Positions 1 through 64,000 of a DNA stretch of 64,000 bases are shown one piece after another. The notes beneath the pieces are model-generated. The model made no database searches, had not been told where the DNA came from, and saw nothing but the letters and a program-made list of their open reading frames with translations. The translations under genes and the position numbers were made by a program. Numbering within the stretch: the stretch's first letter is position 1; each line of letters starts with the position of its first letter. Location: assembly GCA_937935155.1 (NCBI GenBank), contig CALGXY010000105.1, forward strand, positions 3,500 to 67,499. The letters are read 5' to 3'. This stretch comes from an uncultured Atopobium sp. (GTDB lineage: Bacteria; Actinomycetota; Coriobacteriia; Coriobacteriales; Atopobiaceae).

Positions 1-20
1 TCACGAGTTGCTCTAGACAT
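1..20 (-). CDS. Transketolase C-terminal subunit, 5' fragment (runs off window edge)
   Basis: ATG TCT AGA GCA ACT CGT (MSRATR) overlaps the stop of the upstream tkt N-subunit and follows a GGAGG RBS; typical start of the split transketolase C-subunit. Confidence 0.6.
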
Positions 21-948
21 TGGCAACCTCCTTACCTTCACCCTGAAGATCAATCAAAAGAAGTTCTCTTGCTGCATCAAGTTCTTCTCGCGCAAGGTCA
101 GCCTGCTCGGCCGAAGGAGCGTTTCCGTGCCAGGAAGCCTTGTCCTCCATAAACGAGACGCCTTTGCCCTTGACAGTCTGGCAAATAACCACGGTAGGTG
201 CGGTGTTTCCTGCCTCGCGACCATCTCGTGCGGCGAGAAGGGCCTGGCGCACCTCGGTGACCTCGTGACCGTTAACGCGCAGCACGTTCCAGCCAAAGGA
301 ACGGAACTTCTCGTCAATATCGCCAAGAGAGCACACGTCAGTTACGTGGCCGTCAATCTGCAGATTGTTGAGGTCCACAATGGCAATGAGGTTATCCAGC
401 TTCTGGTGAGCAGCAAACATGCATGCCTCCCAGTTAGAGCCCTCCTGCAGCTCGCCGTCGCCCAGAAGGACAAATACCTTCTTGGCGCGCTCGCCGCTTG
501 CCAAAGCGTCCATAGAAAGTCCCAGAGCGCATCCTGCAGCTACCGAGAGACCCTGGCCAAGAGAGCCAGAGCAAACCTCAATACCAGGACATGCGTGGCA
601 ATCTGGGTGACCCTGCAGTCGGCTACCAAGCTGACGGAGGGTAACCATATCCTCGTCATGGAGCCAATCAAGCAGGTGGTACGCAGCATACAGCACAGGA
701 GCCACGTGACCCTTGGACAGGAAGAACCTATCCTCGGTGTGGTCCTCTGGGTTGTTGTGGTTGTACTTCATAACTCCCGAGAAGAACAGTGTAGCCACAA
801 TGTCTGCCGCACTGAGAGAGCCGCCGGGATGACCTGACTTGCTTTTCTCGAGCATGTCAATGACATCGCGCCTCAGCGTATTAGCTGCAAGCTTGAGCTC
901 ATCATCGGTGAGGTTGCGCTCGGGTAATGCAGATGTTCCCATTCTCAT
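13..948 (-). CDS. Transketolase N-terminal (ThDP-binding) subunit
   Basis: GHPGGSLS, LSKGH, LQGHP, GSLGQGLS and GDGE..EG ThDP motifs; start may be 942. Confidence 0.95.
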   Translation of the reverse strand: MRMGTSALPERNLTDDELKLAANTLRRDVIDMLEKSKSGHPGGSLSAADIVATLFFSGVMKYNHNNPEDHTEDRFFLSKGHVAPVLYAAYHLLDWLHDEDMVTLRQLGSRLQGHPDCHACPGIEVCSGSLGQGLSVAAGCALGLSMDALASGERAKKVFVLLGDGELQEGSNWEACMFAAHQKLDNLIAIVDLNNLQIDGHVTDVCSLGDIDEKFRSFGWNVLRVNGHEVTEVRQALLAARDGREAGNTAPTVVICQTVKGKGVSFMEDKASWHGNAPSAEQADLAREELDAARELLLIDLQGEGKEVANV

Positions 949-961
949 CCTCTCAAAACAA

Positions 962-987
962 GTACGCCCAACCTAAGCTGGGCGTAC
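962..987 (-). terminator. Hairpin between tal and tkt
   Basis: GTACGCCCA...TGGGCGTAC inverted repeat; weak U-tract. Confidence 0.4.
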
Positions 988-999
988 CACAATCACTAT

Positions 1000-1680
1000 T
1001 TATTGCTGAGCCTTAACCTTTTCCCAGTCTGCCTCAAAAGACTTAAGACCGGCGTCGGTCAGAGGGTGCTTCAGGCACTTCTTTAGAGCACCAAATGGAA
1101 CGGTTGCAATGTCAGCACCAAGCAGAGCTGCCTGTGTTACGTGGTTTGGCGTACGGACAGAAGCCGTAATAATCTCTACGGTGTGATCAACGTTTTTATC
1201 CCATGCATAGTTCTCAATGCAAGAAACAACGGTTCCCAGCTGCTCAATGCCGTCCTCGCCGATGTCATCAAAGCGACCAACAAATGGAGAAATATAACGG
1301 GCGCCAGCATTTGCCGCAAGAAGAGCTTGAGGTGCCGAGAAAATCAGCGTCATGTTGACGCGAATTCCCTCAGAAGCAAGCTGATGAGTAGCAGCAAGGC
1401 TCTCTGCACAGATAGGAAGCTTAACAACAATGTTTGGAGCAAGAGAAGCCAGGTGACGGCCTTCTTCAATCATGCCCTCAGTTGTTGTTGCTGTTGACTC
1501 AGCAGATACAGGAAGTCCCTCGCAAAGCTGAGCAATCTTAACCATATGAGACTCAAAGTCGGCTAGCTTGCCGCCAATCTTTGCATACAGCGATGGGTTG
1601 GTAGTAACACCTGCTAAACAGCCCCAGCTAAGAGCCTCAGAAATCTCATCGATATCTGCCGTGTCAATAAAGAACTTCAT
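1000..1680 (-). CDS. tal: Transaldolase / fructose-6-phosphate aldolase family
   Basis: MKFFIDTA, GVTTNPSL, VVKLP Schiff-base Lys, SPFVGR; start set at MKFF. Confidence 0.93.
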   Translation of the reverse strand: MKFFIDTADIDEISEALSWGCLAGVTTNPSLYAKIGGKLADFESHMVKIAQLCEGLPVSAESTATTTEGMIEEGRHLASLAPNIVVKLPICAESLAATHQLASEGIRVNMTLIFSAPQALLAANAGARYISPFVGRFDDIGEDGIEQLGTVVSCIENYAWDKNVDHTVEIITASVRTPNHVTQAALLGADIATVPFGALKKCLKHPLTDAGLKSFEADWEKVKAQQ

Positions 1681-1813
1681 GTGTAATCCTTTCCTGTACA
1701 AACCTAAACGAGTTTGGAAACGTACGTCGTACTAAGAAAGAGCTCATCCACATTGTACAGATTCTTATGTACCGTCTGTGGCGAGAAACCCAAAACAAGT
1801 GCAAAAAGGCCGT

Positions 1814-2662
1814 TTACCCCTCAAACGCCTTATCAATTTTGCTGCGAACGTAGGTGGAAGCAAAGACAAGATCTTCTTTCCAGTTCTCGTTGCCGGTGTA
1901 CCACATCTCTGCAACAAAGCGCCTGACACCCTGAGGAACAAGCTGCGACAGAGCTCCCTCATAGTCAGTGGTGCCGGTAGAGAATGGAATCTCGCGATAT
2001 GCGCCAGCAACAGTCTCTTTAAGGTGAGCTGCAAAGATATGACCTGCACCAAGAGCAATATCGTCAGCAACGGTGTTGCCGTAAATAAACGATGCATTAG
2101 TAAGGTTACCAGCGTCGGGATACACACCAAGATACGGGCTATTGATAAGGCTTACATAGTGCATGGCCTTCTCGACCGTATCCATAAAAGGAGTCTCCAT
2201 GGTCTCAAAGCCCATAACAATGCCCGCCTGAGCAGCCATTTCTACAGCCTTTGCCAGATTTTCCTCAAAGTACTTGCGCGTATCCTCTGCGCCGTCCTCG
2301 TAGTACACATCATAACCAGCAAGCTGGATGGTATGAAGTCCCAGGTCACCTGCAAGGTCAAGCGCCTTCTGCATAATCTCAAGGCTACGCTCACGAGTAG
2401 CCTGATCGCGAGAACCAAAAGGATACTTACGATGACCAGAAAGGCACATAGAGCCCAGGCGAACGCCAGAGTTTACCATTGCCTGACGAACTGCTGCACG
2501 CTCCTCACCAGTCCACTCAAGGCGAGAAAGACGAGCGTCAGACTCATCAACGGAGATCTCAACATAATCAAAGCCAGACTCTCCTGCTACGCTGAGGCGC
2601 TCTTCCCAAGAAAGATCAGTTGGAGTGGCCTTCTCGTAAAGTCCTAGCTGATACTTGGACAT
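1814..2662 (-). CDS. ulaE: L-ribulose-5-phosphate 3-epimerase (L-xylulose-5-P 3-epimerase)
   Basis: LGLYEKA, EISVDESDARL, SMCLSGHRKYPFGS, IQLAGYDVYYE motifs. Confidence 0.95.
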   Translation of the reverse strand: MSKYQLGLYEKATPTDLSWEERLSVAGESGFDYVEISVDESDARLSRLEWTGEERAAVRQAMVNSGVRLGSMCLSGHRKYPFGSRDQATRERSLEIMQKALDLAGDLGLHTIQLAGYDVYYEDGAEDTRKYFEENLAKAVEMAAQAGIVMGFETMETPFMDTVEKAMHYVSLINSPYLGVYPDAGNLTNASFIYGNTVADDIALGAGHIFAAHLKETVAGAYREIPFSTGTTDYEGALSQLVPQGVRRFVAEMWYTGNENWKEDLVFASTYVRSKIDKAFEG

Positions 2663-2674
2663 ATCTTCTCCTTT

Positions 2675-2707
2675 TAAAAACAGGCGGCCTTATAAAAGAC
2701 CGCCTGA
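2675..2707 (-). terminator. Intrinsic terminator/attenuator between araD and ulaE
   Basis: CAGGCGG/CCGCCTG stem followed by a T-run on the minus strand. Confidence 0.5.
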
Positions 2708-2737
2708 CTGAAACTGATGCTACTCACTGAACAGGCT

Positions 2738-3439
2738 TTAGTGATTACCCTGTCCGTAGTAGGCATTTGGACCATGCTTGCGCATGTAGTGCTTGTCCTG
2801 AAGGTACTGTGGTGCCTCCTGGACCTTAGGGTTATTGAGCTCGGTGAGTGTTGCCATCTTAGCAACCTCCTCAATAACTACTGCGTGATACACAGCAGCC
2901 ATTGCGTCTTTACCCCAAGAGAAAGGACCGTGATTGTGAAGGAGCGTTCCTGGAACCGCAATGGGGTCCAAGTTAGCAAAGCCCTCAACAATAACGTTTC
3001 CGGTCTCAAGCTCATAGGCGCTTTCTACCTCGTCCTTGGTAAGGCTGCGTACGCAAGGAATGTCTCCGTAGAAATAATCTGCGTGTGTGGTTCCATAGCA
3101 AGGAATAGAGCGTCCTGCCTGTGCCCAAGAAACAGCGTGGGTTGAGTGAGTGTGAACAATTCCGCCAATCTTATCGCCCCATGCACGATACAAGCATGCA
3201 TGAGTTGGAGTATCGGAAGATGGGTTCATCTCACCCTCAACAACGTTGCCGTCTAGGTCGCAGATGACCAGATTCTCTGGGCTCAGCTCCTCATAGGAGA
3301 CGCCCGATGGCTTGATAACAAACAGGCCGCGCTCACGGTCAAGTCCAGAAGCATTGCCCCAGGTAAAGACTACCAGGCCATGCTTTGGCAGGTCCATGTT
3401 TGCTTCATACACTTCATCGCGAAGCTCTTTAAGCATCAT
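2738..3439 (-). CDS. araD: L-ribulose-5-phosphate 4-epimerase (AraD/UlaF)
   Basis: [39 protein letters not shown]. Confidence 0.96.
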
Positions 3440-3451
3440 AGAGACTGCTCC

Positions 3452-4570
3452 TTAGAGAACACTACGGAATGGAACGTTTGGCTCGTGATCGAAGCAATCA
3501 TGGAAGCCACGGTCGTGATGGTAAGCAAAGCGATCCTTATCCTGTGGATAGGTGTAGTGGCCGCCGACCTCCCAGAAGAATGGGTGGAACTTGTAGTCAA
3601 GGCGATCCTTACGCATATCCCAAAGAACCTTGATCTCCTGGACGTCTGCCTGGAAGTTAGTCCAAACATCGTGGTGAATTGGGATAACAACCTTGGACTG
3701 AAGAGCCTCAGCCATGCGGAGCATATCGGTTGCTTCCATCTTGTCCTGGATACCAATTGGGTTGCAGCCAAAAGCGCCAAAGCAGACATCTACGCCGCCA
3801 AACTCCTGAGCGATGTCTTTGCCGTGCTTAGCAAAGTAAATGGAGTAGTGAGAGTCACCGGAGTGATAGATGTTTCCACCAGGGGTGACAAAGAGGTAGT
3901 TAACTGCCTTCTCGTCCATGTCCATTGGGCACTTACCCCAGAGGTCTGGGCGGTTCTCAGAAGTATCAGTAGTGGTAACGATGATGGTGCGGTCAAAGGA
4001 ATCGTATGCAACGATCTCCATGTCCTTGACCTTGATGCGGTCGCCAGGCTTAACAACAATGCACTGCTCGCGTGGAACGCCCCAGCCAACCCAAATGTCA
4101 ACTGCATCCTTAGGACCAATAAAGGGAACAGGAATCTCTTTGCCATTCTCGTCAGTAGTGGTCATGTTGTTGTTAACAACGTGAGCTGCAAGCTCCTTGG
4201 ACATGTGGTCCTGGTGAATGTGAGTTACTACAACTGCGTCAAGGTTCTTGATAGCAAATGGATCAATAACAAAGGGGACGTTGCGCAGGTTTGGCTGCAT
4301 CTTACGAACGCCAGCCATGTTTGCCATCTGGTGACCAGGCTTCATGAGGCCGTCACCGTGGGTGCGCTTACCATTGCCTGCCCAGAAGTCGACAGCAACG
4401 TTTGCTCCACCAGGAGTCTTAAACCAAATACCAACGCAGCCGAGCCACCACATCTCAACCTGGCCTGGCTCTACTACGGCATTGTCAATCTCTTCGTTGA
4501 GCCAAGTTCCCCACTCAGGGAAGGTGCTCATAATCCAACTGTCGCGTGTGACGTCTTTCAAACCTGCCAT
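3452..4570 (-). CDS. ulaG: L-ascorbate-6-phosphate lactonase (metallo-beta-lactamase fold)
   Basis: [43 protein letters not shown]. Confidence 0.96.
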
Positions 4571-4694
4571 TACGCGCTCCTTTCTAAAACATAGGACTAG
4601 TACTTTGATGTATACGCAGGTAAATTGAGCGGCGCTCAGGACTTTGCCTGCATGCTCAGAAGCTCATCCTGAGCGCTCGCTACAAAACGCAGCC

Positions 4695-5750
4695 CTACTC
4701 CACTACTTTGTAGAGAGCCAGCTGGTCTGTCTCACGATATGCAGCAACAATGTACTCACTGCCGTCATGCGTATACACCATGCAGTTTGCTGGTCCGAGG
4801 TCGTGGTCGATAACGTCTACGGTGTACTCACCGTCAACGTATCTAACAAGCAACAAATCGCGACCATCTTTACGGTTGCCAATGACTGCGCACTTCTCGC
4901 CATTAAGGTCTGCTGCCCAAAGCGCGTGAAGGAAGCTGCGCTTCTGTGGGTCGCACCAAACCTGCTCATAGCGATCGCGAGTCTGGCCCTCATGCCAAAT
5001 TGCCAGCGTGTCACCGTGGAACTTAGAGAAGGTAAGGATCTCCAGCTTGCCATCGCCGTCAAAGTCTGTAGCAACAATATCGCTTGTTGGCTGGACTAGA
5101 AGGCAGGTGACATCCCAAGCACCTTGAGGGGTGGTTGGTGGCACATATCTAAACACGCCTGCGGCGGTTGAGATCAAAGCATACGATTTGTCAGGTGCAG
5201 TCCAGAAACCGTGATTCTGAACCTGATAATTAGCAACACAGGTCAGCTTAAGCTGGTTGTCTGCCGTGTACTGCTCAAGGTTATCGCTCAGAGGAGCGGC
5301 CCAAACAGCACCTGGAGTGCGCCAATCGTCCTTGACGCTAGTCTCAGCTCCACCCTTGATAGAGCAAGCAAGAACCCAAAGCTGACCGTCAGCAGCCTTC
5401 AAGATGCCAAAACGGTGAACATACGGGAGGTCACAGAGAATCTGCTCAGACCAAGAACCGTCTGCCTGCTTGGTATAGGATGCAATTGCCGCGTCGTCTC
5501 CACCAAAGTTTGGCGAGAAGAACTTGCGGGTTGCAAGGAACTGATCTTTCCTGCCAGGGACCTGTGTAATGGTCATGACGCCGCCAGGGCCTGGAGCAAC
5601 AGTCTCCAGAGGCTCACCATCAAGCGTAAAGCGACGGATTGGACCGTCCTTCTCGACAGCAGCTAAAAAGCTTGGTGTGTCTTCTCCCTCAAACATGCCA
5701 AGTGCATAGCACTTAGGCATCTCGGCAAGAATTTTCTTTTCAAAAGTCAT
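4695..5750 (-). CDS. Hypothetical cytoplasmic protein, probable beta-propeller with FG-GAP/VCBS-like repeat
   Basis: 351 aa ORF inside the operon; DFDGDGKLEI and ADLNG motifs; no signal peptide seen. Confidence 0.75.
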   Translation of the reverse strand: MTFEKKILAEMPKCYALGMFEGEDTPSFLAAVEKDGPIRRFTLDGEPLETVAPGPGGVMTITQVPGRKDQFLATRKFFSPNFGGDDAAIASYTKQADGSWSEQILCDLPYVHRFGILKAADGQLWVLACSIKGGAETSVKDDWRTPGAVWAAPLSDNLEQYTADNQLKLTCVANYQVQNHGFWTAPDKSYALISTAAGVFRYVPPTTPQGAWDVTCLLVQPTSDIVATDFDGDGKLEILTFSKFHGDTLAIWHEGQTRDRYEQVWCDPQKRSFLHALWAADLNGEKCAVIGNRKDGRDLLLVRYVDGEYTVDVIDHDLGPANCMVYTHDGSEYIVAAYRETDQLALYKVVE

Positions 5751-5779
5751 TAAAGTGCTCGATTCTTTAGAAACCTAAA

Positions 5780-6088
5780 CTATGCGGAATACTTCTCTGC
5801 AGCGCCGGTTTCCTTGAGCTTCTCTTCCATCTCTGCGTCAGAAAGAACGTTACGCAGACCAATGACGGTAACGCCTGCCTTAGCGGCATCGTCATACATG
5901 TTCAGGAAGTTAAGTGGTGCAAAAACAATGTCATACTGACGAGCAGAGCTTACGCCCTCGGAAAGTGCGCAGTGGTGAATCTTATCGACGCCCATGTTGA
6001 GCTTCTGAGTAACACGCTCAGCGGTCATCTTCATCATCAGGGAGGTACCTGCGCCATTTGCACATGCGACCAAAATCTTTGCGTTCAT
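5780..6088 (-). CDS. ulaB: PTS ascorbate-family IIB component
   Basis: ILVACANGAGTSLMM phospho-Cys loop; start at MNAK after AAGGAG. Confidence 0.9.
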   Translation of the reverse strand: MNAKILVACANGAGTSLMMKMTAERVTQKLNMGVDKIHHCALSEGVSSARQYDIVFAPLNFLNMYDDAAKAGVTVIGLRNVLSDAEMEEKLKETGAAEKYSA

Positions 6089-6253
6089 GTTGACTCCTTC
6101 GATCAAACAAACTGATTACGGACACATTGTGTTTGTACCCATTTGGGCGCTACAACGCTCGCATTTAAAGCAAATACTGCATCAAACAATGTGCCGAGTA
6201 TTACTAATAACCCTGAGCAGATGGGGGTCTGCTCAGGGTAGGAAGAAAGAGGG

Positions 6254-7765
6254 CTACTTGCTTTCCGCACTAGCTGCGGCGGCCTTCTGTGCACGGATTT
6301 CCTTGCACTTCTGGTAATCCTCAACCTCCATGAAGTACGTGTCTTTGTTTGCACGGTACTGGAGCTGTGGGATTGCAATAAGAGCAATAACAACAATTGC
6401 GAGACCTGCGTAGGACAGGAACTTCATGAGGCCGGTCATGATTGGCCAGACAACTGCCCAGTCCCACATGCCAAGGTATCCACCGTATGCAGCCATGCCA
6501 ACCCAGCCAGCGATAAGAGCTGAACCAAAGACCTGGAGAAGACCAGAGATGAAAGGCATGATAAGAACTGCGCGGAGGCCACCCTTGTTGTTTGCGTAAA
6601 CGCCGATAGTAGCGTTATCGAAGAACAGTGGGACAAAGCCTGCGATAACAATAACTGGGGACTTCAGAAGCAGCAGAGCTGCGATTGCCAGGAACTGGCC
6701 AGCTGCACCCATGAGGAAGCCGAGGGTAACTGCGTTTGGAGAACCAAAGCCGTAGGTAACAGCGCAGTCAACGCCTGGGACGGAACCCTTGAGGAGCTTG
6801 TTAGAAATACCCTGGAAGGAGTTGGTGAGCTCGGTAACGAAGGTACGAACACCAAGCTGCAGGATGGAGAGGTAAACAGCAAACTGGAAGGAAGTGGTCA
6901 TGATGTAGAAGAAGAAATCCTGACCTGGCTTCATGAACTTGTTCTCAAGCAGGAACTCCTGACCAAGAACAGCAAGGATGACACCAAAGAATGCTGTCAT
7001 GAGAATTGCAGTTGCAACGAGGTTCTCGTTGAAGATCTTAAGGAAGCCTGGAAGCTCGATGTCCTCAATGCGCTTAGACTCCTTCTTGGAGTGCTTGGCG
7101 AGCCACTCGGAAGCCTTGGATGCGCAGTAAACACCAAACATCTGCTGGTGAGCAATGGTAAGGCCAGCGCCATCAGTAAGGTCCTGGGTAGGTCCAATAC
7201 AAAGGTTGGAACCAACTGCCCAGTAAAGGCCAAGGAGAACGGTCATAACTGCAAGGATGGTAACGTCGTTAAGCTGTGGGAAGCAGAAGAGGATAAGCCA
7301 AAATGCAGTTGCTGCCTGCTGAACCTGGACGTGACCAGTAGTAAAGATTGCGCGAAGCTTAGTCTGCTTCTTAAAAGCAACCAGAACAATGTTCAGAATG
7401 AAAGCGAAGAGCAGAAGAAGCATAACGGAGGAGAAGGAACGACCTGCGATAAATGCAGGAGCGTCAGCTGCCTCCATGCCTGCCTGTACTGCGTTCTGGC
7501 CAAAGTATGGGTCAATGACCATTGCAGAAAGGTTGAAGCGAGCCTGAAGTCCAACAAGAACTGGACGGAATGCAGTTACCAGGCCGCCGGAACCAACCAG
7601 GAGGATCTGATAACCAATGACTGCCTTAAGGAAGCCAGCGAGTACGTCGTACCACTTCTTCTTAAGAAGAATGTAGCCGATAGCAACAATCAAACCGATG
7701 AAATAGGCTGGCTGAGTCAAGAAGTTGCTCGCAAACCATTTCCAAATACCAAGAACAATATCCAT
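6254..7765 (-). CDS. ulaA: PTS ascorbate-family IIC permease
   Basis: Polytopic; TTGHVQVQQA, IAHQQMFG, GVRTFVTEL, PLFFDNA. Confidence 0.93.
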   Translation of the reverse strand: MDIVLGIWKWFASNFLTQPAYFIGLIVAIGYILLKKKWYDVLAGFLKAVIGYQILLVGSGGLVTAFRPVLVGLQARFNLSAMVIDPYFGQNAVQAGMEAADAPAFIAGRSFSSVMLLLLFAFILNIVLVAFKKQTKLRAIFTTGHVQVQQAATAFWLILFCFPQLNDVTILAVMTVLLGLYWAVGSNLCIGPTQDLTDGAGLTIAHQQMFGVYCASKASEWLAKHSKKESKRIEDIELPGFLKIFNENLVATAILMTAFFGVILAVLGQEFLLENKFMKPGQDFFFYIMTTSFQFAVYLSILQLGVRTFVTELTNSFQGISNKLLKGSVPGVDCAVTYGFGSPNAVTLGFLMGAAGQFLAIAALLLLKSPVIVIAGFVPLFFDNATIGVYANNKGGLRAVLIMPFISGLLQVFGSALIAGWVGMAAYGGYLGMWDWAVVWPIMTGLMKFLSYAGLAIVVIALIAIPQLQYRANKDTYFMEVEDYQKCKEIRAQKAAAASAESK

Positions 7766-7929
7766 TGATACCCCTTTCAAAGGGTCCTACATACGTACCT
7801 TCTGCAGCCCACACTACAAAAGGAAAACTTCAATTACGTGCCCAAACAGGCACAAAAGCGCGCACAGGCGCAAACGGGCGTCGTGAACGACGTGCGAACA
7901 ACGCGCGAACAACGCGCGAGAAAACGTGT

Positions 7930-8388
7930 TTACTCGGAGATAAGCTTGTCAATCTCCAAGAGCTCTTCTGGAGACTGAATATTCTTCAGACGCTCAAGAA
8001 CCTCCTCGTTCATAAGAACCTGAACGAGCATCTGCATATTCTTGAGGTGAGCATCCTGATCAGTAGCGCTCAGAGTGAAGAAAGTCTTAACCTGCTTCTC
8101 GTCGTCGCCATCCTCAAAATTGACAGGAACGTCAGAGTGCATAAAGCCAATAGCAGTCTTGCCATTAGAGCCAATACGAGCAGTTGAGTGTGGCATTGCA
8201 ACGTTTGGAACGATAACAATGTAGGGACCAAACTTCTTTACGCACTCAATAATGTCGTCTGCATACTCTGAATTGACTGTTCCGTCAGCCTCCAGTGGTT
8301 TGCAGCACTCTCTAATAGACTCTTCCCATGTCATGGGGGTCTTCACGAAAGCATAGTGATTCTGCTCGTAGATATCGCGAAGTAGCAT
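7930..8388 (-). CDS. ulaC: PTS ascorbate-family IIA component
   Basis: FGPYIVIVPNVAMPHS phospho-His motif; start at MLLR after GGAG. Confidence 0.9.
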   Translation of the reverse strand: MLLRDIYEQNHYAFVKTPMTWEESIRECCKPLEADGTVNSEYADDIIECVKKFGPYIVIVPNVAMPHSTARIGSNGKTAIGFMHSDVPVNFEDGDDEKQVKTFFTLSATDQDAHLKNMQMLVQVLMNEEVLERLKNIQSPEELLEIDKLISE

Positions 8389-8399
8389 GCGATTCACTC

Positions 8400-8880
8400 C
8401 TCTCCAGTAGACTACTGTGAATCTTTTCCTTGTGTTGGACTATAGCAAGAGCACACAAGAATACATCGCTTAATGACAAAAACTTGAATTTTCTGAACAC
8501 TTCAACAATTAGATAAATAATTTATATGACATTTGACTTGTCGTATAACAAATTTCCCTATTTGTTGAACGTTTAGAACGTTTTACCAATCGAATCGATA
8601 ATGTTAGTATAGCTAAAGTTGGGAGTTAAGCAATACTTATCTATGCTCACTTTAGAGATTTACGTCATAAAAACCGTTGACCGCTAAATAATATCCGTTT
8701 AAGTATTCAAAACGTTCATTGAATAGGGTAAGATACAATCGGATCTACTGAAAAGCATCTACACAATTGTTCAAGAACCATTCAAAAGGTGCTGTCAATT
8801 TGTACGATGTTTTTCACAGAACTGAATTAGTTAAATGTAATTCTACAGGTTTATCAGCAGTTGAGCTCTATTGGGGGATT
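8400..8880. promoter_or_regulatory. Divergent AT-rich control region for the ula-type operon and its DeoR regulator
   Basis: 480 bp AT-rich spacer; imperfect palindrome TATATGACA-N7-TGTCGTATA (~8523-8547) and repeated TGAACGTT/AACGTTCA words as candidate operators. Confidence 0.5.
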
Positions 8881-8881
8881 C

Positions 8882-9646
8882 ATGGCCACAAGTCGTTCAT
8901 TCGTAGCATCACGCAGAAGCTCGATCATGAGCCTTCTTGAACAATACCGCCAGGTTTCCGTTAGCGATCTTGCCGATAGATTTAAAGTTTCTTCGCTTAC
9001 CATCCGTCGCGATCTTGACGAACTCGAAGCTCAAGGCCTCATTTCCCGAAGCTATGGCATGGCCACGCTGCTTGACCCGCTCTCGACAGGACTCAGCTCT
9101 AACCAGGTAACCGCAAAGTTCAAGCTTGCCCAGGCCGCCGCCAAGCTGATTAAAGACGGCGACACGGTCTTCATTAACACCAGCTCAACCGCTATAAAAG
9201 TCCTGGAATTCATCACCGCCGAGAACATCACGGTTGTTACCAATAACGGTAGCGTTCTGGCCGCCGACTATCCCCCATCGATGACTGTTTTGGTCACGGG
9301 TGGAGAAGTTCGACCAGCTAAGAAGTCACTGACCGGCGATTTTGCGCTTGCTTCGATCAACCAGATTCGTGCCGCGAAGTGCATCTTGGGATGCTCGGGA
9401 ATTTCTGCTGAGCGCGGCCTTACCACGCTGGTTTCAAACGAGATGCGCGTGAACTCGCTGATGCTTAAGCACTCTGAGCAGCACATTGTCTTGGCCGATG
9501 CAAGCAAGCTGGGCGTCAACTCCAGCTTCCAATATGGATCGCCTGCTGATATCGACGTGCTTATGACGGACGAATCCGCATCGATTTCGCAGGTAGCAGC
9601 CCTCGAAGCCGCCGGCGTTCGTAAGGTTGTTCGCGTGGGCCTGTAG
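8882..9646 (+). CDS. DeoR/GlpR family transcriptional regulator (UlaR-like)
   Basis: VSVSDLADRFKVSSLTIRRDL HTH plus DeoRC domain; divergent from the PTS operon. Confidence 0.93.
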   Translation: MATSRSFVASRRSSIMSLLEQYRQVSVSDLADRFKVSSLTIRRDLDELEAQGLISRSYGMATLLDPLSTGLSSNQVTAKFKLAQAAAKLIKDGDTVFINTSSTAIKVLEFITAENITVVTNNGSVLAADYPPSMTVLVTGGEVRPAKKSLTGDFALASINQIRAAKCILGCSGISAERGLTTLVSNEMRVNSLMLKHSEQHIVLADASKLGVNSSFQYGSPADIDVLMTDESASISQVAALEAAGVRKVVRVGL

Positions 9647-9774
9647 AACTGCTACGGCTACGTGCGTCGGACGACGAGATTCAGCTTCAATCGAATGTTT
9701 CCACTGCTGTAGTCCATCGGTTCTCTCGCCCAGCATAGAAGACATCAAAATTTTAACTACCATGATACGAAAAT

Positions 9775-10038
9775 ATTCACCCTCATGAATATTCATGAGG
9801 GTGAATTCATCTGTATGCATAAATTTTTTAGAGGCCTATTTTTGGCGTTTTGAAAACACAGCAAAGTCACTTATTCTGCAAAATCGACCCTCAAAAGTCC
9901 TATTTTTCTCAGAATATCGTCATTTGCTGTGTTTTTTAGGGCTGTAAGTTATGTTTTTGGCTCTGTATATACAGATTATCTGACATAGGTGTGTTCGGGC
10001 TTCTAAAAACGTGTAGATTATCCGACATAGGTGTGTTC
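9775..10038. repeat. Mosaic intergenic repeat element, copy 1
   Basis: 32-bp perfect palindrome 9775-9806; degenerate inverted pair 9853-9878/9910-9935; direct repeats AGATTATCYGACATAGGTGTGTTC at 9973 and 10015. Confidence 0.85.
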
Positions 10039-10062
10039 TGACAGCGCCAACGCTATCCAAAC

Positions 10063-10090
10063 AAAAAGCCCCGCCAACTGGCGGGGCTTT
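10063..10090 (-). terminator. Intrinsic terminator downstream of yebC
   Basis: AAAGCCCCGCCA-loop-TGGCGGGGCTTT stem with T-run on the minus strand. Confidence 0.85.
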
Positions 10091-10171
10091 GAAGTGCAGT
10101 TTTGTCACCGGTCGCGCTCGTCGCGCATCGTCGCGTGCATCGCGCACGTCGCGCGGCGCGGACCAGAGAGC

Positions 10172-10969
10172 TTACTCCTCGTCGAGAGCAGCAGCAATCT
10201 CGTCGGTGATGTTCATGGTGCTGTAGACGTTCTGAACGTCATCGAGCTCGTCGAGCTTATCGATAAGACGCTGAACCTTCTTTGCATCAGAAACGGAGAC
10301 GTCAGTTGGGGTGGTTGGAACCATAGTAAGCTCGGAACCCTTAACCTCAATACCCTGAGCCTCGAGGCCCTTCTGGACATCCTGCATCTTGTCGTATGCA
10401 GTCCAAACAATCCACTGATCGCCAGCGTCCTCGTAATCGTTTCCGCCAGCCTCGGCAACTGCCATCATGAACTCGTCCTCGTCGACAGCGTTCTCGCGGT
10501 CAGCAACCTTCTTCTCTTCGGAGACAATAACCTTGTCAACTGCGATGGAGCCCTTGCGCTCAAACTGGAACGCAACGGAACCTGCAGTACCAAGATTGCC
10601 GCCAGAGTGGGTAAATGCGGAACGAACGTCTGCTGCGGTACGGTTCTTATTGTCAGTCAGGCAGTCAACGTAAACTGCGACACCTGCAGGACCGTATCCC
10701 TCGTAAACGATCTCCTCGTAAATGGCAGCATCAGCACCAGCGCCAAATGCCTTATCGATAGCGGCCTGAATCTTTGCGTTAGGCATGGAAACCATGCGTG
10801 CACGGGCAACAGCGGCAGACAAGCTAGCGTTGTTGTCCGGATTTGGGTCGCCACCCATCTTTGCAGCAACAGTAATGTTGCGGGAAAGCTTAGAGAACAG
10901 CGAGGAACGCTTAGCGTCGATAGCTGCTTTCTTGTGCTTGGTTGTGGCCCACTTAGAGTGTCCGGACAT
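10172..10969 (-). CDS. yebC: YebC/PmpR family protein
   Basis: MSGHSKW, YEGYGPAG, TDNKNRT, LDDVQNVY. Confidence 0.96.
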   Translation of the reverse strand: MSGHSKWATTKHKKAAIDAKRSSLFSKLSRNITVAAKMGGDPNPDNNASLSAAVARARMVSMPNAKIQAAIDKAFGAGADAAIYEEIVYEGYGPAGVAVYVDCLTDNKNRTAADVRSAFTHSGGNLGTAGSVAFQFERKGSIAVDKVIVSEEKKVADRENAVDEDEFMMAVAEAGGNDYEDAGDQWIVWTAYDKMQDVQKGLEAQGIEVKGSELTMVPTTPTDVSVSDAKKVQRLIDKLDELDDVQNVYSTMNITDEIAAALDEE

Positions 10970-11159
10970 TGCACTCTCCTTCTTTAGAGGTTCGAAAACC
11001 TAATTATCACATTAGCCCTTATACGTTACACGAAATCAAGAAGCGAGAAAAGACTTATTTTGCAGATATGGAGACTTGTGCACGCCATACGCCGAGAAAC
11101 CCGTCGACTCGCCATCTCCGCGCACGTCCGCGCAGCACCTCCGTGCGACGCTCTCGCTC

Positions 11160-12077
11160 CTACTCCACCAGCTCAACGTGGATGGACTCCGCGATCTTCT
11201 CGACCAGTGCAAAGTCGCCCAAGCCAGCACTCATCGCAACGTTTCCACCGGTAGCCATCGCGCGCGTCAGAGCCTTCTCGACAGCCGACGGATCCTCAAG
11301 CCAAACCGACATGAAGCTTGCCAGCGTCGAATCACCTGCACACGCCGTCGAAAGCACTTCTACCTGCGCAGCATTTGCGTGCCAGACATGCTCGCCGTTG
11401 AAGAAATACGCGCCCTCGCCGCCTAGTGTGAGCAAGATGTTCTTTGCTCCGCGCTCGTGAATCTTGTGGAGGGCGAGAAGGACGTCGGCCTCGTTATGAA
11501 CGTCGACACCAAAGATCTCTGCCACTTCTTCGTCGTTTGGCTTAATGAGCAGCGGTTTTTTCTCGACAAGTTCTGCAAGGTGTTTATGAGAGATGTCCAA
11601 AACCAGCTCAGCGCCACACTCATGGCAAAGGTCAAAGAGCTCGTCATAGAAAGTTGAATCCATCTCAGGAGAAAGCGAACCAGAAACCACCAGCACGTCC
11701 AGGTCGGGAGCATTGCGCAGCAGCTCAAGCATCTCGTCTTGCTTGGAGCGAATAACGGGAGCACCTGCATTAGGGAACTTGAGCTCACCTTCTGGTGTGG
11801 TAACAAAAATGTTTACGCGGGTGATGCCGTCAATCCACACAGGCTTGACCGAGCAAATCTTAGATGCCTCTTCAACAATATAGTTGCCCGAGAAGCCACC
11901 AAAAAAGCCCAGGATAGTGGACTCAACGCCGTAGTGAGCAAGCGTAAACGAGACGTTGAGACCCTTGCCGTTTGGCGTGTAAACGGCGTCGGTTGTGCGG
12001 TTGACGTGCGTATAAGAAGGAACTCCCGAATTGACGTTCATGTCGATTGCGGGATTAGTGGTAAGTGTGTAAATCAT
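11160..12077 (-). CDS. 1-phosphofructokinase family hexose kinase (PfkB/FruK/LacC)
   Basis: MIYTLTTNPAID, GKGLNVS, IKPNDEE, TACAGDS; start reset to MIYT. Confidence 0.92.
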   Translation of the reverse strand: MIYTLTTNPAIDMNVNSGVPSYTHVNRTTDAVYTPNGKGLNVSFTLAHYGVESTILGFFGGFSGNYIVEEASKICSVKPVWIDGITRVNIFVTTPEGELKFPNAGAPVIRSKQDEMLELLRNAPDLDVLVVSGSLSPEMDSTFYDELFDLCHECGAELVLDISHKHLAELVEKKPLLIKPNDEEVAEIFGVDVHNEADVLLALHKIHERGAKNILLTLGGEGAYFFNGEHVWHANAAQVEVLSTACAGDSTLASFMSVWLEDPSAVEKALTRAMATGGNVAMSAGLGDFALVEKIAESIHVELVE

Positions 12078-12218
12078 CAAAGCTCCCTCTGGAACAAAAA
12101 TGGACCCGACGAAATCGCCGAGTCCATATTTTACTTCGATTATCTGAGTCTGCACCCAAACTGTACGTAAATTCTGGGCAAAACTCAAACGACGCCGAGT
12201 GCGTGCTAAGCGTAACGC

Positions 12219-13724
12219 TTAGCCCTCGACAATCTGGTTGCCGTTCTTGCGGTACTCGTATGCCTTGAAAGCAACAAAGAGAATACCACCAACAACAGCG
12301 CCGATGAGAATGGCGAGAACCCACTTAAGGCCGCCATCGACAACGGGAAGAACCAGGAAACCACCGTGAGGTGCTGGGTCGTGAACGCCAAAGAGCAGCG
12401 TCAGGATGGAGCCGATGGAGGAACCAATCATCATGATAGGCATGACAGGCCAAATGTTCTTGGTCATGAATGGAATTGCGCCCTCGGTAATGTGGGTGCA
12501 GCCAAGAATGAAGTTGACCAGACCAGCGTTGAAGTCGGACTTGGTGAAGTACTTCTTACCAACAACGACAGCAAAGGTGGTAATCAGTGGAGGAACAATA
12601 CAAGCAGCAGAAACTGCAGCCATGAAGTTGGTGCCAAACTCATAGGTTGGGGTACCAATGCCAGCATTGAGGGCCTCAGTCAGAAGAGCAGTACCGGTAA
12701 CGTAAGCTGCCTTGTTAACTGGGCCACCCATGTCAAATGCGCACATGCAACCAATTGCAAGACCAAGGACAATTGGACCAGAAGCAGAAAGGCCGCGCAG
12801 GAAGTTCATCATGCCGGTGTTGATTGCTGCCATTGGACCAGAAATACCCAGCATAACCAGGCCAACAATGGTGGTGGAAAGCAGTGGGTACAGGAAGATT
12901 GCCTTCAGGCCATCAAGGTTCTTTGGAAGACCTGCAAGGAGCTTCTCAAGACCAACGATGACATAACCAGCAAGGAAGCCGCCAACAATACCGCCCAAGA
13001 AGCCAAAACCAACACCAGCGCCACCAGCATCAATCATGCCAGTGTTAGGGTTGATTGGAAGGCCCTGAATAGCAATCATACCTGCAACAAAGCCAGGAAC
13101 AAGAGCAGGACGCTTGCCGATAGACTCTGCAATGTAAGCAGAAAGAACTGGAACCATAAGGCCCATTGCAATGCCGCCGATGATCTTGAGCATGGCAGCA
13201 AAGCTGTTGTAGTCAGGTGCAGTGGAGCTGAAGGAAGTAATACCCCAGAGGAATGAAACAGCCGTCAGAACACCACCAGCAACAACAAAGACCAGCATGT
13301 GGCTAACGCCGTTCATGAGGTGCTTGTAGATGATGTGGCCTACAGACTCCTTCTCAATGGTGCTTGAGACTGGAGCGTCATCTGCCTCTGCAAGCTCGCC
13401 CTCAGGCTGAGCAACAAGAGCGCGGTCGATAAGACCCTCTGCATCCTTAATAGCTGCAGTAACACCAACATTTACCATTGGTTTTCCGGCAAAACGCTCA
13501 GCCTGAACGTCCTTATCGGCAGCAACAACTACTGCCTTGGCGTTCCTAATTTCAGCTGCGGTGAGCTCGTTCTCTACACCGACCTGGCCGTGCGTCTCAA
13601 CCTTAATGGTAAGACCTTTAGCTGCGGCGGCCTTCTCCAGGGCCTCCTTAGCCATAAAGGTGTGCGCAATACCGGTTGGGCAACCAGTAGCAGCAACGAT
13701 GTCATACTTTGACTCGTCAGCCAC
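12219..13724 (-). CDS. fruA: PTS fructose-family IIBC component
   Basis: ATGCPTGIAHTFMA IIB motif; FDMGGPVNKAAY and ITEGAIPF IIC motifs; GTG start; no IIA domain. Confidence 0.93.
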   Translation of the reverse strand: MADESKYDIVAATGCPTGIAHTFMAKEALEKAAAAKGLTIKVETHGQVGVENELTAAEIRNAKAVVVAADKDVQAERFAGKPMVNVGVTAAIKDAEGLIDRALVAQPEGELAEADDAPVSSTIEKESVGHIIYKHLMNGVSHMLVFVVAGGVLTAVSFLWGITSFSSTAPDYNSFAAMLKIIGGIAMGLMVPVLSAYIAESIGKRPALVPGFVAGMIAIQGLPINPNTGMIDAGGAGVGFGFLGGIVGGFLAGYVIVGLEKLLAGLPKNLDGLKAIFLYPLLSTTIVGLVMLGISGPMAAINTGMMNFLRGLSASGPIVLGLAIGCMCAFDMGGPVNKAAYVTGTALLTEALNAGIGTPTYEFGTNFMAAVSAACIVPPLITTFAVVVGKKYFTKSDFNAGLVNFILGCTHITEGAIPFMTKNIWPVMPIMMIGSSIGSILTLLFGVHDPAPHGGFLVLPVVDGGLKWVLAILIGAVVGGILFVAFKAYEYRKNGNQIVEG

Positions 13725-13969
13725 AGCACTCCCCTTTCATCCTAGTGCTCGGAATTGTTCCAAACACAACCAAAAAAGCTGCTCAATGTTAGCACTGAGC
13801 AGCTTTGACAACTACGTTTTTACATAAATTGTAATCAGAAAATTATGTTATTGAACGTACTTTCATTTAGTACAGTGTTTGTGACAAAAATTCTGATGTT
13901 TTTCTCGCCAAGAGCCCTCACGTACGTACCCTTTTCCAGACGAGAAGATCATGCGCCAAAAACTTGCTT

Positions 13970-14938
13970 CTACTCAGCGCTCTCCTGGCCAAAACGCTCT
14001 TGCCTCAGGCGCAGCGCCTCGTATGCGCAACCATACATTGCAGCCTGATTGCCCAAGCTCGCAGCCTCAATACGAGCGCCCTTGCTTACCGGTAGAGCGT
14101 ACTGCTCAAAACACTCGCGAAGCTCGGTAGCAAACGTTGCAAACGAACCCGCAACACCGCCGCCAATCAAGAACATGGCAGGATCAACCACGCACGAAAC
14201 CTGCGCCATAGCAAGACCCAGGTAGTGGCACATCTTGTGGATGGCAAGGGTTGCGCACTCATCGCCTTGAGCGTGAGCTCTAAACACGGACACCGTATCA
14301 GTCTCGTGCTCAATAGTCACAGGAACAACACCTCGAGAAACGCATTCCTCCAGGTACAGGCGGACAACACCCTTAGCAGAAGCATACTGCTCCAGGCAAC
14401 CGTGGCGACCACAACCGCAGGTCAACGTCTCTTCTGGCTCAACAATGATGTGACCAATCTCACCACCCGCTCCAAAAGCACCCGCAGCAAGCTTGCCGTC
14501 TACAACAACACCTGCACCAACCCCGGTACCCAGCGCAATCAGCACAAACGACGGCACACCCACGGCAACGCCAGCCCACGCTTCGCCCAGAGCAGCGGCG
14601 TTAGCATCGTTGACAAACGCAATGGTTGCGTTCGGCAGGCACATATTGATTGCCTGCACCAATCCCTCAGGATCAATGTCTACATTGGCGAGAAGACCAA
14701 CGGTTCCGTCATCTGCAACAGGACCTGGAATATCCAAACCACACGCAATAACATCGTTGCGGCTTGCTTTTTGGCCATGAACAATCAGCTTAATAGCATC
14801 GGTTACCGTCTGATAACCGCCCTCGTTATCAAGTGCGGGCGTCTTAACCTTCTGCTCAGAAAGCAGCTCTCCTTCTGCAGAAAAAAGTCCCAGTTTGATG
14901 GTGGTACCACCAACATCAATGCCCAATACGTATTCCAT
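13970..14938 (-). CDS. ROK family glucokinase
   Basis: GIDVGGTTIK, NDANAAALGE, GEIGH, CGCGRHGCLEQYAS. Confidence 0.93.
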   Translation of the reverse strand: MEYVLGIDVGGTTIKLGLFSAEGELLSEQKVKTPALDNEGGYQTVTDAIKLIVHGQKASRNDVIACGLDIPGPVADDGTVGLLANVDIDPEGLVQAINMCLPNATIAFVNDANAAALGEAWAGVAVGVPSFVLIALGTGVGAGVVVDGKLAAGAFGAGGEIGHIIVEPEETLTCGCGRHGCLEQYASAKGVVRLYLEECVSRGVVPVTIEHETDTVSVFRAHAQGDECATLAIHKMCHYLGLAMAQVSCVVDPAMFLIGGGVAGSFATFATELRECFEQYALPVSKGARIEAASLGNQAAMYGCAYEALRLRQERFGQESAE

Positions 14939-14946
14939 GAAACCCC

Positions 14947-15948
14947 CTAGTTACCGCGCTTAAGCGCACCCTCAACAAGCTGCGCAAGAACGTCTTCAAC
15001 AGCGTATCCTGCAGCCTCAATAGCCATTGGAACAAGGGAGGTCTCAGTGAGTCCTGGGAATGTCTTTAAGCCCATGACCAATACGTGATGTCCATCCCAA
15101 ATAAAATCAATACGAGCAAGATCTCTGCAGCCATAAGCGGTGTACACCTCAAGAGCTGCGCGCTCAAGAGCCTCACGAGCAGCAGCTGGATCTGCGCCAA
15201 GTGCTGCCAAAGACTCAGGACGAACAGGGCAGAAATGCTGAATACGCTCTGGATCAAGGCGAGCATCCGTGTCGTAAATACCCTTGGTCACTGAAATCTC
15301 TACTGGTGGCAGGGTTTTCTCGCCATCTGCGTCAGAGAGCACGGTAACGCTTACTTCAACGCCATCAACCCACTGCTGGATAATGACGGAGTCGTCAAAA
15401 CCAAGTGCGCCGAGAAGTGCTGGTCCAAGCTGGTCAGCACTGTCAACCTTAGAAAGGCCCATAGCAGAGCCGCCGTGAACGGGCTTGACTGCTAGAGGGA
15501 AGCCAACACCGCCACCAAGGCGCTCGGGAACCAGATCTAGAGCAGCTGCGGCCCCAAGATCTTTAAACGCACTGGCAGTCAGCACAATCTGAGGAGGCCA
15601 AATGACCTCAGATTCATTCTTTGACCAGGTCTGACGCACAATAAACGGCATGTCTGCCTTGTTCCAAGCTGCCCTACAAGAAGCTGGCCTTGAACCAACA
15701 TATGGAATCTTAAGGAACTCCAAAAGAGCAGGTACCGCACCATCTTCTCCGCCCGCGCCGTGAAGGCACACAAACGCAACATCGGGTTTCTCGGCACGAA
15801 GGGTGTCTACCAGATGTGCGTCAGCATCAAGTGGTAATACCTCATACCCGTGCTTCTCTAAAGCCTCAGAGACAAGAGCTCCACTTTTGAGCGAGAAGTT
15901 CCTCTCAAATGAGGCTCCACCCATAATGACAGCAACTTTTGTAGCCAT
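14947..15948 (-). CDS. D-alanine--D-alanine ligase-like ATP-grasp protein (atypical active site)
   Basis: GGASFER..SLKSG, LHGAGGEDG, VKPVHGGSAMG, LARIDF; E-x-N motif replaced by GLK. Confidence 0.85.
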   Translation of the reverse strand: MATKVAVIMGGASFERNFSLKSGALVSEALEKHGYEVLPLDADAHLVDTLRAEKPDVAFVCLHGAGGEDGAVPALLEFLKIPYVGSRPASCRAAWNKADMPFIVRQTWSKNESEVIWPPQIVLTASAFKDLGAAAALDLVPERLGGGVGFPLAVKPVHGGSAMGLSKVDSADQLGPALLGALGFDDSVIIQQWVDGVEVSVTVLSDADGEKTLPPVEISVTKGIYDTDARLDPERIQHFCPVRPESLAALGADPAAAREALERAALEVYTAYGCRDLARIDFIWDGHHVLVMGLKTFPGLTETSLVPMAIEAAGYAVEDVLAQLVEGALKRGN

Positions 15949-15950
15949 AC

Positions 15951-17249
15951 TTAACACTCCCTTGCAGAGGATTGAGATTCAGAATGAGAAGACTCAGGTA
16001 GAGCGCCCGCCTCTAGGAATGCGCGATACAGCGCCATGCGATCTTGGACGCACAAAGACAGCCTGCGGATTGCCTCGTGGATGCGCTCTGGCGTCTCAAA
16101 TGAGTAGCACAGGCGCATACTTGAACTAATACGCTGGTCAGGATAGCAATAAACACCTGGTACAAAGGCAACTCCCTCTTCGATTGCACGAGGAAGCAAC
16201 TGCTCAGTGTTGAGGTATGGCGGGAAGGTTACCCACAGGAACAAACCGCCCTCTGGCTTAGTCCAGGTAACGTCTTTGGGGAAGAACTCTGCAAGCGCTG
16301 CGAGCATGGCGTCTTTTCTCTCTTTATAGCGAGACTTAGACACCTCAAGCGCTGCTTGCCAATCAACCTCATTGAAGTAGTGCTCAGCAAGAATCATGTT
16401 AAAGGGGCTGGTACACAGATCAGAGCCAGACTTAGCAAGGTTGATGCGCTCAAGGAAGTGACGAGGTGCAACCATCCATGCAAGACGCAGTCCAGGGGCA
16501 AAAATCTTTGACGTGGTTCCCAAATAAATGACATTTGGATCAAGCGTCTTAAGGCGTGTTAGATCTTCTCCCTCAAAGCGGATAAGACCATACGGATCAT
16601 CCTCAACAACAGGGATGTTGTACAGGTGAGCCAGCTCAAGAAGGCGCAGACGCCTTGGCATAGACATGGTGATGCCGGCAGGATTGTTAAAGTTAGGAAT
16701 AACGTAGATGAACTTAGGCTTTCTGCCTTGGTCTGCAAGCTCTTTAAGCTTTGCCTCAAGCAGGTCTGTTCTGATGCCTTCTTCGTCCATATCAATGGTG
16801 TGAACAGTAGGCTCATACGCGGAAAATGCCTGGAACGCGCCAAGATAGCTTGGACCCTCACAGATAATATCGTCCCCTGGGTTAAGAAAGACACGACCCA
16901 AGAAATCAAGCGCCTGCTGAGAACCAGAAGTCAAAATCATCTCGTCAGGATCAGCCTCGACGCCCTGAGCAGCTAAAATCTTGCAGATGGTCCTTCTGCA
17001 CTCAATGCGGCCATCAGAGTTGCCGTACTGAAGAGACCTAAGTCCCTCAACAGCAACGCAGCGTCGAGCACACTCTGCAACCTGATCAAGCGGCAGCGAA
17101 GAAATGTCTGGCAGACCACCAGACAGCGCAATGACACCTGGACGAGACAGGGCCGCAAACAAATCTCGTACTTCGCTTTTTCGCATGGTTTGAACGCGAT
17201 CTGCGTAAAGATCACTCCATACGTCAAACGAGATTCTGCTGTCATCCAT
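15951..17249 (-). CDS. PLP-dependent aminotransferase class I/II (LysN/MocR-catalytic-like, no HTH)
   Basis: SGSQQALD, PNFNNPAG, VEDDPY, TTSKIFAPGLRLAW. Confidence 0.92.
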   Translation of the reverse strand: MDDSRISFDVWSDLYADRVQTMRKSEVRDLFAALSRPGVIALSGGLPDISSLPLDQVAECARRCVAVEGLRSLQYGNSDGRIECRRTICKILAAQGVEADPDEMILTSGSQQALDFLGRVFLNPGDDIICEGPSYLGAFQAFSAYEPTVHTIDMDEEGIRTDLLEAKLKELADQGRKPKFIYVIPNFNNPAGITMSMPRRLRLLELAHLYNIPVVEDDPYGLIRFEGEDLTRLKTLDPNVIYLGTTSKIFAPGLRLAWMVAPRHFLERINLAKSGSDLCTSPFNMILAEHYFNEVDWQAALEVSKSRYKERKDAMLAALAEFFPKDVTWTKPEGGLFLWVTFPPYLNTEQLLPRAIEEGVAFVPGVYCYPDQRISSSMRLCYSFETPERIHEAIRRLSLCVQDRMALYRAFLEAGALPESSHSESQSSAREC

Positions 17250-17444
17250 AGAACTCTTACTCCTTACAAGCCATCTTTGGGCAAAATTGTGCCGAAAAGA
17301 TGTGCTTATTGTTTTAGGACGTAGTCTTTTTAGTATCGCTCAAATATCAATAAATAACAGGGTAAAATATGACGCAATTGCTAAACGGTTACATATAACC
17401 GGCAAACATACTGGTCGCTCCTAAATTTTGTAGAGAGGATTTTT

Positions 17445-19001
17445 ATGGACAGCGCACATAACACTGTTGAATTGAACGCAGCGCTTTCAAATCCCCGCGA
17501 TGATATCGCTAAACTTGATGAACTTGAGAAGAAGCTCTTTGCCTTCAACTACGCAGCTAATGAGATTGGCTCTTTTGGACCATGTATCGATCCAAAAAAG
17601 GCTGCTGAAGAGCGCGGAGAAGCCCTGGCAATCCTTGGTGAACAGGTCCAGGAAACCCTCTGTGATCCTGCTGTTGGCGCACTGCTTGATAGACTTCACG
17701 AGAATCGCGCTCTACTTGATGAGACTCATCGCGCACAAGTTAAAATTCTTCGTCGCGATAGAAGCCAGCTGGTAGATGTACCTGTTGAGCTTCAGAGCAA
17801 CTTTGTTCGTCTTACCACAGAGGCTAATGAGGTCTGGGAGCAGGCAAAGAACAGCGATGACTGGTCACTCTTTGCTCCAAAGCTGGATAGCTTAATTGAG
17901 CTTCGCAAAGAGATGTGCCAGGCACGTGATGCTTCCAAAGACCCATATGATCTCTTACTCAGCGATTTTGAGCACGGCACCAACAGAGAGTTCTACAACA
18001 CCTTCTTCAATAATGTTAAAGAAGTGGTAGTTCCTCTGGTTGCTGATTGTATGGCTTCTAAGCGTCAGCCAAGCACCAAACCTCTTGAGGGTAAGTTTGA
18101 CGTTAACCGTCAGTGGGATCTTGCAAAAGACCTGGTAAAGCTCCAGGGTCTTGACGAGGACGCTTACTGGCTTGGCAAAACTGAGCACCCTTACACCGGT
18201 GGCCCTGGTATCGGCTTTGTTATGGTTGCCAGCCACGCTTACGAGAATAACGTTCTCTCCAATGTCTATTCCATGCTGCATGAGAACGGTCACGCCCTCT
18301 ACGAGCAGGGCATTAACTGGGAGTACCGCTTTACCTCTCTGAGCACCGGCACTTCTATGGGCATGCACGAGTCCCAGTCTAGGTTCTTTGAGAACTACGT
18401 TGGCCTTTCTGAGGCATTTGCCGAGCCTCTGATACAGCTTATGCGCAAGCACTTCCCTGGTCAGCTGAATCGCGTTACTGCCTTCCAGCTCTTCTCGGCA
18501 GCTAATAAAGTACAGCCAAGTCTCATCCGCACTGAGGCGGACGAGCTCACCTATCCTCTGCACATCCTCATCCGTTACGAAATGGAGCAGGCACTTTTGT
18601 CTGGCGAGATTACTGCAAAGGATGTCCCAGCTCTTTGGGCCGAGAAGTACAAGCAGTACCTGGGCGTTGCGGTTCCAAATAACACTGAGGGCGCTCTCCA
18701 GGATGTTCACTGGTCATGGGGTGAGTTTGGCTACTTCCCAACCTATGCACTTGGTAGCGCTTATGGCGCGCAGTACAAGCACGCCATGATTGCTGAGGGC
18801 ATGGACTTTGACGCCGTCTGCGCATCTGGAGATCTTGCTCCTATTAGGGAGTGGCTGGGCAGCCGTATTTGGACTTGGGGCCGTGCAAAAGACTCCAAAG
18901 AGCTCATCTTGGGCGCATGCGGTGAGCCATTTGACGTCCACTACTACACAGAGTATCTGACCGACAAATACTCTCGCATCTATGGTCTGGCCAGCGCATA
19001 A
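17445..19001 (+). CDS. Carboxypeptidase, family M32
   Basis: HENGHALYEQG, HESQS, IRTEADELTYPLH, LQDVHW, GYFPTYALG. Confidence 0.96.
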   Translation: MDSAHNTVELNAALSNPRDDIAKLDELEKKLFAFNYAANEIGSFGPCIDPKKAAEERGEALAILGEQVQETLCDPAVGALLDRLHENRALLDETHRAQVKILRRDRSQLVDVPVELQSNFVRLTTEANEVWEQAKNSDDWSLFAPKLDSLIELRKEMCQARDASKDPYDLLLSDFEHGTNREFYNTFFNNVKEVVVPLVADCMASKRQPSTKPLEGKFDVNRQWDLAKDLVKLQGLDEDAYWLGKTEHPYTGGPGIGFVMVASHAYENNVLSNVYSMLHENGHALYEQGINWEYRFTSLSTGTSMGMHESQSRFFENYVGLSEAFAEPLIQLMRKHFPGQLNRVTAFQLFSAANKVQPSLIRTEADELTYPLHILIRYEMEQALLSGEITAKDVPALWAEKYKQYLGVAVPNNTEGALQDVHWSWGEFGYFPTYALGSAYGAQYKHAMIAEGMDFDAVCASGDLAPIREWLGSRIWTWGRAKDSKELILGACGEPFDVHYYTEYLTDKYSRIYGLASA

Positions 19002-19062
19002 GCGCACGCCGTAGGCGCGAGTAGAAATACCTGTCCTCTATTAACTACACGAAAGGGATGAA

Positions 19063-19512
19063 ATGAAAAAGTTTGTCGAGGAGTTTAAAGAGTTTATCCA
19101 GCAGGGCAATGTTATGGACATGGCTATTGGTATCATCATTGGCGGCGCATTTACCGCTATTGTTACCTCCCTTGTCAATGACATCATCAACCCATTTATT
19201 AAGCTGATCTCTGGTGGTGGTACCGAGGTTTCTGGTCTTTCCATTCCAGTTCCTGGCACCCAGAACGGCATTGACTTTGGTGCGTTTATCAGTGCAATCA
19301 TCAACTTCCTGATCATTGCATTCATTGTCTTCTGCATGGTTAAGGCCCTCAATAAGTTCATGAAGGCTTCCAAGCTTAAGAAGGACGAAGAAGAGACTGT
19401 TGAAGAGGTTGCAGCTCCACACTGCCCACACTGCCTTGAAGAGGTTAAAGAAGGCGCAACTCGCTGCCCACACTGCACTGGTGAGATTGAGGGTGGCGCA
19501 CACGCTGCGTAA
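19063..19512 (+). CDS. mscL: Large-conductance mechanosensitive channel with C-terminal CxxC..CxxC ribbon
   Basis: EFKEFIQQGNVMDMAIGIIIGGAF; FGAFISAIINFLIIAF; CPHC twice at the C-terminus. Confidence 0.95.
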   Translation: MKKFVEEFKEFIQQGNVMDMAIGIIIGGAFTAIVTSLVNDIINPFIKLISGGGTEVSGLSIPVPGTQNGIDFGAFISAIINFLIIAFIVFCMVKALNKFMKASKLKKDEEETVEEVAAPHCPHCLEEVKEGATRCPHCTGEIEGGAHAA

Positions 19513-19566
19513 GCTTTACACCAAGCTTTACATCACCGTCCTTTTACACATGTAAAAGTTGGCAAG

Positions 19567-19599
19567 AAAAAAGCAGGCATATCATATGCCTGCTTTTTT
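19567..19599. terminator. Bidirectional intrinsic terminator
   Basis: AAAAAAGCAGGCATA-TCA-TATGCCTGCTTTTTT between convergent genes. Confidence 0.9.
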
Positions 19600-19628
19600 G
19601 TTAGTAAAAGAAACCAGAAAAGGCTGGG

Positions 19629-20813
19629 TTATTTCTTACCTGAGCCGCCCTTGCCGCCGCCACCATTTCCAGATGAGCTGCCGCCATTTCCTGAAGAGCT
19701 ACCACCATTACCAGAACCAGAAGTAGGCGTTACTAGCTTATAGCCGCCCTTACCATCTGGCTGCCAAGGGAACTCTGCCTTTGGTGGATACTCATATTTA
19801 GCCCAATCATCCTCACGGTGATTAAGGAGGGCAAACTTAAGAGTAAATCCAGGAGCATCAATACTGAGAAGCTTTTTATTTTCCGCAGTAGTGTATAGAA
19901 CAGACTTAGATATCTGTTCAGTTTCTGAAAAGCCTTGAGCAAGAATGGGGAAAGAAAGACCATCTGCCGAAGGCTCTTCTGCAACAATCTGAATAGGAGA
20001 AACGTTACCGTCTGGATAGAACAGTGCAGCAGATCCATCCTTATGAGCGGAGAAGGTATACGCTCCGCCAGAACCCTTATTCATAGACTCAATCTGATCA
20101 CTGGTCAAATCTTCTTTAGAACCATCTGCATAGTGCAAGCCAAAGAGATAATACGTACCAGGAATGGTGGCAGCAAAATTGATTACCTGTCCTTCAATAT
20201 AAGCTATCTGTGAAGTATCGTCTGGATTGTCAGAAAGTTTTTTGAAATTAAACGTAATCTCACTCTTGGCATCACTGTACTTCAGATAGTTGTTGTCGTC
20301 CTTATCAAAAAGCATTGGCACACTATCGCCATCATCATACGTACATTGAATGGCAATAGTTCCTTTTGCTTCCCACTTACCATCATTCTTCACACCTTTA
20401 AAATTATGCATGAAGAAAGTGCCGTCTTCTTTGAATGAATAGTAAAGAACGGTTCCATCGTTATAGCCCTGATTAAGCATGCCACCATGGTCAAAGGTTT
20501 TGCCTTCCTTTGATCCACCTTTAGTTCCAACGCCATTGTCAACACACCAGACGCCAGTAATAATCTTAGAAAAATCTCCGGTTAGCGTTGGATGGTCTGG
20601 AATCTCTTCAAGCTTCACAAAATCTGACTGAGAAGGTGCATCACCAGTACCGCCTTGACCGCCATTCTGAGGATCTTGACCAGCTCCACCAAGAATAGAA
20701 TCAGGGTTTAAGATTGCCTGCATCACGTCACTATTACAAGCAGCAAGCGTGCTGGCAGCACCGCCTGCAGCCAATCCAGCAAAAGCGCGACGAGTAATCA
20801 TCTCTTTATTCAT
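19629..20813 (-). CDS. Hypothetical lipoprotein with twin-arginine-like signal and Gly/Ser-rich tail
   Basis: TRRAFAG...LAAC lipobox; two probable beta-rich domains; GSSSGNGG repeats. Confidence 0.8.
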   Translation of the reverse strand: MNKEMITRRAFAGLAAGGAASTLAACNSDVMQAILNPDSILGGAGQDPQNGGQGGTGDAPSQSDFVKLEEIPDHPTLTGDFSKIITGVWCVDNGVGTKGGSKEGKTFDHGGMLNQGYNDGTVLYYSFKEDGTFFMHNFKGVKNDGKWEAKGTIAIQCTYDDGDSVPMLFDKDDNNYLKYSDAKSEITFNFKKLSDNPDDTSQIAYIEGQVINFAATIPGTYYLFGLHYADGSKEDLTSDQIESMNKGSGGAYTFSAHKDGSAALFYPDGNVSPIQIVAEEPSADGLSFPILAQGFSETEQISKSVLYTTAENKKLLSIDAPGFTLKFALLNHREDDWAKYEYPPKAEFPWQPDGKGGYKLVTPTSGSGNGGSSSGNGGSSSGNGGGGKGGSGKK

Positions 20814-20912
20814 ACGTTCCTCCTATAAACGTATAAAAGGCTCAACTTTTTATATTCTACTTGAAACGAGTCAAATGTTACAAATTAAGCTGCATTCGAC
20901 TTATGTATCATC

Positions 20913-21911
20913 CTACTTTGTATGAGGAAGATGAGAGGTAATCAACGTCATAGTGCCCGTAAAGCGCAGGCTACCAGAAGACGCAGGTGCAATAAAATGC
21001 GAGCCCTTGCAAATCCTATGCTCTACTCCGTTGCCGCCGTCAGCGCAAACCGTACCTTCTCCCTCAATGACACTTATGCACATAAACGGCCATGGCTGAG
21101 CAATAGTTTTTGCCTCATGAATCTCATATTTTTCTACCGAGAAATACTTGCAGCTCATAAGTTCAGTTTTGCCATCAATTTCTGGAGCAATAATTTCTCC
21201 AGATGTTGGAGCTTCCTGAGCGTAATCAATAACCTCTAAGCTCTGTGCCAGATGTAAATCACGAGGCTTGCCATCGTCTCCCAAACGATCATAGTCATAC
21301 ACACGGTACGTAATATCGGAGCTCTGCTGAGTTTCAAGAATAAGCGTGCCCGTTCTAATGGCGTGAACGGTTCCAGGATCAATCCTAAAGAAATCTCCAG
21401 CCTTGATAGGAACGTAATTGAGCAGTTCAGACCACTTTCCCTGCTCAACCATGGCTGCAAACTCTTCTTTTGAGGAGGCATTTTGTCCTACAACAATATC
21501 GCCATTCTCTTTTGCATCAAGAATATACCAGCACTCAGACTTTCCCAGAGAGCCATTCTCGTGTTCTGCTGCGTACGTGTCATCTGGATGAACCTGAACA
21601 GAGAGGTCATCTTTTGCATCAAGAATTTTAATGAGAAGTGGGAAACGGTCTCCCTCTGCATTACCAAAAAGCTCTCGATGAGAAACCCATAGCTCGGAAA
21701 GAGTGTTTCCTTCAAAGGCACCAGAGGCAACTTCACAGTCTCCGTTAGGATGTGCGCTGATTGCCCAGCACTCTCCTACTGCACCTTCAGGAATGTCATA
21801 GCCATACTCTTCAGCAAGCCTTCTGCCGCCCCAAATCTTATTGTGAAAAAGAGGTTTTAAAAAGATAAGATTGTTATATGACCTGTCTGTGTTTTTATCT
21901 AAATCTAGCAT
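20913..21911 (-). CDS. manA: Mannose-6-phosphate isomerase, class I
   Basis: KIWGG, FPLLIKILDA, LSVQVHPDD, KSECWY, ETQQSSDITYRVYDY. Confidence 0.95.
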   Translation of the reverse strand: MLDLDKNTDRSYNNLIFLKPLFHNKIWGGRRLAEEYGYDIPEGAVGECWAISAHPNGDCEVASGAFEGNTLSELWVSHRELFGNAEGDRFPLLIKILDAKDDLSVQVHPDDTYAAEHENGSLGKSECWYILDAKENGDIVVGQNASSKEEFAAMVEQGKWSELLNYVPIKAGDFFRIDPGTVHAIRTGTLILETQQSSDITYRVYDYDRLGDDGKPRDLHLAQSLEVIDYAQEAPTSGEIIAPEIDGKTELMSCKYFSVEKYEIHEAKTIAQPWPFMCISVIEGEGTVCADGGNGVEHRICKGSHFIAPASSGSLRFTGTMTLITSHLPHTK

Positions 21912-22032
21912 CGTAGCTCCTTATATGCAGTGCATATATGCTTTTCTAATAGCTAACAACTCTATAGTCTAACGGATTCTAATAGCTTAACACTGACTCA
22001 TTTAGCTGCTATTGACTGGGTTTCTCGCTAAC

Positions 22033-22063
22033 AAAAAAGGCTCAGCTAAAAAGCTGAGCCTTT
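22033..22063 (-). terminator. Intrinsic terminator downstream of lipoprotein gene
   Basis: AAAGGCTCAGCT/AGCTGAGCCTTT stem with T-run on the minus strand. Confidence 0.85.
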
Positions 22064-22086
22064 GCAGTCAACGAACTAAGTGAAAC

Positions 22087-22701
22087 TTAGAACATAACGT
22101 TGAAGGAATCCATGCTGTAGTCAGAACCATAAAGAGCAAGGATGGTACCACGAACAGTTGCGGATGGATCCATCTTTACACCTGGGTCAAAGAATGCAAA
22201 GCCCTTGGTAGTTGCGTTAGGAGCTGCGTTAACAAACAAGCTCAGCTCATCCTTGCCAATAGCGGTGTCGGTGGTCTGAATGAAGATGTTGGTATCGGTC
22301 TTGTTAACAACCTCAACCAGATAGCCGTTGGAGTTCTCAAAGTCAACACCAATGCCGGTAACGGTAACGGTAATCTTATCGGTGTCGATAAGAACCTCAG
22401 TCTTATCGCCAGTCTTCTTAATATCATCAACGTACTTCTGAACGTTGGTAACCTGCTCTGAAGTGTTGTGCTTATCCATCAGAGTGTTATAGAGGTCCTT
22501 AGAGTCAGAGTCACCAGCACGAGTATCTGAAGGCTTGGTTGCGGTATTTGCATCAGGTGCAGTCTGCTGTTGCTGCTGTTGCTGCTGACCACCGCCAGTA
22601 GTGGTTCCTGGATCAGCAAGATTTGGAATAAGATTGCAGCCAGCAAGTGCAAGAACGGCAGAAGCGGATGCTGCTACGAGGCCGAGCTTATTGAACTTCA
22701 T
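22087..22701 (-). CDS. Hypothetical lipoprotein with poly-Gln linker
   Basis: Signal peptide ending LAGC; Q8 tract; C-terminal Ig-like beta domain. Confidence 0.8.
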   Translation of the reverse strand: MKFNKLGLVAASASAVLALAGCNLIPNLADPGTTTGGGQQQQQQQQTAPDANTATKPSDTRAGDSDSKDLYNTLMDKHNTSEQVTNVQKYVDDIKKTGDKTEVLIDTDKITVTVTGIGVDFENSNGYLVEVVNKTDTNIFIQTTDTAIGKDELSLFVNAAPNATTKGFAFFDPGVKMDPSATVRGTILALYGSDYSMDSFNVMF

Positions 22702-22786
22702 AAAGGTCTCCTTCGGGTGATTTATACCTTGTAAGAGGATAACGGAAATAAGTAGATATTGTCAATTTTTATGCATAGATGAACAC

Positions 22787-23407
22787 TTAATGCTCTGCAA
22801 CTAAAGCCTTGATGCCACCTTGCGTAAACATTACTGCTGAATTTATGTGACCGTCAGCCTCTTCACGAGTCTCATCATTTTTAAGAATATTGACAATGGT
22901 GGTCATTTCAGTTTGAGCAAGCCAGGTAATAATAAACTCATCATAGGGTTTAACCTGTGCAACGTTAGGATAAAGAATAGCTCTGATGGTTGCAGAGATA
23001 ACCTCGGTCAACTCTTCAAAGAAATAGGCAACATATGGGTTTTCTCGATTATTCACAAGAATCTGCGCCACGTACCTATTGCCGTACAGAAGGTCCAAGA
23101 ATTTCTCGAGCGTTTCTTTATCACCCAAAGGAGTGTCTTCAAGATTTCTTTCGCCAGAGACCAGCAGATGATCTTTGTAATCCTCAAGAATCTGAATTGC
23201 GCCTTCAGTGACAGGAATCAAAACATTCTTAAAGAGGTCCTCTTTGTTATCAAAGAAGAAATAAAGAGCGCCCGTGGTAACGCCTGCATGTGCACAAATC
23301 TGTCGAAGTGAAGCTTTATCGTATCCCTGTAAAGCAAACTCTTGCTCTGCGGATTTAAGAAGCTTGTGACGTGTGTCACAACTTTCTGTTTGTGGTCGCC
23401 TCGACAT
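22787..23407 (-). CDS. TetR/AcrR family transcriptional regulator
   Basis: ASLRQICAHAGVTTGALYFFFDNKEDLF HTH. Confidence 0.93.
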   Translation of the reverse strand: MSRRPQTESCDTRHKLLKSAEQEFALQGYDKASLRQICAHAGVTTGALYFFFDNKEDLFKNVLIPVTEGAIQILEDYKDHLLVSGERNLEDTPLGDKETLEKFLDLLYGNRYVAQILVNNRENPYVAYFFEELTEVISATIRAILYPNVAQVKPYDEFIITWLAQTEMTTIVNILKNDETREEADGHINSAVMFTQGGIKALVAEH

Positions 23408-23607
23408 TGCTGCCGCTCCTTTATAAATGTTTTAAATCCCCTTGTAATAAGGAGATTCCCCCAAATCAATACTATCTTGTTTTAAGAGGAACATATAACA
23501 GAAAGTTAACTAATTATGCAGAAATCTATAATCGTTACATAACAACTTTTGTGATATTTACTTAATTCTTTGATATTGATTAGACGAGAAACACGTCAGA
23601 AGCATAA

Positions 23608-23640
23608 TAAAACCCTGCTATGTTACATAACAGGGTTTTA
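23608..23640 (-). terminator. Intrinsic terminator
   Basis: TAAAACCCTG...CAGGGTTTTA stem just past the stop of the 23651 ORF. Confidence 0.7.
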
Positions 23641-23650
23641 AGACATACCG

Positions 23651-23899
23651 TTAACCCAAATTATCCTTACGCTTAATAAATTCTCCGCAGATATATGACT
23701 TCCTTAGATACTCGCGATTAAACGGATCTTTGACGGGAACAAAATCCTCTGGAGACTTAGCAAAGTGCATGGCAAAAAGCTCATGGATATGTGGATCAGC
23801 CAGCAAATAGCCGCGCGAGCAGTACGCCTGATACATCTGGGCGTCCTCGTTAAATTTGAACGAGCTAAAAGCGCAGTCTGAACAGTGTAGTCCAGCCAT
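23651..23899 (-). CDS. Small Cys-rich hypothetical protein
   Basis: AGGAG RBS before MAGLHCSDC; CxxC...C...C pattern; terminator follows. Confidence 0.65.
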   Translation of the reverse strand: MAGLHCSDCAFSSFKFNEDAQMYQAYCSRGYLLADPHIHELFAMHFAKSPEDFVPVKDPFNREYLRKSYICGEFIKRKDNLG

Positions 23900-24008
23900 C
23901 TTGCACATCTCCTACTCTTCAGATAGCCCCATGCAATCTGAACAACGCTGAATCATACGCGTATACAGCAAGTATGGCATTGAAAACAATAAAAATAGTC
24001 AAAAATAC

Positions 24009-24428
24009 TTATTCGACGCCAAGAATTTCCGGGAGCGTGTAATCTGAACCGTTCCCCGAGGAAACAACAGGTTGAAGGTATTCTCTATTGTCATTTCCGT
24101 CATGCATAACAGTAGGATTTGGAAGATTAACACCCTCGGATAAATTCTTCTTCTGCATCTCTGTAAGCTCCACGCCAGCATCAACAAGATCTTTAAGATG
24201 CTCAACCCAGAGTTGATCAAGACTTAAGGAGAAAAAGTCAGCGATAACCTTTGCTTTATCAAATGAAGGCCACTTACGGCGCTCGGTGCAAATATAAGAG
24301 ACATACGCACGTGACCAATGTGAGAATTCGCACAGGTCTACCTGGCGCTTGCCACTTTCTTGTAACAACCTTGCTACTGTCCTACCCAAACCTGGGTCGG
24401 TCTTTTTGGTAACACCTGCCTTAGCCAT
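24009..24428 (-). CDS. XRE/Cro-like helix-turn-helix protein
   Basis: RQVDLCEFSHWSRAYVSYICT...PSFDKAKVIADFFSLSLDQL; start reset to MAKA. Confidence 0.8.
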   Translation of the reverse strand: MAKAGVTKKTDPGLGRTVARLLQESGKRQVDLCEFSHWSRAYVSYICTERRKWPSFDKAKVIADFFSLSLDQLWVEHLKDLVDAGVELTEMQKKNLSEGVNLPNPTVMHDGNDNREYLQPVVSSGNGSDYTLPEILGVE

Positions 24429-24862
24429 CTCACAGCCCCATCTGCTCAAACGATGTCTGAAAAACACGCGTATGTTTTATGCATAGTCCCGTGTTGTTAC
24501 CGTATCATACTACACTAAAATATCTTCAGATACAATTTGTTATGTTGTTTTACAAGCGGAAATTTGAAGAAAATTGCATACCCGTTACGTAAATAAATCA
24601 TAAGTGACTCTGTCGTCTGTGATTAATTGGCTATACAAAAGATATGCAAAAATCAATTGCACTATGCAAAATAATGTATCAGCGATTTTATGCAATAACA
24701 AAGAGCCTCTACGCCATCTGGCTTTTAAGATTTTGGATGATCCATGCAGCTGGTTTCTGGCACGTATAAAACCACAGGAAAATAGCTTAGTAGCTGTATA
24801 TTTACTTTTAAATACTTGAAATAATGGGTATATCAGAAGCAGAGCTTCTTGCTCTTAAAGGT

Positions 24863-25015
24863 TGCCATGAGGCAGGGCGACATGTGTGCGACCACGTTAA
24901 TAGTCGTCCTGCCTCCATGGCATACGTTGCCTCGCATAACGAGAGATCTGAACAGTCGGGGCCATTCAGTAATGAAATTGAGTGTTGGGGGTACTCAATC
25001 TCTCAACGCAACGTG
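24863..25015 (+). ncRNA. Candidate structured non-coding RNA, family not recognised
   Basis: 19-bp stem 24863-24881/24903-24922; stem 24923-24930/25008-25015 enclosing several hairpins; the non-Watson-Crick pairs are G-U on the plus strand. Confidence 0.6.
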
Positions 25016-25095
25016 TAAACTATTGATAGCAGAAAAAACTTTTTATATATTCGGGAATTAGAAGAATTTTTAAATTCATATAACACTTCCCGATT

Positions 25096-25584
25096 TTAGC
25101 GTAAAAATAGCGCAAGTGCCACACCAAATCCAAGAAATGGCGCAAAAGGAAATGTATACATAAATATACTATCTGAACTGGTAATTTCTTCTTTATTTCT
25201 GTCTTCTCTCTTTAAAAATTTACGCCAAATAAAGAACAGAAAGGAAAACATAACACCTAAAATATTTGCTAAAAATAAAAAGACAAATGTCTCTTTTATT
25301 TCAAGATAAAGGCATGTTGAGAGAATTAGTTTAATATCTCCCCCTCCCAGAGAAGACATATGACCTATAAATTTTGTAACTATACCTACGGTAACCAGTA
25401 CACATATAACAAAGAGCTCACTCCATAATGCATTCATCAGTAACTCAGTGCGCTTTTCATTTGCCACAAGCCAAATAGGCCATAAAAAAGCGAGCAAAAT
25501 AGGGATTCTATTTGGAATAGTGCGATTTCGCATATCCGATATTGAAGCCCAGATATACATGACAAAAATAACTAACTCTCTCAT
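25096..25584 (-). CDS. Prepilin peptidase, A24 family
   Basis: SDMRNRTIPN and GGGDIKL aspartate motifs, FPFAPFL; GAGGAGG RBS; very AT-rich. Confidence 0.9.
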   Translation of the reverse strand: MRELVIFVMYIWASISDMRNRTIPNRIPILLAFLWPIWLVANEKRTELLMNALWSELFVICVLVTVGIVTKFIGHMSSLGGGDIKLILSTCLYLEIKETFVFLFLANILGVMFSFLFFIWRKFLKREDRNKEEITSSDSIFMYTFPFAPFLGFGVALALFLR

Positions 25585-25801
25585 AGACACCTCCTCAGTC
25601 AACCTTAGCAGCATGAACAAGAATCAACTTTCTACACAGGTGCCGTTATTTAACTTATTGATGTAACAAGCTGAACATTCAACGTTCTTCTCGCCGCCCT
25701 TGGTTTTAGAGAGCCTTTTTGATCCTTCGAGATTTACTTGCGACAAAAATCGGAAAGCCGTGAATGGTACACTTAGCACTCAGTTTCTAGAAAGGTTTTT
25801 C

Positions 25802-26242
25802 ATGCCAAGTTCTTCATATAAATCAAAACAAATGATTGTTATTCGTCGCGATCTTAAGATGCGAAAAGGTAAAATTGCCGCTCAGGCAAGCCATGCATGT
25901 GTTGAAGCCACGCTGATGGCACTTGCAAAAGAGCGTCGACTTGATCAGGTTCGTGTTACCGATGATCAGAATTGGGTCTATTTGGACCATGCTGACGAAG
26001 ATACCTCTGCAATCACTAACTGGTTTGATGCTGGCGTTGCAAAAGTATGTGTCTATGTTGATTCTGAAGAAGCGTTGCTTGAGCTTGCTGTCGAGGGAAA
26101 AGCTCGTGGTTTTGTCGTGGCCCTTATTAGGGACGCGGGCTTTACCGAGTTCCATGGAGAACCAACATTTACCTGCCTGGCATTTGAGCCACTGGCTGCA
26201 GAAGATATTGATCCGTTAACGGGCGAGCTGCCTTTATACTAG
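25802..26242 (+). CDS. pth2: Peptidyl-tRNA hydrolase, Pth2 family
   Basis: KQMIVIRRDLKMRKGKIAAQASHA, IRDAGFTEF, IDPLTGELPLY. Confidence 0.93.
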   Translation: MPSSSYKSKQMIVIRRDLKMRKGKIAAQASHACVEATLMALAKERRLDQVRVTDDQNWVYLDHADEDTSAITNWFDAGVAKVCVYVDSEEALLELAVEGKARGFVVALIRDAGFTEFHGEPTFTCLAFEPLAAEDIDPLTGELPLY

Positions 26243-26320
26243 GCGCTCTACCTTTGTACTAGGCAATCTGCCTCTGTACTAGAAAGCTGCCTCTGTACTA
26301 GTGAGTTATCTCTGTACTAG
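26228..26320 (+). repeat. Five tandem copies (19-20 bp period) of the pth2 3' end, consensus CTGCCTCTGTACTAG
   Basis: Copies start at 26228, 26248, 26268, 26287 and 26306. Confidence 0.9.
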
Positions 26321-26329
26321 CGAGAATAC

Positions 26330-26779
26330 CTACATCAAGAAGGTGTGGCTCATAACCTCGTCAAAGATAGTGGTAACTACAAACATACCAATTGAGGCAT
26401 AAAGGATTGCTGCCTGCCAAGAAAGGTGATTGGTCTCGATTTTTGAAATACGAGGATCAAGCTTTCCTTCTTTAAGGCTGATGGGGTCATCAATATCGCG
26501 CGTAAAGCCCATCTGACGGTCCTCGTACTCTTTTCCGCTAAAGAGCAGACCAACGCCGCAAGCAATAATTCCCAAAGAAGAAATGACGTACATAACACGG
26601 CGCACCCAGTCGATGCCCGTAAACATATCCATACCGCTGGTAAAGTACGCAAATGAAAAGATAACAGCACTCATTCCAGCTGCTGTAAGACAACCATAAC
26701 CAAATGCACGCAAGGCACTCAGTGCCAGCTCTTTGAACTTCTCGCCACGAGAAGGTGTTTGTGAAAACTTGCTATCCAT
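26330..26779 (-). CDS. Hypothetical membrane protein (3 TM)
   Basis: Three hydrophobic segments; AGGAG RBS. Confidence 0.75.
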   Translation of the reverse strand: MDSKFSQTPSRGEKFKELALSALRAFGYGCLTAAGMSAVIFSFAYFTSGMDMFTGIDWVRRVMYVISSLGIIACGVGLLFSGKEYEDRQMGFTRDIDDPISLKEGKLDPRISKIETNHLSWQAAILYASIGMFVVTTIFDEVMSHTFLM

Positions 26780-26883
26780 ACACAACTCCTTGGTTGTTTA
26801 TTTGTTTTCTGTATAGCTTATAGCGTATAGGAAGTCTGCGCTTGATGATACAATTTCTACAGTAAATCTTGGCAGGAGGACGC

Positions 26884-28365
26884 ATGCGTATCGGCTTTGA
26901 TAACGAGAAGTACATCACTATGCAGGCGGATCGAATCCACCAGCGTATCAGTGAATTTGGCGGCAAGCTCTACCTTGAGTTTGGCGGTAAACTGCTCGAC
27001 GACAACCACGCTTCTCGCATCCTCCCTGGATTTGCTCCAGATGCAAAAGCTCAGATGCTTCAGCAGCTTGCTCACGAGGCAGAGGTTGTCTTTGCCATCA
27101 ACGCAAACGACATTGAAAACGGCAAGCGCAGAAGCGATATTGGTGTTACCTATGCCGATGACGTGCTCAGGCTTATGGACATCTTCCGTGCTCGTGGTCT
27201 TGCCATTGGCGGCGTTGTCATTACGCAGTACTCTGGTCAGCCAAAGGCAAAGGCCTATCGTGCGCGCCTAGAAAACATGGGCATTGCCGTGTACCGCCAC
27301 TACCCCATTGAGGGCTACCCCTCCAATATTGACCTGATCGTCTCCGCGGAGGGCTACGGTAAAAACGAGTACGTAAAGACTACGCATCCTCTGGTAGTTG
27401 TAACAGCACCTGGTCCTGGCTCAGGCAAGCTTGCTGTCTGCCTCTCGCAGCTCTACAACGAGAACGCCCGTGGAGTCCGCGCAGGTTATGCAAAGTTTGA
27501 GACCTTCCCCGTTTGGAACCTTCCGCTCAAGCACCCCGTAAACGTTGCCTACGAGGCAGCTACAGCAGACTTGGGCGACAACAACATCATCGATCCATAT
27601 CACCTTGAGGCTCACGGCAAGGTTACCGTTAACTACAACCGCGACGTTGAGGCTTTTCCTGTGCTCAAGGCCATGATGGAGAAAATCGCAGGTACCAGCC
27701 CGTATCAGTCTCCAACCGATATGGGTGTCAATATGGTTGGCAACTGCATTATTGATGATGAGGTTTGCCAGGAAGCTTCCAAGGCAGAGATTGTACGCAG
27801 GTGGTTTAGGGCTGCCGAGAAACTCGAGCGTACGGGTATGGGTGAGCGTGAACTCACAAAGATTAATCTCTTGATGAAAGACGTTAACGTTGACCAGAAC
27901 TTCTCGCCAGCTCATGCAGCTTGTTTGCATAAAGCAGAAGAGACAGGAAAGCTTGCGGGCGCTATGGTTATGCCTGACGGCACCATTATTACCGGCAAGA
28001 CTTCGGAGCTGTTAGGTGCGCCAGCGTCGCTTTTGCTCAACGCACTCAAATACGTAGTTGGCATTGAGAAGAAGACGTTTATTGTCTCAGATGAGGTCCT
28101 AAGGCCAATTTGCGCACTAAAAGAGAACAACTTTAAGCTGGCTCGCACCAGCCTCTGTGCTGACGAGATGCTTATTGCACTCTCTATCAGCTCAATTACC
28201 AACCCATTGGCCGGAAAAGCCGTTGATGCCACGCAACTACTCCGTGGATGCGACGCGTATTTCTCGTCAATTATTCCAAGCGATGACGAGTCCATCTATC
28301 ACAAGCTGGGCATTAACGTGTGTTGCGAGCCAATTTTTGAACAAGGACAATTCTTTCACCAGTGA
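26884..28365 (+). CDS. DUF1846 / UPF0371 family protein
   Basis: IGFDNEKY, KLYLEFGGKL, TAPGPGSGK, GYAKFETFP, SPTDMGVNM. Confidence 0.92.
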   Translation: MRIGFDNEKYITMQADRIHQRISEFGGKLYLEFGGKLLDDNHASRILPGFAPDAKAQMLQQLAHEAEVVFAINANDIENGKRRSDIGVTYADDVLRLMDIFRARGLAIGGVVITQYSGQPKAKAYRARLENMGIAVYRHYPIEGYPSNIDLIVSAEGYGKNEYVKTTHPLVVVTAPGPGSGKLAVCLSQLYNENARGVRAGYAKFETFPVWNLPLKHPVNVAYEAATADLGDNNIIDPYHLEAHGKVTVNYNRDVEAFPVLKAMMEKIAGTSPYQSPTDMGVNMVGNCIIDDEVCQEASKAEIVRRWFRAAEKLERTGMGERELTKINLLMKDVNVDQNFSPAHAACLHKAEETGKLAGAMVMPDGTIITGKTSELLGAPASLLLNALKYVVGIEKKTFIVSDEVLRPICALKENNFKLARTSLCADEMLIALSISSITNPLAGKAVDATQLLRGCDAYFSSIIPSDDESIYHKLGINVCCEPIFEQGQFFHQ

Positions 28366-29324
28366 TTTTTAAGAGCTCACATAAAAGTAAGAAAACGAGA
28401 AACTCTACGACTCGTTCTAAAACTAAACATACACCTGCTTCTGCAAACGCTTCAAAACGTAAGCAGCGGGCGATGCATACACTTGAGCAAAATTCCCAGA
28501 ACAATCCTGTTGTCAAATGGGGACTCATTACGCTGGCCATTGTATTTGTGCTGGCATTGTTGCAATCGTGCCAGGGACTTTTCTCCCTCTCTTTTGACAA
28601 CAATCTGATCATCAAAAACGAGGTCCCCTATGAGTGGGAAAACCTTAGCTACGACGCAACGGGACGTGCGCATTATGTGGTGGACGGAGAAGAACTCACT
28701 CGCACGGGCGTTGACGTCTCTTCTCACCAGGGGTTTATTGACTGGGAGGCCGTTGCTGCCGATAACATTCAGTTTGCCATGCTTCGCATTGGCTACCGCG
28801 GCTCCACCGAGGGTAGTATACACGCGGATGAGCTGTTTGAGACCAACCTAAAGGGTGCGCAAAGCGCTGGTCTTGATGTAGGTGTGTACTTCTTCTCGCA
28901 GGCTATTAACGTGGAAGAAGCTCGCGAGGAGGCTGCTTTTGTTCTGCAGCAGTTACGGGAAGCAGGAGTTACAAAGCTTGCTCTCCCTGTTGCGTTTGAC
29001 CTGGAGCCTTCTCCCGATTACAGCGGCCGCGCAGATAACCTTTCCCCTGCAGAAACTAACGCTATTGCGCGCGCGTTTTGCACCACTATTCAAGAAGCGG
29101 GATACCGCGTTATTGTGTATGGCAACAAAGTTGATTTGAATCGCTTTGACCTGGTCTCGCTTGACGAGCCTATTTGGCTGGCACAATACGTTGATCAGCC
29201 AGACGTAAACTTTAACTTTTTGATATGGCAATACACCTCAACAGGACAAGTTGACGGTATTACCGGTTCAGTTGATTTGAATTTGGACTTCTCACGCGTC
29301 TCTACAAGCAAGAGCCCAAAATAG
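28362..29324 (+). CDS. Membrane-anchored glycoside hydrolase family 25 (muramidase)
   Basis: GVDVSSHQG, GVYFFSQA, AFDLE, IWQYTSTG, VDLN; N-terminal TM. Confidence 0.93.
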   Translation: MIFKSSHKSKKTRNSTTRSKTKHTPASANASKRKQRAMHTLEQNSQNNPVVKWGLITLAIVFVLALLQSCQGLFSLSFDNNLIIKNEVPYEWENLSYDATGRAHYVVDGEELTRTGVDVSSHQGFIDWEAVAADNIQFAMLRIGYRGSTEGSIHADELFETNLKGAQSAGLDVGVYFFSQAINVEEAREEAAFVLQQLREAGVTKLALPVAFDLEPSPDYSGRADNLSPAETNAIARAFCTTIQEAGYRVIVYGNKVDLNRFDLVSLDEPIWLAQYVDQPDVNFNFLIWQYTSTGQVDGITGSVDLNLDFSRVSTSKSPK

Positions 29325-29371
29325 AGCTTACACGCCAGCCACAAATGCTAAACGCGTCGCAGCCCGTAAGG

Positions 29372-29845
29372 CTATCCGACCTTCACGGAACCAGCCAGGG
29401 TAACGGTAGGATCAAGCGCCTGAGCATGCGCAAAAGCGCCTCCTGGACTACATGAACTTACCAGTGTAAACACTACCCACAAGATGATGGCTGCAAGCAA
29501 TACCGCCAGCGCCACACGACCCAGTCTCATGCGAGAAGAACGACGTCTTCTAGCCGCATATGCTGCCTGAGCTTCATCTCTGGGGTTGAGCGTGCCATAG
29601 TGATTGCCGTAAGCAGTTCTTGCTCGACCACGTGCACGAGCAGCATCTGCACGGGCATGGTTAACGGGATTTGTTGGGCGATCTTGCGTCATCCTACGCT
29701 GCGCCTGTGCACGGCTTCCAACAGCTGCGTGACGACCTCGTACCGCACGCGGAGAGGTAGAAGACTCCCCATTGCGAGAGACAGTAGGTGGAACCTGAGC
29801 TGGACGCTTTTTCTTACCAAAACCAAAGAGGTTGTTCTCTGCCAT
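29372..29845 (-). CDS. Hypothetical Arg-rich protein with C-terminal TM segment
   Basis: AAGGA RBS; basic disordered N-terminus and one hydrophobic helix. Confidence 0.65.
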   Translation of the reverse strand: MAENNLFGFGKKKRPAQVPPTVSRNGESSTSPRAVRGRHAAVGSRAQAQRRMTQDRPTNPVNHARADAARARGRARTAYGNHYGTLNPRDEAQAAYAARRRRSSRMRLGRVALAVLLAAIILWVVFTLVSSCSPGGAFAHAQALDPTVTLAGSVKVG

Positions 29846-29995
29846 CAACAATCCTTGCTAAAAGATTCGTTTACCGAAAAAAGAATACACCGACTTTGCT
29901 TTTCTCGCCTTGAAAAGCATCTATCCCGTTACAATAAAGCGCTATACAGACTGATTTTCTGTAAAGTCTGCACAATTGGAGTTCATGGGGGACGT

Positions 29996-31018
29996 GTGAA
30001 GAAACTTTTACTGATGGCAACAGGAGGAACTATTGCTTCTGTTTCCACTGAATCGGGCTTGGCTCCCTCACTTTCAGGAGAAGAGCTTTTAGCCAACGTC
30101 CCTCTTGTTCATGACCTCTGCGAATTTGATTTCAAACAAGTCATGAATATCGATAGCACCAATATGCGTCCTCAAAACTGGCTCCAGATCAGAGACGCCA
30201 TTATTGAGTCGTACGATGCCTACGACGGCTTTATTATCCTTCACGGCACCGATACCATGGCATATACTGCCGCTGCCCTCTCCTACCTCATTCAAAATAG
30301 CGAGAAACCCATTGTGCTCACAGGCTCTCAACAGCCAATGGCAAATCCGTTTACCGACGCCAAACTCAACCTCTACCACTCCGTTCTCTACGCGCTCGAC
30401 GACAGAAGCGCCGGAGTTGTGGTGGTTTTTGGCAACGAGGTTATTGCCGGCACCCGTGCTCATAAACAGCGCACACTGAGCTTCAATGCATTTACGAGCA
30501 TGAATTATCCACCGCTCGCCCACATCCGTGGCAACAAGATTATTCGTAGTGCGCCAAATGAAGAGCAGGTAGACGGCGGTCTTACAACCTATGAAACGCT
30601 CAATACGCGTGTCATAGTGCTTAAACTGACCCCCGAGCTTAATCCATCTATCTTCTACCTTCTAAAGAATGACTACGACGCCATTGTGCTTGAAACCTTT
30701 GGTATTGGCGGCATCCCCTCATACGACGGCTCTTTTGAGGAAGCTATCACCGATTGGATTGCCTCTGGTCGCACCGTAGTTATTACCACACAAGTTCCTG
30801 AAGAGGGTCTTGACCTGGGTGTATATGAAGTTGGTAGAACCTATCAAGATATGCCCGGCGTTCTCTCTGGAGACGACATGACTACCGAAGCTCTGGTTGC
30901 AAAAACTATGTGGATGCTTGGTCAGACCTCCGATCAACGAGAGCAAGAAAAACTGTTCTACCAGGTAATTTGTAACGACAGAATTCCACAGTCCGTGGAT
31001 ACAGAAATTTGCGAGTAG
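29996..31018 (+). CDS. ansA: L-asparaginase (type I)
   Basis: ATGGTIAS, HGTDTMAYTA, LTGSQ; GTG start. Confidence 0.95.
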   Translation: MKKLLLMATGGTIASVSTESGLAPSLSGEELLANVPLVHDLCEFDFKQVMNIDSTNMRPQNWLQIRDAIIESYDAYDGFIILHGTDTMAYTAAALSYLIQNSEKPIVLTGSQQPMANPFTDAKLNLYHSVLYALDDRSAGVVVVFGNEVIAGTRAHKQRTLSFNAFTSMNYPPLAHIRGNKIIRSAPNEEQVDGGLTTYETLNTRVIVLKLTPELNPSIFYLLKNDYDAIVLETFGIGGIPSYDGSFEEAITDWIASGRTVVITTQVPEEGLDLGVYEVGRTYQDMPGVLSGDDMTTEALVAKTMWMLGQTSDQREQEKLFYQVICNDRIPQSVDTEICE

Positions 31019-31021
31019 CCG

Positions 31022-31927
31022 ATGAGAGACGCCACATTCAAACCTACCGTGCTCTACCTAATTGCGCTTATCATCTGCGGTTCTAACGGAATCGTTGCAA
31101 GCTTTATCAATCTTCCTAGCTACCAAATTGTCTTCTTCCGTATGCTTTTGGGTACGCTCTTTTTGCTCGCGGTTAAGCTTGTGCATAAAGAAGCTTTTAC
31201 CATTCAAAACTACCCCAAGGACTTCCAGGCGCTCATTGGATCAGGCATTGCCTTGGGTCTTCAGTGGACCTTCCTTTTTGAGGCGTACCACCTGGTAGGC
31301 GTTGGTATTGCAACGCTTGAGTATTACTGCGGTCCCGTTATTGTAATGGCGCTCTCTCCCCTTTTATTTGGCGAGAAACTCACTGCTAAAAAGATACTTG
31401 GATTTCTTGTAGTTGTTATTGGAGCTGCTCTTATTATTGGCTATGGAGTTGGACTGAACCTCTCGCCAGTTGGTCTTCTTCTAGGCGCTCTCTCTGCTGT
31501 TCTTTATGCCGTCATGGTTATTTGTAACAGGCAACTCAAAGATGTTTCTGGTATTGAAGGTACCAGCATTCAGCTGGGCATTGGCTGCGCTATTGTTGCT
31601 CTGGTTACTGTTGTATTCCATGGCATTGAGCTGCCCGCGGATCCAGCATCGGTAAATTGGCTTGCCGTTTTGACCATCGGCCTCTTTAACACAGGCCTTG
31701 GATCATTTTTGTATTTCCCACAACTTACCAAGATTCCAGTTCAGCGCGTGGCAGTCTTTGGCTACCTTGAGCCACTCTCTGCAGTTATTTTCTCGGCACT
31801 TATCCTTGGCGAGCCTTTTGGTCTTCTCAAAATAATAGGCACCGCCTGCATCATAGGCGGTGCCATCTTTGCTGAGCTATCAGGTTCCTCTTCAAACAAA
31901 TCAGAGGCTATTGAAACTCCACTGTAA
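31022..31927 (+). CDS. DMT/EamA family transporter
   Basis: About 10 TM in two EamA repeats; YLEPLSAVIFS. Confidence 0.9.
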   Translation: MRDATFKPTVLYLIALIICGSNGIVASFINLPSYQIVFFRMLLGTLFLLAVKLVHKEAFTIQNYPKDFQALIGSGIALGLQWTFLFEAYHLVGVGIATLEYYCGPVIVMALSPLLFGEKLTAKKILGFLVVVIGAALIIGYGVGLNLSPVGLLLGALSAVLYAVMVICNRQLKDVSGIEGTSIQLGIGCAIVALVTVVFHGIELPADPASVNWLAVLTIGLFNTGLGSFLYFPQLTKIPVQRVAVFGYLEPLSAVIFSALILGEPFGLLKIIGTACIIGGAIFAELSGSSSNKSEAIETPL

Positions 31928-31952
31928 GCAATAACGCAGAAGCGCGGCGAGC

Positions 31953-32468
31953 TTACATTGGCATAGTAGGAGCCACAAAGACGCGAGCAGCGTTCTCGCG
32001 GTCAAGATCAAACAGGTTCTTTGGATCTCCACCAAAGAGCTCTACTGCCTTGAGAAGATCGGAGGCATTTGCCTCTTCCTCACCCTGCTCCTTAACGTAC
32101 CAGTCAAGCAGCTGCATAGTGCGGAAATCGTTTGCCTTCTGAGCAACGGCATAGCACTCGTTAATGCTTGCAGTAATGAACTGCTCGTGCTCGTATGCTG
32201 CCTTGATTGGCTCAACTACCTTGGAGAAGGTAAGGTCTGGCTTTGCGATTGCCTCCATGGTTGGAGTCCAATCGTTATCAAGCAGATAACGACGAAGAAT
32301 ACGTGCGTGAGCAAGCTCTTCCTGAGACTGAATAACATACCAGTTTGCAAAGCCCTTCAGGCCCTGCTCCTCATAGAAATCTGCAAAGGTTAGATACAGA
32401 TAAGCGGAATAGAACTCTTTGTTGATCTGCTGATTAAGGATGTTACCAACGTTTGTATCAAGTGCCAT
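31953..32468 (-). CDS. ftnA: Non-heme ferritin
   Basis: QINKEFYSAYLY, QSQEELAHA, HEQFITASIN, WYVKEQGEEE. Confidence 0.95.
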   Translation of the reverse strand: MALDTNVGNILNQQINKEFYSAYLYLTFADFYEEQGLKGFANWYVIQSQEELAHARILRRYLLDNDWTPTMEAIAKPDLTFSKVVEPIKAAYEHEQFITASINECYAVAQKANDFRTMQLLDWYVKEQGEEEANASDLLKAVELFGGDPKNLFDLDRENAARVFVAPTMPM

Positions 32469-32498
32469 GTTCTTCTCTTTCCTCGTAACTTTTTCTCA

Positions 32499-32530
32499 AA
32501 AAATGAGAAGCTCTTTGGCTTCTCATTTTT
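32499..32530 (-). terminator. Hairpin/terminator between ettA and ftnA
   Basis: AAAAATGAGAAGC-6-GCTTCTCATTTTT perfect stem; about 30 nt from the ftnA start. Confidence 0.6.
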
Positions 32531-32576
32531 GATACCCAGTTGTTAGTCTCTTAAACAGATTGCACAAAATCTCAAT

Positions 32577-32601
32577 GATAAAAATAGTTGCTATTTTTAT
32601 C
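32577..32601. promoter_or_regulatory. AT-rich palindrome upstream of ferritin, candidate operator
   Basis: GATAAAAATAG-TTG-CTATTTTTATC perfect 11-bp arms. Confidence 0.5.
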
Positions 32602-32638
32602 TTCTATTTGAATGCGCTGCGCTTGCGCCACCTATACG

Positions 32639-34318
32639 TTAGTCGCGGGTGAGCTTGCGGTGAATGCGATGAGGACGAGCAGCCTCCTGACCAAGTCTTT
32701 CGATACGATTGGCCTGGTAAGCCTCAAAGTTACCCTCAAACCAGAACCACTTACCTGGGTTCTCGTCGTCGCCCTCCCACGCAAGGATGTGCGTAGCAAT
32801 ACGGTCCAAGAACCAGCGGTCGTGGCTGGTTACCACCGAGCAACCTGGGAAGCGCTCAAGTGCATCCTCAAGGCTTTCCAGCGTCTCAATATCAAGGTCG
32901 TTAGTAGGCTCGTCCAAAAGCAGAAGGTTTCCGCCCTGCTTGAGCGTAAGAGCAAGGTTTAGACGGTTCCTCTCGCCACCAGAAAGAACGCCAGCACGCT
33001 TCTGCTGATCAGGTCCTTTGAAGCCAAAGCTGGCCACATAGGCGCGGCTTGGAATCTCCGTGTCCCCCACCTTGATGAAGTCGTTTCCGTCAGAGACAAC
33101 CTCCCAGATAGTTTTGTCTGGGTCAATTCCTTGCCTGAGCTGGTCAACGTAAGAAATCTGGACTGTCTCGCCGATCTCAAGCGTGCCAGAGGTGAGCTCC
33201 TCCTGGCCGACAATAGCCTTGAACAGCGTAGACTTACCGACGCCGTTAGGGCCAATCACGCCAACGATGCCGTTTCTTGGCAGGCTAAACGAGAGGTCGT
33301 CGATAAGAACGCGGTCGCCGAAGGCCTTGTGGATGTGATCGGCCTCCAGGACCTTCTGGCCCAAACGCGGACCCACAGGAATCTGGATCTCGGTGAAGTC
33401 GAGCTTCTTGGATGCGCGAGCTTCTGCTTCCATCTGCTCATAGCGATCAAGACGCGCGCGGTTCTTTGCCTGGCGAGCCTTAGGAGACGAACGAACCCAC
33501 TCCAGCTCAGCGCGCATTTTCTTAGCGCGCTTGACATCCTGTTGGTTCTGAGCCTCAAGGCGCGCTGCCTTGTTCTCCAGGTAGGTTGAGTAGTTGCCCT
33601 CGTAAGGATAGAGCTGTCCGCGGTCAACCTCGCAGATCCACTCGGCAACGTCGTCGAGGAAGTAGCGGTCGTGCGTGACGGCCATGACGGCGCCGGGGTA
33701 ATCGTGCAGGAACTTCTCAAGCCAGAGCACCGACTCCGCGTCAAGGTGGTTGGTGGGCTCGTCAAGAAGCAGCAGGTCAGGTGCCTCGAGAAGCAGACGA
33801 CATAGGGCTACACGGCGTTTCTCGCCACCAGAGAGATGGGTGACGGGAGAATCTGGATCCGGGCACTGCAGCGCGTCCATGGCCTGGGAGAGCTGGCTGT
33901 CCAAGTCCCAGCCGTTAGCTGCGTCAATCTCGGTCTGGAGCTGGCCCATCTCTGTCATCAGGGCGTCAAAATCGGCGTCAGGATTTCCCATCTCAACGCC
34001 AATCTCATTGAAGCGCGCAATCTTGGCAAGCAGGTCACCGAAAGCAAGCTCGATGTTCTCCTTGACCGTTTTGGTCTCATCTAGCGGCGGCTCCTGCTGG
34101 AGCAGGCCAACGGTGTAACCTGGGGTAAGCTTTGCCTCGCCGTTAGAGACGTCCTCCATGCCGGCAATGACCTTGAGCAGGGTGGACTTTCCCATGCCGT
34201 TTGGACCCACGACGCCGATTTTTGCGCCAGGGTACACGCCGACGGTGACGTCATCAAGGATGACCTTCTCGCCGACAGCTTTGCGAGCCTTGTACATCTG
34301 ATAGACAAACTCTGCCAT
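32639..34318 (-). CDS. ettA: Energy-dependent translational throttle ABC-F ATPase
   Basis: Two ABC domains, ELEWVRSSPKARQAK linker, WFEGNF C-terminus. Confidence 0.96.
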   Translation of the reverse strand: MAEFVYQMYKARKAVGEKVILDDVTVGVYPGAKIGVVGPNGMGKSTLLKVIAGMEDVSNGEAKLTPGYTVGLLQQEPPLDETKTVKENIELAFGDLLAKIARFNEIGVEMGNPDADFDALMTEMGQLQTEIDAANGWDLDSQLSQAMDALQCPDPDSPVTHLSGGEKRRVALCRLLLEAPDLLLLDEPTNHLDAESVLWLEKFLHDYPGAVMAVTHDRYFLDDVAEWICEVDRGQLYPYEGNYSTYLENKAARLEAQNQQDVKRAKKMRAELEWVRSSPKARQAKNRARLDRYEQMEAEARASKKLDFTEIQIPVGPRLGQKVLEADHIHKAFGDRVLIDDLSFSLPRNGIVGVIGPNGVGKSTLFKAIVGQEELTSGTLEIGETVQISYVDQLRQGIDPDKTIWEVVSDGNDFIKVGDTEIPSRAYVASFGFKGPDQQKRAGVLSGGERNRLNLALTLKQGGNLLLLDEPTNDLDIETLESLEDALERFPGCSVVTSHDRWFLDRIATHILAWEGDDENPGKWFWFEGNFEAYQANRIERLGQEAARPHRIHRKLTRD

Positions 34319-34483
34319 GTGCTCCTCCTTAAGGGGCTGTCAGATGAAATATTCACATAGTCCATTCTAATGAAATATTGCGAGGACTCCACCGCAGAAG
34401 AAGCGGGAAGAAGGCGCGCGGGTGCGCCGCGAGGCGTGCAGGTGCGGGATGCGAGGCGCGCGGGAGCGGTTGCAAAACCTGAA

Positions 34484-34706
34484 AACACACCTATGTAAGA
34501 TAATCTGCTCAAAAAGCGTATACATTGCACCCAAAACCTCTATATCTTGCAGATTATTTGACTTAGGTGTGTTTTTCGCCCCGGATTCAGCAGACTATCT
34601 GACATAGGTGTGTTGTTAAAGGCTTAAAAATAGCGGTAGTTAAACTATTTATATAATGATATTCATCATTACGTATATCAAACCTTATTTATACATGAAA
34701 ATGAAT
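34484..34706. repeat. Mosaic intergenic repeat element, copy 2 (opposite orientation to copy 1)
   Basis: Same 23-mer as at 9973: inverted at 34484-34506, direct at 34551 and 34592; ATACA-N6-TGAAT box at 34691-34706. Confidence 0.85.
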
Positions 34707-34899
34707 TAACCCATTAATTGTGATCATGACTTACGCTAGATTGCCGTCTTCAGATGGTTTGTTGCAAGGAACTCCCAAATTTCCAAGCCATCTAGCACAC
34801 TCGAAATGCAAATTGCCATTCAACCGCACGTCACAAACGAGCTGGAAGAATGGCAATAAACTGTGGTTGACGTGGCCTTTTGTGGCGTGGCCTAGGCTA

Positions 34900-36711
34900 C
34901 TATGGTTTGACGTGTCCTTGATTTGCTTTTTCTACGGCGTCTTTGACCATTTGCGCATACAAGGTGCCACCACGATTAATGGAATCTGAATCAGAGCCAA
35001 AGTGAACGTAGTCAGTACCTGTCCAAATGTCAGGATTATCCTGAGCAACCTGAGCCCAATCCGCAATGGTAATGAAGTCGTACTGTTGAGCAAGCTCAAG
35101 CTCGTGCGCGCGAATAGCATTTGCACCAGCATTTGGATCGGAGTTTCTACCGTCATACGGAGTGACAAAAATCAGACGATGTCCGCGCGGCAGCATGTCC
35201 ACAATCTTATCAACCGCATCGGAGCCACCAACAGGGTTGGTGCCCAGGGCAACAACAACGTCCTGGTAGAGGGTGTTGTTATCGATCGCAGACTGCAACA
35301 AATCTACGCCCATCGCCACGTTTCTACTAACAGAAGCGTCAATTTGAGCATCGGGCAGCGCATCCTGCAGGTAAGAACGAGCGCGTAGCGAAACAGAATC
35401 GCCAATGTAGGTGACTCCCTCAACAACGTTGTAGTTGCTTGCCTGCGAGGTATCCGCATGCTTGCGAGTCATGGTCATGGTGCTCTGCTCCTGTAACGAA
35501 GCGTTGAGCAGCAGATCGTTCTGGAAATCGCTGAGCTGTGGAGCGGTTAGCGCAATAAAGGCGACGGCCGCAGCAAAAGGAATAAGCGCAAGACCGGCAC
35601 TTCGCAAAACCTTCTGACCATCAAGCTTGATGCGCGAGAAGATCTCTGGAGACTTCCCTGCCAACGCTGGCTCAAGCACATAGAACGAGCAGCTTGCAAA
35701 TACAAACGAAAGCACCAGGGTTAGGAGTGCAGCTAGGACTGGATCGACCTTCTCGGCAAAAATAATGTACAAAGGCCAGTGGAACAGATACACGCCGTAG
35801 CTGGTATCTGCCACAAAAGAAACGACGCCAGGCTCGTTGATACCCTCGGTTTTTTGATGCAACATGCGAGCAAAGAAAATCATTGCGGCTGCTGCGAGCG
35901 AGGCAAAAAGGAAACCAAAGGTGTACGTAAAGAGGTCCTCGAAGTGCATGAAGACGCTCAGGAAGACAAGAACGCCACAGCTTGCCACAAGGCCCACAAG
36001 CGTTAGCTGAGTAGAAAGCTTCTGCTCAAGCTGGTCAAAGAGCTCACCTGTCTGGGCAATTCCTGCAACACACGATAAAAGCGCACCGATAAAGAAGGGG
36101 AACACGTGCGTTTGCGTCGAGAAATACTGGATAGAAAGATTCGTGGAGCTTTGGGCGCCGGTGGCCATCGCCAAGTAAGTAGCGACCAACAGCACCAGGG
36201 AAGCTCCAGCAATCTTTACCTTATAGCTTCTAATTGTTTTGCTCATGCAAGCAAGCAGCCAGGCGCACAAACCCCAGAGCACATAAAAGTGCATTTCAAC
36301 GGCAAGACTCCAGGTGTGCAGATACACGTGAGGAGCAAATTGATTCTCATAGCTGTTGCCCAGAACTATCTCAAAGTAGTTAGTTACAAAGCCAAGAGCT
36401 GCGGCAATCTGATACTTAATACCGGAAATGAACTCGGTACGCACAAGCTGAAGAAACGGCGTGCACACAAGCACCATAAACACAAGCGGCGGCACAATTC
36501 TGTAGAAACGCCTGCGCAGGAAACCAATGACGTCGATGGATCTAAAGCGAGCAAACTCGTCAATCAAAAGAGCCGTGATGAGATAGCCCGAGAACGTAAA
36601 GAATACGTCGACGCCAATGAAGCCGCCTGGAAGCGCGTCCTTAAAAAAGTGATATATGAGGACTAAAACAAGTCCTGTTATACGTACAAGCGAAAACCAT
36701 TTAATTCGCAC
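34900..36711 (-). CDS. oatA: Peptidoglycan O-acetyltransferase (acyltransferase-3 + SGNH domain)
   Basis: GGFIGVDVFFTFSGYLIT, HTWSLAVEMHFY, GDSV, LGTN, DYVH; GTG start at VRIKWFS. Confidence 0.9.
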   Translation of the reverse strand: MRIKWFSLVRITGLVLVLIYHFFKDALPGGFIGVDVFFTFSGYLITALLIDEFARFRSIDVIGFLRRRFYRIVPPLVFMVLVCTPFLQLVRTEFISGIKYQIAAALGFVTNYFEIVLGNSYENQFAPHVYLHTWSLAVEMHFYVLWGLCAWLLACMSKTIRSYKVKIAGASLVLLVATYLAMATGAQSSTNLSIQYFSTQTHVFPFFIGALLSCVAGIAQTGELFDQLEQKLSTQLTLVGLVASCGVLVFLSVFMHFEDLFTYTFGFLFASLAAAAMIFFARMLHQKTEGINEPGVVSFVADTSYGVYLFHWPLYIIFAEKVDPVLAALLTLVLSFVFASCSFYVLEPALAGKSPEIFSRIKLDGQKVLRSAGLALIPFAAAVAFIALTAPQLSDFQNDLLLNASLQEQSTMTMTRKHADTSQASNYNVVEGVTYIGDSVSLRARSYLQDALPDAQIDASVSRNVAMGVDLLQSAIDNNTLYQDVVVALGTNPVGGSDAVDKIVDMLPRGHRLIFVTPYDGRNSDPNAGANAIRAHELELAQQYDFITIADWAQVAQDNPDIWTGTDYVHFGSDSDSINRGGTLYAQMVKDAVEKANQGHVKP

Positions 36712-37507
36712 TTTGATAAATCCCTTGCTTAAAAGTTCCTTCGTACACAATGTTGTCTTGCGTAGTGAGCTTTCCCTGGCCGTCTGCCTGGCCTTGTACA
36801 AACTGACCTTCGTACATCCAGCCATCTTTTGAGGTATACGTTCCCGTCCCCTGGAAATACCCGTCGACAAATTCTCCCTCGTAGGTATCGCCATTTTCAA
36901 AAGTCATCTTGCCTTGACCATTCATCTTTCCCTGAATGGTAGTGCCGGTATACGTCACCTGATTGTCGCCGAATACCAGCGTTTTTTGACTTGGTCGGTT
37001 AACCAGAACAATCGAGAGCACCGCAAGCACCAAAATTGCAACGACACTTACCAGCTCGAGCTTTCTTCTGCCCGCACTCACCGGGCGAGAATGACGCTGC
37101 TCTGGTTCTGGATCTGCTTGATTGCGAGGACGCTTCTCCACACGAATGCTTTTGCGTGCAGATAGAGGCGTTTTCTGGCGCTTCTTTTTCTCTGGCGCAA
37201 CTTTAGACCGCATATTTTCTACAGATTTTTCTGCAGGTTTTTCTACGGGCTGTGCAGCAGACACTTCTGCAGGCTTACGCTGCGCAAACGACGCAAAAGC
37301 AGACGAAAGCTGCTCAGATGCAGTCTGCAGGGAGGCTACTGGACTTGCCGTAGTATCAGCCTTTTCTACGGAAGCCTGAGGTGCTTCTACAGGCGCAACT
37401 TCCCTTGCCTCAGATGAAGACTCAGGGACATGCGCTGCTTTAACCATATGACGAGCGTTTCTTTTTTTAGCAGAAAAACGCGTAGGAGAACTCACTAGGT
37501 ATTCCAA
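36701..37507 (-). CDS. MORN-repeat membrane protein with long low-complexity N-terminus
   Basis: YEGEFVDG..QGTGTY and YEGQFVQG..DGQGKL repeats after one TM; overlaps oatA start. Confidence 0.88.
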   Translation of the reverse strand: MEYLVSSPTRFSAKKRNARHMVKAAHVPESSSEAREVAPVEAPQASVEKADTTASPVASLQTASEQLSSAFASFAQRKPAEVSAAQPVEKPAEKSVENMRSKVAPEKKKRQKTPLSARKSIRVEKRPRNQADPEPEQRHSRPVSAGRRKLELVSVVAILVLAVLSIVLVNRPSQKTLVFGDNQVTYTGTTIQGKMNGQGKMTFENGDTYEGEFVDGYFQGTGTYTSKDGWMYEGQFVQGQADGQGKLTTQDNIVYEGTFKQGIYQSAN

Positions 37508-37746
37508 TTCAATCGATTTGTTAACTATTTCATTGTACTAATTTCCTTCAACTTTTGAATTGTCATTTGTCCTATACACATTTACCAGATTCACAGGTAC
37601 GCCCGCTGTTTTTCTGCGATTTTCTGTTCTAAGGAAAAAGAGAGAGGGGTACACTACAAGGTGGTATTAAAAAAGAAACAAAATGTGCTTACTAAAGTGT
37701 GTTCTAATTAGAAAATTACATCATCGACATTATCAGGGAGGCGAAG

Positions 37747-39414
37747 ATGGCAGAAGCAATTCGTAAAGTAAATATCATTGGCCATTTGAACCCAGATACA
37801 GACAGCATTTGTGCTGCAATTTCTTATGCGTATCTCAAAAATCAGATTGACAACCCTATCTATGAAGCTCGTCGCGCTGGCTCACTCAACCGTGAGACTG
37901 CGTTTGTCCTAAATCACTTTGGCTTTGAAGAGCCGCAGCTTATTACTACAGTTACTCCTCAGATTAAAGATGCAGAGATTCAGACACAGCCAAAGGTTGA
38001 TGCTGGAATGAGCCTCTATGCTGCTTGGCAGCTTATGCAGGACGTTAAGCTTGATACACTCTGCGTTACTGATGAGGAAGAAGAGCTTACCGGCCTGATT
38101 GCCGTTAAAGATATTGCAAATGCAAACATGAGTCTTTCCGAGCCAAACCTGCTCTCTAAGGCTAAGACAAGCTATGAAAATATCGTTTCTACGCTTGATG
38201 GCACCATGGTTCTTGGTGATCCTCAGGGCGTTGTTAAGCAGGGCAATATTCGCGTTGGTACCAGCGCTTCCGCCCTTTCAGAGATTGTTGACGCTGGCGA
38301 TATCATTGTTGTTGCTGGCAACCATGAGAACCAGACTATCGCAGTTGAGCACGGTGCTTCCTGCCTTATTGTCTCTTGCGATGCTCCAATTGCTCAGGAC
38401 GTCATTGACCTGGCTAAAAAGCGTGATTGCGCTATTATCAGCACTCCTCGCGATACCTTTGAGGTAGCTCGCCTGCTTATCATGTCTATGCCTGTCCGTG
38501 AGAAGATGCTCACTGACGACATCCTTAAGTTCAGCGTCAACACCGCAATTGATGATGCTCGTAAGGAAATGACCAACTCAAGGCACCGCTTCTTCCCTGT
38601 TATCAACGAGAACGGAACTTTTGCTGGTCTTATCAGCGGTCCTGGTCTTTTGAATCCTCGCAAGAAGCATGTCATTCTTGTTGACCACAACGAGCGCACT
38701 CAGGCAGTTGATGGTCTTGAGCAGGCAGAGATTATGGAGATTGTTGATCACCACCGCATCGGCTCCATTGAGACTTCTAACCCAATTACCTTTAGAAACG
38801 TCCCTGTTGGCTGCACCTGCACCATCATCTATGGCCTCTACCACGAGTACGGCATCGAGATTCCAAAGAATATTGCTGGCCTCATGCTCTCTGCAATTCT
38901 TTCCGACACCCTTGCATTCCGCTCCCCTACCTGCACTGAGCGCGATATTGTTGCTGGTAAGAAGCTTGCAGAGATTTGCGGAGAAGACATTGACGCTTAC
39001 TCTGAGCAAATGTTTGACGCTGGCGCAGACCTCACTGGTCGTACTGCAGAAGAAGTCTTCCATGGTGACTACAAGGTATTCAGTCGTGGTGGCGTAAAGT
39101 TTGGCGTTGGCCAGGGCTCCTTCATGACCGAGTCCAGCCGCAAAGCTGCAGAGGAACTTGTTGGACCATTCTTGGAGACTGCCGCTAAGTCCGAAGAGCT
39201 CCCAATGGTCTTCTACATGTTCACCGACGTAAAGAGCCAGGTCACCGAGATGCTCTTCTACGGTGCAAACGCTGCCAACGTCATCGAGCGCGCCTTTAAC
39301 GTAAAGGTTGACGGCAACATTGCTGTTCTTCCAGGAGTTGTCAGTCGTAAGAAGCAGGTTGTTCCATCTCTCATGGCAACGCTTCAGACGCTCGCCGAGG
39401 AAAACGCTAACTAA
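37747..39414 (+). CDS. ppaC: Mn-dependent inorganic pyrophosphatase with CBS-DRTGG-CBS insert
   Basis: GHLNPDTDS, LVDHNE, IVDHH, ILSDT, VVSRKKQ; long central insertion. Confidence 0.94.
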   Translation: MAEAIRKVNIIGHLNPDTDSICAAISYAYLKNQIDNPIYEARRAGSLNRETAFVLNHFGFEEPQLITTVTPQIKDAEIQTQPKVDAGMSLYAAWQLMQDVKLDTLCVTDEEEELTGLIAVKDIANANMSLSEPNLLSKAKTSYENIVSTLDGTMVLGDPQGVVKQGNIRVGTSASALSEIVDAGDIIVVAGNHENQTIAVEHGASCLIVSCDAPIAQDVIDLAKKRDCAIISTPRDTFEVARLLIMSMPVREKMLTDDILKFSVNTAIDDARKEMTNSRHRFFPVINENGTFAGLISGPGLLNPRKKHVILVDHNERTQAVDGLEQAEIMEIVDHHRIGSIETSNPITFRNVPVGCTCTIIYGLYHEYGIEIPKNIAGLMLSAILSDTLAFRSPTCTERDIVAGKKLAEICGEDIDAYSEQMFDAGADLTGRTAEEVFHGDYKVFSRGGVKFGVGQGSFMTESSRKAAEELVGPFLETAAKSEELPMVFYMFTDVKSQVTEMLFYGANAANVIERAFNVKVDGNIAVLPGVVSRKKQVVPSLMATLQTLAEENAN

Positions 39415-39502
39415 CACGGGTTTTTCACACGTCGCACCTTATGCGAGCTTCCACTGCGCGGGTTTCTCGCGCGTCGGATTTCTCGCCATTGATTGAAATG
39501 AT

Positions 39503-39537
39503 AACGCCTACCTGCACTTTCGCGGGTAGGCGTTTTT
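39503..39537. terminator. Intrinsic terminator
   Basis: AACGCCTACC...GGTAGGCGTTTTT between convergent genes. Confidence 0.8.
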
Positions 39538-40389
39538 CTACAGGAGCTGTTCTATGACGGCTCCTATTCTGTCTCTGATCACCAGATTGGCGCGACCATC
39601 GTACGGCGTAGGTTGGTCGTTGATAATGACCATTTTGTTGCCCTCGTAGTAGTCGAGAAGACCGGCGGCAGGCTGCACTACCAGCGAACTTCCTGCAACC
39701 ACAAGAACCTCCGCTTGTGAGATAGCATTCAGCGCTCCGTAGACCGTGTCCATATCAAGACCCTCTCCGTAAAAGACGATATCAGGCCTAATAACTGCGC
39801 CGCATTGACAGAGCGGCACCACAGACGACTGCTCTTCAATCTGATCAAGCGTGTAGGTGTGACCGCACTCGGGACAGTAAAAACGCGTCTCGTTGCCGTG
39901 AAGCTCAAACACACGCTTGCTACCAGCAGCTTGATGCAGTCCGTCGATGTTTTGCGTCACCACCGCGCGCAACTTTCCCGCAGCTTCCAAGTCTGCCAGC
40001 CACTTGTGAGCAATGTTTGGCTGAGCCTCCCCCAAATGATGAGAGTTTCTAAAATACGTGTAATACGCTGCAGGGTAATCAAAAAACACATCAAGCGAGA
40101 AGATCTCTTCAAGCGTAAAGTCTGGCGCCTTGCTGTAGGCAAAAGACTCCTCGTTATCGGGGTCAACCGTTACACCATTTCCCAGGTCATAGGCTTCTTT
40201 TCCCATGTCGTAGCCGTCTTGACCCAGGCCAATAGTCATGTTTTCTACCTTGATGCCGCCCTGACGATACAGACCGTTAGTACCCCTAAAATCTGGGATA
40301 CCACTTTCTGTTGATACGCCTGCACCACCAAAGAAGACAATGTTATCTGATGACTGAATCCAGTCTTTAAGCTGCTCAATCTTGGTCAT
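39538..40389 (-). CDS. cobB: NAD-dependent protein deacylase (Sir2) with ~40 aa insertion
   Basis: GAGVSTESGIPDFR, TQNIDGLH, LHG, CPEC..CQC, GSSLVV. Confidence 0.93.
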   Translation of the reverse strand: MTKIEQLKDWIQSSDNIVFFGGAGVSTESGIPDFRGTNGLYRQGGIKVENMTIGLGQDGYDMGKEAYDLGNGVTVDPDNEESFAYSKAPDFTLEEIFSLDVFFDYPAAYYTYFRNSHHLGEAQPNIAHKWLADLEAAGKLRAVVTQNIDGLHQAAGSKRVFELHGNETRFYCPECGHTYTLDQIEEQSSVVPLCQCGAVIRPDIVFYGEGLDMDTVYGALNAISQAEVLVVAGSSLVVQPAAGLLDYYEGNKMVIINDQPTPYDGRANLVIRDRIGAVIEQLL

Positions 40390-40404
40390 TAGGCACCTCT
40401 AACC

Positions 40405-40435
40405 TAAAAAAGGGACCCGGATAAACTGGGTCCCT
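40405..40435 (-). terminator. Intrinsic terminator downstream of COG0523 gene
   Basis: AGGGACCC...GGGTCCCT stem with T-run on the minus strand. Confidence 0.75.
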
Positions 40436-40470
40436 CGTCTCAAGCGCCGGAGCTCTTGGCGCTGAAAACG

Positions 40471-41616
40471 CTAGTAATCAAACTCGTCAGGAACATACTC
40501 GGTCAAGCATGCATCCAGACCGGCTTCAATTTCTTCATGGTTCATATGACGGCCAATGAAGCACAGTTTTGTTTGACGATCGCCCAGTTCATCATCCCAT
40601 TCTGCGCGTAGCTCGGGTTTCTCGTCAAGAAGGGTTTCTCGCTCATCCTCTGGCAGCGATGCGTAGAACATGCCATTCTCGTAGAACTGGACCTGCTTGC
40701 CGGCCTGCTCAAATACGTAGCTCATCTCGGGGTCTTGTGAAATCCAAATGCTACCCTTGACGCGGATGATATTCTTTGGCCAGCTAGCCACAAACTGGTT
40801 AAGTTTATCCAGGTCAAATGGCTGACGGCGGCGATACACAAAGGTAGTAATCTCGTACTCCAAAACCTCTGGGTCCTCGTGCTCCTCAGGGTGCTCCATT
40901 GCATCCATCCAGGCAGCGGAGGCGTAGGCTTTGTCAAAGTCAAATCGGCCCGTATTGATAAGCTCGCTCATTGGAATGTTGCCGTTGACCGCCTCAACAA
41001 TAACGGCGTCTTTCTGCAGGCCGCGAACAAGCGCCTTGAGCTCGTGAAGCTGCTCTGGAGTAACCAGATCGGTCTTGTTGAGCACCAGCGTAGAGCAGAA
41101 CTCAATCTGCTGAATAAGCAGGTTCTCGATGTCGTCCTCTTCAATATCTGGGTCGAGAAGATCGGCGCCGTTGTGGAACTCCTCAAACATGCGAGCACAG
41201 TCAACAACTGCGACGATGTTATCAAGGTTGAGGTGAGAGTGATTAGTTGCATGCTGGCTCTGATTGCAGAATGCAGAAATGTTATAGGTAATGGGGATTG
41301 GCTCGCAGATGCCCGAAGCCTCAATAATGATGTAGTCAAACTCCTCGGTATCGGCCAAATCACCCAACTGAAGTGCCAAGTCATTAGAAAGGGTGCAGCA
41401 GAGGCAACCGTTAGTTAGAGGAATAACGTCGCCTTCTTTAGCGTAGCCGCCGTCTTTAATAAGACCAGCATCAACGTTAATCTCGCCAATATCATTGACG
41501 ATAACTGCTGCGTGAATACCTTCAGTGTTAGAGAGAATGTGGTTCAAAATAGTGGTCTTACCTGCGCCTAAATAGCCGGTAAGCAGCACAATTTTCACCT
41601 GCTTTGGTTCAGACAT
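40471..41616 (-). CDS. CobW/COG0523 family metallochaperone GTPase
   Basis: TGYLGAGKTT, GCLCC (CxCC), IEASG, LNKTD, CobW_C domain. Confidence 0.94.
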   Translation of the reverse strand: MSEPKQVKIVLLTGYLGAGKTTILNHILSNTEGIHAAVIVNDIGEINVDAGLIKDGGYAKEGDVIPLTNGCLCCTLSNDLALQLGDLADTEEFDYIIIEASGICEPIPITYNISAFCNQSQHATNHSHLNLDNIVAVVDCARMFEEFHNGADLLDPDIEEDDIENLLIQQIEFCSTLVLNKTDLVTPEQLHELKALVRGLQKDAVIVEAVNGNIPMSELINTGRFDFDKAYASAAWMDAMEHPEEHEDPEVLEYEITTFVYRRRQPFDLDKLNQFVASWPKNIIRVKGSIWISQDPEMSYVFEQAGKQVQFYENGMFYASLPEDERETLLDEKPELRAEWDDELGDRQTKLCFIGRHMNHEEIEAGLDACLTEYVPDEFDY

Positions 41617-41677
41617 AGTGAGCTCCTATCAAATGTCAAACTTTTATATCAAAGAATAAACTTCTTGACTGTAAAAG

Positions 41678-41709
41678 TGGGCCCTGACGCTTAAGTGAGT
41701 CAGGGCCCA
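41678..41709 (-). terminator. Hairpin/terminator downstream of amidohydrolase
   Basis: TGGGCCCTGAC...GTCAGGGCCCA stem. Confidence 0.7.
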
Positions 41710-41741
41710 ACCTTCGCGTTACAAATTATCGAGCTGGAAGC

Positions 41742-42998
41742 TTAGAAGCTACCGCGATCAATAATCTTGCCTTCCTTCATGATGACGTCCATGTTCTCAG
41801 GCGTGAGGTCGCGAATGTTGTTAGCAACGTCGCCCTTGACTACAAGGATATCAGCGGAGAGGCCTTCCTTGACAGCACCAAACTCGTTCTCCTTGCCAAG
41901 CATCTTTGCGCCGTTGTAAGTAGCAGCTGCAACAGTATCAAGGATGGAGATGCCAACCTTCTCGACAAAGTCATACATCTCATCGATGGTGACGTAACCG
42001 TAAGGAGTGACAAAGCTGAAGGAGTCGGAGCCGATGGTAATGGTGATACCCATGTCATAAGCCTTACGCAGGTTAGCGTAGGTGCGTGCAAGGCCCTTCT
42101 CGACAACAGTCTCGCCTGGGAATGCGTCAAGCTCTGGAGTCCAGTCTGGTGGATAAGTTCCGTACCAAGTTGGCAGGAAGCCGATGGTTGGGGTGAAGTA
42201 TGTTCCCTGCTCAGCCATAAGCTTCATGGTGCGCTCGTCAAGCTCAAAGCCATGAATGAGCTGCTTGCAGCCAAAGCGGACGCAGTCGTATGCAGCGTCA
42301 AAGTTGTTGTAGGAGTGAGCATACAGAGGAATGCCTACCAGTGCGCACTCGTCAGCAATTGCCTTGATTTCCTCGGTGCAGAAGAGCTGCAGACGGTCGG
42401 AGTCCCAGCGCCAAATGCCGCCACCAGTTGCCCAGATCTTGATGCCGTCAGGCTCTTCACGAAGACGACGGCGGATTGCCTTACGAAGCTCCCATGGACC
42501 GTCTACCTGGTCGCCCCAAGGGTGTCCGTCCTTGGAAATCTGCAGTGGCAGGTGGTGAGAGTCACCATGACCAGCAACGCGGCAAAGGCCAAGGCCGGTA
42601 GCAAAGATACGAGGACCCTGCATAATGCCCATGTTAACGAGGTCGCGGATAGCAATACCATTGCGGCCAATCTCAACGACAGTGGTAAGGCCGTGGGTAA
42701 GAGCGTCATAAGCCTGCTTGACTGCGCATGCCTGCTTCTGAGCAACGGACTCGATAACCCAGTCGTTATCGTTGTCGGTCAGGTTGCCGGAGAAGTGCAG
42801 GTGTGTATCAACAAGACCAGGCATTACGGTATGGCCAGATGCGTCACGTACCTCATATCCCTCTGGGACCTCTTTACGAGGACCAGCATAGGTAATCTTG
42901 TCGTCATCGATAAGGACAAGGGAGTCCTCAACTGGTGCAGCGCCAGTACCGTCAACGAGCTTGCCGCCTACAAAAGCATACTTACTCATGTTTCCCAT
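41742..42998 (-). CDS. Metal-dependent amidohydrolase (Xaa-Pro dipeptidase-like subfamily)
   Basis: MPGLVDTHLH, IKIWATGG, AHS, LIHG, IGSD. Confidence 0.9.
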   Translation of the reverse strand: MGNMSKYAFVGGKLVDGTGAAPVEDSLVLIDDDKITYAGPRKEVPEGYEVRDASGHTVMPGLVDTHLHFSGNLTDNDNDWVIESVAQKQACAVKQAYDALTHGLTTVVEIGRNGIAIRDLVNMGIMQGPRIFATGLGLCRVAGHGDSHHLPLQISKDGHPWGDQVDGPWELRKAIRRRLREEPDGIKIWATGGGIWRWDSDRLQLFCTEEIKAIADECALVGIPLYAHSYNNFDAAYDCVRFGCKQLIHGFELDERTMKLMAEQGTYFTPTIGFLPTWYGTYPPDWTPELDAFPGETVVEKGLARTYANLRKAYDMGITITIGSDSFSFVTPYGYVTIDEMYDFVEKVGISILDTVAAATYNGAKMLGKENEFGAVKEGLSADILVVKGDVANNIRDLTPENMDVIMKEGKIIDRGSF

Positions 42999-43270
42999 CC
43001 TTCCTTTGTTGTCCGCTCACTTCTTTTAAACGGACGAGGTTTACTTGCATAGTAAGCCCGGGTTAACTCCTTTGGAATAAGTTAGCCATGGTTGCCGGTA
43101 AGCGGAGCAAAAATACCCATGAACGGATGTTCAGATATCAATAATTTCATATAAACATCTAAAGTATTTGATTACTTCATATTTGCTATGACTACATTGC
43201 ATAGTTGTGTCAAAACAGTTTTTGTCCGGTATCCGTGGTAAGGTTGAGAAAAACAAATTAAGGAGGGGCA

Positions 43271-43888
43271 ATGTCTCAGAATTCTTCGTCGCAGTCCAGC
43301 TTTTTTGCACTTATTTCTCGCATGCGCTACATTGAGCGCTGGTCGCTTATGCGCAATTCTCGCTCAGAAAGCCTTGCTGAACACGCCCTTGACGTGGCCG
43401 TTATTTCTCACTGCCTAGCAACTATTGCAAATGTGCGCTATCACAGAAATCTTGACGCAGATCGTGCAGCTCTTATTGGTATATATCACGATGCATCAGA
43501 GATTATCACCGGAGACATGCCCACGCCTGTAAAGTATGCTAATTCAGAGATTAGAGATGCGTATCATCAGGTAGAAGCACGTGCCGAGAAAACCATTCTC
43601 TCCACACTGCCAGAAGACCTGCAAGATGCCTATGCTCAGGTGCTTACTCACAGCGCTGAGGCTTCAGAGAGTGAAGCTTATCTTAGAAAGCTCATTAAAG
43701 CTGCAGATAAGATTGCAGCACTTATTAAGTGTATTGAGGAGGCTCAGTCTGGAAACTCAGAATTTATTACCGCTGAAGCCTCAACTCGTGGAGTTGTTGA
43801 AGATTTAGCAGATTCTCTTCCAGAAGTGCGCGATTTTATGACAGAATTCCTACCTTCGTACGGAGAAACGCTTGATCAGCTTCTGTAA
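43271..43888 (+). CDS. yfbR: 5'-deoxynucleotidase, HD family
   Basis: RMRYIERWSLMRN, ESLAEH, HDASEIITGDMPTPVKY, KAADK. Confidence 0.93.
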   Translation: MSQNSSSQSSFFALISRMRYIERWSLMRNSRSESLAEHALDVAVISHCLATIANVRYHRNLDADRAALIGIYHDASEIITGDMPTPVKYANSEIRDAYHQVEARAEKTILSTLPEDLQDAYAQVLTHSAEASESEAYLRKLIKAADKIAALIKCIEEAQSGNSEFITAEASTRGVVEDLADSLPEVRDFMTEFLPSYGETLDQLL

Positions 43889-43925
43889 AGAAACGCTGAT
43901 TTTGTCTGCTTGTTAAGGAGTTGCT

Positions 43926-44753
43926 TTGCGCGCACTACATGCACGTTTGCCTAAAAACTTTGTTCTGGAAGAGCGCTTAGAGGCGTATTCCAGCGTTATT
44001 GAGCCTCATCCAGAGGCTTTGAGAGGTACGTGGGCTTCTGCGTGTGCGCCAATTACTGCTGAGGGGCATGTTCCCTTCTCTGAGGTCCGTGTAGACCTTG
44101 GCTGCGGCAAGGGATCTTTTACTGCCGCTCAAGCTAAGGCAAATCCTAACGTGCTTTTTGTAGCCATTGATACAGAACCTATCTGTATTTCATATGCTGC
44201 TAAAACAATGTATGAAGCAGGAGTGCCTAACGCCATCGTAGTTCCTGGTACCGGAATGAAGATTGATGAGTATTTTTCGCCAGAAGAAGTCTCTGTTATT
44301 TACCTCAACTTCCCTGCACCATTTCCTCGAATCAGGCAGGCAAAGATGCGCCTCACTGATGCTGAGCGTCTTATGCAATATAGAAATGTTTTGGCTAAAG
44401 AGGGTGTTGTTCGTCTTAAAACGGACAGTCAGCCACTTTTTGATTTTTCTCTTGAGCAAGTTGAAGTTGCTGGATACAACTTTATTTGGAAAACGCGAGA
44501 TGCAAAGAACGATTTTCCTCACGATGTTCCTAGTGAGTACGAACAAAAACTTGGCGCCCAAGGCGCTAAGGTTCATGCCTACCTGATTGCTCCGGGTCCT
44601 GTACCAGCAGATTTCACACCCACAGAGCCTGTCAGTCTTGTTGACTACCTTCCAGAAGATTTAGAGTCACTAACCTACGTTCCTCATGGAATGGAAAGCA
44701 CGGTCCGCAATCTTGCAAACCGTGCTCGTAGACTTCGTAAGAAGGCTCAGTAA
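43926..44753 (+). CDS. trmB: tRNA (guanine-N7)-methyltransferase
   Basis: DLGCGKG, LNFPAP, LKTD, SEYEQK; TTG start after AAGGAG. Confidence 0.88.
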   Translation: MRALHARLPKNFVLEERLEAYSSVIEPHPEALRGTWASACAPITAEGHVPFSEVRVDLGCGKGSFTAAQAKANPNVLFVAIDTEPICISYAAKTMYEAGVPNAIVVPGTGMKIDEYFSPEEVSVIYLNFPAPFPRIRQAKMRLTDAERLMQYRNVLAKEGVVRLKTDSQPLFDFSLEQVEVAGYNFIWKTRDAKNDFPHDVPSEYEQKLGAQGAKVHAYLIAPGPVPADFTPTEPVSLVDYLPEDLESLTYVPHGMESTVRNLANRARRLRKKAQ

Positions 44754-44804
44754 TTTGTAATTGGCTATGTGTAGAAACAGCCGTTTGTGAAAACAACCTT
44801 TGTA

Positions 44805-44833
44805 GGAGCGCTCCTTTGTGAGCGCTCTTTTTT
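44805..44833 (+). terminator. Intrinsic terminator
   Basis: GAGCGCTC-loop-GAGCGCTC followed by TTTTTT. Confidence 0.75.
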
Positions 44834-44854
44834 AAGCCAGCAGCCCTGACTCTT

Positions 44855-46750
44855 TTACTTAATCGACTTTATATTCAAAGCTCTAGTGGAATTAAGAACC
44901 GCAAGCACCATAACGCCTATGTCTCCAAAGACCGCTAGCCACATGGGAGCCAAACCAAAGGCTGCAAGGATCAAAACAGCAACCTTAACTCCAATAGCAA
45001 ACACAATATTTTGCTTTGCAATACCCAAGGTATGACGAGCAATCTTTACGGCCTTTGAGAGCTTAGAAAGCTTGTCGTCCATAAGAACTACGTCGGCGGC
45101 CTCAATAGCAGCATCAGACCCCAAAACGCCCATAGCAACGCCTACATCAGCGCGTGCAAGAACGGGTGCATCATTGATGCCGTCACCGACAAAAGCAAGG
45201 GACTTACCAGCTGTCTTTTGGGCGAGAAGGCCTTCAACGGCAGAAACCTTATCCTGTGGAAGCAGTTCAGCACGAACCTCAGTAATGCCCATCTGAGCAG
45301 CAATCTCTTCTGCAACGTCGCGTTTATCGCCCGTGAGCATAACAACCTTAGAAACGCCAACGTCTTTGAGGGAAGCGATTGCTGCTGGAGCATCAGCTCG
45401 TTCGCGGTCAGAAATAACAATGTGGCCCATGTAGGTCCCATCAACAGCCACGTGAATGATGGTTCCGTGGTTCTCGCACGCTTTCCAAGAAGCTCCTACG
45501 CTCTCCATAAGTGCGCTGTTGCCAACAGCAACGCTCTTACCATTCACGTTAGCGCAAATGCCCTGACCAGCAATTTCTTTGATGTCCGTGATAACACAGT
45601 CATCGTCCTCGCTTGGATAAGCAGCACGAAGAGCTGCAGCAATGGGATGCGTGGAGTGCATCTCAACGTGAGAAGCTAGGTGCAGAAGGTCCTTCTCGCC
45701 AATGGCCTGAGGATGAACAGCAAGGACCTCAAAAACACCCTCAGTCAGCGTACCGGTCTTGTCAAAGGCAACGGTATCAAGGGTAGAAAGCATATCAATG
45801 TACGCAGAGCCCTTGATTAGGATGCCCTCCTTCGAAGCAGCGCCAATACCGCCAAAGAAGGCCAGTGGCACGGAAACTACCAGCGCACACGGACAAGATG
45901 CAATAAGGAAGGTCAGTGCTCTTACAATCCAGATTGATGCGTTGCCCACAAAGTCTCCCGAGAGCAGTGGTGGCAAAAACGCCAGCGCAATGGCACTGTA
46001 AACAACTGCTGGAGTATACACGCGAGAAAAACGACGAATAAACCTCTCGCTCTTGGACTTGTTTTGGTTTGAGCTCTCTACCAGCTTAATGATGCGGGAA
46101 GCAGTAGAGTCTTCAAAGAGGTGGGTAACGCGAGCACGAACCACGCCAGAAAGGTTTACGCAGCCCGAGATAATATTGTCTCCCACCGTTGCGTCACGAG
46201 GCACGCTCTCACCAGTAAGAGCAACGGTATCAAGACTGGTAGAACCCTCGACGATCTCTGCGTCAACAGGGACACGGTCGCCGGGTTTGACCACAATAAT
46301 CTCTCCTAGCCCAACTTCTTCTGGAGAGATAGTAAGCAGTCGTCCGTCACGTTCAACCGTTGCGCTGTCAGGACGGATATCCATAAGCTTGGCAATAGAT
46401 TTCTTGCTGTTATCGGAAGCAAGGTGTTCAAACACTTCTCCTACCTGGAAGAACAGCATGACAAAGACGGCCTCATCAAACATAGGAGAACCGTTAGGCA
46501 CAAAGCCAATGAGCAAGGCACCAACAGTAGCAATGGTCATGAGCAAGTCTTCGTTAAAGCACTCGCCCTCAGTGATGCTCTCCCATGCCTCTAGAACAAC
46601 ATCGTATCCCGCAACAGCGTAAGGCAACAGGTAAAGCAACAGTGCCTGCCAGAGCTGCAGGTCAAATGCGTGTTCAACCGCGTAAGCAATACCTAGCAAA
46701 ACAGCAGAACAGACAATGCGAGCAATTTTCACCTTTGTCTTTGAGCTCAT
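44855..46750 (-). CDS. cadA: Heavy-metal (Zn/Cd/Co) P1B-type ATPase
   Basis: LTGES, SCPCAL, DKTGTLT, STHP, GDGINDAP; start reset to MSSK after GGAGG. Confidence 0.93.
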   Translation of the reverse strand: MSSKTKVKIARIVCSAVLLGIAYAVEHAFDLQLWQALLLYLLPYAVAGYDVVLEAWESITEGECFNEDLLMTIATVGALLIGFVPNGSPMFDEAVFVMLFFQVGEVFEHLASDNSKKSIAKLMDIRPDSATVERDGRLLTISPEEVGLGEIIVVKPGDRVPVDAEIVEGSTSLDTVALTGESVPRDATVGDNIISGCVNLSGVVRARVTHLFEDSTASRIIKLVESSNQNKSKSERFIRRFSRVYTPAVVYSAIALAFLPPLLSGDFVGNASIWIVRALTFLIASCPCALVVSVPLAFFGGIGAASKEGILIKGSAYIDMLSTLDTVAFDKTGTLTEGVFEVLAVHPQAIGEKDLLHLASHVEMHSTHPIAAALRAAYPSEDDDCVITDIKEIAGQGICANVNGKSVAVGNSALMESVGASWKACENHGTIIHVAVDGTYMGHIVISDRERADAPAAIASLKDVGVSKVVMLTGDKRDVAEEIAAQMGITEVRAELLPQDKVSAVEGLLAQKTAGKSLAFVGDGINDAPVLARADVGVAMGVLGSDAAIEAADVVLMDDKLSKLSKAVKIARHTLGIAKQNIVFAIGVKVAVLILAAFGLAPMWLAVFGDIGVMVLAVLNSTRALNIKSIK

Positions 46751-46796
46751 GGCTCCTCCTTGGGTTGTTGTTATGCCTAGTCTACTCCTTAAATTG

Positions 46797-46818
46797 ATAT
46801 ATGTACATATATTCATAC
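46797..46818. promoter_or_regulatory. Candidate ArsR/SmtB (CzrA/CadC-type) operator
   Basis: ATATATGTACATATATTCATAC resembles the ATATGAA-N-TTCATAT inverted repeat, ~50 bp upstream of the ATPase. Confidence 0.55.
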
Positions 46819-46953
46819 AATAATCTTAAGGAACTTTTCACAAGAAACTCCGCGGGCGAGAAACCCGTGGAGTCCCAGATAAACCTATAAATTTTGGCCG
46901 TAGTTTAAGCCAAACGTTCTTCTCGCCAATTGGTCTTCTCACCGATTGGAAAG

Positions 46954-48357
46954 CTAGTTGATCAGCGATGCAGGAGTTGGGATGAATCCCTCAAAAATGA
47001 CAGGCGCACCTTCAAGCTCGGAGGCAATCATGTCCTCCTCGCTCCTAACGGTCCAGGTAATGAGATGTGCGCCCATGGTATTGCAAGCCAGCTTAACAAA
47101 GGGATTCTTGCGATCTTCAAACTTGTAAGAAATGAAGTCTGGACGACCAACAGAATTACCAAAGAGAGCTGTAGCACCAGCTCGTGTAGCAATGTTCATG
47201 TGCTTGGTCTGGCGGTCAACCAGGAAATTCTCTGAGAGTTGGCCACGAAGCATCTCAGGACGGTTCTGACGCAGCCACTGCAAAACGCGAGGATCAAAGC
47301 TCTCGATGCATGCACGAACGGGACGAAGATCAAGAGCCTGCATGATCTTTTCTGTCAGCTGCTCAGCGTTATTGTTGCGCGTCTTAGCCTCAATAATCAA
47401 AGGTGCAGGTAGCTCACCGGAGCCACTCCATGCATAAACCTCAAGGACTTCCTCAAACGTTGGAATCTGCTCGTCAGTAGCAAGAAGTCTCAAGCCACGG
47501 AGCTCTTCAAGTGTGGACTCCTCAACAATCTTCTGTACGCCACAGAGGCGATCAAGTGCTGAATCGTGAACAACAACCAGCTTGTTGTCTGCCGTCAGGT
47601 GAACATCAACCTCGGAGCCAAAGCCCTTCTCGACAGCTGCGCGGAAAGCAAGCAGGGAGTTCTCTGGAATGCCCGCCTCGTTGTTGTAGAGGCCACGGTG
47701 AGCATAGCGATGACGAGCAATCTCGTGCCAACGCTCCAGGAGCAGGCGATCATTTTGCTTGCGAGGAGCAATGGAATAAGCACCGTATGCAGCCAAACCA
47801 AGAGCAGCACCAGCCACAACACCACCGGCAATTGCCGCATTTCTAAACGACTTACGCTTCTTGGTAGAAGCTAACAGAGCGTCAGAATCCTGTCCATCTT
47901 GAGCGGCAATTCCCTCAACAACATCTGCAACTGCGATATCTGCGGCAGCATCCTGATGCTCAGCCAGGGTCTCCCCCATCTCTTCAAGCGACTCTGCAGT
48001 GCTTGCAAGCTGCTTAGAAAGCTTGTTCTTTGGGCGAGAAAAACGATTCTCTAGATTAGACTGAAGCTGTGCCTGAGCGGCCAAAACTGAAGTCTGAGCC
48101 GAACGAAGCGCAGACTGAGCGCGAGCGACTGATGACTGAATAGCATCGCCGCTTGGCAGTGCTGGCCTGATATGAGCATTAAACCCAGCTGTAAGCTGCT
48201 CTTTTGCGATATTGCCTGCTAAGTTAGCAGCCTTAGAAGCCGTTGTAGCAAGCAGCTTTCTTCCAGCCTCGGATTGAAGTGCTGCCTTTGCGGCATACTG
48301 AGTAATTGCTAAACCTGCAGCTCTAACTGCAGCTCTCTTAATAAAACGACCAATCAT
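46954..48357 (-). CDS. Glycerophosphodiester phosphodiesterase with long Ala-rich N-terminal extension
   Basis: AHRGL, PENS, EVDVH, VVHD, IEAK, ESFDP, WTV. Confidence 0.9.
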   Translation of the reverse strand: MIGRFIKRAAVRAAGLAITQYAAKAALQSEAGRKLLATTASKAANLAGNIAKEQLTAGFNAHIRPALPSGDAIQSSVARAQSALRSAQTSVLAAQAQLQSNLENRFSRPKNKLSKQLASTAESLEEMGETLAEHQDAAADIAVADVVEGIAAQDGQDSDALLASTKKRKSFRNAAIAGGVVAGAALGLAAYGAYSIAPRKQNDRLLLERWHEIARHRYAHRGLYNNEAGIPENSLLAFRAAVEKGFGSEVDVHLTADNKLVVVHDSALDRLCGVQKIVEESTLEELRGLRLLATDEQIPTFEEVLEVYAWSGSGELPAPLIIEAKTRNNNAEQLTEKIMQALDLRPVRACIESFDPRVLQWLRQNRPEMLRGQLSENFLVDRQTKHMNIATRAGATALFGNSVGRPDFISYKFEDRKNPFVKLACNTMGAHLITWTVRSEEDMIASELEGAPVIFEGFIPTPASLIN

Positions 48358-48502
48358 GTAAGCTCCCTTCAATCTAGCTTTATTCTATCAGTCCAGTTCT
48401 CGCTTTTTCGCTACGTATTGCGACTTTCTGTGCGTAATCAGTATCTTTGTCTGTTCAAAATCGAGTAGTATGTAGTCCACTAACTACTATCTCAGGAGCA
48501 TC

Positions 48503-50251
48503 ATGGCTGTTATAAAACAAGAACACGCTCTCTACCTGTATAAACTACTCAAAGCAACCATTGGCGTCTCTAAGCAGACTCCCCTCTCTGCCGTTGAGGG
48601 CGTGCTCATTGAAGACGACCTTACACCGCAGGATTTTGGCTTTGACGACATCCGCGCGCTCATGGAGGCGTGCCCCGATTTCATCAAAATCACTGCGTTC
48701 AAAAAAGGCTACGTCTACGCAACGCTTCTGTCCTTTGATACCTTTGAAGCTGCCCTTGCTGCTGGCGAGAAAAACGTCGAGTCGCAAAACAATGGCAAAC
48801 CATGGAAACGCCGACGTGGGGCAAAGTCCATTCGAGCTCTCAAGCCAAAGCACCTGGTAGCTGAGACAGAGCCTGAAACGGAAGAACTTCCTACCCAAGA
48901 AGAACCGACGGAGACAGAAGAGGTGCCTGTCACGGAGAGCTCAGAGGAACTGCCAGCTGCAGAAACAGCACCAATCGTAGAGGAATCTGCTGCTGAGGCG
49001 CCTGTTGTAGCAACGCCTTGTGCTGAGGCGCCTGAAGAAGATCTCCAGCAAGAATCTGCCGATGATGCCGCTCCAGAGCCTGCTGGAACCGATGACGCAT
49101 CTCCAGAACCTGTCGAAACCGAAACGCCAGCTCCAGAGCCTAAAGCTGCCGAGCCTACAGTGCCCGAACCTGTAGTGCCCGAGCCTACAGTGCCTGAGCC
49201 TACCATCTCGCTTACCGTTACCTACAACCCCTACGACGGCTCCGATGAAGAGAAGACACTTGAGGCCGCTCCTTCAGTATTGCAACAGGCACTGAATGCA
49301 ACAAGTTCTGTCTCTAACACTACAGTTTCTGAATCCCAGGCTTCTACGCAGGCAATCAATCAGGATGAAATTCCTGCCCCTACCCCAACATACCCTGCCA
49401 ATTTTGAGGAAGATATCCACGTCAACAATGATCTTCTCGGCATTTTGTATCAGATGGCTCCCGTCGACGCCAACGTCCTCAAGCAGCTAGAAGAAGACTT
49501 CAAACTTGCCGAGGCTTCTCGCGCACTCATTTCTAAGGGTGGCACGTTCACGTTTAACACGCGTTACAAGAAACCGCAGACAGACGAGGTTATTACCGCT
49601 ACCATTCGCAAATCTAAGCGCGGGGCTCTGCGTCCCTGGACGCTTTTGGAGCTCAGCGTTTCCGCAGATGAATTGCATGATCAGACAGTTGACGTGCTTC
49701 GTGGACTGCCAAAGTCTGCCATTGCTTCGTGGGAAAAGCTCCCTGCAGCGGCAAAGCAGCTGCCTGTCAACCCAGTTGACGTGGTTATGAACGAGGCTCC
49801 TGTCTCCGACTGGAACGCGCTTTGCACCACCTATCTGAGCGACGCGCCCTCGTTGCAGGCAGCGCAAGCTTGCCTTTCCGCAGCGTACGTCTACAGAAAG
49901 AACGAGCAGCAGCTCATGCATACTGACGCTGACTTTTCGCTTCCCGTTCCAGGTGCCGCGCCTCTGCTCTTTGATCCCGAGTGCGGATTTGATGACGACT
50001 CGCCTCTGGTGCAAAACGCCCTGCGAGCAGCAAAACATGGATGGCGCATGGCCGTTGAGCTCTACAATCCATCCAGACACTGCGTCTACCTTGCGCTTCC
50101 TACCTCTGATGGCGAGAAACCCCTTGCGCTGGTATTTGATGCATCAGCAGAGGGCCCTTATCACGTTGTTGCAGCGCTAACTATTGAAGAAGCGTATCCA
50201 CTTGCACGTATCTTCTCTGACGGCCTTCCTAGCTGGATTTTGCCACAGTAA
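48503..50251 (+). CDS. Hypothetical protein: OST/LOTUS-like N-domain, acidic Pro/Glu linker, DUF3825-like C-terminus
   Basis: DFGFDDIRALMEACPDFI; EPTVP repeats; LALP..LALV..Y..LT.EEAY..AR....W C-terminal pattern. Domain names are from recall. Confidence 0.6.
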   Translation: MAVIKQEHALYLYKLLKATIGVSKQTPLSAVEGVLIEDDLTPQDFGFDDIRALMEACPDFIKITAFKKGYVYATLLSFDTFEAALAAGEKNVESQNNGKPWKRRRGAKSIRALKPKHLVAETEPETEELPTQEEPTETEEVPVTESSEELPAAETAPIVEESAAEAPVVATPCAEAPEEDLQQESADDAAPEPAGTDDASPEPVETETPAPEPKAAEPTVPEPVVPEPTVPEPTISLTVTYNPYDGSDEEKTLEAAPSVLQQALNATSSVSNTTVSESQASTQAINQDEIPAPTPTYPANFEEDIHVNNDLLGILYQMAPVDANVLKQLEEDFKLAEASRALISKGGTFTFNTRYKKPQTDEVITATIRKSKRGALRPWTLLELSVSADELHDQTVDVLRGLPKSAIASWEKLPAAAKQLPVNPVDVVMNEAPVSDWNALCTTYLSDAPSLQAAQACLSAAYVYRKNEQQLMHTDADFSLPVPGAAPLLFDPECGFDDDSPLVQNALRAAKHGWRMAVELYNPSRHCVYLALPTSDGEKPLALVFDASAEGPYHVVAALTIEEAYPLARIFSDGLPSWILPQ

Positions 50252-50300
50252 TCCCAGGTCGCAGGCAAGCTCTCTTCACAGAGCCGCCAAGTTAAACTGA

Positions 50301-50337
50301 AAGGACTGACCCCAGAGGAGTTCCGGAATCAGTCCTT
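50301..50337. terminator. Hairpin between convergent ORFs
   Basis: AAGGACTGA...TCAGTCCTT stem. Confidence 0.5.
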
Positions 50338-50343
50338 AGTGGC

Positions 50344-50611
50344 CTAGGTCTTTATTAAATTCGTCCAAGTTTTGGGACGCAGTTCATTTTTCTTAACCGC
50401 TTCTGCTGCGATTTCTTGCTTGCTCTGTATGGGGCCTGACGATTTTACAGCGGGATGAGGCAGGGTGGCTTGCTCCTGTGAGAGCCGACGCGTAACTTTA
50501 TCTCCAACGTCCAGCGTCTCGCCTGTCAGCAAATCGTGATCAAGCGAGTCCATTGCTTTTTTGCACGTCGGTGTTGTTCTGTGTATCGGCATCGTCTTCA
50601 CGGAAGTTCAA
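50344..50611 (-). pseudogene. Small hypothetical ORF, probably frameshifted at an A6 run
   Basis: AAGGAG then TTG AAC TTC (MNFREDDADT..VQK); removing one base of the run at 50557-50562 joins it to AMDSLDHDLL..LIKT. Confidence 0.4.
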
Positions 50612-50727
50612 CTCATGTCTCCTTTGTCCGCCACCGGACCGTCTTTCATACATACTATTTTCACACACATAGCGCTATAGAAATATTACAACACCTACAA
50701 AGATGGCAAGTTCATACTGTATTTTTT

Positions 50728-50785
50728 CATACTGTGTATTGCATAGTATGCCTGAGTAATATATACTATGTATCACATAGTATAT
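50728..50785. promoter_or_regulatory. Tandem palindromic operators upstream of padR
   Basis: ATATACTATGT-ATC-ACATAGTATAT (50761-50785, perfect) and CATACTGTGT-ATT-GCATAGTATG (50728-50750). Confidence 0.8.
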
Positions 50786-50800
50786 TGAAGGAGACGTATT

Positions 50801-51115
50801 GTGGATGCACAGCTGAAGCGTGGATTTCTTGATATCTGCGTCCTCGCAGCCATAGCCCGCAAAGATTCCTACGGGTATCAAATCATCCGGGATGCCCCTG
50901 CATCGCTTGAGCTCTCCGAGTCAACGCTCTATCCCATTTTGAAACGTCTTGCTAAGCAACATTTCCTTTCCGAATACACACGTGAGCACAACGGTCGTCT
51001 CCGCAAATATTATTTGATTACTGACGCGGGACACTTAGAGCTCTCACGATTTATCGCTGATGAGGCCTCCATTACAGACATTCTCTCCTACATTAAAGAA
51101 GGAGCATCGTCATGA
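50801..51115 (+). CDS. PadR family transcriptional regulator
   Basis: QLKRGFLDICVL, SYGYQI, ESTLYPILKRL, RKYYLIT. Confidence 0.95.
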   Translation: MDAQLKRGFLDICVLAAIARKDSYGYQIIRDAPASLELSESTLYPILKRLAKQHFLSEYTREHNGRLRKYYLITDAGHLELSRFIADEASITDILSYIKEGASS

Positions 51116-51942
51116 AAAAGGATGAGTTTCTTGCCGAACTTCGCGCAAACCTTAAGAAAAAGCATGTTCCCAAAAACAGCATTGATGATGCTCTTGCCTA
51201 TTACGACGAGGCAATACACGACCGTATGGAAGACGGTATGTCCGAGGAAAAAGCCGTAGCAGCCATGGGAAGCATTGATGATGCGGTTCAATCAGCACTG
51301 GAGAGTATGCCTGCGTTTCTACGCGCAACTCAGCGTATCCGCTCTGATTCGGTACTTATGTCCATAACTATCGTACTTCTCGTCATAGGCGCTATTGTCT
51401 GGATACCCCTTACGTTTGTCCTCGCACTTACGGCATTGAGCATTTATTTTGTAATTTGGGCACTTGTTATTTCATTATGCTTTGCAGTTGCCTGTGGTCT
51501 TTTCTGCGGAGTAATGAGCATCCCGGCACTTGTAGTGGGATTTCTGCACGACATGTTCCTTTCCGGCGCGCTTTCTGCCGGTGTGTTTCTGCTCATAGGA
51601 GGTGTTTCCATACTGGTAATACCGATAGTAGCTCGCATAATGCATTCTCTCGTGCAAAGCGCACGAGACTATGCAAAGTGGATTGCTCATTTCTTTGCAC
51701 AAGTTCCTGCCGAGAAGACCACAGCCTCCACGGAGCGAACAAATACAACGTCATGGTCAGAAGGACATTCGAAAAGACTGCTCTCGCTGTTCGGTGGTAT
51801 TTTTATCGCAATTGGCCTTGTATTGATTCTTGTTGCGTATGTGGGGTCAGGATGCAACCTTGCAGGTTTACCTGAGCTTCCTGCACTACAGATTTCTTCT
51901 TGCTCGCTTTATATGAGTCCGCATACTATTGCGTTTATGTAA
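51112..51942 (+). CDS. DUF1700/HAAS-domain membrane protein
   Basis: MKKDEFLAEL, YYDEAIHDRMEDGMSEEKAVAAMGS followed by TM helices; coupled to padR. Confidence 0.88.
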   Translation: MKKDEFLAELRANLKKKHVPKNSIDDALAYYDEAIHDRMEDGMSEEKAVAAMGSIDDAVQSALESMPAFLRATQRIRSDSVLMSITIVLLVIGAIVWIPLTFVLALTALSIYFVIWALVISLCFAVACGLFCGVMSIPALVVGFLHDMFLSGALSAGVFLLIGGVSILVIPIVARIMHSLVQSARDYAKWIAHFFAQVPAEKTTASTERTNTTSWSEGHSKRLLSLFGGIFIAIGLVLILVAYVGSGCNLAGLPELPALQISSCSLYMSPHTIAFM

Positions 51943-52009
51943 CTCAATTGACGCAACCCACACAGATACCCGCAGGTATCCGGATCCTACGTTACGTATC
52001 CGAAACTGA

Positions 52010-52225
52010 TGGAGAATCCTCCAACGGCCCTTCTCTTACAAGATATCCGCTGTCATCAAACACGCAAGCTTGACTGGCAATTGGCATTATTTTTCCATAC
52101 GGAATTTATGTATTAAAATTCGTCCCTACATAACAACCACCAAGGGTAAGTTCTGTATAGTCGATGTCTTTCAGGTATGGCTTTCCCGCATCTCCTTCCT
52201 GACGGGCAGTATTGATGGCCTCCTT
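52010..52225 (-). pseudogene. Deleted, degraded paralog of the 52296-52937 gene
   Basis: Encodes EAINTARQEGDAGKPYLKDIDYTELTLGGCYVG, an in-frame stop, then VFDDSGYLV.EGP matching the neighbour's C-terminus. Confidence 0.85.
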
Positions 52226-52295
52226 CTTTTTTCGGCGAGTTCAGTTACATTTCCGGAATGATCGTAAACAACATATAGAACTGTTGCGGGATCAC

Positions 52296-52937
52296 TTAAT
52301 TTTCGGTTTCTGAATCCAGTGCCGGACCTATCGCTTTTATGAGATATCCATTCTCATCGAACTCATAATAGTAGTCATCAACTATTGCTAGCCCATGTGA
52401 AAAAAGGTAGCCGTTGATTTGTCGGTACGCTTTGTGTCCATCAACCGTTACCCAACCGAAGGGAAGTTTCCATTCAAAAGGTCCAAGTTCTACAGAGCCG
52501 TCTCTTACTTCCTTGTAGTCGTCAAGAGAAATTTCCTCCAAATCCACGAGTTTGAAGGACTCGTAATTGCCGGCAAGAGCGGAGAACCTTAAAGTTCCGA
52601 GCTCTTGCATGACATATCCCACAGGTTTATCTCTATATCGAATCTCCCAAATAAGGTTGTTCCGGGTTTCTGGTTTTACTCCTATATAGCAACTGCCAAG
52701 CGTGAGCTTCATATAGTCGATGTCTTTGAGGTAAGGCTTTCCGCCGTCTCCTTCTTGCCTGGCGGTATTGATAGCTTCTTGTGTGGCCCGCTCTACCGCT
52801 TTTTGCTGAAGTGAGTCAATTGCCCATGGGTAGGGCGTAGCAAATGCATTCCACAAGAGGAAGACAGTGGCCATAAGAAACAGAACTATAGAGATAATCT
52901 TTAGAGGCAGCCATTTATGTTTCTTGTTCATAGTCAT
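52296..52937 (-). CDS. Hypothetical membrane-anchored protein with C-terminal cell-wall-binding-like repeat
   Basis: N-terminal TM; GWVTVDGHKAY...YYYEFDENGYL. Confidence 0.75.
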   Translation of the reverse strand: MTMNKKHKWLPLKIISIVLFLMATVFLLWNAFATPYPWAIDSLQQKAVERATQEAINTARQEGDGGKPYLKDIDYMKLTLGSCYIGVKPETRNNLIWEIRYRDKPVGYVMQELGTLRFSALAGNYESFKLVDLEEISLDDYKEVRDGSVELGPFEWKLPFGWVTVDGHKAYRQINGYLFSHGLAIVDDYYYEFDENGYLIKAIGPALDSETEN

Positions 52938-53300
52938 CACGCAGCCTCAACTAGTGGCTTATATGCTTTAGGAACAATGTTTCCTGGTAGTGCTTTATGC
53001 GCTTCACCCCTTGCATTAAATTCGTAGGTAACACCACCAATGCGAGCTTTTTGCGCGTAAATCATAGAGCCGGTAGGACCTCCTGAAACAGGCTGATTAT
53101 TGTCATAGCGTAGATAGTAGCTGCTGCCTCCGTAAGAGAGCCAGCCAGTACGCATTGAACCATCTTGGTTAAGGTAGAAGGTATGACCGGAACTATTAAG
53201 CCATCCTGTTTGCATTATTCCGCTTGAGCTTAAGTAATACCAAGAGCCTCCCCGCTCCAGCCAACCGGTAGCCATTGATCCATCGGAGTTAAAGAAATAC
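52937..53300 (-). pseudogene. C-terminal fragment of a cell-wall/choline-binding-repeat protein
   Basis: Three YxxxxxGxMxTGWL repeats beginning abruptly; no plausible N-terminus or signal peptide. Confidence 0.75.
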
Positions 53301-53348
53301 GGCAGTGGGCACGCCGGGTTTCTCGCCAGGCGCGTCAAAGCACCCAGC

Positions 53349-55478
53349 TTAGTCATGCCATGGTTCAACAGGCCATTCGTTGCCCGTGAGGCTCCAATTC
53401 TTCATGTCATTGGCGTCGCCGTTAATGACAAACTCCCTGACAAAGATGTCTTGCTTGCCGTTTGAAATGGTCTCGATATAGTAACGAGGACGAGTCTCGC
53501 CCTCATAGGACTCGTCAAGCGGTGTGGTGTAGTTAGAAAGCGTCTGCTGGTCAACGCCCATGTCCTTCAGCGTCTGCGCCAAAATGTCGTAGTGCCAGAC
53601 AGGCGCGTCAGAAATCTGCATAGGCTGAGCCGCCTCTTCAGCGGTCTGACCAGCTGGTTTATACATAATGACTGGAGCAGAAGGTGTCTGAATATCGCTG
53701 CCCGTCAAGTACCAGTCACCATGATCTGCGGTAATGATGAAAGACGTGTTTTCATACACACCAAGACGCTTAAGCTCAGCGATATACTGCGCAACAATCC
53801 TATACGCGCCAATAGTCTGCTCATCAACGTTTTGCTTGCTTGGATCTTCAGTGCGCTCAACGTTGCGATCAAGCGTGTAAGGTGGATGCGAGCCAAACAG
53901 ATGAATAAAACGGAATGAACCGTTCTGACCAGCGCTGTCGTCAATCGAGAGTCCGTAGTGTTGAAGCTCCTGGTAATACTTGAGATCATCCTCGGTGTAT
54001 GGCTGTGAAGAGAGATCAACTTCGTCCATGTTGACTAACTTGCGCATGCGCATATTAAGATCCTCGGTATAATACCAGAATCGAGGCTTAAACACCCAAG
54101 GCATGTCCCTACAAAATGCCGTCTTATAGAGAATGCGCAGTGCACCTAGCACGTCTAACTGGTTATCTGTACCGCGACCACGAGGCTCGTGGTAGTTGAT
54201 GGAATACTTCTGCGCAGTGTCTCTGTAGTGAGAGTAGTTCAACTGATCCGTATACAAACCTGCTTGATATCCAGCATTCTGAATATCCTTGAGGTACTGA
54301 TCACTTTGTTCCCAGTTGTAGACAAAATCGTTGAAATTCTCGCCAGGCTGAGGACGAGAGCCAAAGAGCAGCGATGGAACACCGTAGCGCGTTGGAATCA
54401 TAGAACCGACGGAATTTCTGTACCAGGTAAAGCCGGTAAGAGACGCAAATGTCTCTGGATGCTCATCGTAGAGTCTCTGAATAAAAGCAGTGTCGGTAGT
54501 ATCAAGGACAAACACCACGACGTTCTTCTTGGAGGAAACGCTGTAGAGGCCCTCGCGCGTTGCGATAACCTGCTGGTTTTCGGCATGAGCATCTATCGAC
54601 GCTGCGATTGCAGGACCCCAGAGACTTGCAACGCCCACTGTCTGGACAACGACAAGAGCGGTTGCGGTTACCAGAAGACCTGTTCTAAGCTGACGTGCTT
54701 TTAGGAGCGAGAAGGTCACTGCAGCTGCAATGATTGCCAGCCAAATGAGGCCAGAGACAATCATTTGAGTTGTAAAATCTGACCAAATAACTGCATGTCC
54801 GTCGGCAAGTGGCATACCACCGTTCAAGAATACTGCCTGGACGTATGACGCCACACCGATGGCTCCTATAAACGCAACGGCAACGTTAAACGCGCGCTTG
54901 CGCAGGAGCGATAGAAATACTGTAAGAATGATCGTAATAATAAGGCCTGCAATAATAACGGGACCTGCAACATCATTGAGGTTGAAAGAAAGGTCTCGCG
55001 CATTGCTTGCTACCAGCTCAAGTGGGGCTACAACCAAGATAGTAAAGACAGTAAAGAAAGAGACAAGAAATGCGACACCAATGCGACCCTTAGGTTTGAG
55101 GGTTCCCTCTTTTTGTTCCTTGAGACGGACGGCCTCTGCTGCAAGGATTTCTTTCATCTGAGTATTTGCAGCTTCTGCACCTTTGGCGTCAATCTTGTGA
55201 ACTTTGCCTTCGACAATCTTATTGGCGTTCTCATCAATCTTAAGCAGACGGAAGAGCACCTTACGAGAACGCCTAAACGCAACGCCAAGGACCGCAGAGA
55301 GCGCAACTACAACTGCTGCCAATGCCTGGATGGTGTAGGTCATAACTGACGGGTCAACGTAAGCCTGAGCTGTTGCTGGTAGAAGTGCCCACCACGCAAA
55401 CGTCAGTACTGCGACAAAAAACGCTCCATGAAGGAAGGACGCGCGGCTTTGAATAGCGGCGCTGCAAGAGTTTCTCAT
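53349..55478 (-). CDS. Membrane-bound sulfatase/alkaline-phosphatase-superfamily (LtaS-like) protein with N-terminal YVDP hydrophobic module
   Basis: AQA|YVDPS signal junction, 5-6 TM, VLDT, IPTRY (Thr nucleophile candidate), HLFGSHPPY, TADHG; start reset to MRNS. Confidence 0.85.
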   Translation of the reverse strand: MRNSCSAAIQSRASFLHGAFFVAVLTFAWWALLPATAQAYVDPSVMTYTIQALAAVVVALSAVLGVAFRRSRKVLFRLLKIDENANKIVEGKVHKIDAKGAEAANTQMKEILAAEAVRLKEQKEGTLKPKGRIGVAFLVSFFTVFTILVVAPLELVASNARDLSFNLNDVAGPVIIAGLIITIILTVFLSLLRKRAFNVAVAFIGAIGVASYVQAVFLNGGMPLADGHAVIWSDFTTQMIVSGLIWLAIIAAAVTFSLLKARQLRTGLLVTATALVVVQTVGVASLWGPAIAASIDAHAENQQVIATREGLYSVSSKKNVVVFVLDTTDTAFIQRLYDEHPETFASLTGFTWYRNSVGSMIPTRYGVPSLLFGSRPQPGENFNDFVYNWEQSDQYLKDIQNAGYQAGLYTDQLNYSHYRDTAQKYSINYHEPRGRGTDNQLDVLGALRILYKTAFCRDMPWVFKPRFWYYTEDLNMRMRKLVNMDEVDLSSQPYTEDDLKYYQELQHYGLSIDDSAGQNGSFRFIHLFGSHPPYTLDRNVERTEDPSKQNVDEQTIGAYRIVAQYIAELKRLGVYENTSFIITADHGDWYLTGSDIQTPSAPVIMYKPAGQTAEEAAQPMQISDAPVWHYDILAQTLKDMGVDQQTLSNYTTPLDESYEGETRPRYYIETISNGKQDIFVREFVINGDANDMKNWSLTGNEWPVEPWHD

Positions 55479-55494
55479 GGTAGAAGTTGTTGTT

Positions 55495-57531
55495 TTAGTC
55501 ACGAGAAACACCGTCCTCATCAGTTGTCTTTGTGGCGTCTTTAGTGGAGCTGACGTCGTCGCTTTTCTCGTCATCGTCTGCAGCGTCCGCAGCAGCGTTC
55601 TTCTTGGTAGTAGCGTTGTCTGCAACCTCAGCGGCAGCCTCTTCCTGGTGCGCCAAAACGCGCTCGAGGATGAACTTACCTGCGGCTTCTCCACCGTGGC
55701 CGAGATTAAAGATCATGTTGTTACGAATCTCTTCAATCTTGTGCGACCAGCTATCGGTTTCCTCCAGCATCTGCGCAACCGCGTCGCCAAGGCCCGAGAG
55801 GTCCTTAGGATCAAAGCTGCGGCCAATCTCATTTCTGAGTGTAATGTCGCATGGATCCGAATGAATCTTGCTCCAGTCAGGGTTGTTCTCCTTCATCGCG
55901 GTGTCAATGAAGACCGACGGCTTGAGCGTGGTAAACGAGAACTCCTCAGCAACACTCGACCAGTCAGTAAACAGCAGGTCAGCCGAGAGAACCGAAGTAT
56001 TGGAGCTGAAGTCGGTCTCAAAGGAGAGCTCCTCTGGGTCCGCGTCAGCGTAGCGAGCAAGAATCTCCTCCATACGGGCAGGATAGCGCTTCAAATACTC
56101 TGGGTGTGGGCGGACCACAATGCGCCAGCCGCGGCCCATGAGCTGCTCAAGCAGGCCGTCAAGGCAGCTGTCCATCAAGTTGTCGTACTGCCACGAAGGA
56201 CCAATCAGCAACAGGGGTTTCTCGCCAGGTTTGCGCTGGCCCAGATTCTGCTTCTGGTAGTTTTTGATTGACCTATCGAGAAGATCGTAGCCAATAGCAG
56301 GCTTTCTCTTGGATGGCGTACCGTAGTACTTCTCGACCAGCTCAAGATCATGCTGCTGATGAGGGCCAACGCAGAGGACGTCGTCGTAGTAGGTGTACTC
56401 GTTGCGCGTTGAGGTAACCGTCATGGAAGTCATGTGGTGGCACATATACATGTACTCAGCGTCTTTGCGCACGTAGGAGCGCTTCATGTAGGAGCTCTCC
56501 AGGTCGCCGAGGGAAGTTACCACAACATCAGCGTCGAGCTTCATGAAAAGCGTGATAAGGCGACGCTGACCCAAGTAATACGGAATCAGGCGAGGCTGCT
56601 GTTTTGCCAGTTCAAAGACCTGGTCGTTAGGGTCAGAGGTGACATAGTGGATACGAATGTCAGAGTTTGCCAGCAGCCACTCGATGGCGCCCTGGAAGTA
56701 CTTGTAGAAGCCGCTTGACTCGGAATAGAAAACCAGGTGCTTGCCGATGGTGTCAAAGAAGCGCTTGTAGTCCTCTTTTTCGCGAGCGGCATGAGGATCG
56801 CGCTGGAACCACTTGTGAGTGGACTTGGTTGCTGCGTCCATTGCCTCAAACTCGTCGCGAGCAGCATTGAGATCGTCGTAATCAACCTGCTTACGAGGGT
56901 CGATGATGATGTTGCAGACAATTTGGACCAGGATTGAGAGAAGGTTTGAGCAAACCCAATAGAATGCCATGCCACAGACAACGTAGACTGCAAGTACCAG
57001 CGACATTGCAATAGAAAGGCCGTTTGTGGTGTTCTTCTCTGCACGAGACTGCTCGCGCTGAAGCGGATTCAGCTTGTTGGAAGCAAGACCAAGAGCAACC
57101 GAGGACAAAGCTGCTGCCAGTGGCATAATCCAGGTGATACCGCCATCGATGATTGGGGTCATGCCCAAAAACTCTGTGCCAGGCGCACCAGAATCGGTGA
57201 TGCCATGGATAACGTCAACTAGGCCGAACAGGATGACTACCTGGATTGCCAGAGGAATAAGACTCAATAGCGGGTGATAGCCTGCCTTTTTGTTGAGCTC
57301 GTTGGAGCGCTCCTCGATGGTCTCCCTGTCGCCGAAGTAGCGAGTCTTTAAGCGGAAGGTCTCGGGCATAAGGCGCACCATAACAATAGAATTTTGTTGT
57401 GTCCAAAGTGCCAGAGGCATCAGGATGATTTTAGTTGCAAGAGTAAAAAGAAAGATTGCCGCCCACCAACTGCCGGTCAAGTCGTATGCGGGCTGAACGA
57501 TAAGTGAAAAAACGTGTGCAAGCTGCTCCAT
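55495..57531 (-). CDS. Fusion: YidC/Oxa1 insertase domain + CDP-glycerol glycerophosphotransferase (TagB/TagF-like) domain
   Basis: WWAAIFLFTLATKIILMPL, GYHPLLSLIPLAIQ, GMAFYWVCSNL; then GPSW, RPHP, TDWSSVAEEF. Confidence 0.85.
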   Translation of the reverse strand: MEQLAHVFSLIVQPAYDLTGSWWAAIFLFTLATKIILMPLALWTQQNSIVMVRLMPETFRLKTRYFGDRETIEERSNELNKKAGYHPLLSLIPLAIQVVILFGLVDVIHGITDSGAPGTEFLGMTPIIDGGITWIMPLAAALSSVALGLASNKLNPLQREQSRAEKNTTNGLSIAMSLVLAVYVVCGMAFYWVCSNLLSILVQIVCNIIIDPRKQVDYDDLNAARDEFEAMDAATKSTHKWFQRDPHAAREKEDYKRFFDTIGKHLVFYSESSGFYKYFQGAIEWLLANSDIRIHYVTSDPNDQVFELAKQQPRLIPYYLGQRRLITLFMKLDADVVVTSLGDLESSYMKRSYVRKDAEYMYMCHHMTSMTVTSTRNEYTYYDDVLCVGPHQQHDLELVEKYYGTPSKRKPAIGYDLLDRSIKNYQKQNLGQRKPGEKPLLLIGPSWQYDNLMDSCLDGLLEQLMGRGWRIVVRPHPEYLKRYPARMEEILARYADADPEELSFETDFSSNTSVLSADLLFTDWSSVAEEFSFTTLKPSVFIDTAMKENNPDWSKIHSDPCDITLRNEIGRSFDPKDLSGLGDAVAQMLEETDSWSHKIEEIRNNMIFNLGHGGEAAGKFILERVLAHQEEAAAEVADNATTKKNAAADAADDDEKSDDVSSTKDATKTTDEDGVSRD

Positions 57532-57974
57532 ATACAAACCTTCTACGAGAAACCTCTACAGAAGCCAATAAAACCTAAACCTAAAACCTGCAAAACCAAT
57601 GGAATTCATGAAAACTAAAAGAAAGCTACGACATCTCAAAGAAGTTTGTAGTATCTAAAGTTAACCTGAAGAAACCATTTGTGCATAACTAATTTATGGT
57701 ATCAAAAAACGCTATTTATCGGCAGTTTAAAGCGAACAATCAAAACGTAAAATCTTTAATTTGAATGGACAAAATTTATTCATAAATTGTTCTTTTTAAA
57801 ATCATTCTATAAAAGTTACGTAGGCAATTGTCTTTCTCGTTAATCAAAATTTAACCCCTGAAATGGCATTTTATTTGATTTTGGGGTTGCAATCGCGGTT
57901 CTGCTGGCTAAAATACTCTCCATGTTATTTTTAATATTCGGCGCATTAGAGCGCTTTTGAAATGAGGAGATTCT

Positions 57975-58784
57975 ATGCAGGCTAATCTGCAGGAGCTAAA
58001 AGAGACCTATTCGCGGCAGACGTATAGTGTGTTTTCGATCAACCGCCAACAGAAGATTGCTGACTCCCAAGTTACCTTTTCGCTTGCTCATTCTGTTTTC
58101 ATCATTCCTGTTTTTGGAGCTGCCGAGATTACTATTGGTGGAAATGAATTTGTCTGCGAAGGAACTACGGTTGTACATGTTCCTGCAGGTCAGACAGTAA
58201 CATATCGAACCCTTTACGGACGCTCGTTTGACCATGTAAACATCTACTATGATGGCATTCAGGGCGATGTCACCAGCCCAATCTTCAATGCCTATGCATT
58301 TGATCCTCAAGGATTCGACCGCATTCTTGATAAGGTGCTTGACCTGGAAAAACTTAACACCACCCCATCGCTGGACAATCGTGTTGCTCAGATTGTCAAT
58401 GGCACCGAGCTCATCAAGTCTATGTTCCTACTCACCAACAGCCAAAAGGTTCAGGAGAGCATGGCCGAGGCTCGCACGTATATTGAGCTCCACTTTGCAG
58501 ATCCAATTACCATCCCTGGCCTGGCTAAACGTTGCGGAATGAGCACTCAACGCTTCTCCAACAATTTTGTCCAAACATTTGGCGTTCGCCCAATGACATT
58601 CATTATTGCAAAGCGTCTTGATCATGCTCAACAGCTACTTCAATCTGGTCTTTCTGTGCGAGAGACTTCCGAGGCGGTTGGCTATAGCGATCCGTTCTAT
58701 TTCAGCAGACTATATAAGAAGCACATGGGCGTCACGCCTCAGGATGTTCATGACAGCTATGAAGGAAACGTCCTGATTAAGTAG
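57975..58784 (+). CDS. AraC family transcriptional regulator
   Basis: Cupin-like N-domain; LSVRETSEAVGYSDPFYFSRLYKKHMGVTP. Confidence 0.94.
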   Translation: MQANLQELKETYSRQTYSVFSINRQQKIADSQVTFSLAHSVFIIPVFGAAEITIGGNEFVCEGTTVVHVPAGQTVTYRTLYGRSFDHVNIYYDGIQGDVTSPIFNAYAFDPQGFDRILDKVLDLEKLNTTPSLDNRVAQIVNGTELIKSMFLLTNSQKVQESMAEARTYIELHFADPITIPGLAKRCGMSTQRFSNNFVQTFGVRPMTFIIAKRLDHAQQLLQSGLSVRETSEAVGYSDPFYFSRLYKKHMGVTPQDVHDSYEGNVLIK

Positions 58785-58872
58785 CTGTCGTTTAAGACTG
58801 CCTGTTGCTACTTGCAGAAATTACTTGCCCAATTACTTGTGGCAAAGCTGGTCGCAGGTTTTATTGCAAATC

Positions 58873-58906
58873 AAAGGGTTAGAACGTTCCGCTCTGACCC
58901 TTTTTT
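58873..58906 (+). terminator. Intrinsic terminator downstream of araC-family gene
   Basis: AAAGGGTTAGA...TCTGACCCTTTTTT. Confidence 0.8.
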
Positions 58907-58924
58907 GCATAATCCGGTTGTAAT

Positions 58925-59124
58925 ATTCATTTCCATGAATACGTAATTTTTGCGCTCAAAATTATGTGCCGAAAAAGGTAAAAAATGCGTTTAGTTGGAA
59001 ATGAAAATTGAAAATTAGACGTTTTATCTCCAACTAAGACGATTTTTTACCGCCTCAAAAACTTTTATCTGGGCAAACGTTGTATGCAGAAAAATGAAAT
59101 CTCCAACTAAACGCATTTTTTACC
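58925..59124. repeat. Mosaic intergenic repeat element, copy 3 (different 23-mer, same layout)
   Basis: ATTCA-N6-TGAAT at 58925-58940; perfect 23-bp inverted repeat 58977-58999/59102-59124 plus a degenerate copy at 59029-59051. Confidence 0.85.
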
Positions 59125-59245
59125 ACTTGGAGACTTATTCGAGTGATTCGCGAAGGATCTCTGCATCCACCGCCCCCCCTATCAGCCGTCTATTGCCATT
59201 CTTCGAGCAACTCTTGCACGGAGCCAGTGCAGTTTCGCAGCACAA

Positions 59246-59277
59246 AAAATCCCAGCACCGCTAGGTGCTGGGATTTT
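59246..59277 (-). terminator. Intrinsic terminator downstream of kdgT
   Basis: AAAATCCCAGCACC-GCTA-GGTGCTGGGATTTT. Confidence 0.9.
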
Positions 59278-59299
59278 ACACTTGAAACTTTAAGGGCAA

Positions 59300-60295
59300 T
59301 TAAGCAGACTCAACAACTTCCTCTGAAGTGTTGTCCTTCTTAGCAAAGTGCTCAGCAACATAACCAGTAATCAAAGGAGTCAGGATTGCAGTAACGATAA
59401 CTGCAGCTGCTACCTGTGCATTTGCTGTTGCAAGAGCAGCGCCGCCATACAGGGCTGGGTTTGCCTCTGCCATAGCAGCAGGTGTAAGTGCATTTGCACC
59501 TGCGCAGGAAGAAATAGCAACACCAGCAATACCAGTTCCGCCAGTTGCGCGATCAACAAAGTAGTTGATAAAGCCACCGCAGACGGAGCAGATAACGCCA
59601 AGCAGAATACCTGCAGGACCAGCCATAATGAGAGAATCAAACTTCATGGTTGTGCCCATAGCAAAGAAGGTCATGACAATAATTGCTGGCAGAGCGCTTG
59701 TGAGCATCTTCTTCATAGATGGGAAGCAGTTGCCAAGCAGAATACCCAGGATAATTGGGAGAACTGCACCAAGCAAAGACCAGTTAATTGGAGACTGACC
59801 AGTTGCGCCAAGAGCAAGCATGGTAACTGGAGGGCCAACGACCAGCGTAGTAATTGCGACTGCGCCCTGCTCATACTCGTTACCATAATCAGCCATCAGT
59901 CCTGCATACATGGAGTTGTTTGCACCAGAGCAAGCAGCAAGGATGACCATGGAAGAAAGGCCAAGCAGGTTGTCGTTCAGGAAGAATAGAACTGCAAGAC
60001 CAAGAGCAACGCAGAACACAACCTTAGAGATGATGATGATAGCGCCACGAAGAGCAGCCTTTGGTGCACTCTTAAACGAAATAGTTGCACCAACACACAA
60101 CATGAAAGCACCAACCAGAGCAGCAGTACCCTTAACGGTCATAGCTGCAGAAAAGCTACCAAGCGTTGGGAATACATCTGGGAAAAATGTGTTCATGAAA
60201 ACGCCAAGAAGCAGTGGTACCAGGATGTTTGCGCCTGGAATGCGACCCAGTGCCTTAAATGGGTGCTGAAGAGAAATTGGTTCTTTTGTAGCCAT
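59300..60295 (-). CDS. kdgT: 2-keto-3-deoxygluconate permease family transporter
   Basis: RIPGANILVPLLLG, NSMYAGL..YG, SSCAGANALTPA, TAILTP. Confidence 0.88.
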   Translation of the reverse strand: MATKEPISLQHPFKALGRIPGANILVPLLLGVFMNTFFPDVFPTLGSFSAAMTVKGTAALVGAFMLCVGATISFKSAPKAALRGAIIIISKVVFCVALGLAVLFFLNDNLLGLSSMVILAACSGANNSMYAGLMADYGNEYEQGAVAITTLVVGPPVTMLALGATGQSPINWSLLGAVLPIILGILLGNCFPSMKKMLTSALPAIIVMTFFAMGTTMKFDSLIMAGPAGILLGVICSVCGGFINYFVDRATGGTGIAGVAISSCAGANALTPAAMAEANPALYGGAALATANAQVAAAVIVTAILTPLITGYVAEHFAKKDNTSEEVVESA

Positions 60296-60305
60296 CAACA
60301 ATCAC

Positions 60306-61058
60306 CTAATCCATTACGATGCCGCCGTCGCAGTCGCCAACCTCACCGTTGACAAAGCTAGCAGCGTCGGAAGCAAAGAACAGTACCATCTGTGCAGGCT
60401 CAGATGCCTGTGCAGGACGGCCGAGAGGAATAATGCCTACGACCTTCTTGTACTTCTCCTCATCGTTGGAGAGTGCAGTGGTCATATCTGTAATGGTGAA
60501 GGATGGGCAAACAGCGTTACAAGAAATGCCGTACTTGCCGCCCTCTTTAGCGATAGCCTTGGTAAAGCCGTTCATACCAGCCTTAGAAGATGCGTAAGCA
60601 ACAGTACCAAGGAGGCCGCCGCCAATCTTGCCTGCAACGGAAGAAACGTTAACAATGCGAGCGCCGCCACGGTCAATAAAGTGCTGCCAGAGAGCGTGAG
60701 TTACGTTGTAGGTACCAGTGAGGTTGGTGTTGATGGTGTTGTTCCACTCTTTGTCGTCAACCTCGGTGAAAGGAACGGAGCTGATGCGACCAGCGCAGTT
60801 GATAAGAACGTTGACGTCGCCGCACTCCTCAAGAATCTGAGCAACGGTCTTCTTGACGCCCTCTGCGTCTGCAATGTCCATTGTGTAGAAGAAGTTACCC
60901 TCGCCAAGCTCCTCGACAAACTTGCGACCAGTGTCCTCGTGACGAGAGCAAACGATTACGTGTCCACCTCCAGCAACAATACCCTTGGAGATCTCAGCGC
61001 CAATACCAGCGCTTCCGCCTGTAACCAGAACCAGCTTACCTGTAAAATCGAATGCCAT
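60306..61058 (-). CDS. SDR family NAD(P)-dependent oxidoreductase
   Basis: TGGSAGIG, INCAG, NVSS, YASSK. Confidence 0.94.
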   Translation of the reverse strand: MAFDFTGKLVLVTGGSAGIGAEISKGIVAGGGHVIVCSRHEDTGRKFVEELGEGNFFYTMDIADAEGVKKTVAQILEECGDVNVLINCAGRISSVPFTEVDDKEWNNTINTNLTGTYNVTHALWQHFIDRGGARIVNVSSVAGKIGGGLLGTVAYASSKAGMNGFTKAIAKEGGKYGISCNAVCPSFTITDMTTALSNDEEKYKKVVGIIPLGRPAQASEPAQMVLFFASDAASFVNGEVGDCDGGIVMD

Positions 61059-61287
61059 GCTCTCTCCTTTTTTAACGAGCACAAACCATTAGGAAACAAA
61101 ATAAATTCTAGCCATATTCACATAATTTGCTATAGAAAAATTATTTTTGTTTCACAAATCCTATGGTAAATAAGCCAAAGGAAAATAATTTGCTTAAAAT
61201 GCGACATAAATGACACATTAAATTTCATGTTCAATCTTTTGGACATTTGTCTGCAAATCTAACCCTTTTTCTTTCCTCGTAAATCTC

Positions 61288-61311
61288 AAAAGTTAGACAA
61301 AGCTAACTTTT
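61288..61311. promoter_or_regulatory. DtxR/MntR-family (TroR/ScaR-like) operator
   Basis: AAAAGTTAG-ACAAAG-CTAACTTTT perfect palindrome upstream of a Mn/Fe ABC operon. Confidence 0.8.
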
Positions 61312-61439
61312 AGGAATACAATAGGGAGAGAAACCCGTTGAGCTCGTAGCTCCAAACACCTAACTCTTGGCTTCACGCTATCAGTTTCTTGCTTTCAGTC
61401 CCGTAGCTACCTGCTCTTATCTCTTTGAAGGAAGTCGCC

Positions 61440-62498
61440 ATGAAACATCGCTGCACACATAACTCAGTAGCTGCAAGTCTGCAACCGCGCACGAATCCGC
61501 GCCCAAACGCTGACTCACAGCCTCACTCCACCTGCAACCCTCTCCTATCCCGCAGGTCAGCGCTCACCTTGCTTGGCGCAAGCTCTGCGGCTACCATCGC
61601 TTCTCTCGCCGCATGTAGTCCACGCGATTCTGCTGTTAGCGCAGACGCCGCGCAAAACCAGAACTCTTCGGCTCCCCTCGTCTTGACCACCTTCACCGTC
61701 ATTCAAGACATGGCTTCTCGCGTTGCGGGCGAGTTTTGCCAGATAGAATCCATCACCAAAGCCGGTGCCGAAATCCACGACTACGAACCCACGCCCGACG
61801 ACCTTAAACGCGCGCAAAAAGCCCAGCTTATCCTCAACAATGGTTTGGGGCTTGAGCGCTGGTTTGAGCGCTTTGTTGCCGACTCGTCAGCACAGCGCGC
61901 TGACCTCAGCGAAGGCATCACCGTCATCCCCATCGCCGAGGGTGACTACCAGGGTCAGGCCAATCCGCATGCGTGGATGTCGCCCGCAAACGGCAAGATC
62001 TATGTCGAGAATATTGTCCGCGCGCTCAGCAACCTTGTCCCTGACCACGCCAAAGACTTCGAAGCCAACGGCGACGCATACAAAAAGGAGCTCGACAACA
62101 TCTCCTCTCACCTGATTGAGGAGCTTAGCACCCTGCCGGAGAGCCAGCGCACGCTTGTGACCTGCGAGGGAGCGTTCTCGTACCTGTGCCGCGACACCAA
62201 CATGAAGGAGCTCTACCTCTGGGCCGTTAACGCCGCTGATGAAGGCACTCCGCAGCAGATTGCCAAGGTTGTCGAAGCTGTAAAAGCCCAGCAAATCCCC
62301 GCAGTATTCTGCGAATCCACGGTAAGCCCCAAGGCAATGCAACAGGTAGCCGACGAGACGGGCGCTGTCCTCAAAACTGACGAGAAGAACATCTTGTACG
62401 TAGACTCCCTCTCGGAAGCCGACGGCCCCGTTCCCACCTATCTTGACCTGCTGCAACACGACGCAGACGCAATCGTATCTGGTCTCATGGGAAGGTAA
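61440..62498 (+). CDS. Mn/Fe ABC transporter substrate-binding lipoprotein (SitA/MntA type)
   Basis: SRRS..LAAC signal; EIHDYEPTP, NPHAWMSP, TCEGAFSYL, YVDSL. Confidence 0.93.
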   Translation: MKHRCTHNSVAASLQPRTNPRPNADSQPHSTCNPLLSRRSALTLLGASSAATIASLAACSPRDSAVSADAAQNQNSSAPLVLTTFTVIQDMASRVAGEFCQIESITKAGAEIHDYEPTPDDLKRAQKAQLILNNGLGLERWFERFVADSSAQRADLSEGITVIPIAEGDYQGQANPHAWMSPANGKIYVENIVRALSNLVPDHAKDFEANGDAYKKELDNISSHLIEELSTLPESQRTLVTCEGAFSYLCRDTNMKELYLWAVNAADEGTPQQIAKVVEAVKAQQIPAVFCESTVSPKAMQQVADETGAVLKTDEKNILYVDSLSEADGPVPTYLDLLQHDADAIVSGLMGR

Positions 62499-62505
62499 TT
62501 GTTCG

Positions 62506-63258
62506 ATGAATCTTTGTGTTTCGCAACTTTGTGCCTGGTACGAGAAAAAAGACCGCGAGAAACCCATCATTTATGACGTGAATTTCTCGCTTTCAACAGG
62601 AGATCTTTGCGCACTTGTTGGCGTCAATGGCGCCGGAAAATCTACGCTCTTCAAAGCATTGATGGACACCATCGCATGGGAGGGGTCACTTACTTGGGGT
62701 CAGCAACCTCTTTCACAGGCGCGCAAGCAGGGCAAAGTAGCCTACGTTCCTCAAACGGAGGCAATTGACGCGACGTTTCCGCTGCTCGTAAAAGACGTTG
62801 TTATGCAGGGAAGATATGTTCATCAGGGTTGGATGCGCATACCTTCCGCTCAGGACAAAGAGCTGGTTGCCCAGGCGCTTGAACGCGTTAACCTGGCCGA
62901 CCTTGCAGATCGTCCACTTGCCCAACTCTCGGGCGGACAAAGAAAGCGTGTTTTTGTGGCACGCGGAATAGCGCAAGCTGCTGAGCTGGTATTTCTCGAC
63001 GAACCGTTTGCGGGAGTAGACGCTCGCTCTGAGGCTATCATCACCGAACAGCTCAATAACCTCAGCAAAGAAGGCAAAACATTGCTCGTTTCAATTCACG
63101 ACATCAATTTGGCTCAGCAAAAATTCCCGCTCTGCCTGGTCATCAATAAAACCATAACCGCACAGGGCTCTTCAAAAGAAATTCTTTCTGGAGATGCCCT
63201 CCTGCAGAACCTTGGTATTTCCGAAGATACCCACATTGAGGAGGTGCTCCATGCCTGA
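62506..63258 (+). CDS. Metal ABC transporter ATP-binding protein
   Basis: GVNGAGKST, LSGGQRKRVFVAR, LDEPFAGVD. Confidence 0.94.
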   Translation: MNLCVSQLCAWYEKKDREKPIIYDVNFSLSTGDLCALVGVNGAGKSTLFKALMDTIAWEGSLTWGQQPLSQARKQGKVAYVPQTEAIDATFPLLVKDVVMQGRYVHQGWMRIPSAQDKELVAQALERVNLADLADRPLAQLSGGQRKRVFVARGIAQAAELVFLDEPFAGVDARSEAIITEQLNNLSKEGKTLLVSIHDINLAQQKFPLCLVINKTITAQGSSKEILSGDALLQNLGISEDTHIEEVLHA

Positions 63259-64000
63259 GGTAGACATTCTCCAATACGCATTCATGCAGCGAGCCCTCAT
63301 CACCGGAATTGCAACCGCCATAGTCTGCGGGCTTTTGAGCTGCTGGATCACACACATGGGATGGTCGCTTATGGGCGACGCCATCTCGCATTCTATTCTC
63401 CCGGGCGTGGTCATTGCTCACCTGCTGGGGCTTCCCTATCTGGTAGGAGCACTGGTATTTGCTCTCATTACCGTGGTGTTGGTCGGACAAGTCAAAAAGA
63501 GCCAAATTGTGCGCCCCGATACTGCTATCGGCATTGTATTTACAACGTTTTTTGCACTAGGAACAGTTCTCATATCCAAGGTTCCAAGCCAAATTAACCT
63601 CTCACACATACTCTTTGGAAACCTTTTGGGGGTCACTACTCCCGACATGCTGCAAGTTCTTTGTATTGGCCTTCCCATTGCAATCCTGCTCATCCTTAAA
63701 AACAAGGACCTGACCTTGCTTTCATTTGATCCCACGCAGGTTCAAGCAATCGGTCTTTCTACTAAAACACTCACTTCATTCTTGCTTGTTGCCCTAGCCC
63801 TCGCAATTGTCATATCGCTCCAGGCAGTTGGCGTCATTTTGTCAGTCTCGCTGCTTATTGTTCCGGGTGCCTGCGCAAGGCTTCTTACCAATCAGATGCG
63901 GCATATGCTCTGGATTTCTCCGCTTATTGCCACGATTAGCGTTTTGATTGGAATAACAGGCAGTTATTACTTAGACGCCTCTTCTGGAGGAATGATTGGA
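63251..64000 (+). CDS. Metal ABC transporter permease (3' truncated by window)
   Basis: MPEVDILQYAFMQRAL..., WSLMGDAISHSILPG, SFDP, LQAVG; absent from the ORF track because no stop falls in the window. Confidence 0.92.
   Translation, partial: MPEVDILQYAFMQRALITGIATAIVCGLLSCWITHMGWSLMGDAISHSILPGVVIAHLLGLPYLVGALVFALITVVLVGQVKKSQIVRPDTAIGIVFTTFFALGTVLISKVPSQINLSHILFGNLLGVTTPDMLQVLCIGLPIAILLILKNKDLTLLSFDPTQVQAIGLSTKTLTSFLLVALALAIVISLQAVGVILSVSLLIVPGACARLLTNQMRHMLWISPLIATISVLIGITGSYYLDASSGGMIG

What the first reader, a model, noticed from the sequence alone, without database searches (positions are those of the whole stretch)
1781..62565. Dispersed 11-13 bp motif (TG)GCGAGAAACCC behaving like a DNA uptake sequence
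Seen: ten exact GCGAGAAACCC copies, five on + (1781, 30300, 46856, 50112, 62555) and five on - (22018, 39460, 40632, 53316, 56215). Uniform-base expectation is 2x64000/4^11, about 0.03. The overlapping 9-mer GGCGAGAAA occurs at least 14 times (1780, 2521, 13901, 15316, 29901, 31370, 33818, 39479, 46855, 48033, 48764, 50111, 53319, 56218) against about 0.5 expected. Near-matches lie at 11092, 15784, 40615 and 39476. Copies occur in spacers and inside unrelated genes in more than one frame (E-K-P; E-R-E-T), so protein coding alone does not explain them. Established: Neisseria DUS and Pasteurellaceae USS are non-palindromic, strand-unbiased and present in CDS and spacers, whereas Chi and KOPS are replichore-polarised. 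Inference: a candidate uptake signal, or another genome-wide protein-binding signal, in a lineage where I know of none; a prepilin peptidase in the window is compatible with competence.
Basis: partly seen in the sequence, partly recalled or inferred. Interest (0 to 1): 0.9.

Follow-up and report, generated by a model that had tools for sequence, protein, structure and literature searches.

The report
Genome-wide uptake-sequence-like DNA motif
A short DNA word, tGGCGAGAA(A/G)nnC, is scattered hundreds of times through this small oral actinobacterial genome and its relatives in the pattern known from the DNA uptake sequences of Neisseria and Haemophilus, which if confirmed would be the first such signal in a Gram-positive lineage.

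Summary
GCGAGAAACCC occurs 10 times in the window (0.04 expected) and 142 times in the 1.53 Mb genome, 69 forward and 73 reverse. It is one form of a broader motif, tGGCGAGAA(A/G)nnC. The core GGCGAGAA occurs 748 times and is the most over-represented 8-mer. The excess survives Markov and synonymous-codon nulls. Copies lie in all six reading frames, and the 11-mer is about 6-fold denser between genes, mostly near gene 3' ends. Inverted pairs form terminator-like hairpins. There is no replichore polarity. Sites are far better conserved between species than other words.

Most species of the genus carry about 110 copies of the 12-mer. Record titles suggest Lancefieldella/"Atopobium". Two species keep only the core, and several other Atopobiaceae genera carry core dialects. 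The rest of the class does not.

ComEA, ComEC and DprA are present. A Tad/Flp pilus locus is present in the genus but falls in an assembly gap here.

Best reading (about 0.5): a DNA-uptake-sequence-like signal spread by biased uptake and recombination. No uptake has been shown. An orientation anti-correlation between copies less than 1 kb apart is not predicted by that model, so an orientation-dependent protein signal remains open. I found no prior description in the held library.

The parts
1781..1791 (+). Exact GCGAGAAACCC, preceded by G (12-mer GGCGAGAAACCC from 1780). Lies between the transaldolase and aldolase genes; coding status ambiguous.
22018..22028 (-). Exact copy, intergenic. On its own strand it sits directly after a terminator-like hairpin with a T-run, between two - strand genes.
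30300..30310 (+). Exact copy inside the asparaginase gene, sense strand, read S-E-K-P.
39460..39487 (-). Two tandem copies 16 bp apart (exact GCGAGAAACCC 39460-39470 and GGCGAGAAATCC 39476-39487), in the convergent spacer between the DHH-family and Sir2 genes.
40615..40642 (-). Exact copy (40632-40642, read E-R-E-T) and a one-mismatch copy ACGAGAAACCC (40615-40625), both inside the CobW-like gene.
46855..46927 (.). Oppositely oriented pair in one spacer between two - strand genes: GGCGAGAAACCC on + (46855-46866) and GGCGAGAAGAAC on - (46916-46927).
50111..50122 (+). GGCGAGAAACCC inside the 582-aa gene at 48503-50251, sense strand, read G-E-K-P.
53316..53327 (-). GGCGAGAAACCC at the start of the choline-binding-repeat gene (52937-53368), read A-R-N-P.
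56215..56226 (-). GGCGAGAAACCC inside the YidC-like gene (55495-57537), sense strand, read G-E-K-P.
62555..62565 (+). Exact copy inside the ABC ATPase ORF (62443-63258), read R-E-K-P. An inverted core TTCTCGC follows 29 bp downstream.
232..48775 (.). Nineteen further copies of GGCGAGAARNNC. On +: 232, 2521, 5512, 11472, 14687, 31370, 45221, 48033, 48764. On -: 4890, 13898, 15313, 25684, 26735, 27897, 29898, 33815, 34262, 45689.
   Evidence: 26 matches in all against 0.34 expected
11092..61336 (.). One-mismatch copies of the 11-mer not listed above: 11092 + and 15784 - (CCGAGAAACCC), 61326 + (GAGAGAAACCC).
25096..25620 (-). Orphan short prepilin peptidase (174 aa, Peptidase_A24 only, TadV-like) in a low-GC stretch. 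It is the only type IV filament gene in the window.

Best explanation
The motif tGGCGAGAA(A/G)nnC has a strict core CGAGAA. One genus-subclade form is TGGCGAGAAACCC. I read it as a DNA-uptake-sequence-like signal of Lancefieldella and some other Atopobiaceae.

Inferred mechanism: a surface or pilus-associated DNA receptor prefers fragments that carry the word. This could be the Tad/Flp pilus with its minor pilins, feeding ComEA, ComEC and DprA, as in the actinobacterium Micrococcus luteus. Conspecific DNA is therefore taken up and recombined preferentially. Over time this bias drives the word to high density wherever it is tolerated: compatible codons in any frame, and above all spacers downstream of genes. 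There, inverted pairs have been co-opted as stems of intrinsic terminators.

Shown here:
- a DNA-level, strand-symmetric, lineage-specific and conserved over-representation;
- hairpin pairs near gene 3' ends;
- dialects among related genomes;
- intact comEA, comEC and dprA, and a Tad locus in the genus.

Inferred only: that the word is recognised during DNA uptake, which protein reads it, and that drive rather than selection in cis maintains it.
For: **1. Real excess at the DNA level.**
- GGCGAGAA occurs 748 times against 86 under a third-order Markov model (z 71), the top of all 8-mers. The 12-mer occurs 116 times against at most 1.9 under orders 1-5.
- In the ORF-based CDS set, the 11-mer occurs 59 times sense and 26 antisense. 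Synonymous-codon shuffles give 1.4 and 0.6.
- All six frames are used.

**2. Specific recognition-like profile.** The 12-mer has 116 exact copies, while each one-mismatch variant has 26 or fewer. The six core positions are nearly intolerant of change. The flanks show no longer repeat.

**3. Strand symmetry without replichore polarity.**
- The 11-mer is 69:73.
- The per-contig imbalance is 87 against a null of 123 +/- 14.
- On 56 skew-oriented contigs GGCGAGAA is 256:271, while the control word AGGGGAG is 101:7.
- In the complete relative G024 the best two-arc polarity is 12 of 72, against a null of 20 +/- 4.

**4. Spacer and terminator bias.**
- 57 of 142 11-mers lie in about 10% non-coding DNA.
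- The 8-mer is densest in convergent spacers: 49 in 30 kb, against 21 in 37 kb of divergent spacers.
- Close pairs are mostly in the '+-' configuration (28, against 4 '-+').
- 44 hairpin-like pairs were found, 31 of them intergenic, and several are flanked by A and T runs.
- The motif words are the commonest stem 6-mers in a crude terminator scan.
- Kingsford et al. 2007 report the same configuration bias and tail-to-tail enrichment for Neisseria (PMC1852404, passages read).

**5. Lineage specificity with dialects.**
- 24 of 24 same-genus species carry 55-122 copies of the 12-mer. Of 16 genomes from other families of the order, 15 carry 0-1.
- G086 and G140 keep the core (about 300 TGGCGAGAA) but only 4-5 copies of the 12-mer.
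- Other genera carry G-(G/C)-CGAGAAG-nn-C, or tGCCGAGAAG.
- Across the class, strong enrichment is limited to genera of this family.

**6. Sites are maintained.**
- Between genomes 95% identical, 149 of 162 8-mer sites are conserved, against 71.5% of other 8-mers.
- Across 72% identity, 20 of 44 9-mer sites are conserved, against 7.2%.

**7. Machinery.**
- ComEC (813 aa), two ComEA-like HhH ORFs and DprA are intact.
- The genus has a Tad locus with CpaB-like, TadZ-like, TadA, TadB/C and Flp-like genes plus pseudopilin-like ORFs.
- The window holds a TadV-like peptidase.
- Flp-pilus-dependent transformation is described for M. luteus (PMC4322843; title and start of abstract only).
Against: - No uptake or transformation data exist for this lineage. 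My searches returned none.
- T2SSE and T2SSF genes are not found in this assembly. The homologous locus falls between two contig ends, so the gap could be missing assembly or a real loss.
- Com and Tad genes are present in 117-118 of 120 family genomes regardless of motif abundance. They therefore give no specific support.
- No receptor candidate was identified.
- Known uptake sequences occur only in Gram-negative families with type IVa pili (bioRxiv 10.1101/2025.10.24.684340, passages read). Gram-positive model species take up DNA without sequence preference (recalled).
- Neighbouring copies 100-1000 bp apart are preferentially in opposite orientation: 10 same against 45 opposite at 100-300 bp. 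Same-strand gaps under 1 kb number 98 against 151.5 +/- 9.8. An orientation-blind uptake tag does not predict this.
- Depletion in compositionally atypical DNA is modest, 9-fold against about 15-fold over expectation. G022 segments unaligned to G000 show none (0.41 against 0.47 per kb).
- Only 37 of 309 crude terminator-like hairpins contain the core, a lower share than reported for Neisseria.
Confidence: 0.5

Rival explanations
1. The word is the recognition site of an orientation-dependent intracellular DNA enzyme or binding protein that acts genome-wide. Examples would be a Chi-like signal for a helicase-nuclease, or a self-marker read by a translocase. On this view it is selected to occur regularly in both orientations, and it has nothing to do with uptake.
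For: - Same-orientation copies avoid each other within 1 kb, while opposite-orientation copies do not. This was replicated in G022 and G086.
- The strand balance per contig is tighter than binomial.
- Individual sites are strongly conserved.
- The core resembles the GAGAAG-type words read by Gram-positive FtsK/SpoIIIE (recalled, not from a call).
Against: - All characterised Chi and KOPS/SRS words are replichore-polarised (recalled). This one is not, while a separate strongly polarised word, AGGGGAG (101:7), exists in the genome.
- The roughly 6-fold enrichment of the 11-mer in spacers, and hairpin pairs at gene 3' ends, are not Chi-like properties.
- No RecC was found. AddAB and AdnAB were not searched.
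Confidence: 0.25
2. The word is primarily a favoured terminator-stem or hairpin sequence. The single copies in genes would be by-products, such as decayed half-sites or compositional echo.
For: - 44 close inverted pairs were found, 31 of them intergenic, and several are flanked by A and T runs.
- Motif words are the commonest stem 6-mers.
- Copies are enriched in convergent spacers.
Against: - Only 88 of 1,381 GCGAGAA copies sit in such pairs.
- 85 of 142 11-mers lie inside ORFs, at about 40 times the synonymous-shuffle expectation and in both orientations.
- Single copies inside genes are conserved across 72% identity.
- The ACCC form is almost never paired: 2 close pairs.
Confidence: 0.08
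3. The excess is a neutral consequence of a lineage-specific mutation or repair bias, or of codon and peptide usage. No reader of the word would then exist.
For: - The sense frame G-E-K dominates in genes (191 of 572 in-ORF 8-mers).
- Protein sequences themselves are somewhat enriched for compatible peptides: the synonymous null gives 2.0, against 0.2 for the codon-order null.
Against: - The excess is about 40-fold over the synonymous null and is present antisense and in spacers.
- The C-to-T variant is not depleted, as very-short-patch-type repair would predict.
- Specificity extends over 12-13 bp.
- Sites are conserved far above background.
- Abundance differs about 9-fold within one genus, g34 (54 to 494 copies).
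Confidence: 0.07
4. The copies are ends or remnants of a small mobile element of REP/MITE type, spread by a transposase.
For: Palindromic hairpin units of 25-40 bp recur in spacers.
Against: - Flanks beyond about 13 bp carry no information.
- Most copies are single and lie inside genes.
- No Y1 (RAYT) transposase was found in the genome.
- Positions are orthologously conserved across species.
- The excess is even across the genome.
Confidence: 0.03

Closest known systems
Neisseriaceae DNA uptake sequence (DUS, AT-GCCGTCTGAA and dialects; receptor ComP minor pilin)
   Same: - Short, non-palindromic 10-13-mer, strand-symmetric.
- Hundreds of copies per genome, with a sharp exact-to-mismatch drop.
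- Found in genes in several frames and enriched in spacers.
- '+-' inverted pairs form terminator stems, mostly in tail-to-tail spacers.
- Dialects among related taxa share an invariant core.
(Kingsford 2007 passages; Frye 2013 abstract start)
   Different: - Unrelated sequence.
- Gram-positive actinobacterial host with a Tad/Flp rather than a type IVa pilus; no ComP-like receptor identified.
- Lower density of the long form (0.08-0.4 per kb, against about 0.8 per kb; the latter figure is recalled).
- A lower share of terminators carries the word (37 of 309).
- Uptake bias is not demonstrated.
Pasteurellaceae uptake signal sequence (USS, AAGTGCGGT / ACAAGCGGT types)
   Same: A strict core plus weaker flanking positions, two subclade types within one family, even strand distribution, and occurrence in genes and terminator pairs (passages of PMC1852404; bioRxiv 2025 preprint).
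   Different: No AT-rich helically phased flanks are seen here. The phylum and the machinery differ.
Chi and KOPS/SRS (RecBCD/AddAB and FtsK/SpoIIIE guide words)
   Same: An over-represented, conserved 7-8-mer core in the core genome. Neighbour statistics suggest that orientation matters.
   Different: Those words are replichore-polarised and not spacer-enriched. This motif shows no polarity and is enriched in spacers.
Flp/Tad-pilus-dependent natural transformation of Micrococcus luteus
   Same: Same phylum. The gene set is the same: tad locus, comEA/comEC and dprA (PMC4322843, title and abstract start only).
   Different: No uptake sequence is reported for M. luteus, to my recall. Transformation of Atopobiaceae is not documented in the papers my searches returned.

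Membership tests
DNA uptake sequences (DUS/USS class) | Short non-palindromic word, vastly over-represented genome-wide after compositional correction | tested here: met
   8-mer 748 against 86 (M3), z 71, top of all 8-mers. 12-mer 116 against at most 1.9. Codon nulls.
DNA uptake sequences (DUS/USS class) | Equal on both strands, no replichore polarity | tested here: met
   69:73. Per-contig and skew-oriented tests. Complete relative G024.
DNA uptake sequences (DUS/USS class) | Present in genes and spacers, enriched in spacers, with inverted pairs as terminator stems | tested here: met
   57 of 142 non-coding. Convergent-spacer bias. 44 pairs, '+-' bias 28:4.
DNA uptake sequences (DUS/USS class) | Restricted to one lineage, with dialects among relatives | tested here: met
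DNA uptake sequences (DUS/USS class) | Depleted in recently acquired DNA | tested here: inconclusive
   9-fold against about 15-fold over expectation in the lowest-GC decile. No difference in segments unaligned between species.
DNA uptake sequences (DUS/USS class) | Host encodes a DNA uptake machine (type IV filament, ComEA, ComEC, DprA) | tested here: inconclusive
   ComEA, ComEC and DprA are intact. T2SSE and T2SSF are not in this assembly but occur in 6 of 6 other sampled species of the genus. The locus lies in an assembly gap. All of these genes are non-specific to motif-rich genomes.
DNA uptake sequences (DUS/USS class) | Cells preferentially bind and take up DNA carrying the word; a cognate receptor exists | not testable with these tools
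   Needs uptake, competition and binding assays.
Chi / KOPS-type polar guide words | Strong skew toward one strand per replichore | tested here: not met
   (positive control word AGGGGAG 101:7)
REP/MITE-type mobile repeats | Conserved unit longer than the core, extragenic, with a cognate transposase | tested here: not met
   No flank conservation. Most copies lie in genes. No Y1_Tnp.

The most novel reading that the evidence does not exclude
This is the first DNA uptake sequence system outside the Gram-negative Neisseriaceae and Pasteurellaceae. On this reading an actinobacterial (Atopobiaceae) uptake word is read through a Tad/Flp pilus and ComEA/ComEC route. It has genus- and subclade-level dialects built on the invariant core CGAGAA. 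Recognition would be orientation- or strand-specific, which would explain why copies alternate in orientation within 1 kb.
Probability: 0.4. Interest if true: 0.9.

Novelty: new variant of a known kind. Interest (0 to 1): 0.8.

Why it matters
Uptake sequences are the only known genome-wide "species barcodes" that bias bacterial sex toward kin. So far they are known from two Gram-negative families. A third, independent case in a Gram-positive oral genus with a different pilus type would have several consequences.

- It would show that the phenomenon evolves repeatedly.
- It would give a handle for finding a new kind of DNA receptor.
- It would predict natural transformability, and hence genetic tractability, of Lancefieldella and Olsenella-like bacteria that are currently hard to manipulate.
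- It would provide a sequence tag useful for binning and for tracing gene flow in oral and gut metagenomes.

If the word is instead read inside the cell, it defines a new non-polar genome-wide signal whose reader is unknown.

Tried and rejected
**Hypotheses tested and rejected**
- Replichore-polar signal (Chi/KOPS). Rejected by three tests. A listing seemed to show 33 consecutive + copies in G127. A complete listing showed this was an artefact of truncation, with only moderate polarity in that weakly enriched genus.
- Longer repeat or mobile element. Rejected by the flank information content and the absence of Y1_Tnp.
- Codon or peptide artefact. Rejected by the synonymous and codon-order shuffles.
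- Very-short-patch-type repair bias. The T variant is not depleted.

**Tests that did not discriminate**
- Phyletic association with competence genes. ComEC (118 of 120) and T2SSE (117 of 120) are near-universal in the family.
- Accessory-DNA depletion, using G022 segments unaligned to G000. No difference was seen, but "unaligned" mostly reflects assembly gaps.
- Candidate receptor. Tad-locus ORFs of G022 and G086 were compared. The most divergent is a 154-aa membrane ORF at 27.5% identity. This is not evidence, and I did not pursue it.

**Searches that returned nothing useful**
- Viral contigs.
- Literature. No relevant paper came up for the motif strings, for Atopobium plus "DNA uptake sequence", or among the top 25 for Atopobium/Lancefieldella/Coriobacteriia plus transformation terms.
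- Earlier-findings tool.

**Method caveat**
- Gene and spacer classes rest on my own greedy set of ORFs of at least 80 aa (1,384 ORFs, 89.7% coding), not on an annotation.

Full report
**Observation**

The expectation is 0.04, and 0 of 100 dinucleotide-preserving shuffles reached 10. The fourteen GGCGAGAAA copies are also confirmed, against 0.54 expected. So are the four near-matches, each with one mismatch: there are 18 matches at up to 1 mismatch against 1.07 expected.

By arithmetic on ORF coordinates, four in-gene copies read x-E-K-P, one reads E-R-E-T and one reads A-R-N-P. Three copies are intergenic and one is ambiguous. The window is G000:C105:3500-67499 of a 1,532,084-bp assembly with 149 contigs, 48.3% GC and 98.5% marker completeness.

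**Genome-wide picture**

- The 11-mer occurs 69+73=142 times, the 12-mer GGCGAGAAACCC 116 times and the 13-mer with a leading T 98 times.
- Motif words are the commonest canonical k-mer at every k from 8 to 13, and tie for commonest at k=14.
- A logo built on the core shows tGGCGAGAA-(A/G)-n-n-C. The six bases CGAGAA are almost invariant, and C four bases after GAA is present in 78% of copies. There is no information beyond about 13 bp, so this is not part of a longer repeat.
- After GGCGAGAA the commonest tetramers are ACCC (116), GATC (63), GAAC (51), AAAC (39) and GACC (34).
- GGCGAGAARNNC occurs 606 times (0.40 per kb) and CGAGAARNNC 1,738 times (1.13 per kb). The window holds 26 copies of GGCGAGAARNNC against 0.34 expected.

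**Nulls**

- GGCGAGAA occurs 748 times against 86 under a third-order Markov model (z 71), the highest of all 8-mers. The 12-mer occurs 116 times against at most 1.9 under orders 1-5.
- I used my own greedy ORF set: 1,384 ORFs of at least 80 aa, 89.7% of the genome. This is a crude stand-in for an annotation.
- In that set the 11-mer occurs 59 times sense and 26 times antisense. Shuffling synonymous codons within each gene gives 1.4 and 0.6. Shuffling codon order gives 0.1 and 0.1. Thirty shuffles were run for each null.
- All six frames are used. The commonest readings are G-E-K (191), L-L-A on the antisense strand (84) and F-S-P (60).
- Across 229 windows of 5 kb, the 8-mer is 12-17 times above a local first-order expectation in every tetranucleotide-distance class. 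It falls to 9 times above only in the lowest-GC decile.

**Strand and replichore**

- The per-contig strand imbalance of the 8-mer (48 contigs, 545 copies) is 87, against 123 +/- 14 for random signs. That is more balanced than chance.
- Across the 27 contigs of at least 15 kb, motif skew does not correlate with GC skew (-0.11) or with gene-strand bias (-0.16), although those two correlate with each other at 0.78.
- On 56 contigs oriented by GC skew (1.11 Mb), GGCGAGAA is 256:271 and CGAGAA is 975:980. The same procedure finds strongly polar words such as AGGGGAG at 101:7.
- In G024, a one-contig genome of the same genus, the 72 copies of the 12-mer (34+, 38-) interleave. The best two-arc polarity score is 12 of 72, below all 500 permutations (mean 20.2).
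- Chi-like or KOPS-like polarity is therefore excluded.

**Where the copies sit**

- 57 of 142 11-mers and 176 of 748 8-mers fall outside or across the edges of ORFs, in about 10% of the genome.
- Spacer copies of the 8-mer favour convergent spacers (49 in 30,085 bp) over tandem spacers (82 in 72,840 bp) and divergent spacers (21 in 36,897 bp). A further 24 lie at contig edges.
- The median distance to a flanking gene's 3' end is 57 bp, and there is no orientation preference relative to the gene.
- Within ORFs the copies are spread evenly from 5' to 3'.

**Hairpins**

- Copies 60 bp or less apart are mostly in the '+-' configuration: 28, against 4 '-+' and 11 same-strand.
- Listing '+-' pairs of the 7-mer core at up to 45 bp gave 44 pairs, 31 of them intergenic. 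Typical examples are GGCGAGAAGAyC-loop-GrTCTTCTCGCC.
- Several pairs have an A-run before and a T-run after, which is the form of a bidirectional intrinsic terminator.
- This explains the GATC, GACC and GAAC forms and the conserved C: they extend the stem.
- A crude terminator scan of my own found 309 hairpin-plus-T-tail sites. Of these, 37 contain the core and 21 contain it on both arms. Among the 250 intergenic sites, 35 contain it. Motif words are the commonest stem 6-mers.
- Kingsford et al. describe the same pattern for Neisseria and Pasteurellaceae uptake sequences: hairpin pairs concentrated in tail-to-tail spacers and a preferred configuration (PMC1852404; passages read).
- A 2025 preprint restates that intergenic uptake sequences often form inverted repeats acting in termination, and that intragenic ones sit in permissive frames (10.1101/2025.10.24.684340; passages read).

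**An unexpected property**

- Beyond hairpin range, neighbouring copies are preferentially inverted.
- For the 8-mer, gaps of 100-300 bp split 10 same-strand to 45 opposite-strand (p 2e-6). Gaps of 300-600 bp split 23 to 41. There is no bias beyond 1 kb.
- Of eleven other frequent 7-mers unrelated to the motif, none shows a comparable excess of opposite-strand neighbours. The sub-word GGCGAGA does show one.
- The '+-' and '-+' configurations are equally common at these distances, and the pairs often lie in the same gene.
- Against random placement, same-strand gaps under 1 kb number 98 where 151.5 +/- 9.8 are expected. Nearest opposite-strand copies under 300 bp number 178 where 111 +/- 13 are expected.
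- The bias recurs for GCGAGAA at 100-1000 bp in G022 (67 to 108) and in the more distant G086 (72 to 103). The 100-kb samples from other genera are too small to judge.
- I have no shown explanation. It suggests that the two orientations act as separate signals.

**Relatives**

- Record titles of the genomes that hold the 14-mer CTGGCGAGAAACCC repeatedly are "Atopobium sp." MAGs and Lancefieldella parvula. The rest are single hits in unrelated taxa, as chance predicts in 596 Gb.
- Lancefieldella belongs to Atopobiaceae, Coriobacteriales, Actinomycetota. Assigning G000 to this genus is an inference.
- The 12-mer occurs 55-122 times in 24 of 24 other species of the genus. It occurs 0-1 times in 15 of 16 genomes from other families of the order, and 13 times in the sixteenth. 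Reversed-word controls give 0-1.
- In a family-wide draw of 120 genomes, four more species of the genus have 118-120 copies, but G086 and G140 have only 4 and 5.
- A 400-kb sample of G086 (52% GC) shows the same core at the same density: GGCGAGAA 181 and CGAGAAG 439. It lacks the ACCC ending, so its form is tGGCGAGAAGnnC.
- TGGCGAGAA is also strongly enriched in some other genera:

| Genus | Copies of TGGCGAGAA |
|---|---|
| g34 | 54-494 |
| g46 | 104-303 |
| g50 | 264-303 |
| g30 | 360 |
| g21 | about 195 |

- Many other genera have 6-60 copies. Controls mostly total 2-45 per genome.
- 100-kb samples from four motif-rich genomes (61-67% GC) give G-(G/C)-CGAGAAG-n-n-C in g34, g46 and g50. In g21 the form is tGCCGAGAAGgaC.
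- Across the class (100 genomes), GGCGAGAAG is strongly enriched only in g1 (331-537, against controls of 19-36) and g46 (969-1,088, against 63-73). One other family is mildly enriched, at about 2-8 times its control. The rest are mostly at about 1-2 times, and below their control in one family.

**Conservation**

- Over 342,650 aligned bp between G022 and G000 (95.0% identity), 149 of 162 8-mer sites and 23 of 25 12-mer sites in G000 are identical in G022. Only 71.5% and 62.8% of other words are.
- The two changed 12-mers had switched to the other permitted form: GGCGAGAAGAGC and GGCGAGAAGACC.
- Over 233,345 bp aligned with G086 (72.2% identity), 20 of 44 9-mer sites are conserved, against 7.2% of other 9-mers.
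- At the four alignable 12-mer sites, G086 has GGCGAGAAGAAC, GGCGAGAAGCGC, GGTGAGAAGCCC and GGCACAAAAGCC.
- Many sites therefore predate the split within the genus, and the dialect changed at existing sites.

**Machinery**

- The genome has an 813-aa ComEC ORF with a ComEA-like HhH ORF beside it, a second 253-aa ComEA-like ORF, and DprA.
- It has no T2SSE hit above cut-off and no T2SSF hit.
- T2SSE is found in 117 of 120 other family genomes, including 6 of 6 of the genus.
- In G022 the T2SSE gene lies in a Tad-type locus. The locus holds a SAF/CpaB-like gene, a ParA-like TadZ, a 450-aa TadA, TadB/C, a 62-aa Flp-like pilin with the G-x4-EY motif, and further pseudopilin-like ORFs.
- G000 contig C95 ends 163 nt into tadA, and contig C14 resumes 6.9 kb later. 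The locus is therefore unassembled or lost in this MAG.
- In G022 that 6.9-kb stretch is low in GC (40.7%) and has fewer motif copies (0.43 against 0.92 per kb).
- The window's 174-aa Peptidase_A24 ORF fits a TadV-type peptidase.
- ComEC is present in 118 of 120 family genomes. None of these genes tracks motif abundance.
- Tad/Flp-dependent transformation is described in the actinobacterium Micrococcus luteus (PMC4322843; title and start of abstract only).

**Interpretation**

The evidence establishes a DNA-level, strand-symmetric, lineage-specific and evolutionarily maintained word with terminator-forming pairs and dialects. That is the full in-silico signature of DUS/USS. I therefore put about 0.5 on an uptake-sequence-like function driven by biased uptake and recombination.

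The orientation anti-correlation, the non-discriminating machinery and the lack of any uptake data keep an intracellular, orientation-dependent reader at about 0.25. Terminator-only, mutational and mobile-element explanations are weak, for the reasons given under the rival explanations.

**Prior knowledge**

My searches found no paper relating these strings to a bacterial signal. None links Atopobium to uptake sequences. None of the 25 top hits for Atopobium, Lancefieldella or Coriobacteriia plus transformation terms is relevant. The library lacks most subscription journals, so this is not proof of absence.

Noticed in passing
G000 contig C105 about 69784-70240 (roughly 2.3 kb beyond the window's 3' end) and about 20 other loci, many at contig ends: A second repeat family: inverted pairs of ...ACTGCCTCCCATTT / AAATGGGAGGCAGT... 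26 bp apart. It has about 36 copies and often lies within 40 bp of contig ends, so it probably breaks the assembly. It looks like the ends of an IS or MITE.
   Followed up: partly
G000 genome-wide (56 skew-oriented contigs): AGGGGAG is extremely strand-polar relative to GC skew (101:7). It is a candidate KOPS/SRS-like word, distinct from the finding's motif.
   Followed up: no
window 20000-28000: A low-GC stretch (42.7-44.3%, against about 49% elsewhere). It holds TetR and HTH regulators, small unknown ORFs, the orphan A24 peptidase and PTH2. It has few motif copies and is possibly acquired DNA.
   Followed up: no
G000 contigs C95 (end) and C14 (end); L150 9612-16529: The Tad/Flp pilus locus of the genus falls exactly between two contig ends of this MAG. 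In G022 the missing 6.9 kb has 40.7% GC.
   Followed up: yes
Family genus g36 (G060, G089, G112, G130, G143, G156): These have the lowest motif counts of the family (4-18 TGGCGAGAA, at control level). The ComEC open frames found are also shorter (582-700 aa, against about 800 elsewhere).
   Followed up: no
G132 (genus g43): It carries 38 copies of the Lancefieldella-type 12-mer, although its genus otherwise has 0-3. It also has a PilB/PilT-type type IV pilus pair. This could be an independent dialect or a transfer.
   Followed up: no
   Followed up: no
window 52937-53368 and 28362-29324: A choline-binding-repeat protein and a GH25 lysozyme, which are cell-wall-associated proteins typical of Gram-positive oral bacteria.
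   Followed up: no

What the first reader, a model, noticed from the sequence alone, without database searches (positions are those of the whole stretch)
53349..57531. YidC fused to a TagF-like glycerophosphotransferase, in an operon with an LtaS/sulfatase-like protein
Seen: ~215 aa YidC/Oxa1 core, with Lys at the position of the conserved groove Arg (ATKIILMPL), joined to a domain bearing TagB/TagF-like motifs (GPSW, RPHP, TDWSS). A polytopic extracellular sulfatase-fold enzyme starts 16 bp downstream. Established: YidC inserts membrane proteins; TagF-family enzymes transfer polyol-phosphate from CDP donors in the cytoplasm; LtaS/EptA-like enzymes transfer phospho-groups outside. Inference: a two-gene surface-modification system in which the YidC fold is a dedicated insertase or is repurposed to move a lipid-linked polyol-phosphate to the outer transferase.
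Basis: partly seen in the sequence, partly recalled or inferred. Interest (0 to 1): 0.8.

Follow-up and report, generated by a model that had tools for sequence, protein, structure and literature searches.

The report
YidC-based cell-wall phosphocholine transfer machine
Two real, conserved genes join a spare copy of the membrane-protein inserter YidC to an inside-facing and an outside-facing phosphotransferase plus a tiny tyrosine-tipped membrane helix, and together they likely form an undescribed relay that would carry activated phosphocholine (phosphonates in some relatives) across the membrane onto cell-wall sugars.

Summary
Observation confirmed. Gene Y (57531-55495) fuses a YidC core with groove Lys34 to a TagF-like domain that keeps both catalytic histidines. 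Gene S (55478-53349) is an LtaS/EptA-type Thr-nucleophile phosphotransferase, not a true sulfatase. A canonical yidC lies elsewhere. Y and S occur in the same 12 of 151 genomes searched and are fused in several orders elsewhere. Donor genes sit beside it in relatives (LicC/LicA, PEP mutase with cytidylyltransferases). This genome has only the CDP-choline set, next to a second S copy, so the cargo is likely phosphocholine rather than polyol-phosphate. Best reading (inferred, 0.37): the TagF domain loads D's tyrosine, YidC moves it out, and S passes the group to wall glycan. Lipid-carrier (0.3) and private-insertase (0.2) readings stay open. No structure model could be run. No paper found in 9 searches; this scan reported the module before on other genomes.

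The parts
55495..57531 (-). Gene Y: YidC-like::TagF-like fusion, 678 aa
56887..57531 (-). YidC-like core (aa 1-215): amphipathic lead helix, 5 TM, C1 coiled-coil region; groove Lys34 (K 84/92, R 8/92); separate clade from canonical YidC
55636..56796 (-). Cytoplasmic TagF-like (PF04464) domain, aa 246-632; His365, Arg474-Pro-His476-Pro, Asp523-x-Ser525 near-invariant
55498..55635 (-). Acidic low-complexity tail, aa 633-678, variable in length; site of read-through fusions to S in some relatives
53349..55478 (-). Gene S: D element fused to a 5-TM LtaS/EptA-type phosphotransferase, 709 aa (alternative GTG start at 55502)
55362..55478 (-). Predicted signal peptide ending in Ala-x-Ala (A37 56/60, A39 59/60)
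55200..55361 (-). D element (aa 40-93): Tyr-x-Asp-Pro N-out tip, one TM helix, basic then acidic cytoplasmic tail; a stand-alone 60-100 aa gene in other bacteria
54621..55082 (-). Five-helix membrane domain of S (aa 133-286)
53352..54536 (-). Extracytoplasmic alkaline-phosphatase-superfamily domain; Asp326, Thr363 (nucleophile position), His531, Asp585, His586

Best explanation
The two genes encode four conserved parts (YidC-like Y, TagF-like T, tyrosine-tipped helix D, LtaS-like S) that likely act as one trans-membrane relay: T would take phosphocholine from CDP-choline and load it on the N-terminal tyrosine of D, the YidC groove would let that short tip pass between the cytoplasmic and outer faces, and S would accept the group on Thr363 and hand it to a cell-wall glycan. 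Shown: the domains, their catalytic residues, their obligate co-occurrence, D's conservation and mobility, a separate housekeeping YidC, and a CDP-choline gene set beside the second S copy in a rhamnose-glycan cluster. Inferred: that the parts act together on one cargo (about 0.8), that the cargo here is phosphocholine (about 0.6), that the acceptor is the C14-encoded wall glycan, and that the carrier is D's tyrosine rather than a lipid (about 0.4 of the relay readings). In relatives the same chassis would take CMP-aminoethyl/hydroxyethyl-phosphonate or CDP-amino-alcohol phosphates.
For: T and S are found in the same 12 of 151 genomes of the class; all 12 have LicC-LicA (34 of 151 overall). 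Natural fusions exist in the orders Y-T-D-S, Y-T-S, S-Y-T, Y-S plus D-T, signal peptidase-Y-T and Y-T-choline kinase. D lies beside Y-T in 27 of 30 locus groups at 80% identity; the 3 misses are cut within 2, 295/324 and 1 bp on one or both sides. The D motif is the best-conserved part of S (mean pairwise identity 0.87 against 0.37 for the catalytic domain and 0.48-0.58 around the active-site residues, 22 rows). Tyr is invariant in both D types (60/60; 118 of 120) and is the only hydroxyl common to all of them, since the +7 Thr/Ser is Asn or Gly in L125 and L156. It lies on the predicted outer face, which a mere anchor for T would not need, and here T is already anchored by Y. Ala-x-Ala before the Tyr is kept even when D is internal in a polyprotein (6 of 6 long fusions with D, plus L106 and L185), and an extra signal peptidase I lies in 3 of 30 locus groups or is fused. 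One- or two-helix proteins with short loops are the classical YidC-only substrates (PMC7618853, passages). A tyrosine shuttle on a membrane microprotein, free or fused, is established for acyl transfer (DltX, PatA; PMC12148441, passages).
Against: No structure or complex model could be obtained, so no contact between D and Y, T or S is shown. T is cytoplasmic and D's tyrosine is predicted outside, so repeated loading needs reversible movement of D through YidC, which has no precedent that I know. LtaS/EptA enzymes normally use lipid donors (recalled), and S keeps a 5-TM domain like theirs. D's helix is only marginally hydrophobic, but so are TM3 and TM5 of S (recalled scale), so this test does not discriminate. 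The signal peptide is optional: several D genes and all D-T fusions have 3-15 residues before the Tyr. LicD genes, the known phosphocholine transferases, are present on C14 and could consume all CDP-choline; 22 genomes have LicC-LicA without this module. Eight of the 12 co-occurring genomes are one genus. Only 11 of 30 locus groups show a nucleotidyltransferase within the DNA held.
Confidence: 0.37

Rival explanations
1. Lipid-carrier relay: T puts the phospho-group on a membrane lipid or glycolipid, the YidC groove scrambles this lipid outwards, S uses it as LtaS/EptA use phospholipids, and D is a docking helix that ties each S to Y-T.
For: E. coli YidC scrambles lipids in vitro (PMC11047089, passages). 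TagF-family acceptors are lipid-linked sugars and LtaS/EptA donors are lipids (recalled). The Y clade replaces canonical Met/hydrophobic positions in TM3-TM4 with conserved Ser, Asn and Gln (S143, Q151, N152, N155, S173, S177). Each Coriobacteriia S paralogue carries its own D, including the unlinked C14 copy.
Against: Does not explain why the invariant residues of D are the outer Tyr-x-Asp-Pro tip, why a cleavage site is kept just before the Tyr, or why one free D serves two to three D-less S genes (L125 group). No lipid-carrier synthesis gene recurs in the loci examined.
Confidence: 0.3
2. Private insertase: Y only inserts or assembles D and S (D being T's or S's anchor or assembly subunit); T decorates a glycan inside, which leaves by an ordinary flippase, and S independently adds groups from bulk phospholipids.
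For: The groove keeps a positive charge in 92 of 92 rows; D looks like a procoat/Pf3-type substrate with an acidic tip; flippase or ABC-2 genes lie near some loci.
Against: A canonical YidC is present in 12 of 12 genomes with the module; the Y-S form in L106 has Asn in place of the charge; LtaS-type enzymes elsewhere need no private YidC (recalled); T is fused where the ribosome-binding tail sits (PMC7618853, section 2).
Confidence: 0.2
3. The module makes a polymer or modifies proteins or lipids rather than tailoring a glycan, or S is a hydrolase that trims phospho-groups.
For: The best PDB profile hit of S is a phosphonate monoester hydrolase; TagF itself is a polymerase; in this window no glycan genes flank the operon.
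Against: S has Thr, not the Cys/Ser-x-Pro-x-Arg formylglycine motif; S copies and the module often lie in glycan clusters; T is only about 17% identical to a true TagF.
Confidence: 0.13

Closest known systems
YidC/SpoIIIJ insertases (B. halodurans YidC2 3WO6/3WO7; E. coli YidC 3WVF)
   Same: 5-TM core, C1 coiled-coil, positive groove residue, conserved Pro39, Gln97, Tyr-Trp and Asn196
   Different: Lys instead of Arg, extra polar groove residues, own clade (31 rows, support 98/98), a 390-aa enzyme on the C-terminus, dispensable patchy distribution next to a housekeeping copy
TagF/TagB/TarL CDP-polyol phosphotransferases (S. epidermidis TagF 3L7I)
   Same: Both histidines (His365 with His444, His476 with His584), Pro-Ser-Trp, Arg-x-His and Asp-x-Ser motifs
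   Different: About 17% identity, no direct PDB sequence hit for the domain, fused to YidC or D, linked to LicC/PntC rather than TagD in most loci
LtaS / LtaP / EptA-MCR / PbgA membrane phosphotransferases
   Same: 5 TM plus outer alkaline-phosphatase-fold domain with Thr nucleophile and Asp/His/Asp-His metal set
   Different: Depends on a cytoplasmic CDP/CMP-donor enzyme and a YidC copy; carries the D element
Dlt (DltB-DltX-DltD) and PatA-PatB tyrosine acyl shuttles (PMC12148441)
   Same: Inner loader, small membrane peptide with invariant Tyr that is free or fused, outer transferase with a covalent intermediate (works-like analogy only)
   Different: Unrelated folds; acyl rather than phosphoryl; C-terminal rather than N-terminal Tyr; MBOAT funnel rather than YidC groove
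Lic and Pnt pathways (LicABC-LicD; PntC, PMC6697681)
   Same: CDP-choline or CMP-aminoethylphosphonate as activated donor for surface tailoring
   Different: LicD acts in one step; the steps after CMP-phosphonate were stated to be unknown in that paper, whose main text has no hit for TagF or glycerophosphotransferase or for YidC

Membership tests
YidC/Oxa1 (PF02096) | Profile score over the curated cut-off across the 5-TM core | tested here: met
   94.9 bits against 35, aa 22-207; TIGR03592 80.3 just under 84.3
YidC/Oxa1 (PF02096) | Positive residue in the hydrophilic groove | tested here: met
   Lys 84, Arg 8 of 92 rows; Arg in 17 of 17 canonical rows
Housekeeping YidC | Sole or orthologous copy in rpmH-rnpA-yidD-yidC-jag | tested here: not met
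   That copy is on C50; Y forms a separate clade
YidC/Oxa1 (PF02096) | Insertase activity | not testable with these tools
   needs complementation or reconstitution
TagF-like (PF04464) | Profile match | tested here: inconclusive
   Under cut-off for this protein, over it in most homologues scanned; Atlas top hits PF04464
TagF-like (PF04464) | Two catalytic His and nucleotide-binding motifs | tested here: met
   His365 86/87, His476 86/87, Arg474 85/87, Ser525 87/87 over three architectures; aligned through L111 TagF to 3L7I (hhalign probability only 38%)
TagF teichoic-acid polymerase proper | CDP-glycerol donor, tagD-type partner, polymerase activity | tested here: inconclusive
   A stand-alone TagD-like domain beside Y-T seen only in L110; two unlinked PF01467 hits in this genome not examined; activity not testable
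LtaS/EptA-type phosphotransferases | Thr nucleophile with Asp/Glu, His, Asp-His metal ligands | tested here: met
   D326 64/64, T363 62/63, H531, D585, H586 63/63; aligned to LtaS 2W5Q and 4UPK; LtaS residue roles recalled
LtaS/EptA-type phosphotransferases | 5-TM domain before an outward catalytic domain | tested here: met
   Hydropathy and Lys/Arg bias; no 3D model
LtaS/EptA-type phosphotransferases | Phospholipid donor | not testable with these tools
   needs assay
Formylglycine sulfatases | Cys/Ser-x-Pro-x-Arg motif | tested here: not met
   Thr363 at the Cys position and no Arg at +4
Tyrosine-shuttle systems (Dlt, PatAB) | MBOAT and SGNH proteins with a C-terminal F-x-Y-x-x-F motif | tested here: not met
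   No such domains in Y or S; analogy only
Tyrosine-shuttle systems (Dlt, PatAB) | Covalent cargo on an invariant Tyr | not testable with these tools
   Invariance shown; modification needs mass spectrometry

The most novel reading that the evidence does not exclude
A YidC fold has been turned into a cargo exporter: it cycles a tyrosine-tipped membrane microprotein between an inner CDP/CMP-dependent loader and an outer LtaS-like enzyme, exporting phosphocholine or phosphonates as phosphotyrosine-type diesters. This would be the phosphoryl counterpart of the DltX acyl shuttle and a missing last step of bacterial surface phosphonylation.
Probability: 0.33. Interest if true: 0.92.

Novelty: categorically new. 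Interest (0 to 1): 0.74.

Why it matters
Most bacterial phosphonate gene clusters are thought to tailor surfaces, yet the steps after CMP activation were stated to be unknown (PMC6697681). This module names candidate enzymes and makes that testable in cultured oral and gut anaerobes. It would also give YidC a role outside protein biogenesis, either as a dedicated scramblase or as a peptide-carrier shuttle, and a route to outer-face phosphocholine that does not use LicD. Under the least exciting reading it is still an unstudied, widespread four-part envelope system with a private insertase.

Tried and rejected
Assembly artefact: rejected. Sole yidC: rejected. Chance pairing: rejected. True sulfatase: rejected. 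Phosphonate cargo in this genome: no PEP mutase found in the 98.5% complete assembly. No structure model, complex model or sequencing-run evidence was obtained, so fold, contacts and expression remain untested. Promoter and terminator scan gave chance-level counts (9 against 6.2; 7 against 5.9). Plasmid searches found no copy of the module. D has no Pfam or NCBIfam match; its Atlas neighbours are unnamed clusters. Helix hydrophobicity of D did not discriminate between models. The alternative Y-S plus D-T form was not found as a separate hit in 151 class genomes, and its single Y row sits on a long branch, so its origin is unresolved. Unverified neighbour hits (PEP-mutase-like in the L117 group, LicD in L103, NTP in L101) were not used as evidence. 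Literature: 9 searches; the 7 aimed at the module listed no paper describing it; supplements were not read and subscription journals are mostly missing.
Full report
Observation. The window holds two co-oriented genes on the minus strand: Y, 57531-55495, 678 aa, and S, 55478-53349, 709 aa, 16 nt apart. An in-frame GTG at 55502 would make S 717 aa and overlap Y's stop by 8 nt; the public call P0121 uses it. Y matches PF02096 over aa 22-207 (E 7e-27) and PF04464 weakly; S matches PF00884 weakly. Named records at 99-100% identity are Lancefieldella parvula and Atopobium sp.. The fusion is intact in dozens of independent assemblies; 2435 of 8000 scored candidates match at E 0.001 or better (a count that includes plain YidC or T-only proteins), and 368 clusters at 50% identity match at 1e-30.

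Y is a spare YidC. The canonical gene lies in rpmH-rnpA-yidD-yidC-jag on C50. Of 25 relatives searched, the 11 with the module have two PF02096 genes, 13 without have one and 1 has none. In a tree of 49 rows the 31 Y domains and the 17 canonical YidC form separate sides (98/98 and 97/91); the one Y-S row is on a long branch and cannot be placed. Lys34 aligns with the groove Arg and is Lys in 84 and Arg in 8 of 92 rows. Y has clade-specific polar residues in TM3-TM4 where canonical proteins have Met or other hydrophobic residues. T replaces the C-terminus, which in YidC is part of the ribosome-binding site (PMC7618853, section 2 read in part).

T is TagF-like. Most homologues scanned pass the PF04464 cut-off and the Atlas agrees. 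Over 87 rows from three architectures His365, Arg474, His476 and Ser525 are near-invariant. A global hhalign to a bona fide TagF from L111 (probability 38%, 17% identity) places His365 on the His that aligns with His444 of 3L7I and His476 on His584. That these are the catalytic histidines is recalled. It is the only PF04464 hit in this genome.

S is a phosphotransferase of the LtaS/EptA type. Hydropathy and charge bias give a signal helix, one further helix, a 64-residue cytoplasmic linker, five helices and an outer domain. Asp326 (64/64), Thr363 (62/63), His531, Asp585 and His586 (63/63 each) are conserved. The profile hits a phosphonate monoester hydrolase, LtaS, PbgA and, weakly, MCR-1; Thr363 takes the place of the formylglycine Cys and the +4 Arg is absent.

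The parts travel together. In 151 genomes of the class, T and S were found in the same 12; eight are one genus, so this is not 12 independent events. Of 158 loci examined, 142 hold a near-complete Y-T and fall into 30 groups at 80% identity: S is present in 24 and D in 27; most misses are short contigs, but L115 has 9.6 kb downstream with neither (1 bp upstream) and L112 gave no S hit. Of 46 proteins scanned, fusions occur as Y-T-S (P0241, P0242, P0245, P0251, P0257, P0263, P0274, P0391), S-Y-T (P0247, P0250, P0252, P0253, P0255, P0261, P0262, P0264), signal peptidase-Y-T (P0269) and Y-T-choline kinase (P0281). L106 carries both Y-T-D-S and a second module built as Y-S plus D-T.

The fourth part, D. 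Residues 40-93 of S exist as a separate 60-100 aa gene beside Y-T in the more distant, low-identity loci and as the N-terminus of T in the other architecture (118 of 120 homologues; the 2 misses begin at the Met just after the motif). None of 51 stand-alone T representatives carries it. Tyr40 is invariant (60/60), with Asp42, Pro43 and Gln51 nearly so, behind Ala-x-Ala. It is the best-conserved stretch of S: 0.87 mean identity against 0.37 for the catalytic domain (22 rows dereplicated at 70%, one of which, L113, lacks D and lowers the figure). In the whole genome 5 six-frame matches to the motif occur and only the 2 S copies have a hydrophobic helix behind it. A basic patch follows the helix in 59 of 59 rows, so the Tyr is predicted outside. 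The cleavage motif is kept inside polyproteins, and a signal peptidase I is adjacent in 3 of 30 groups, but several D genes have no signal peptide, so a short N-out tip, not cleavage itself, is the constant.

Cargo. Pfam-verified neighbours are PEP mutase with cytidylyltransferase and decarboxylase (L104, L108, L112, L113, L156), NTP-transferase-aminotransferase fusions (L106, L111, L116, L137, L160) and lic sets (L104, L107, L182). This genome has no PEP mutase hit but C14 holds HTH-LicC-LicA, a LicB-like EamA transporter, two LicD, rhamnose synthesis, glycosyltransferases, a flippase and a second D-S gene at 77% identity. All 12 module genomes have LicC-LicA, as do 22 without it; 2 of the 12 have PEP mutase. 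CDP-choline is therefore the likeliest donor here, but LicD offers a competing use, and LicA-like kinases may act on another amino-alcohol.

Mechanism. That T loads, something crosses, and S unloads follows from the two active sites facing opposite sides and from their fusion with a fold whose groove moves polar groups across membranes. I put the tyrosine of D first as carrier (0.37): its invariant residues are on the side away from T, it is kept where T is already anchored and where T and S are already joined, one free D can serve several D-less S genes, and free-or-fused tyrosine shuttles are known for acyl transfer (PMC12148441, passages). The cost is a reversible passage of D through YidC, for which I know no precedent; single use is implausible when D is fused to an enzyme. 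A lipid carrier scrambled by Y with D as dock (0.3; YidC scrambles lipids, PMC11047089, passages) and a private insertase (0.2) remain open. No structural model could be obtained, so none of these contacts is shown.

Novelty. Seven searches aimed at the module (listings only) gave no description; PMC6697681 (parts 1-2, discussion and term search read) states that the steps after activation are unknown, and PMC8942020 (passages) notes multiple sulfatases in one phosphonate cluster family but has no hit for insertase, Oxa1 or glycerophosphotransferase. Supplements were not read. This scan has reported the module before on other genomes, in both architectures and including D; those notes read D mostly as dock or anchor, and one argues against a carrier. 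They were seen after my own analysis of the parts and are not counted as support.

Noticed in passing
window 52296-53368 (-): A 143-aa choline-binding-repeat ORF (probably a fragment) and a 214-aa unknown ORF follow S directly; present in only 7 of 44 related loci that span S to DUF3825, so a variable insert.
   Followed up: partly
window 50801-51945 (+): PadR regulator plus HAAS-domain membrane protein, in 2 of the same 44 loci.
   Followed up: partly
window 46954-48372 (-): Glycerophosphodiester phosphodiesterase with a long N-terminal extension, two genes past S in the usual gene order; could release choline or glycerol phosphates, link to the module untested.
   Followed up: no
window 48503-50251 (+): DUF3825 protein, a recurring convergent or nearby neighbour of the module in Atopobiaceae.
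   Followed up: no
L181 (G000 C14:28000-44100): Rhamnose-glycan cluster with second D-S gene, two LicD, HTH-LicC-LicA fusion, EamA transporter and DUF6541.
   Followed up: yes
L106:9998-21248: Both architectures of the module in tandem, followed by an NTP-transferase::CobD/HisC-like fusion and an octopine-dehydrogenase-like gene; the latter pair recurs in L160.
   Followed up: partly
L185:6464-10594 (G077): Single-frame Y-T-D-S fusion within the same genus, joined through the low-complexity tail.
   Followed up: yes
L125-L153: Strains of one gut lineage carry 0-3 tandem D-less S paralogues behind one Y-T and one D, with gain and loss of the NTP-transferase fusion and signal peptidase.
   Followed up: partly
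L053:10001-14184: Several frameshifts in both genes of one complete-genome record, possibly sequencing errors.
   Followed up: no
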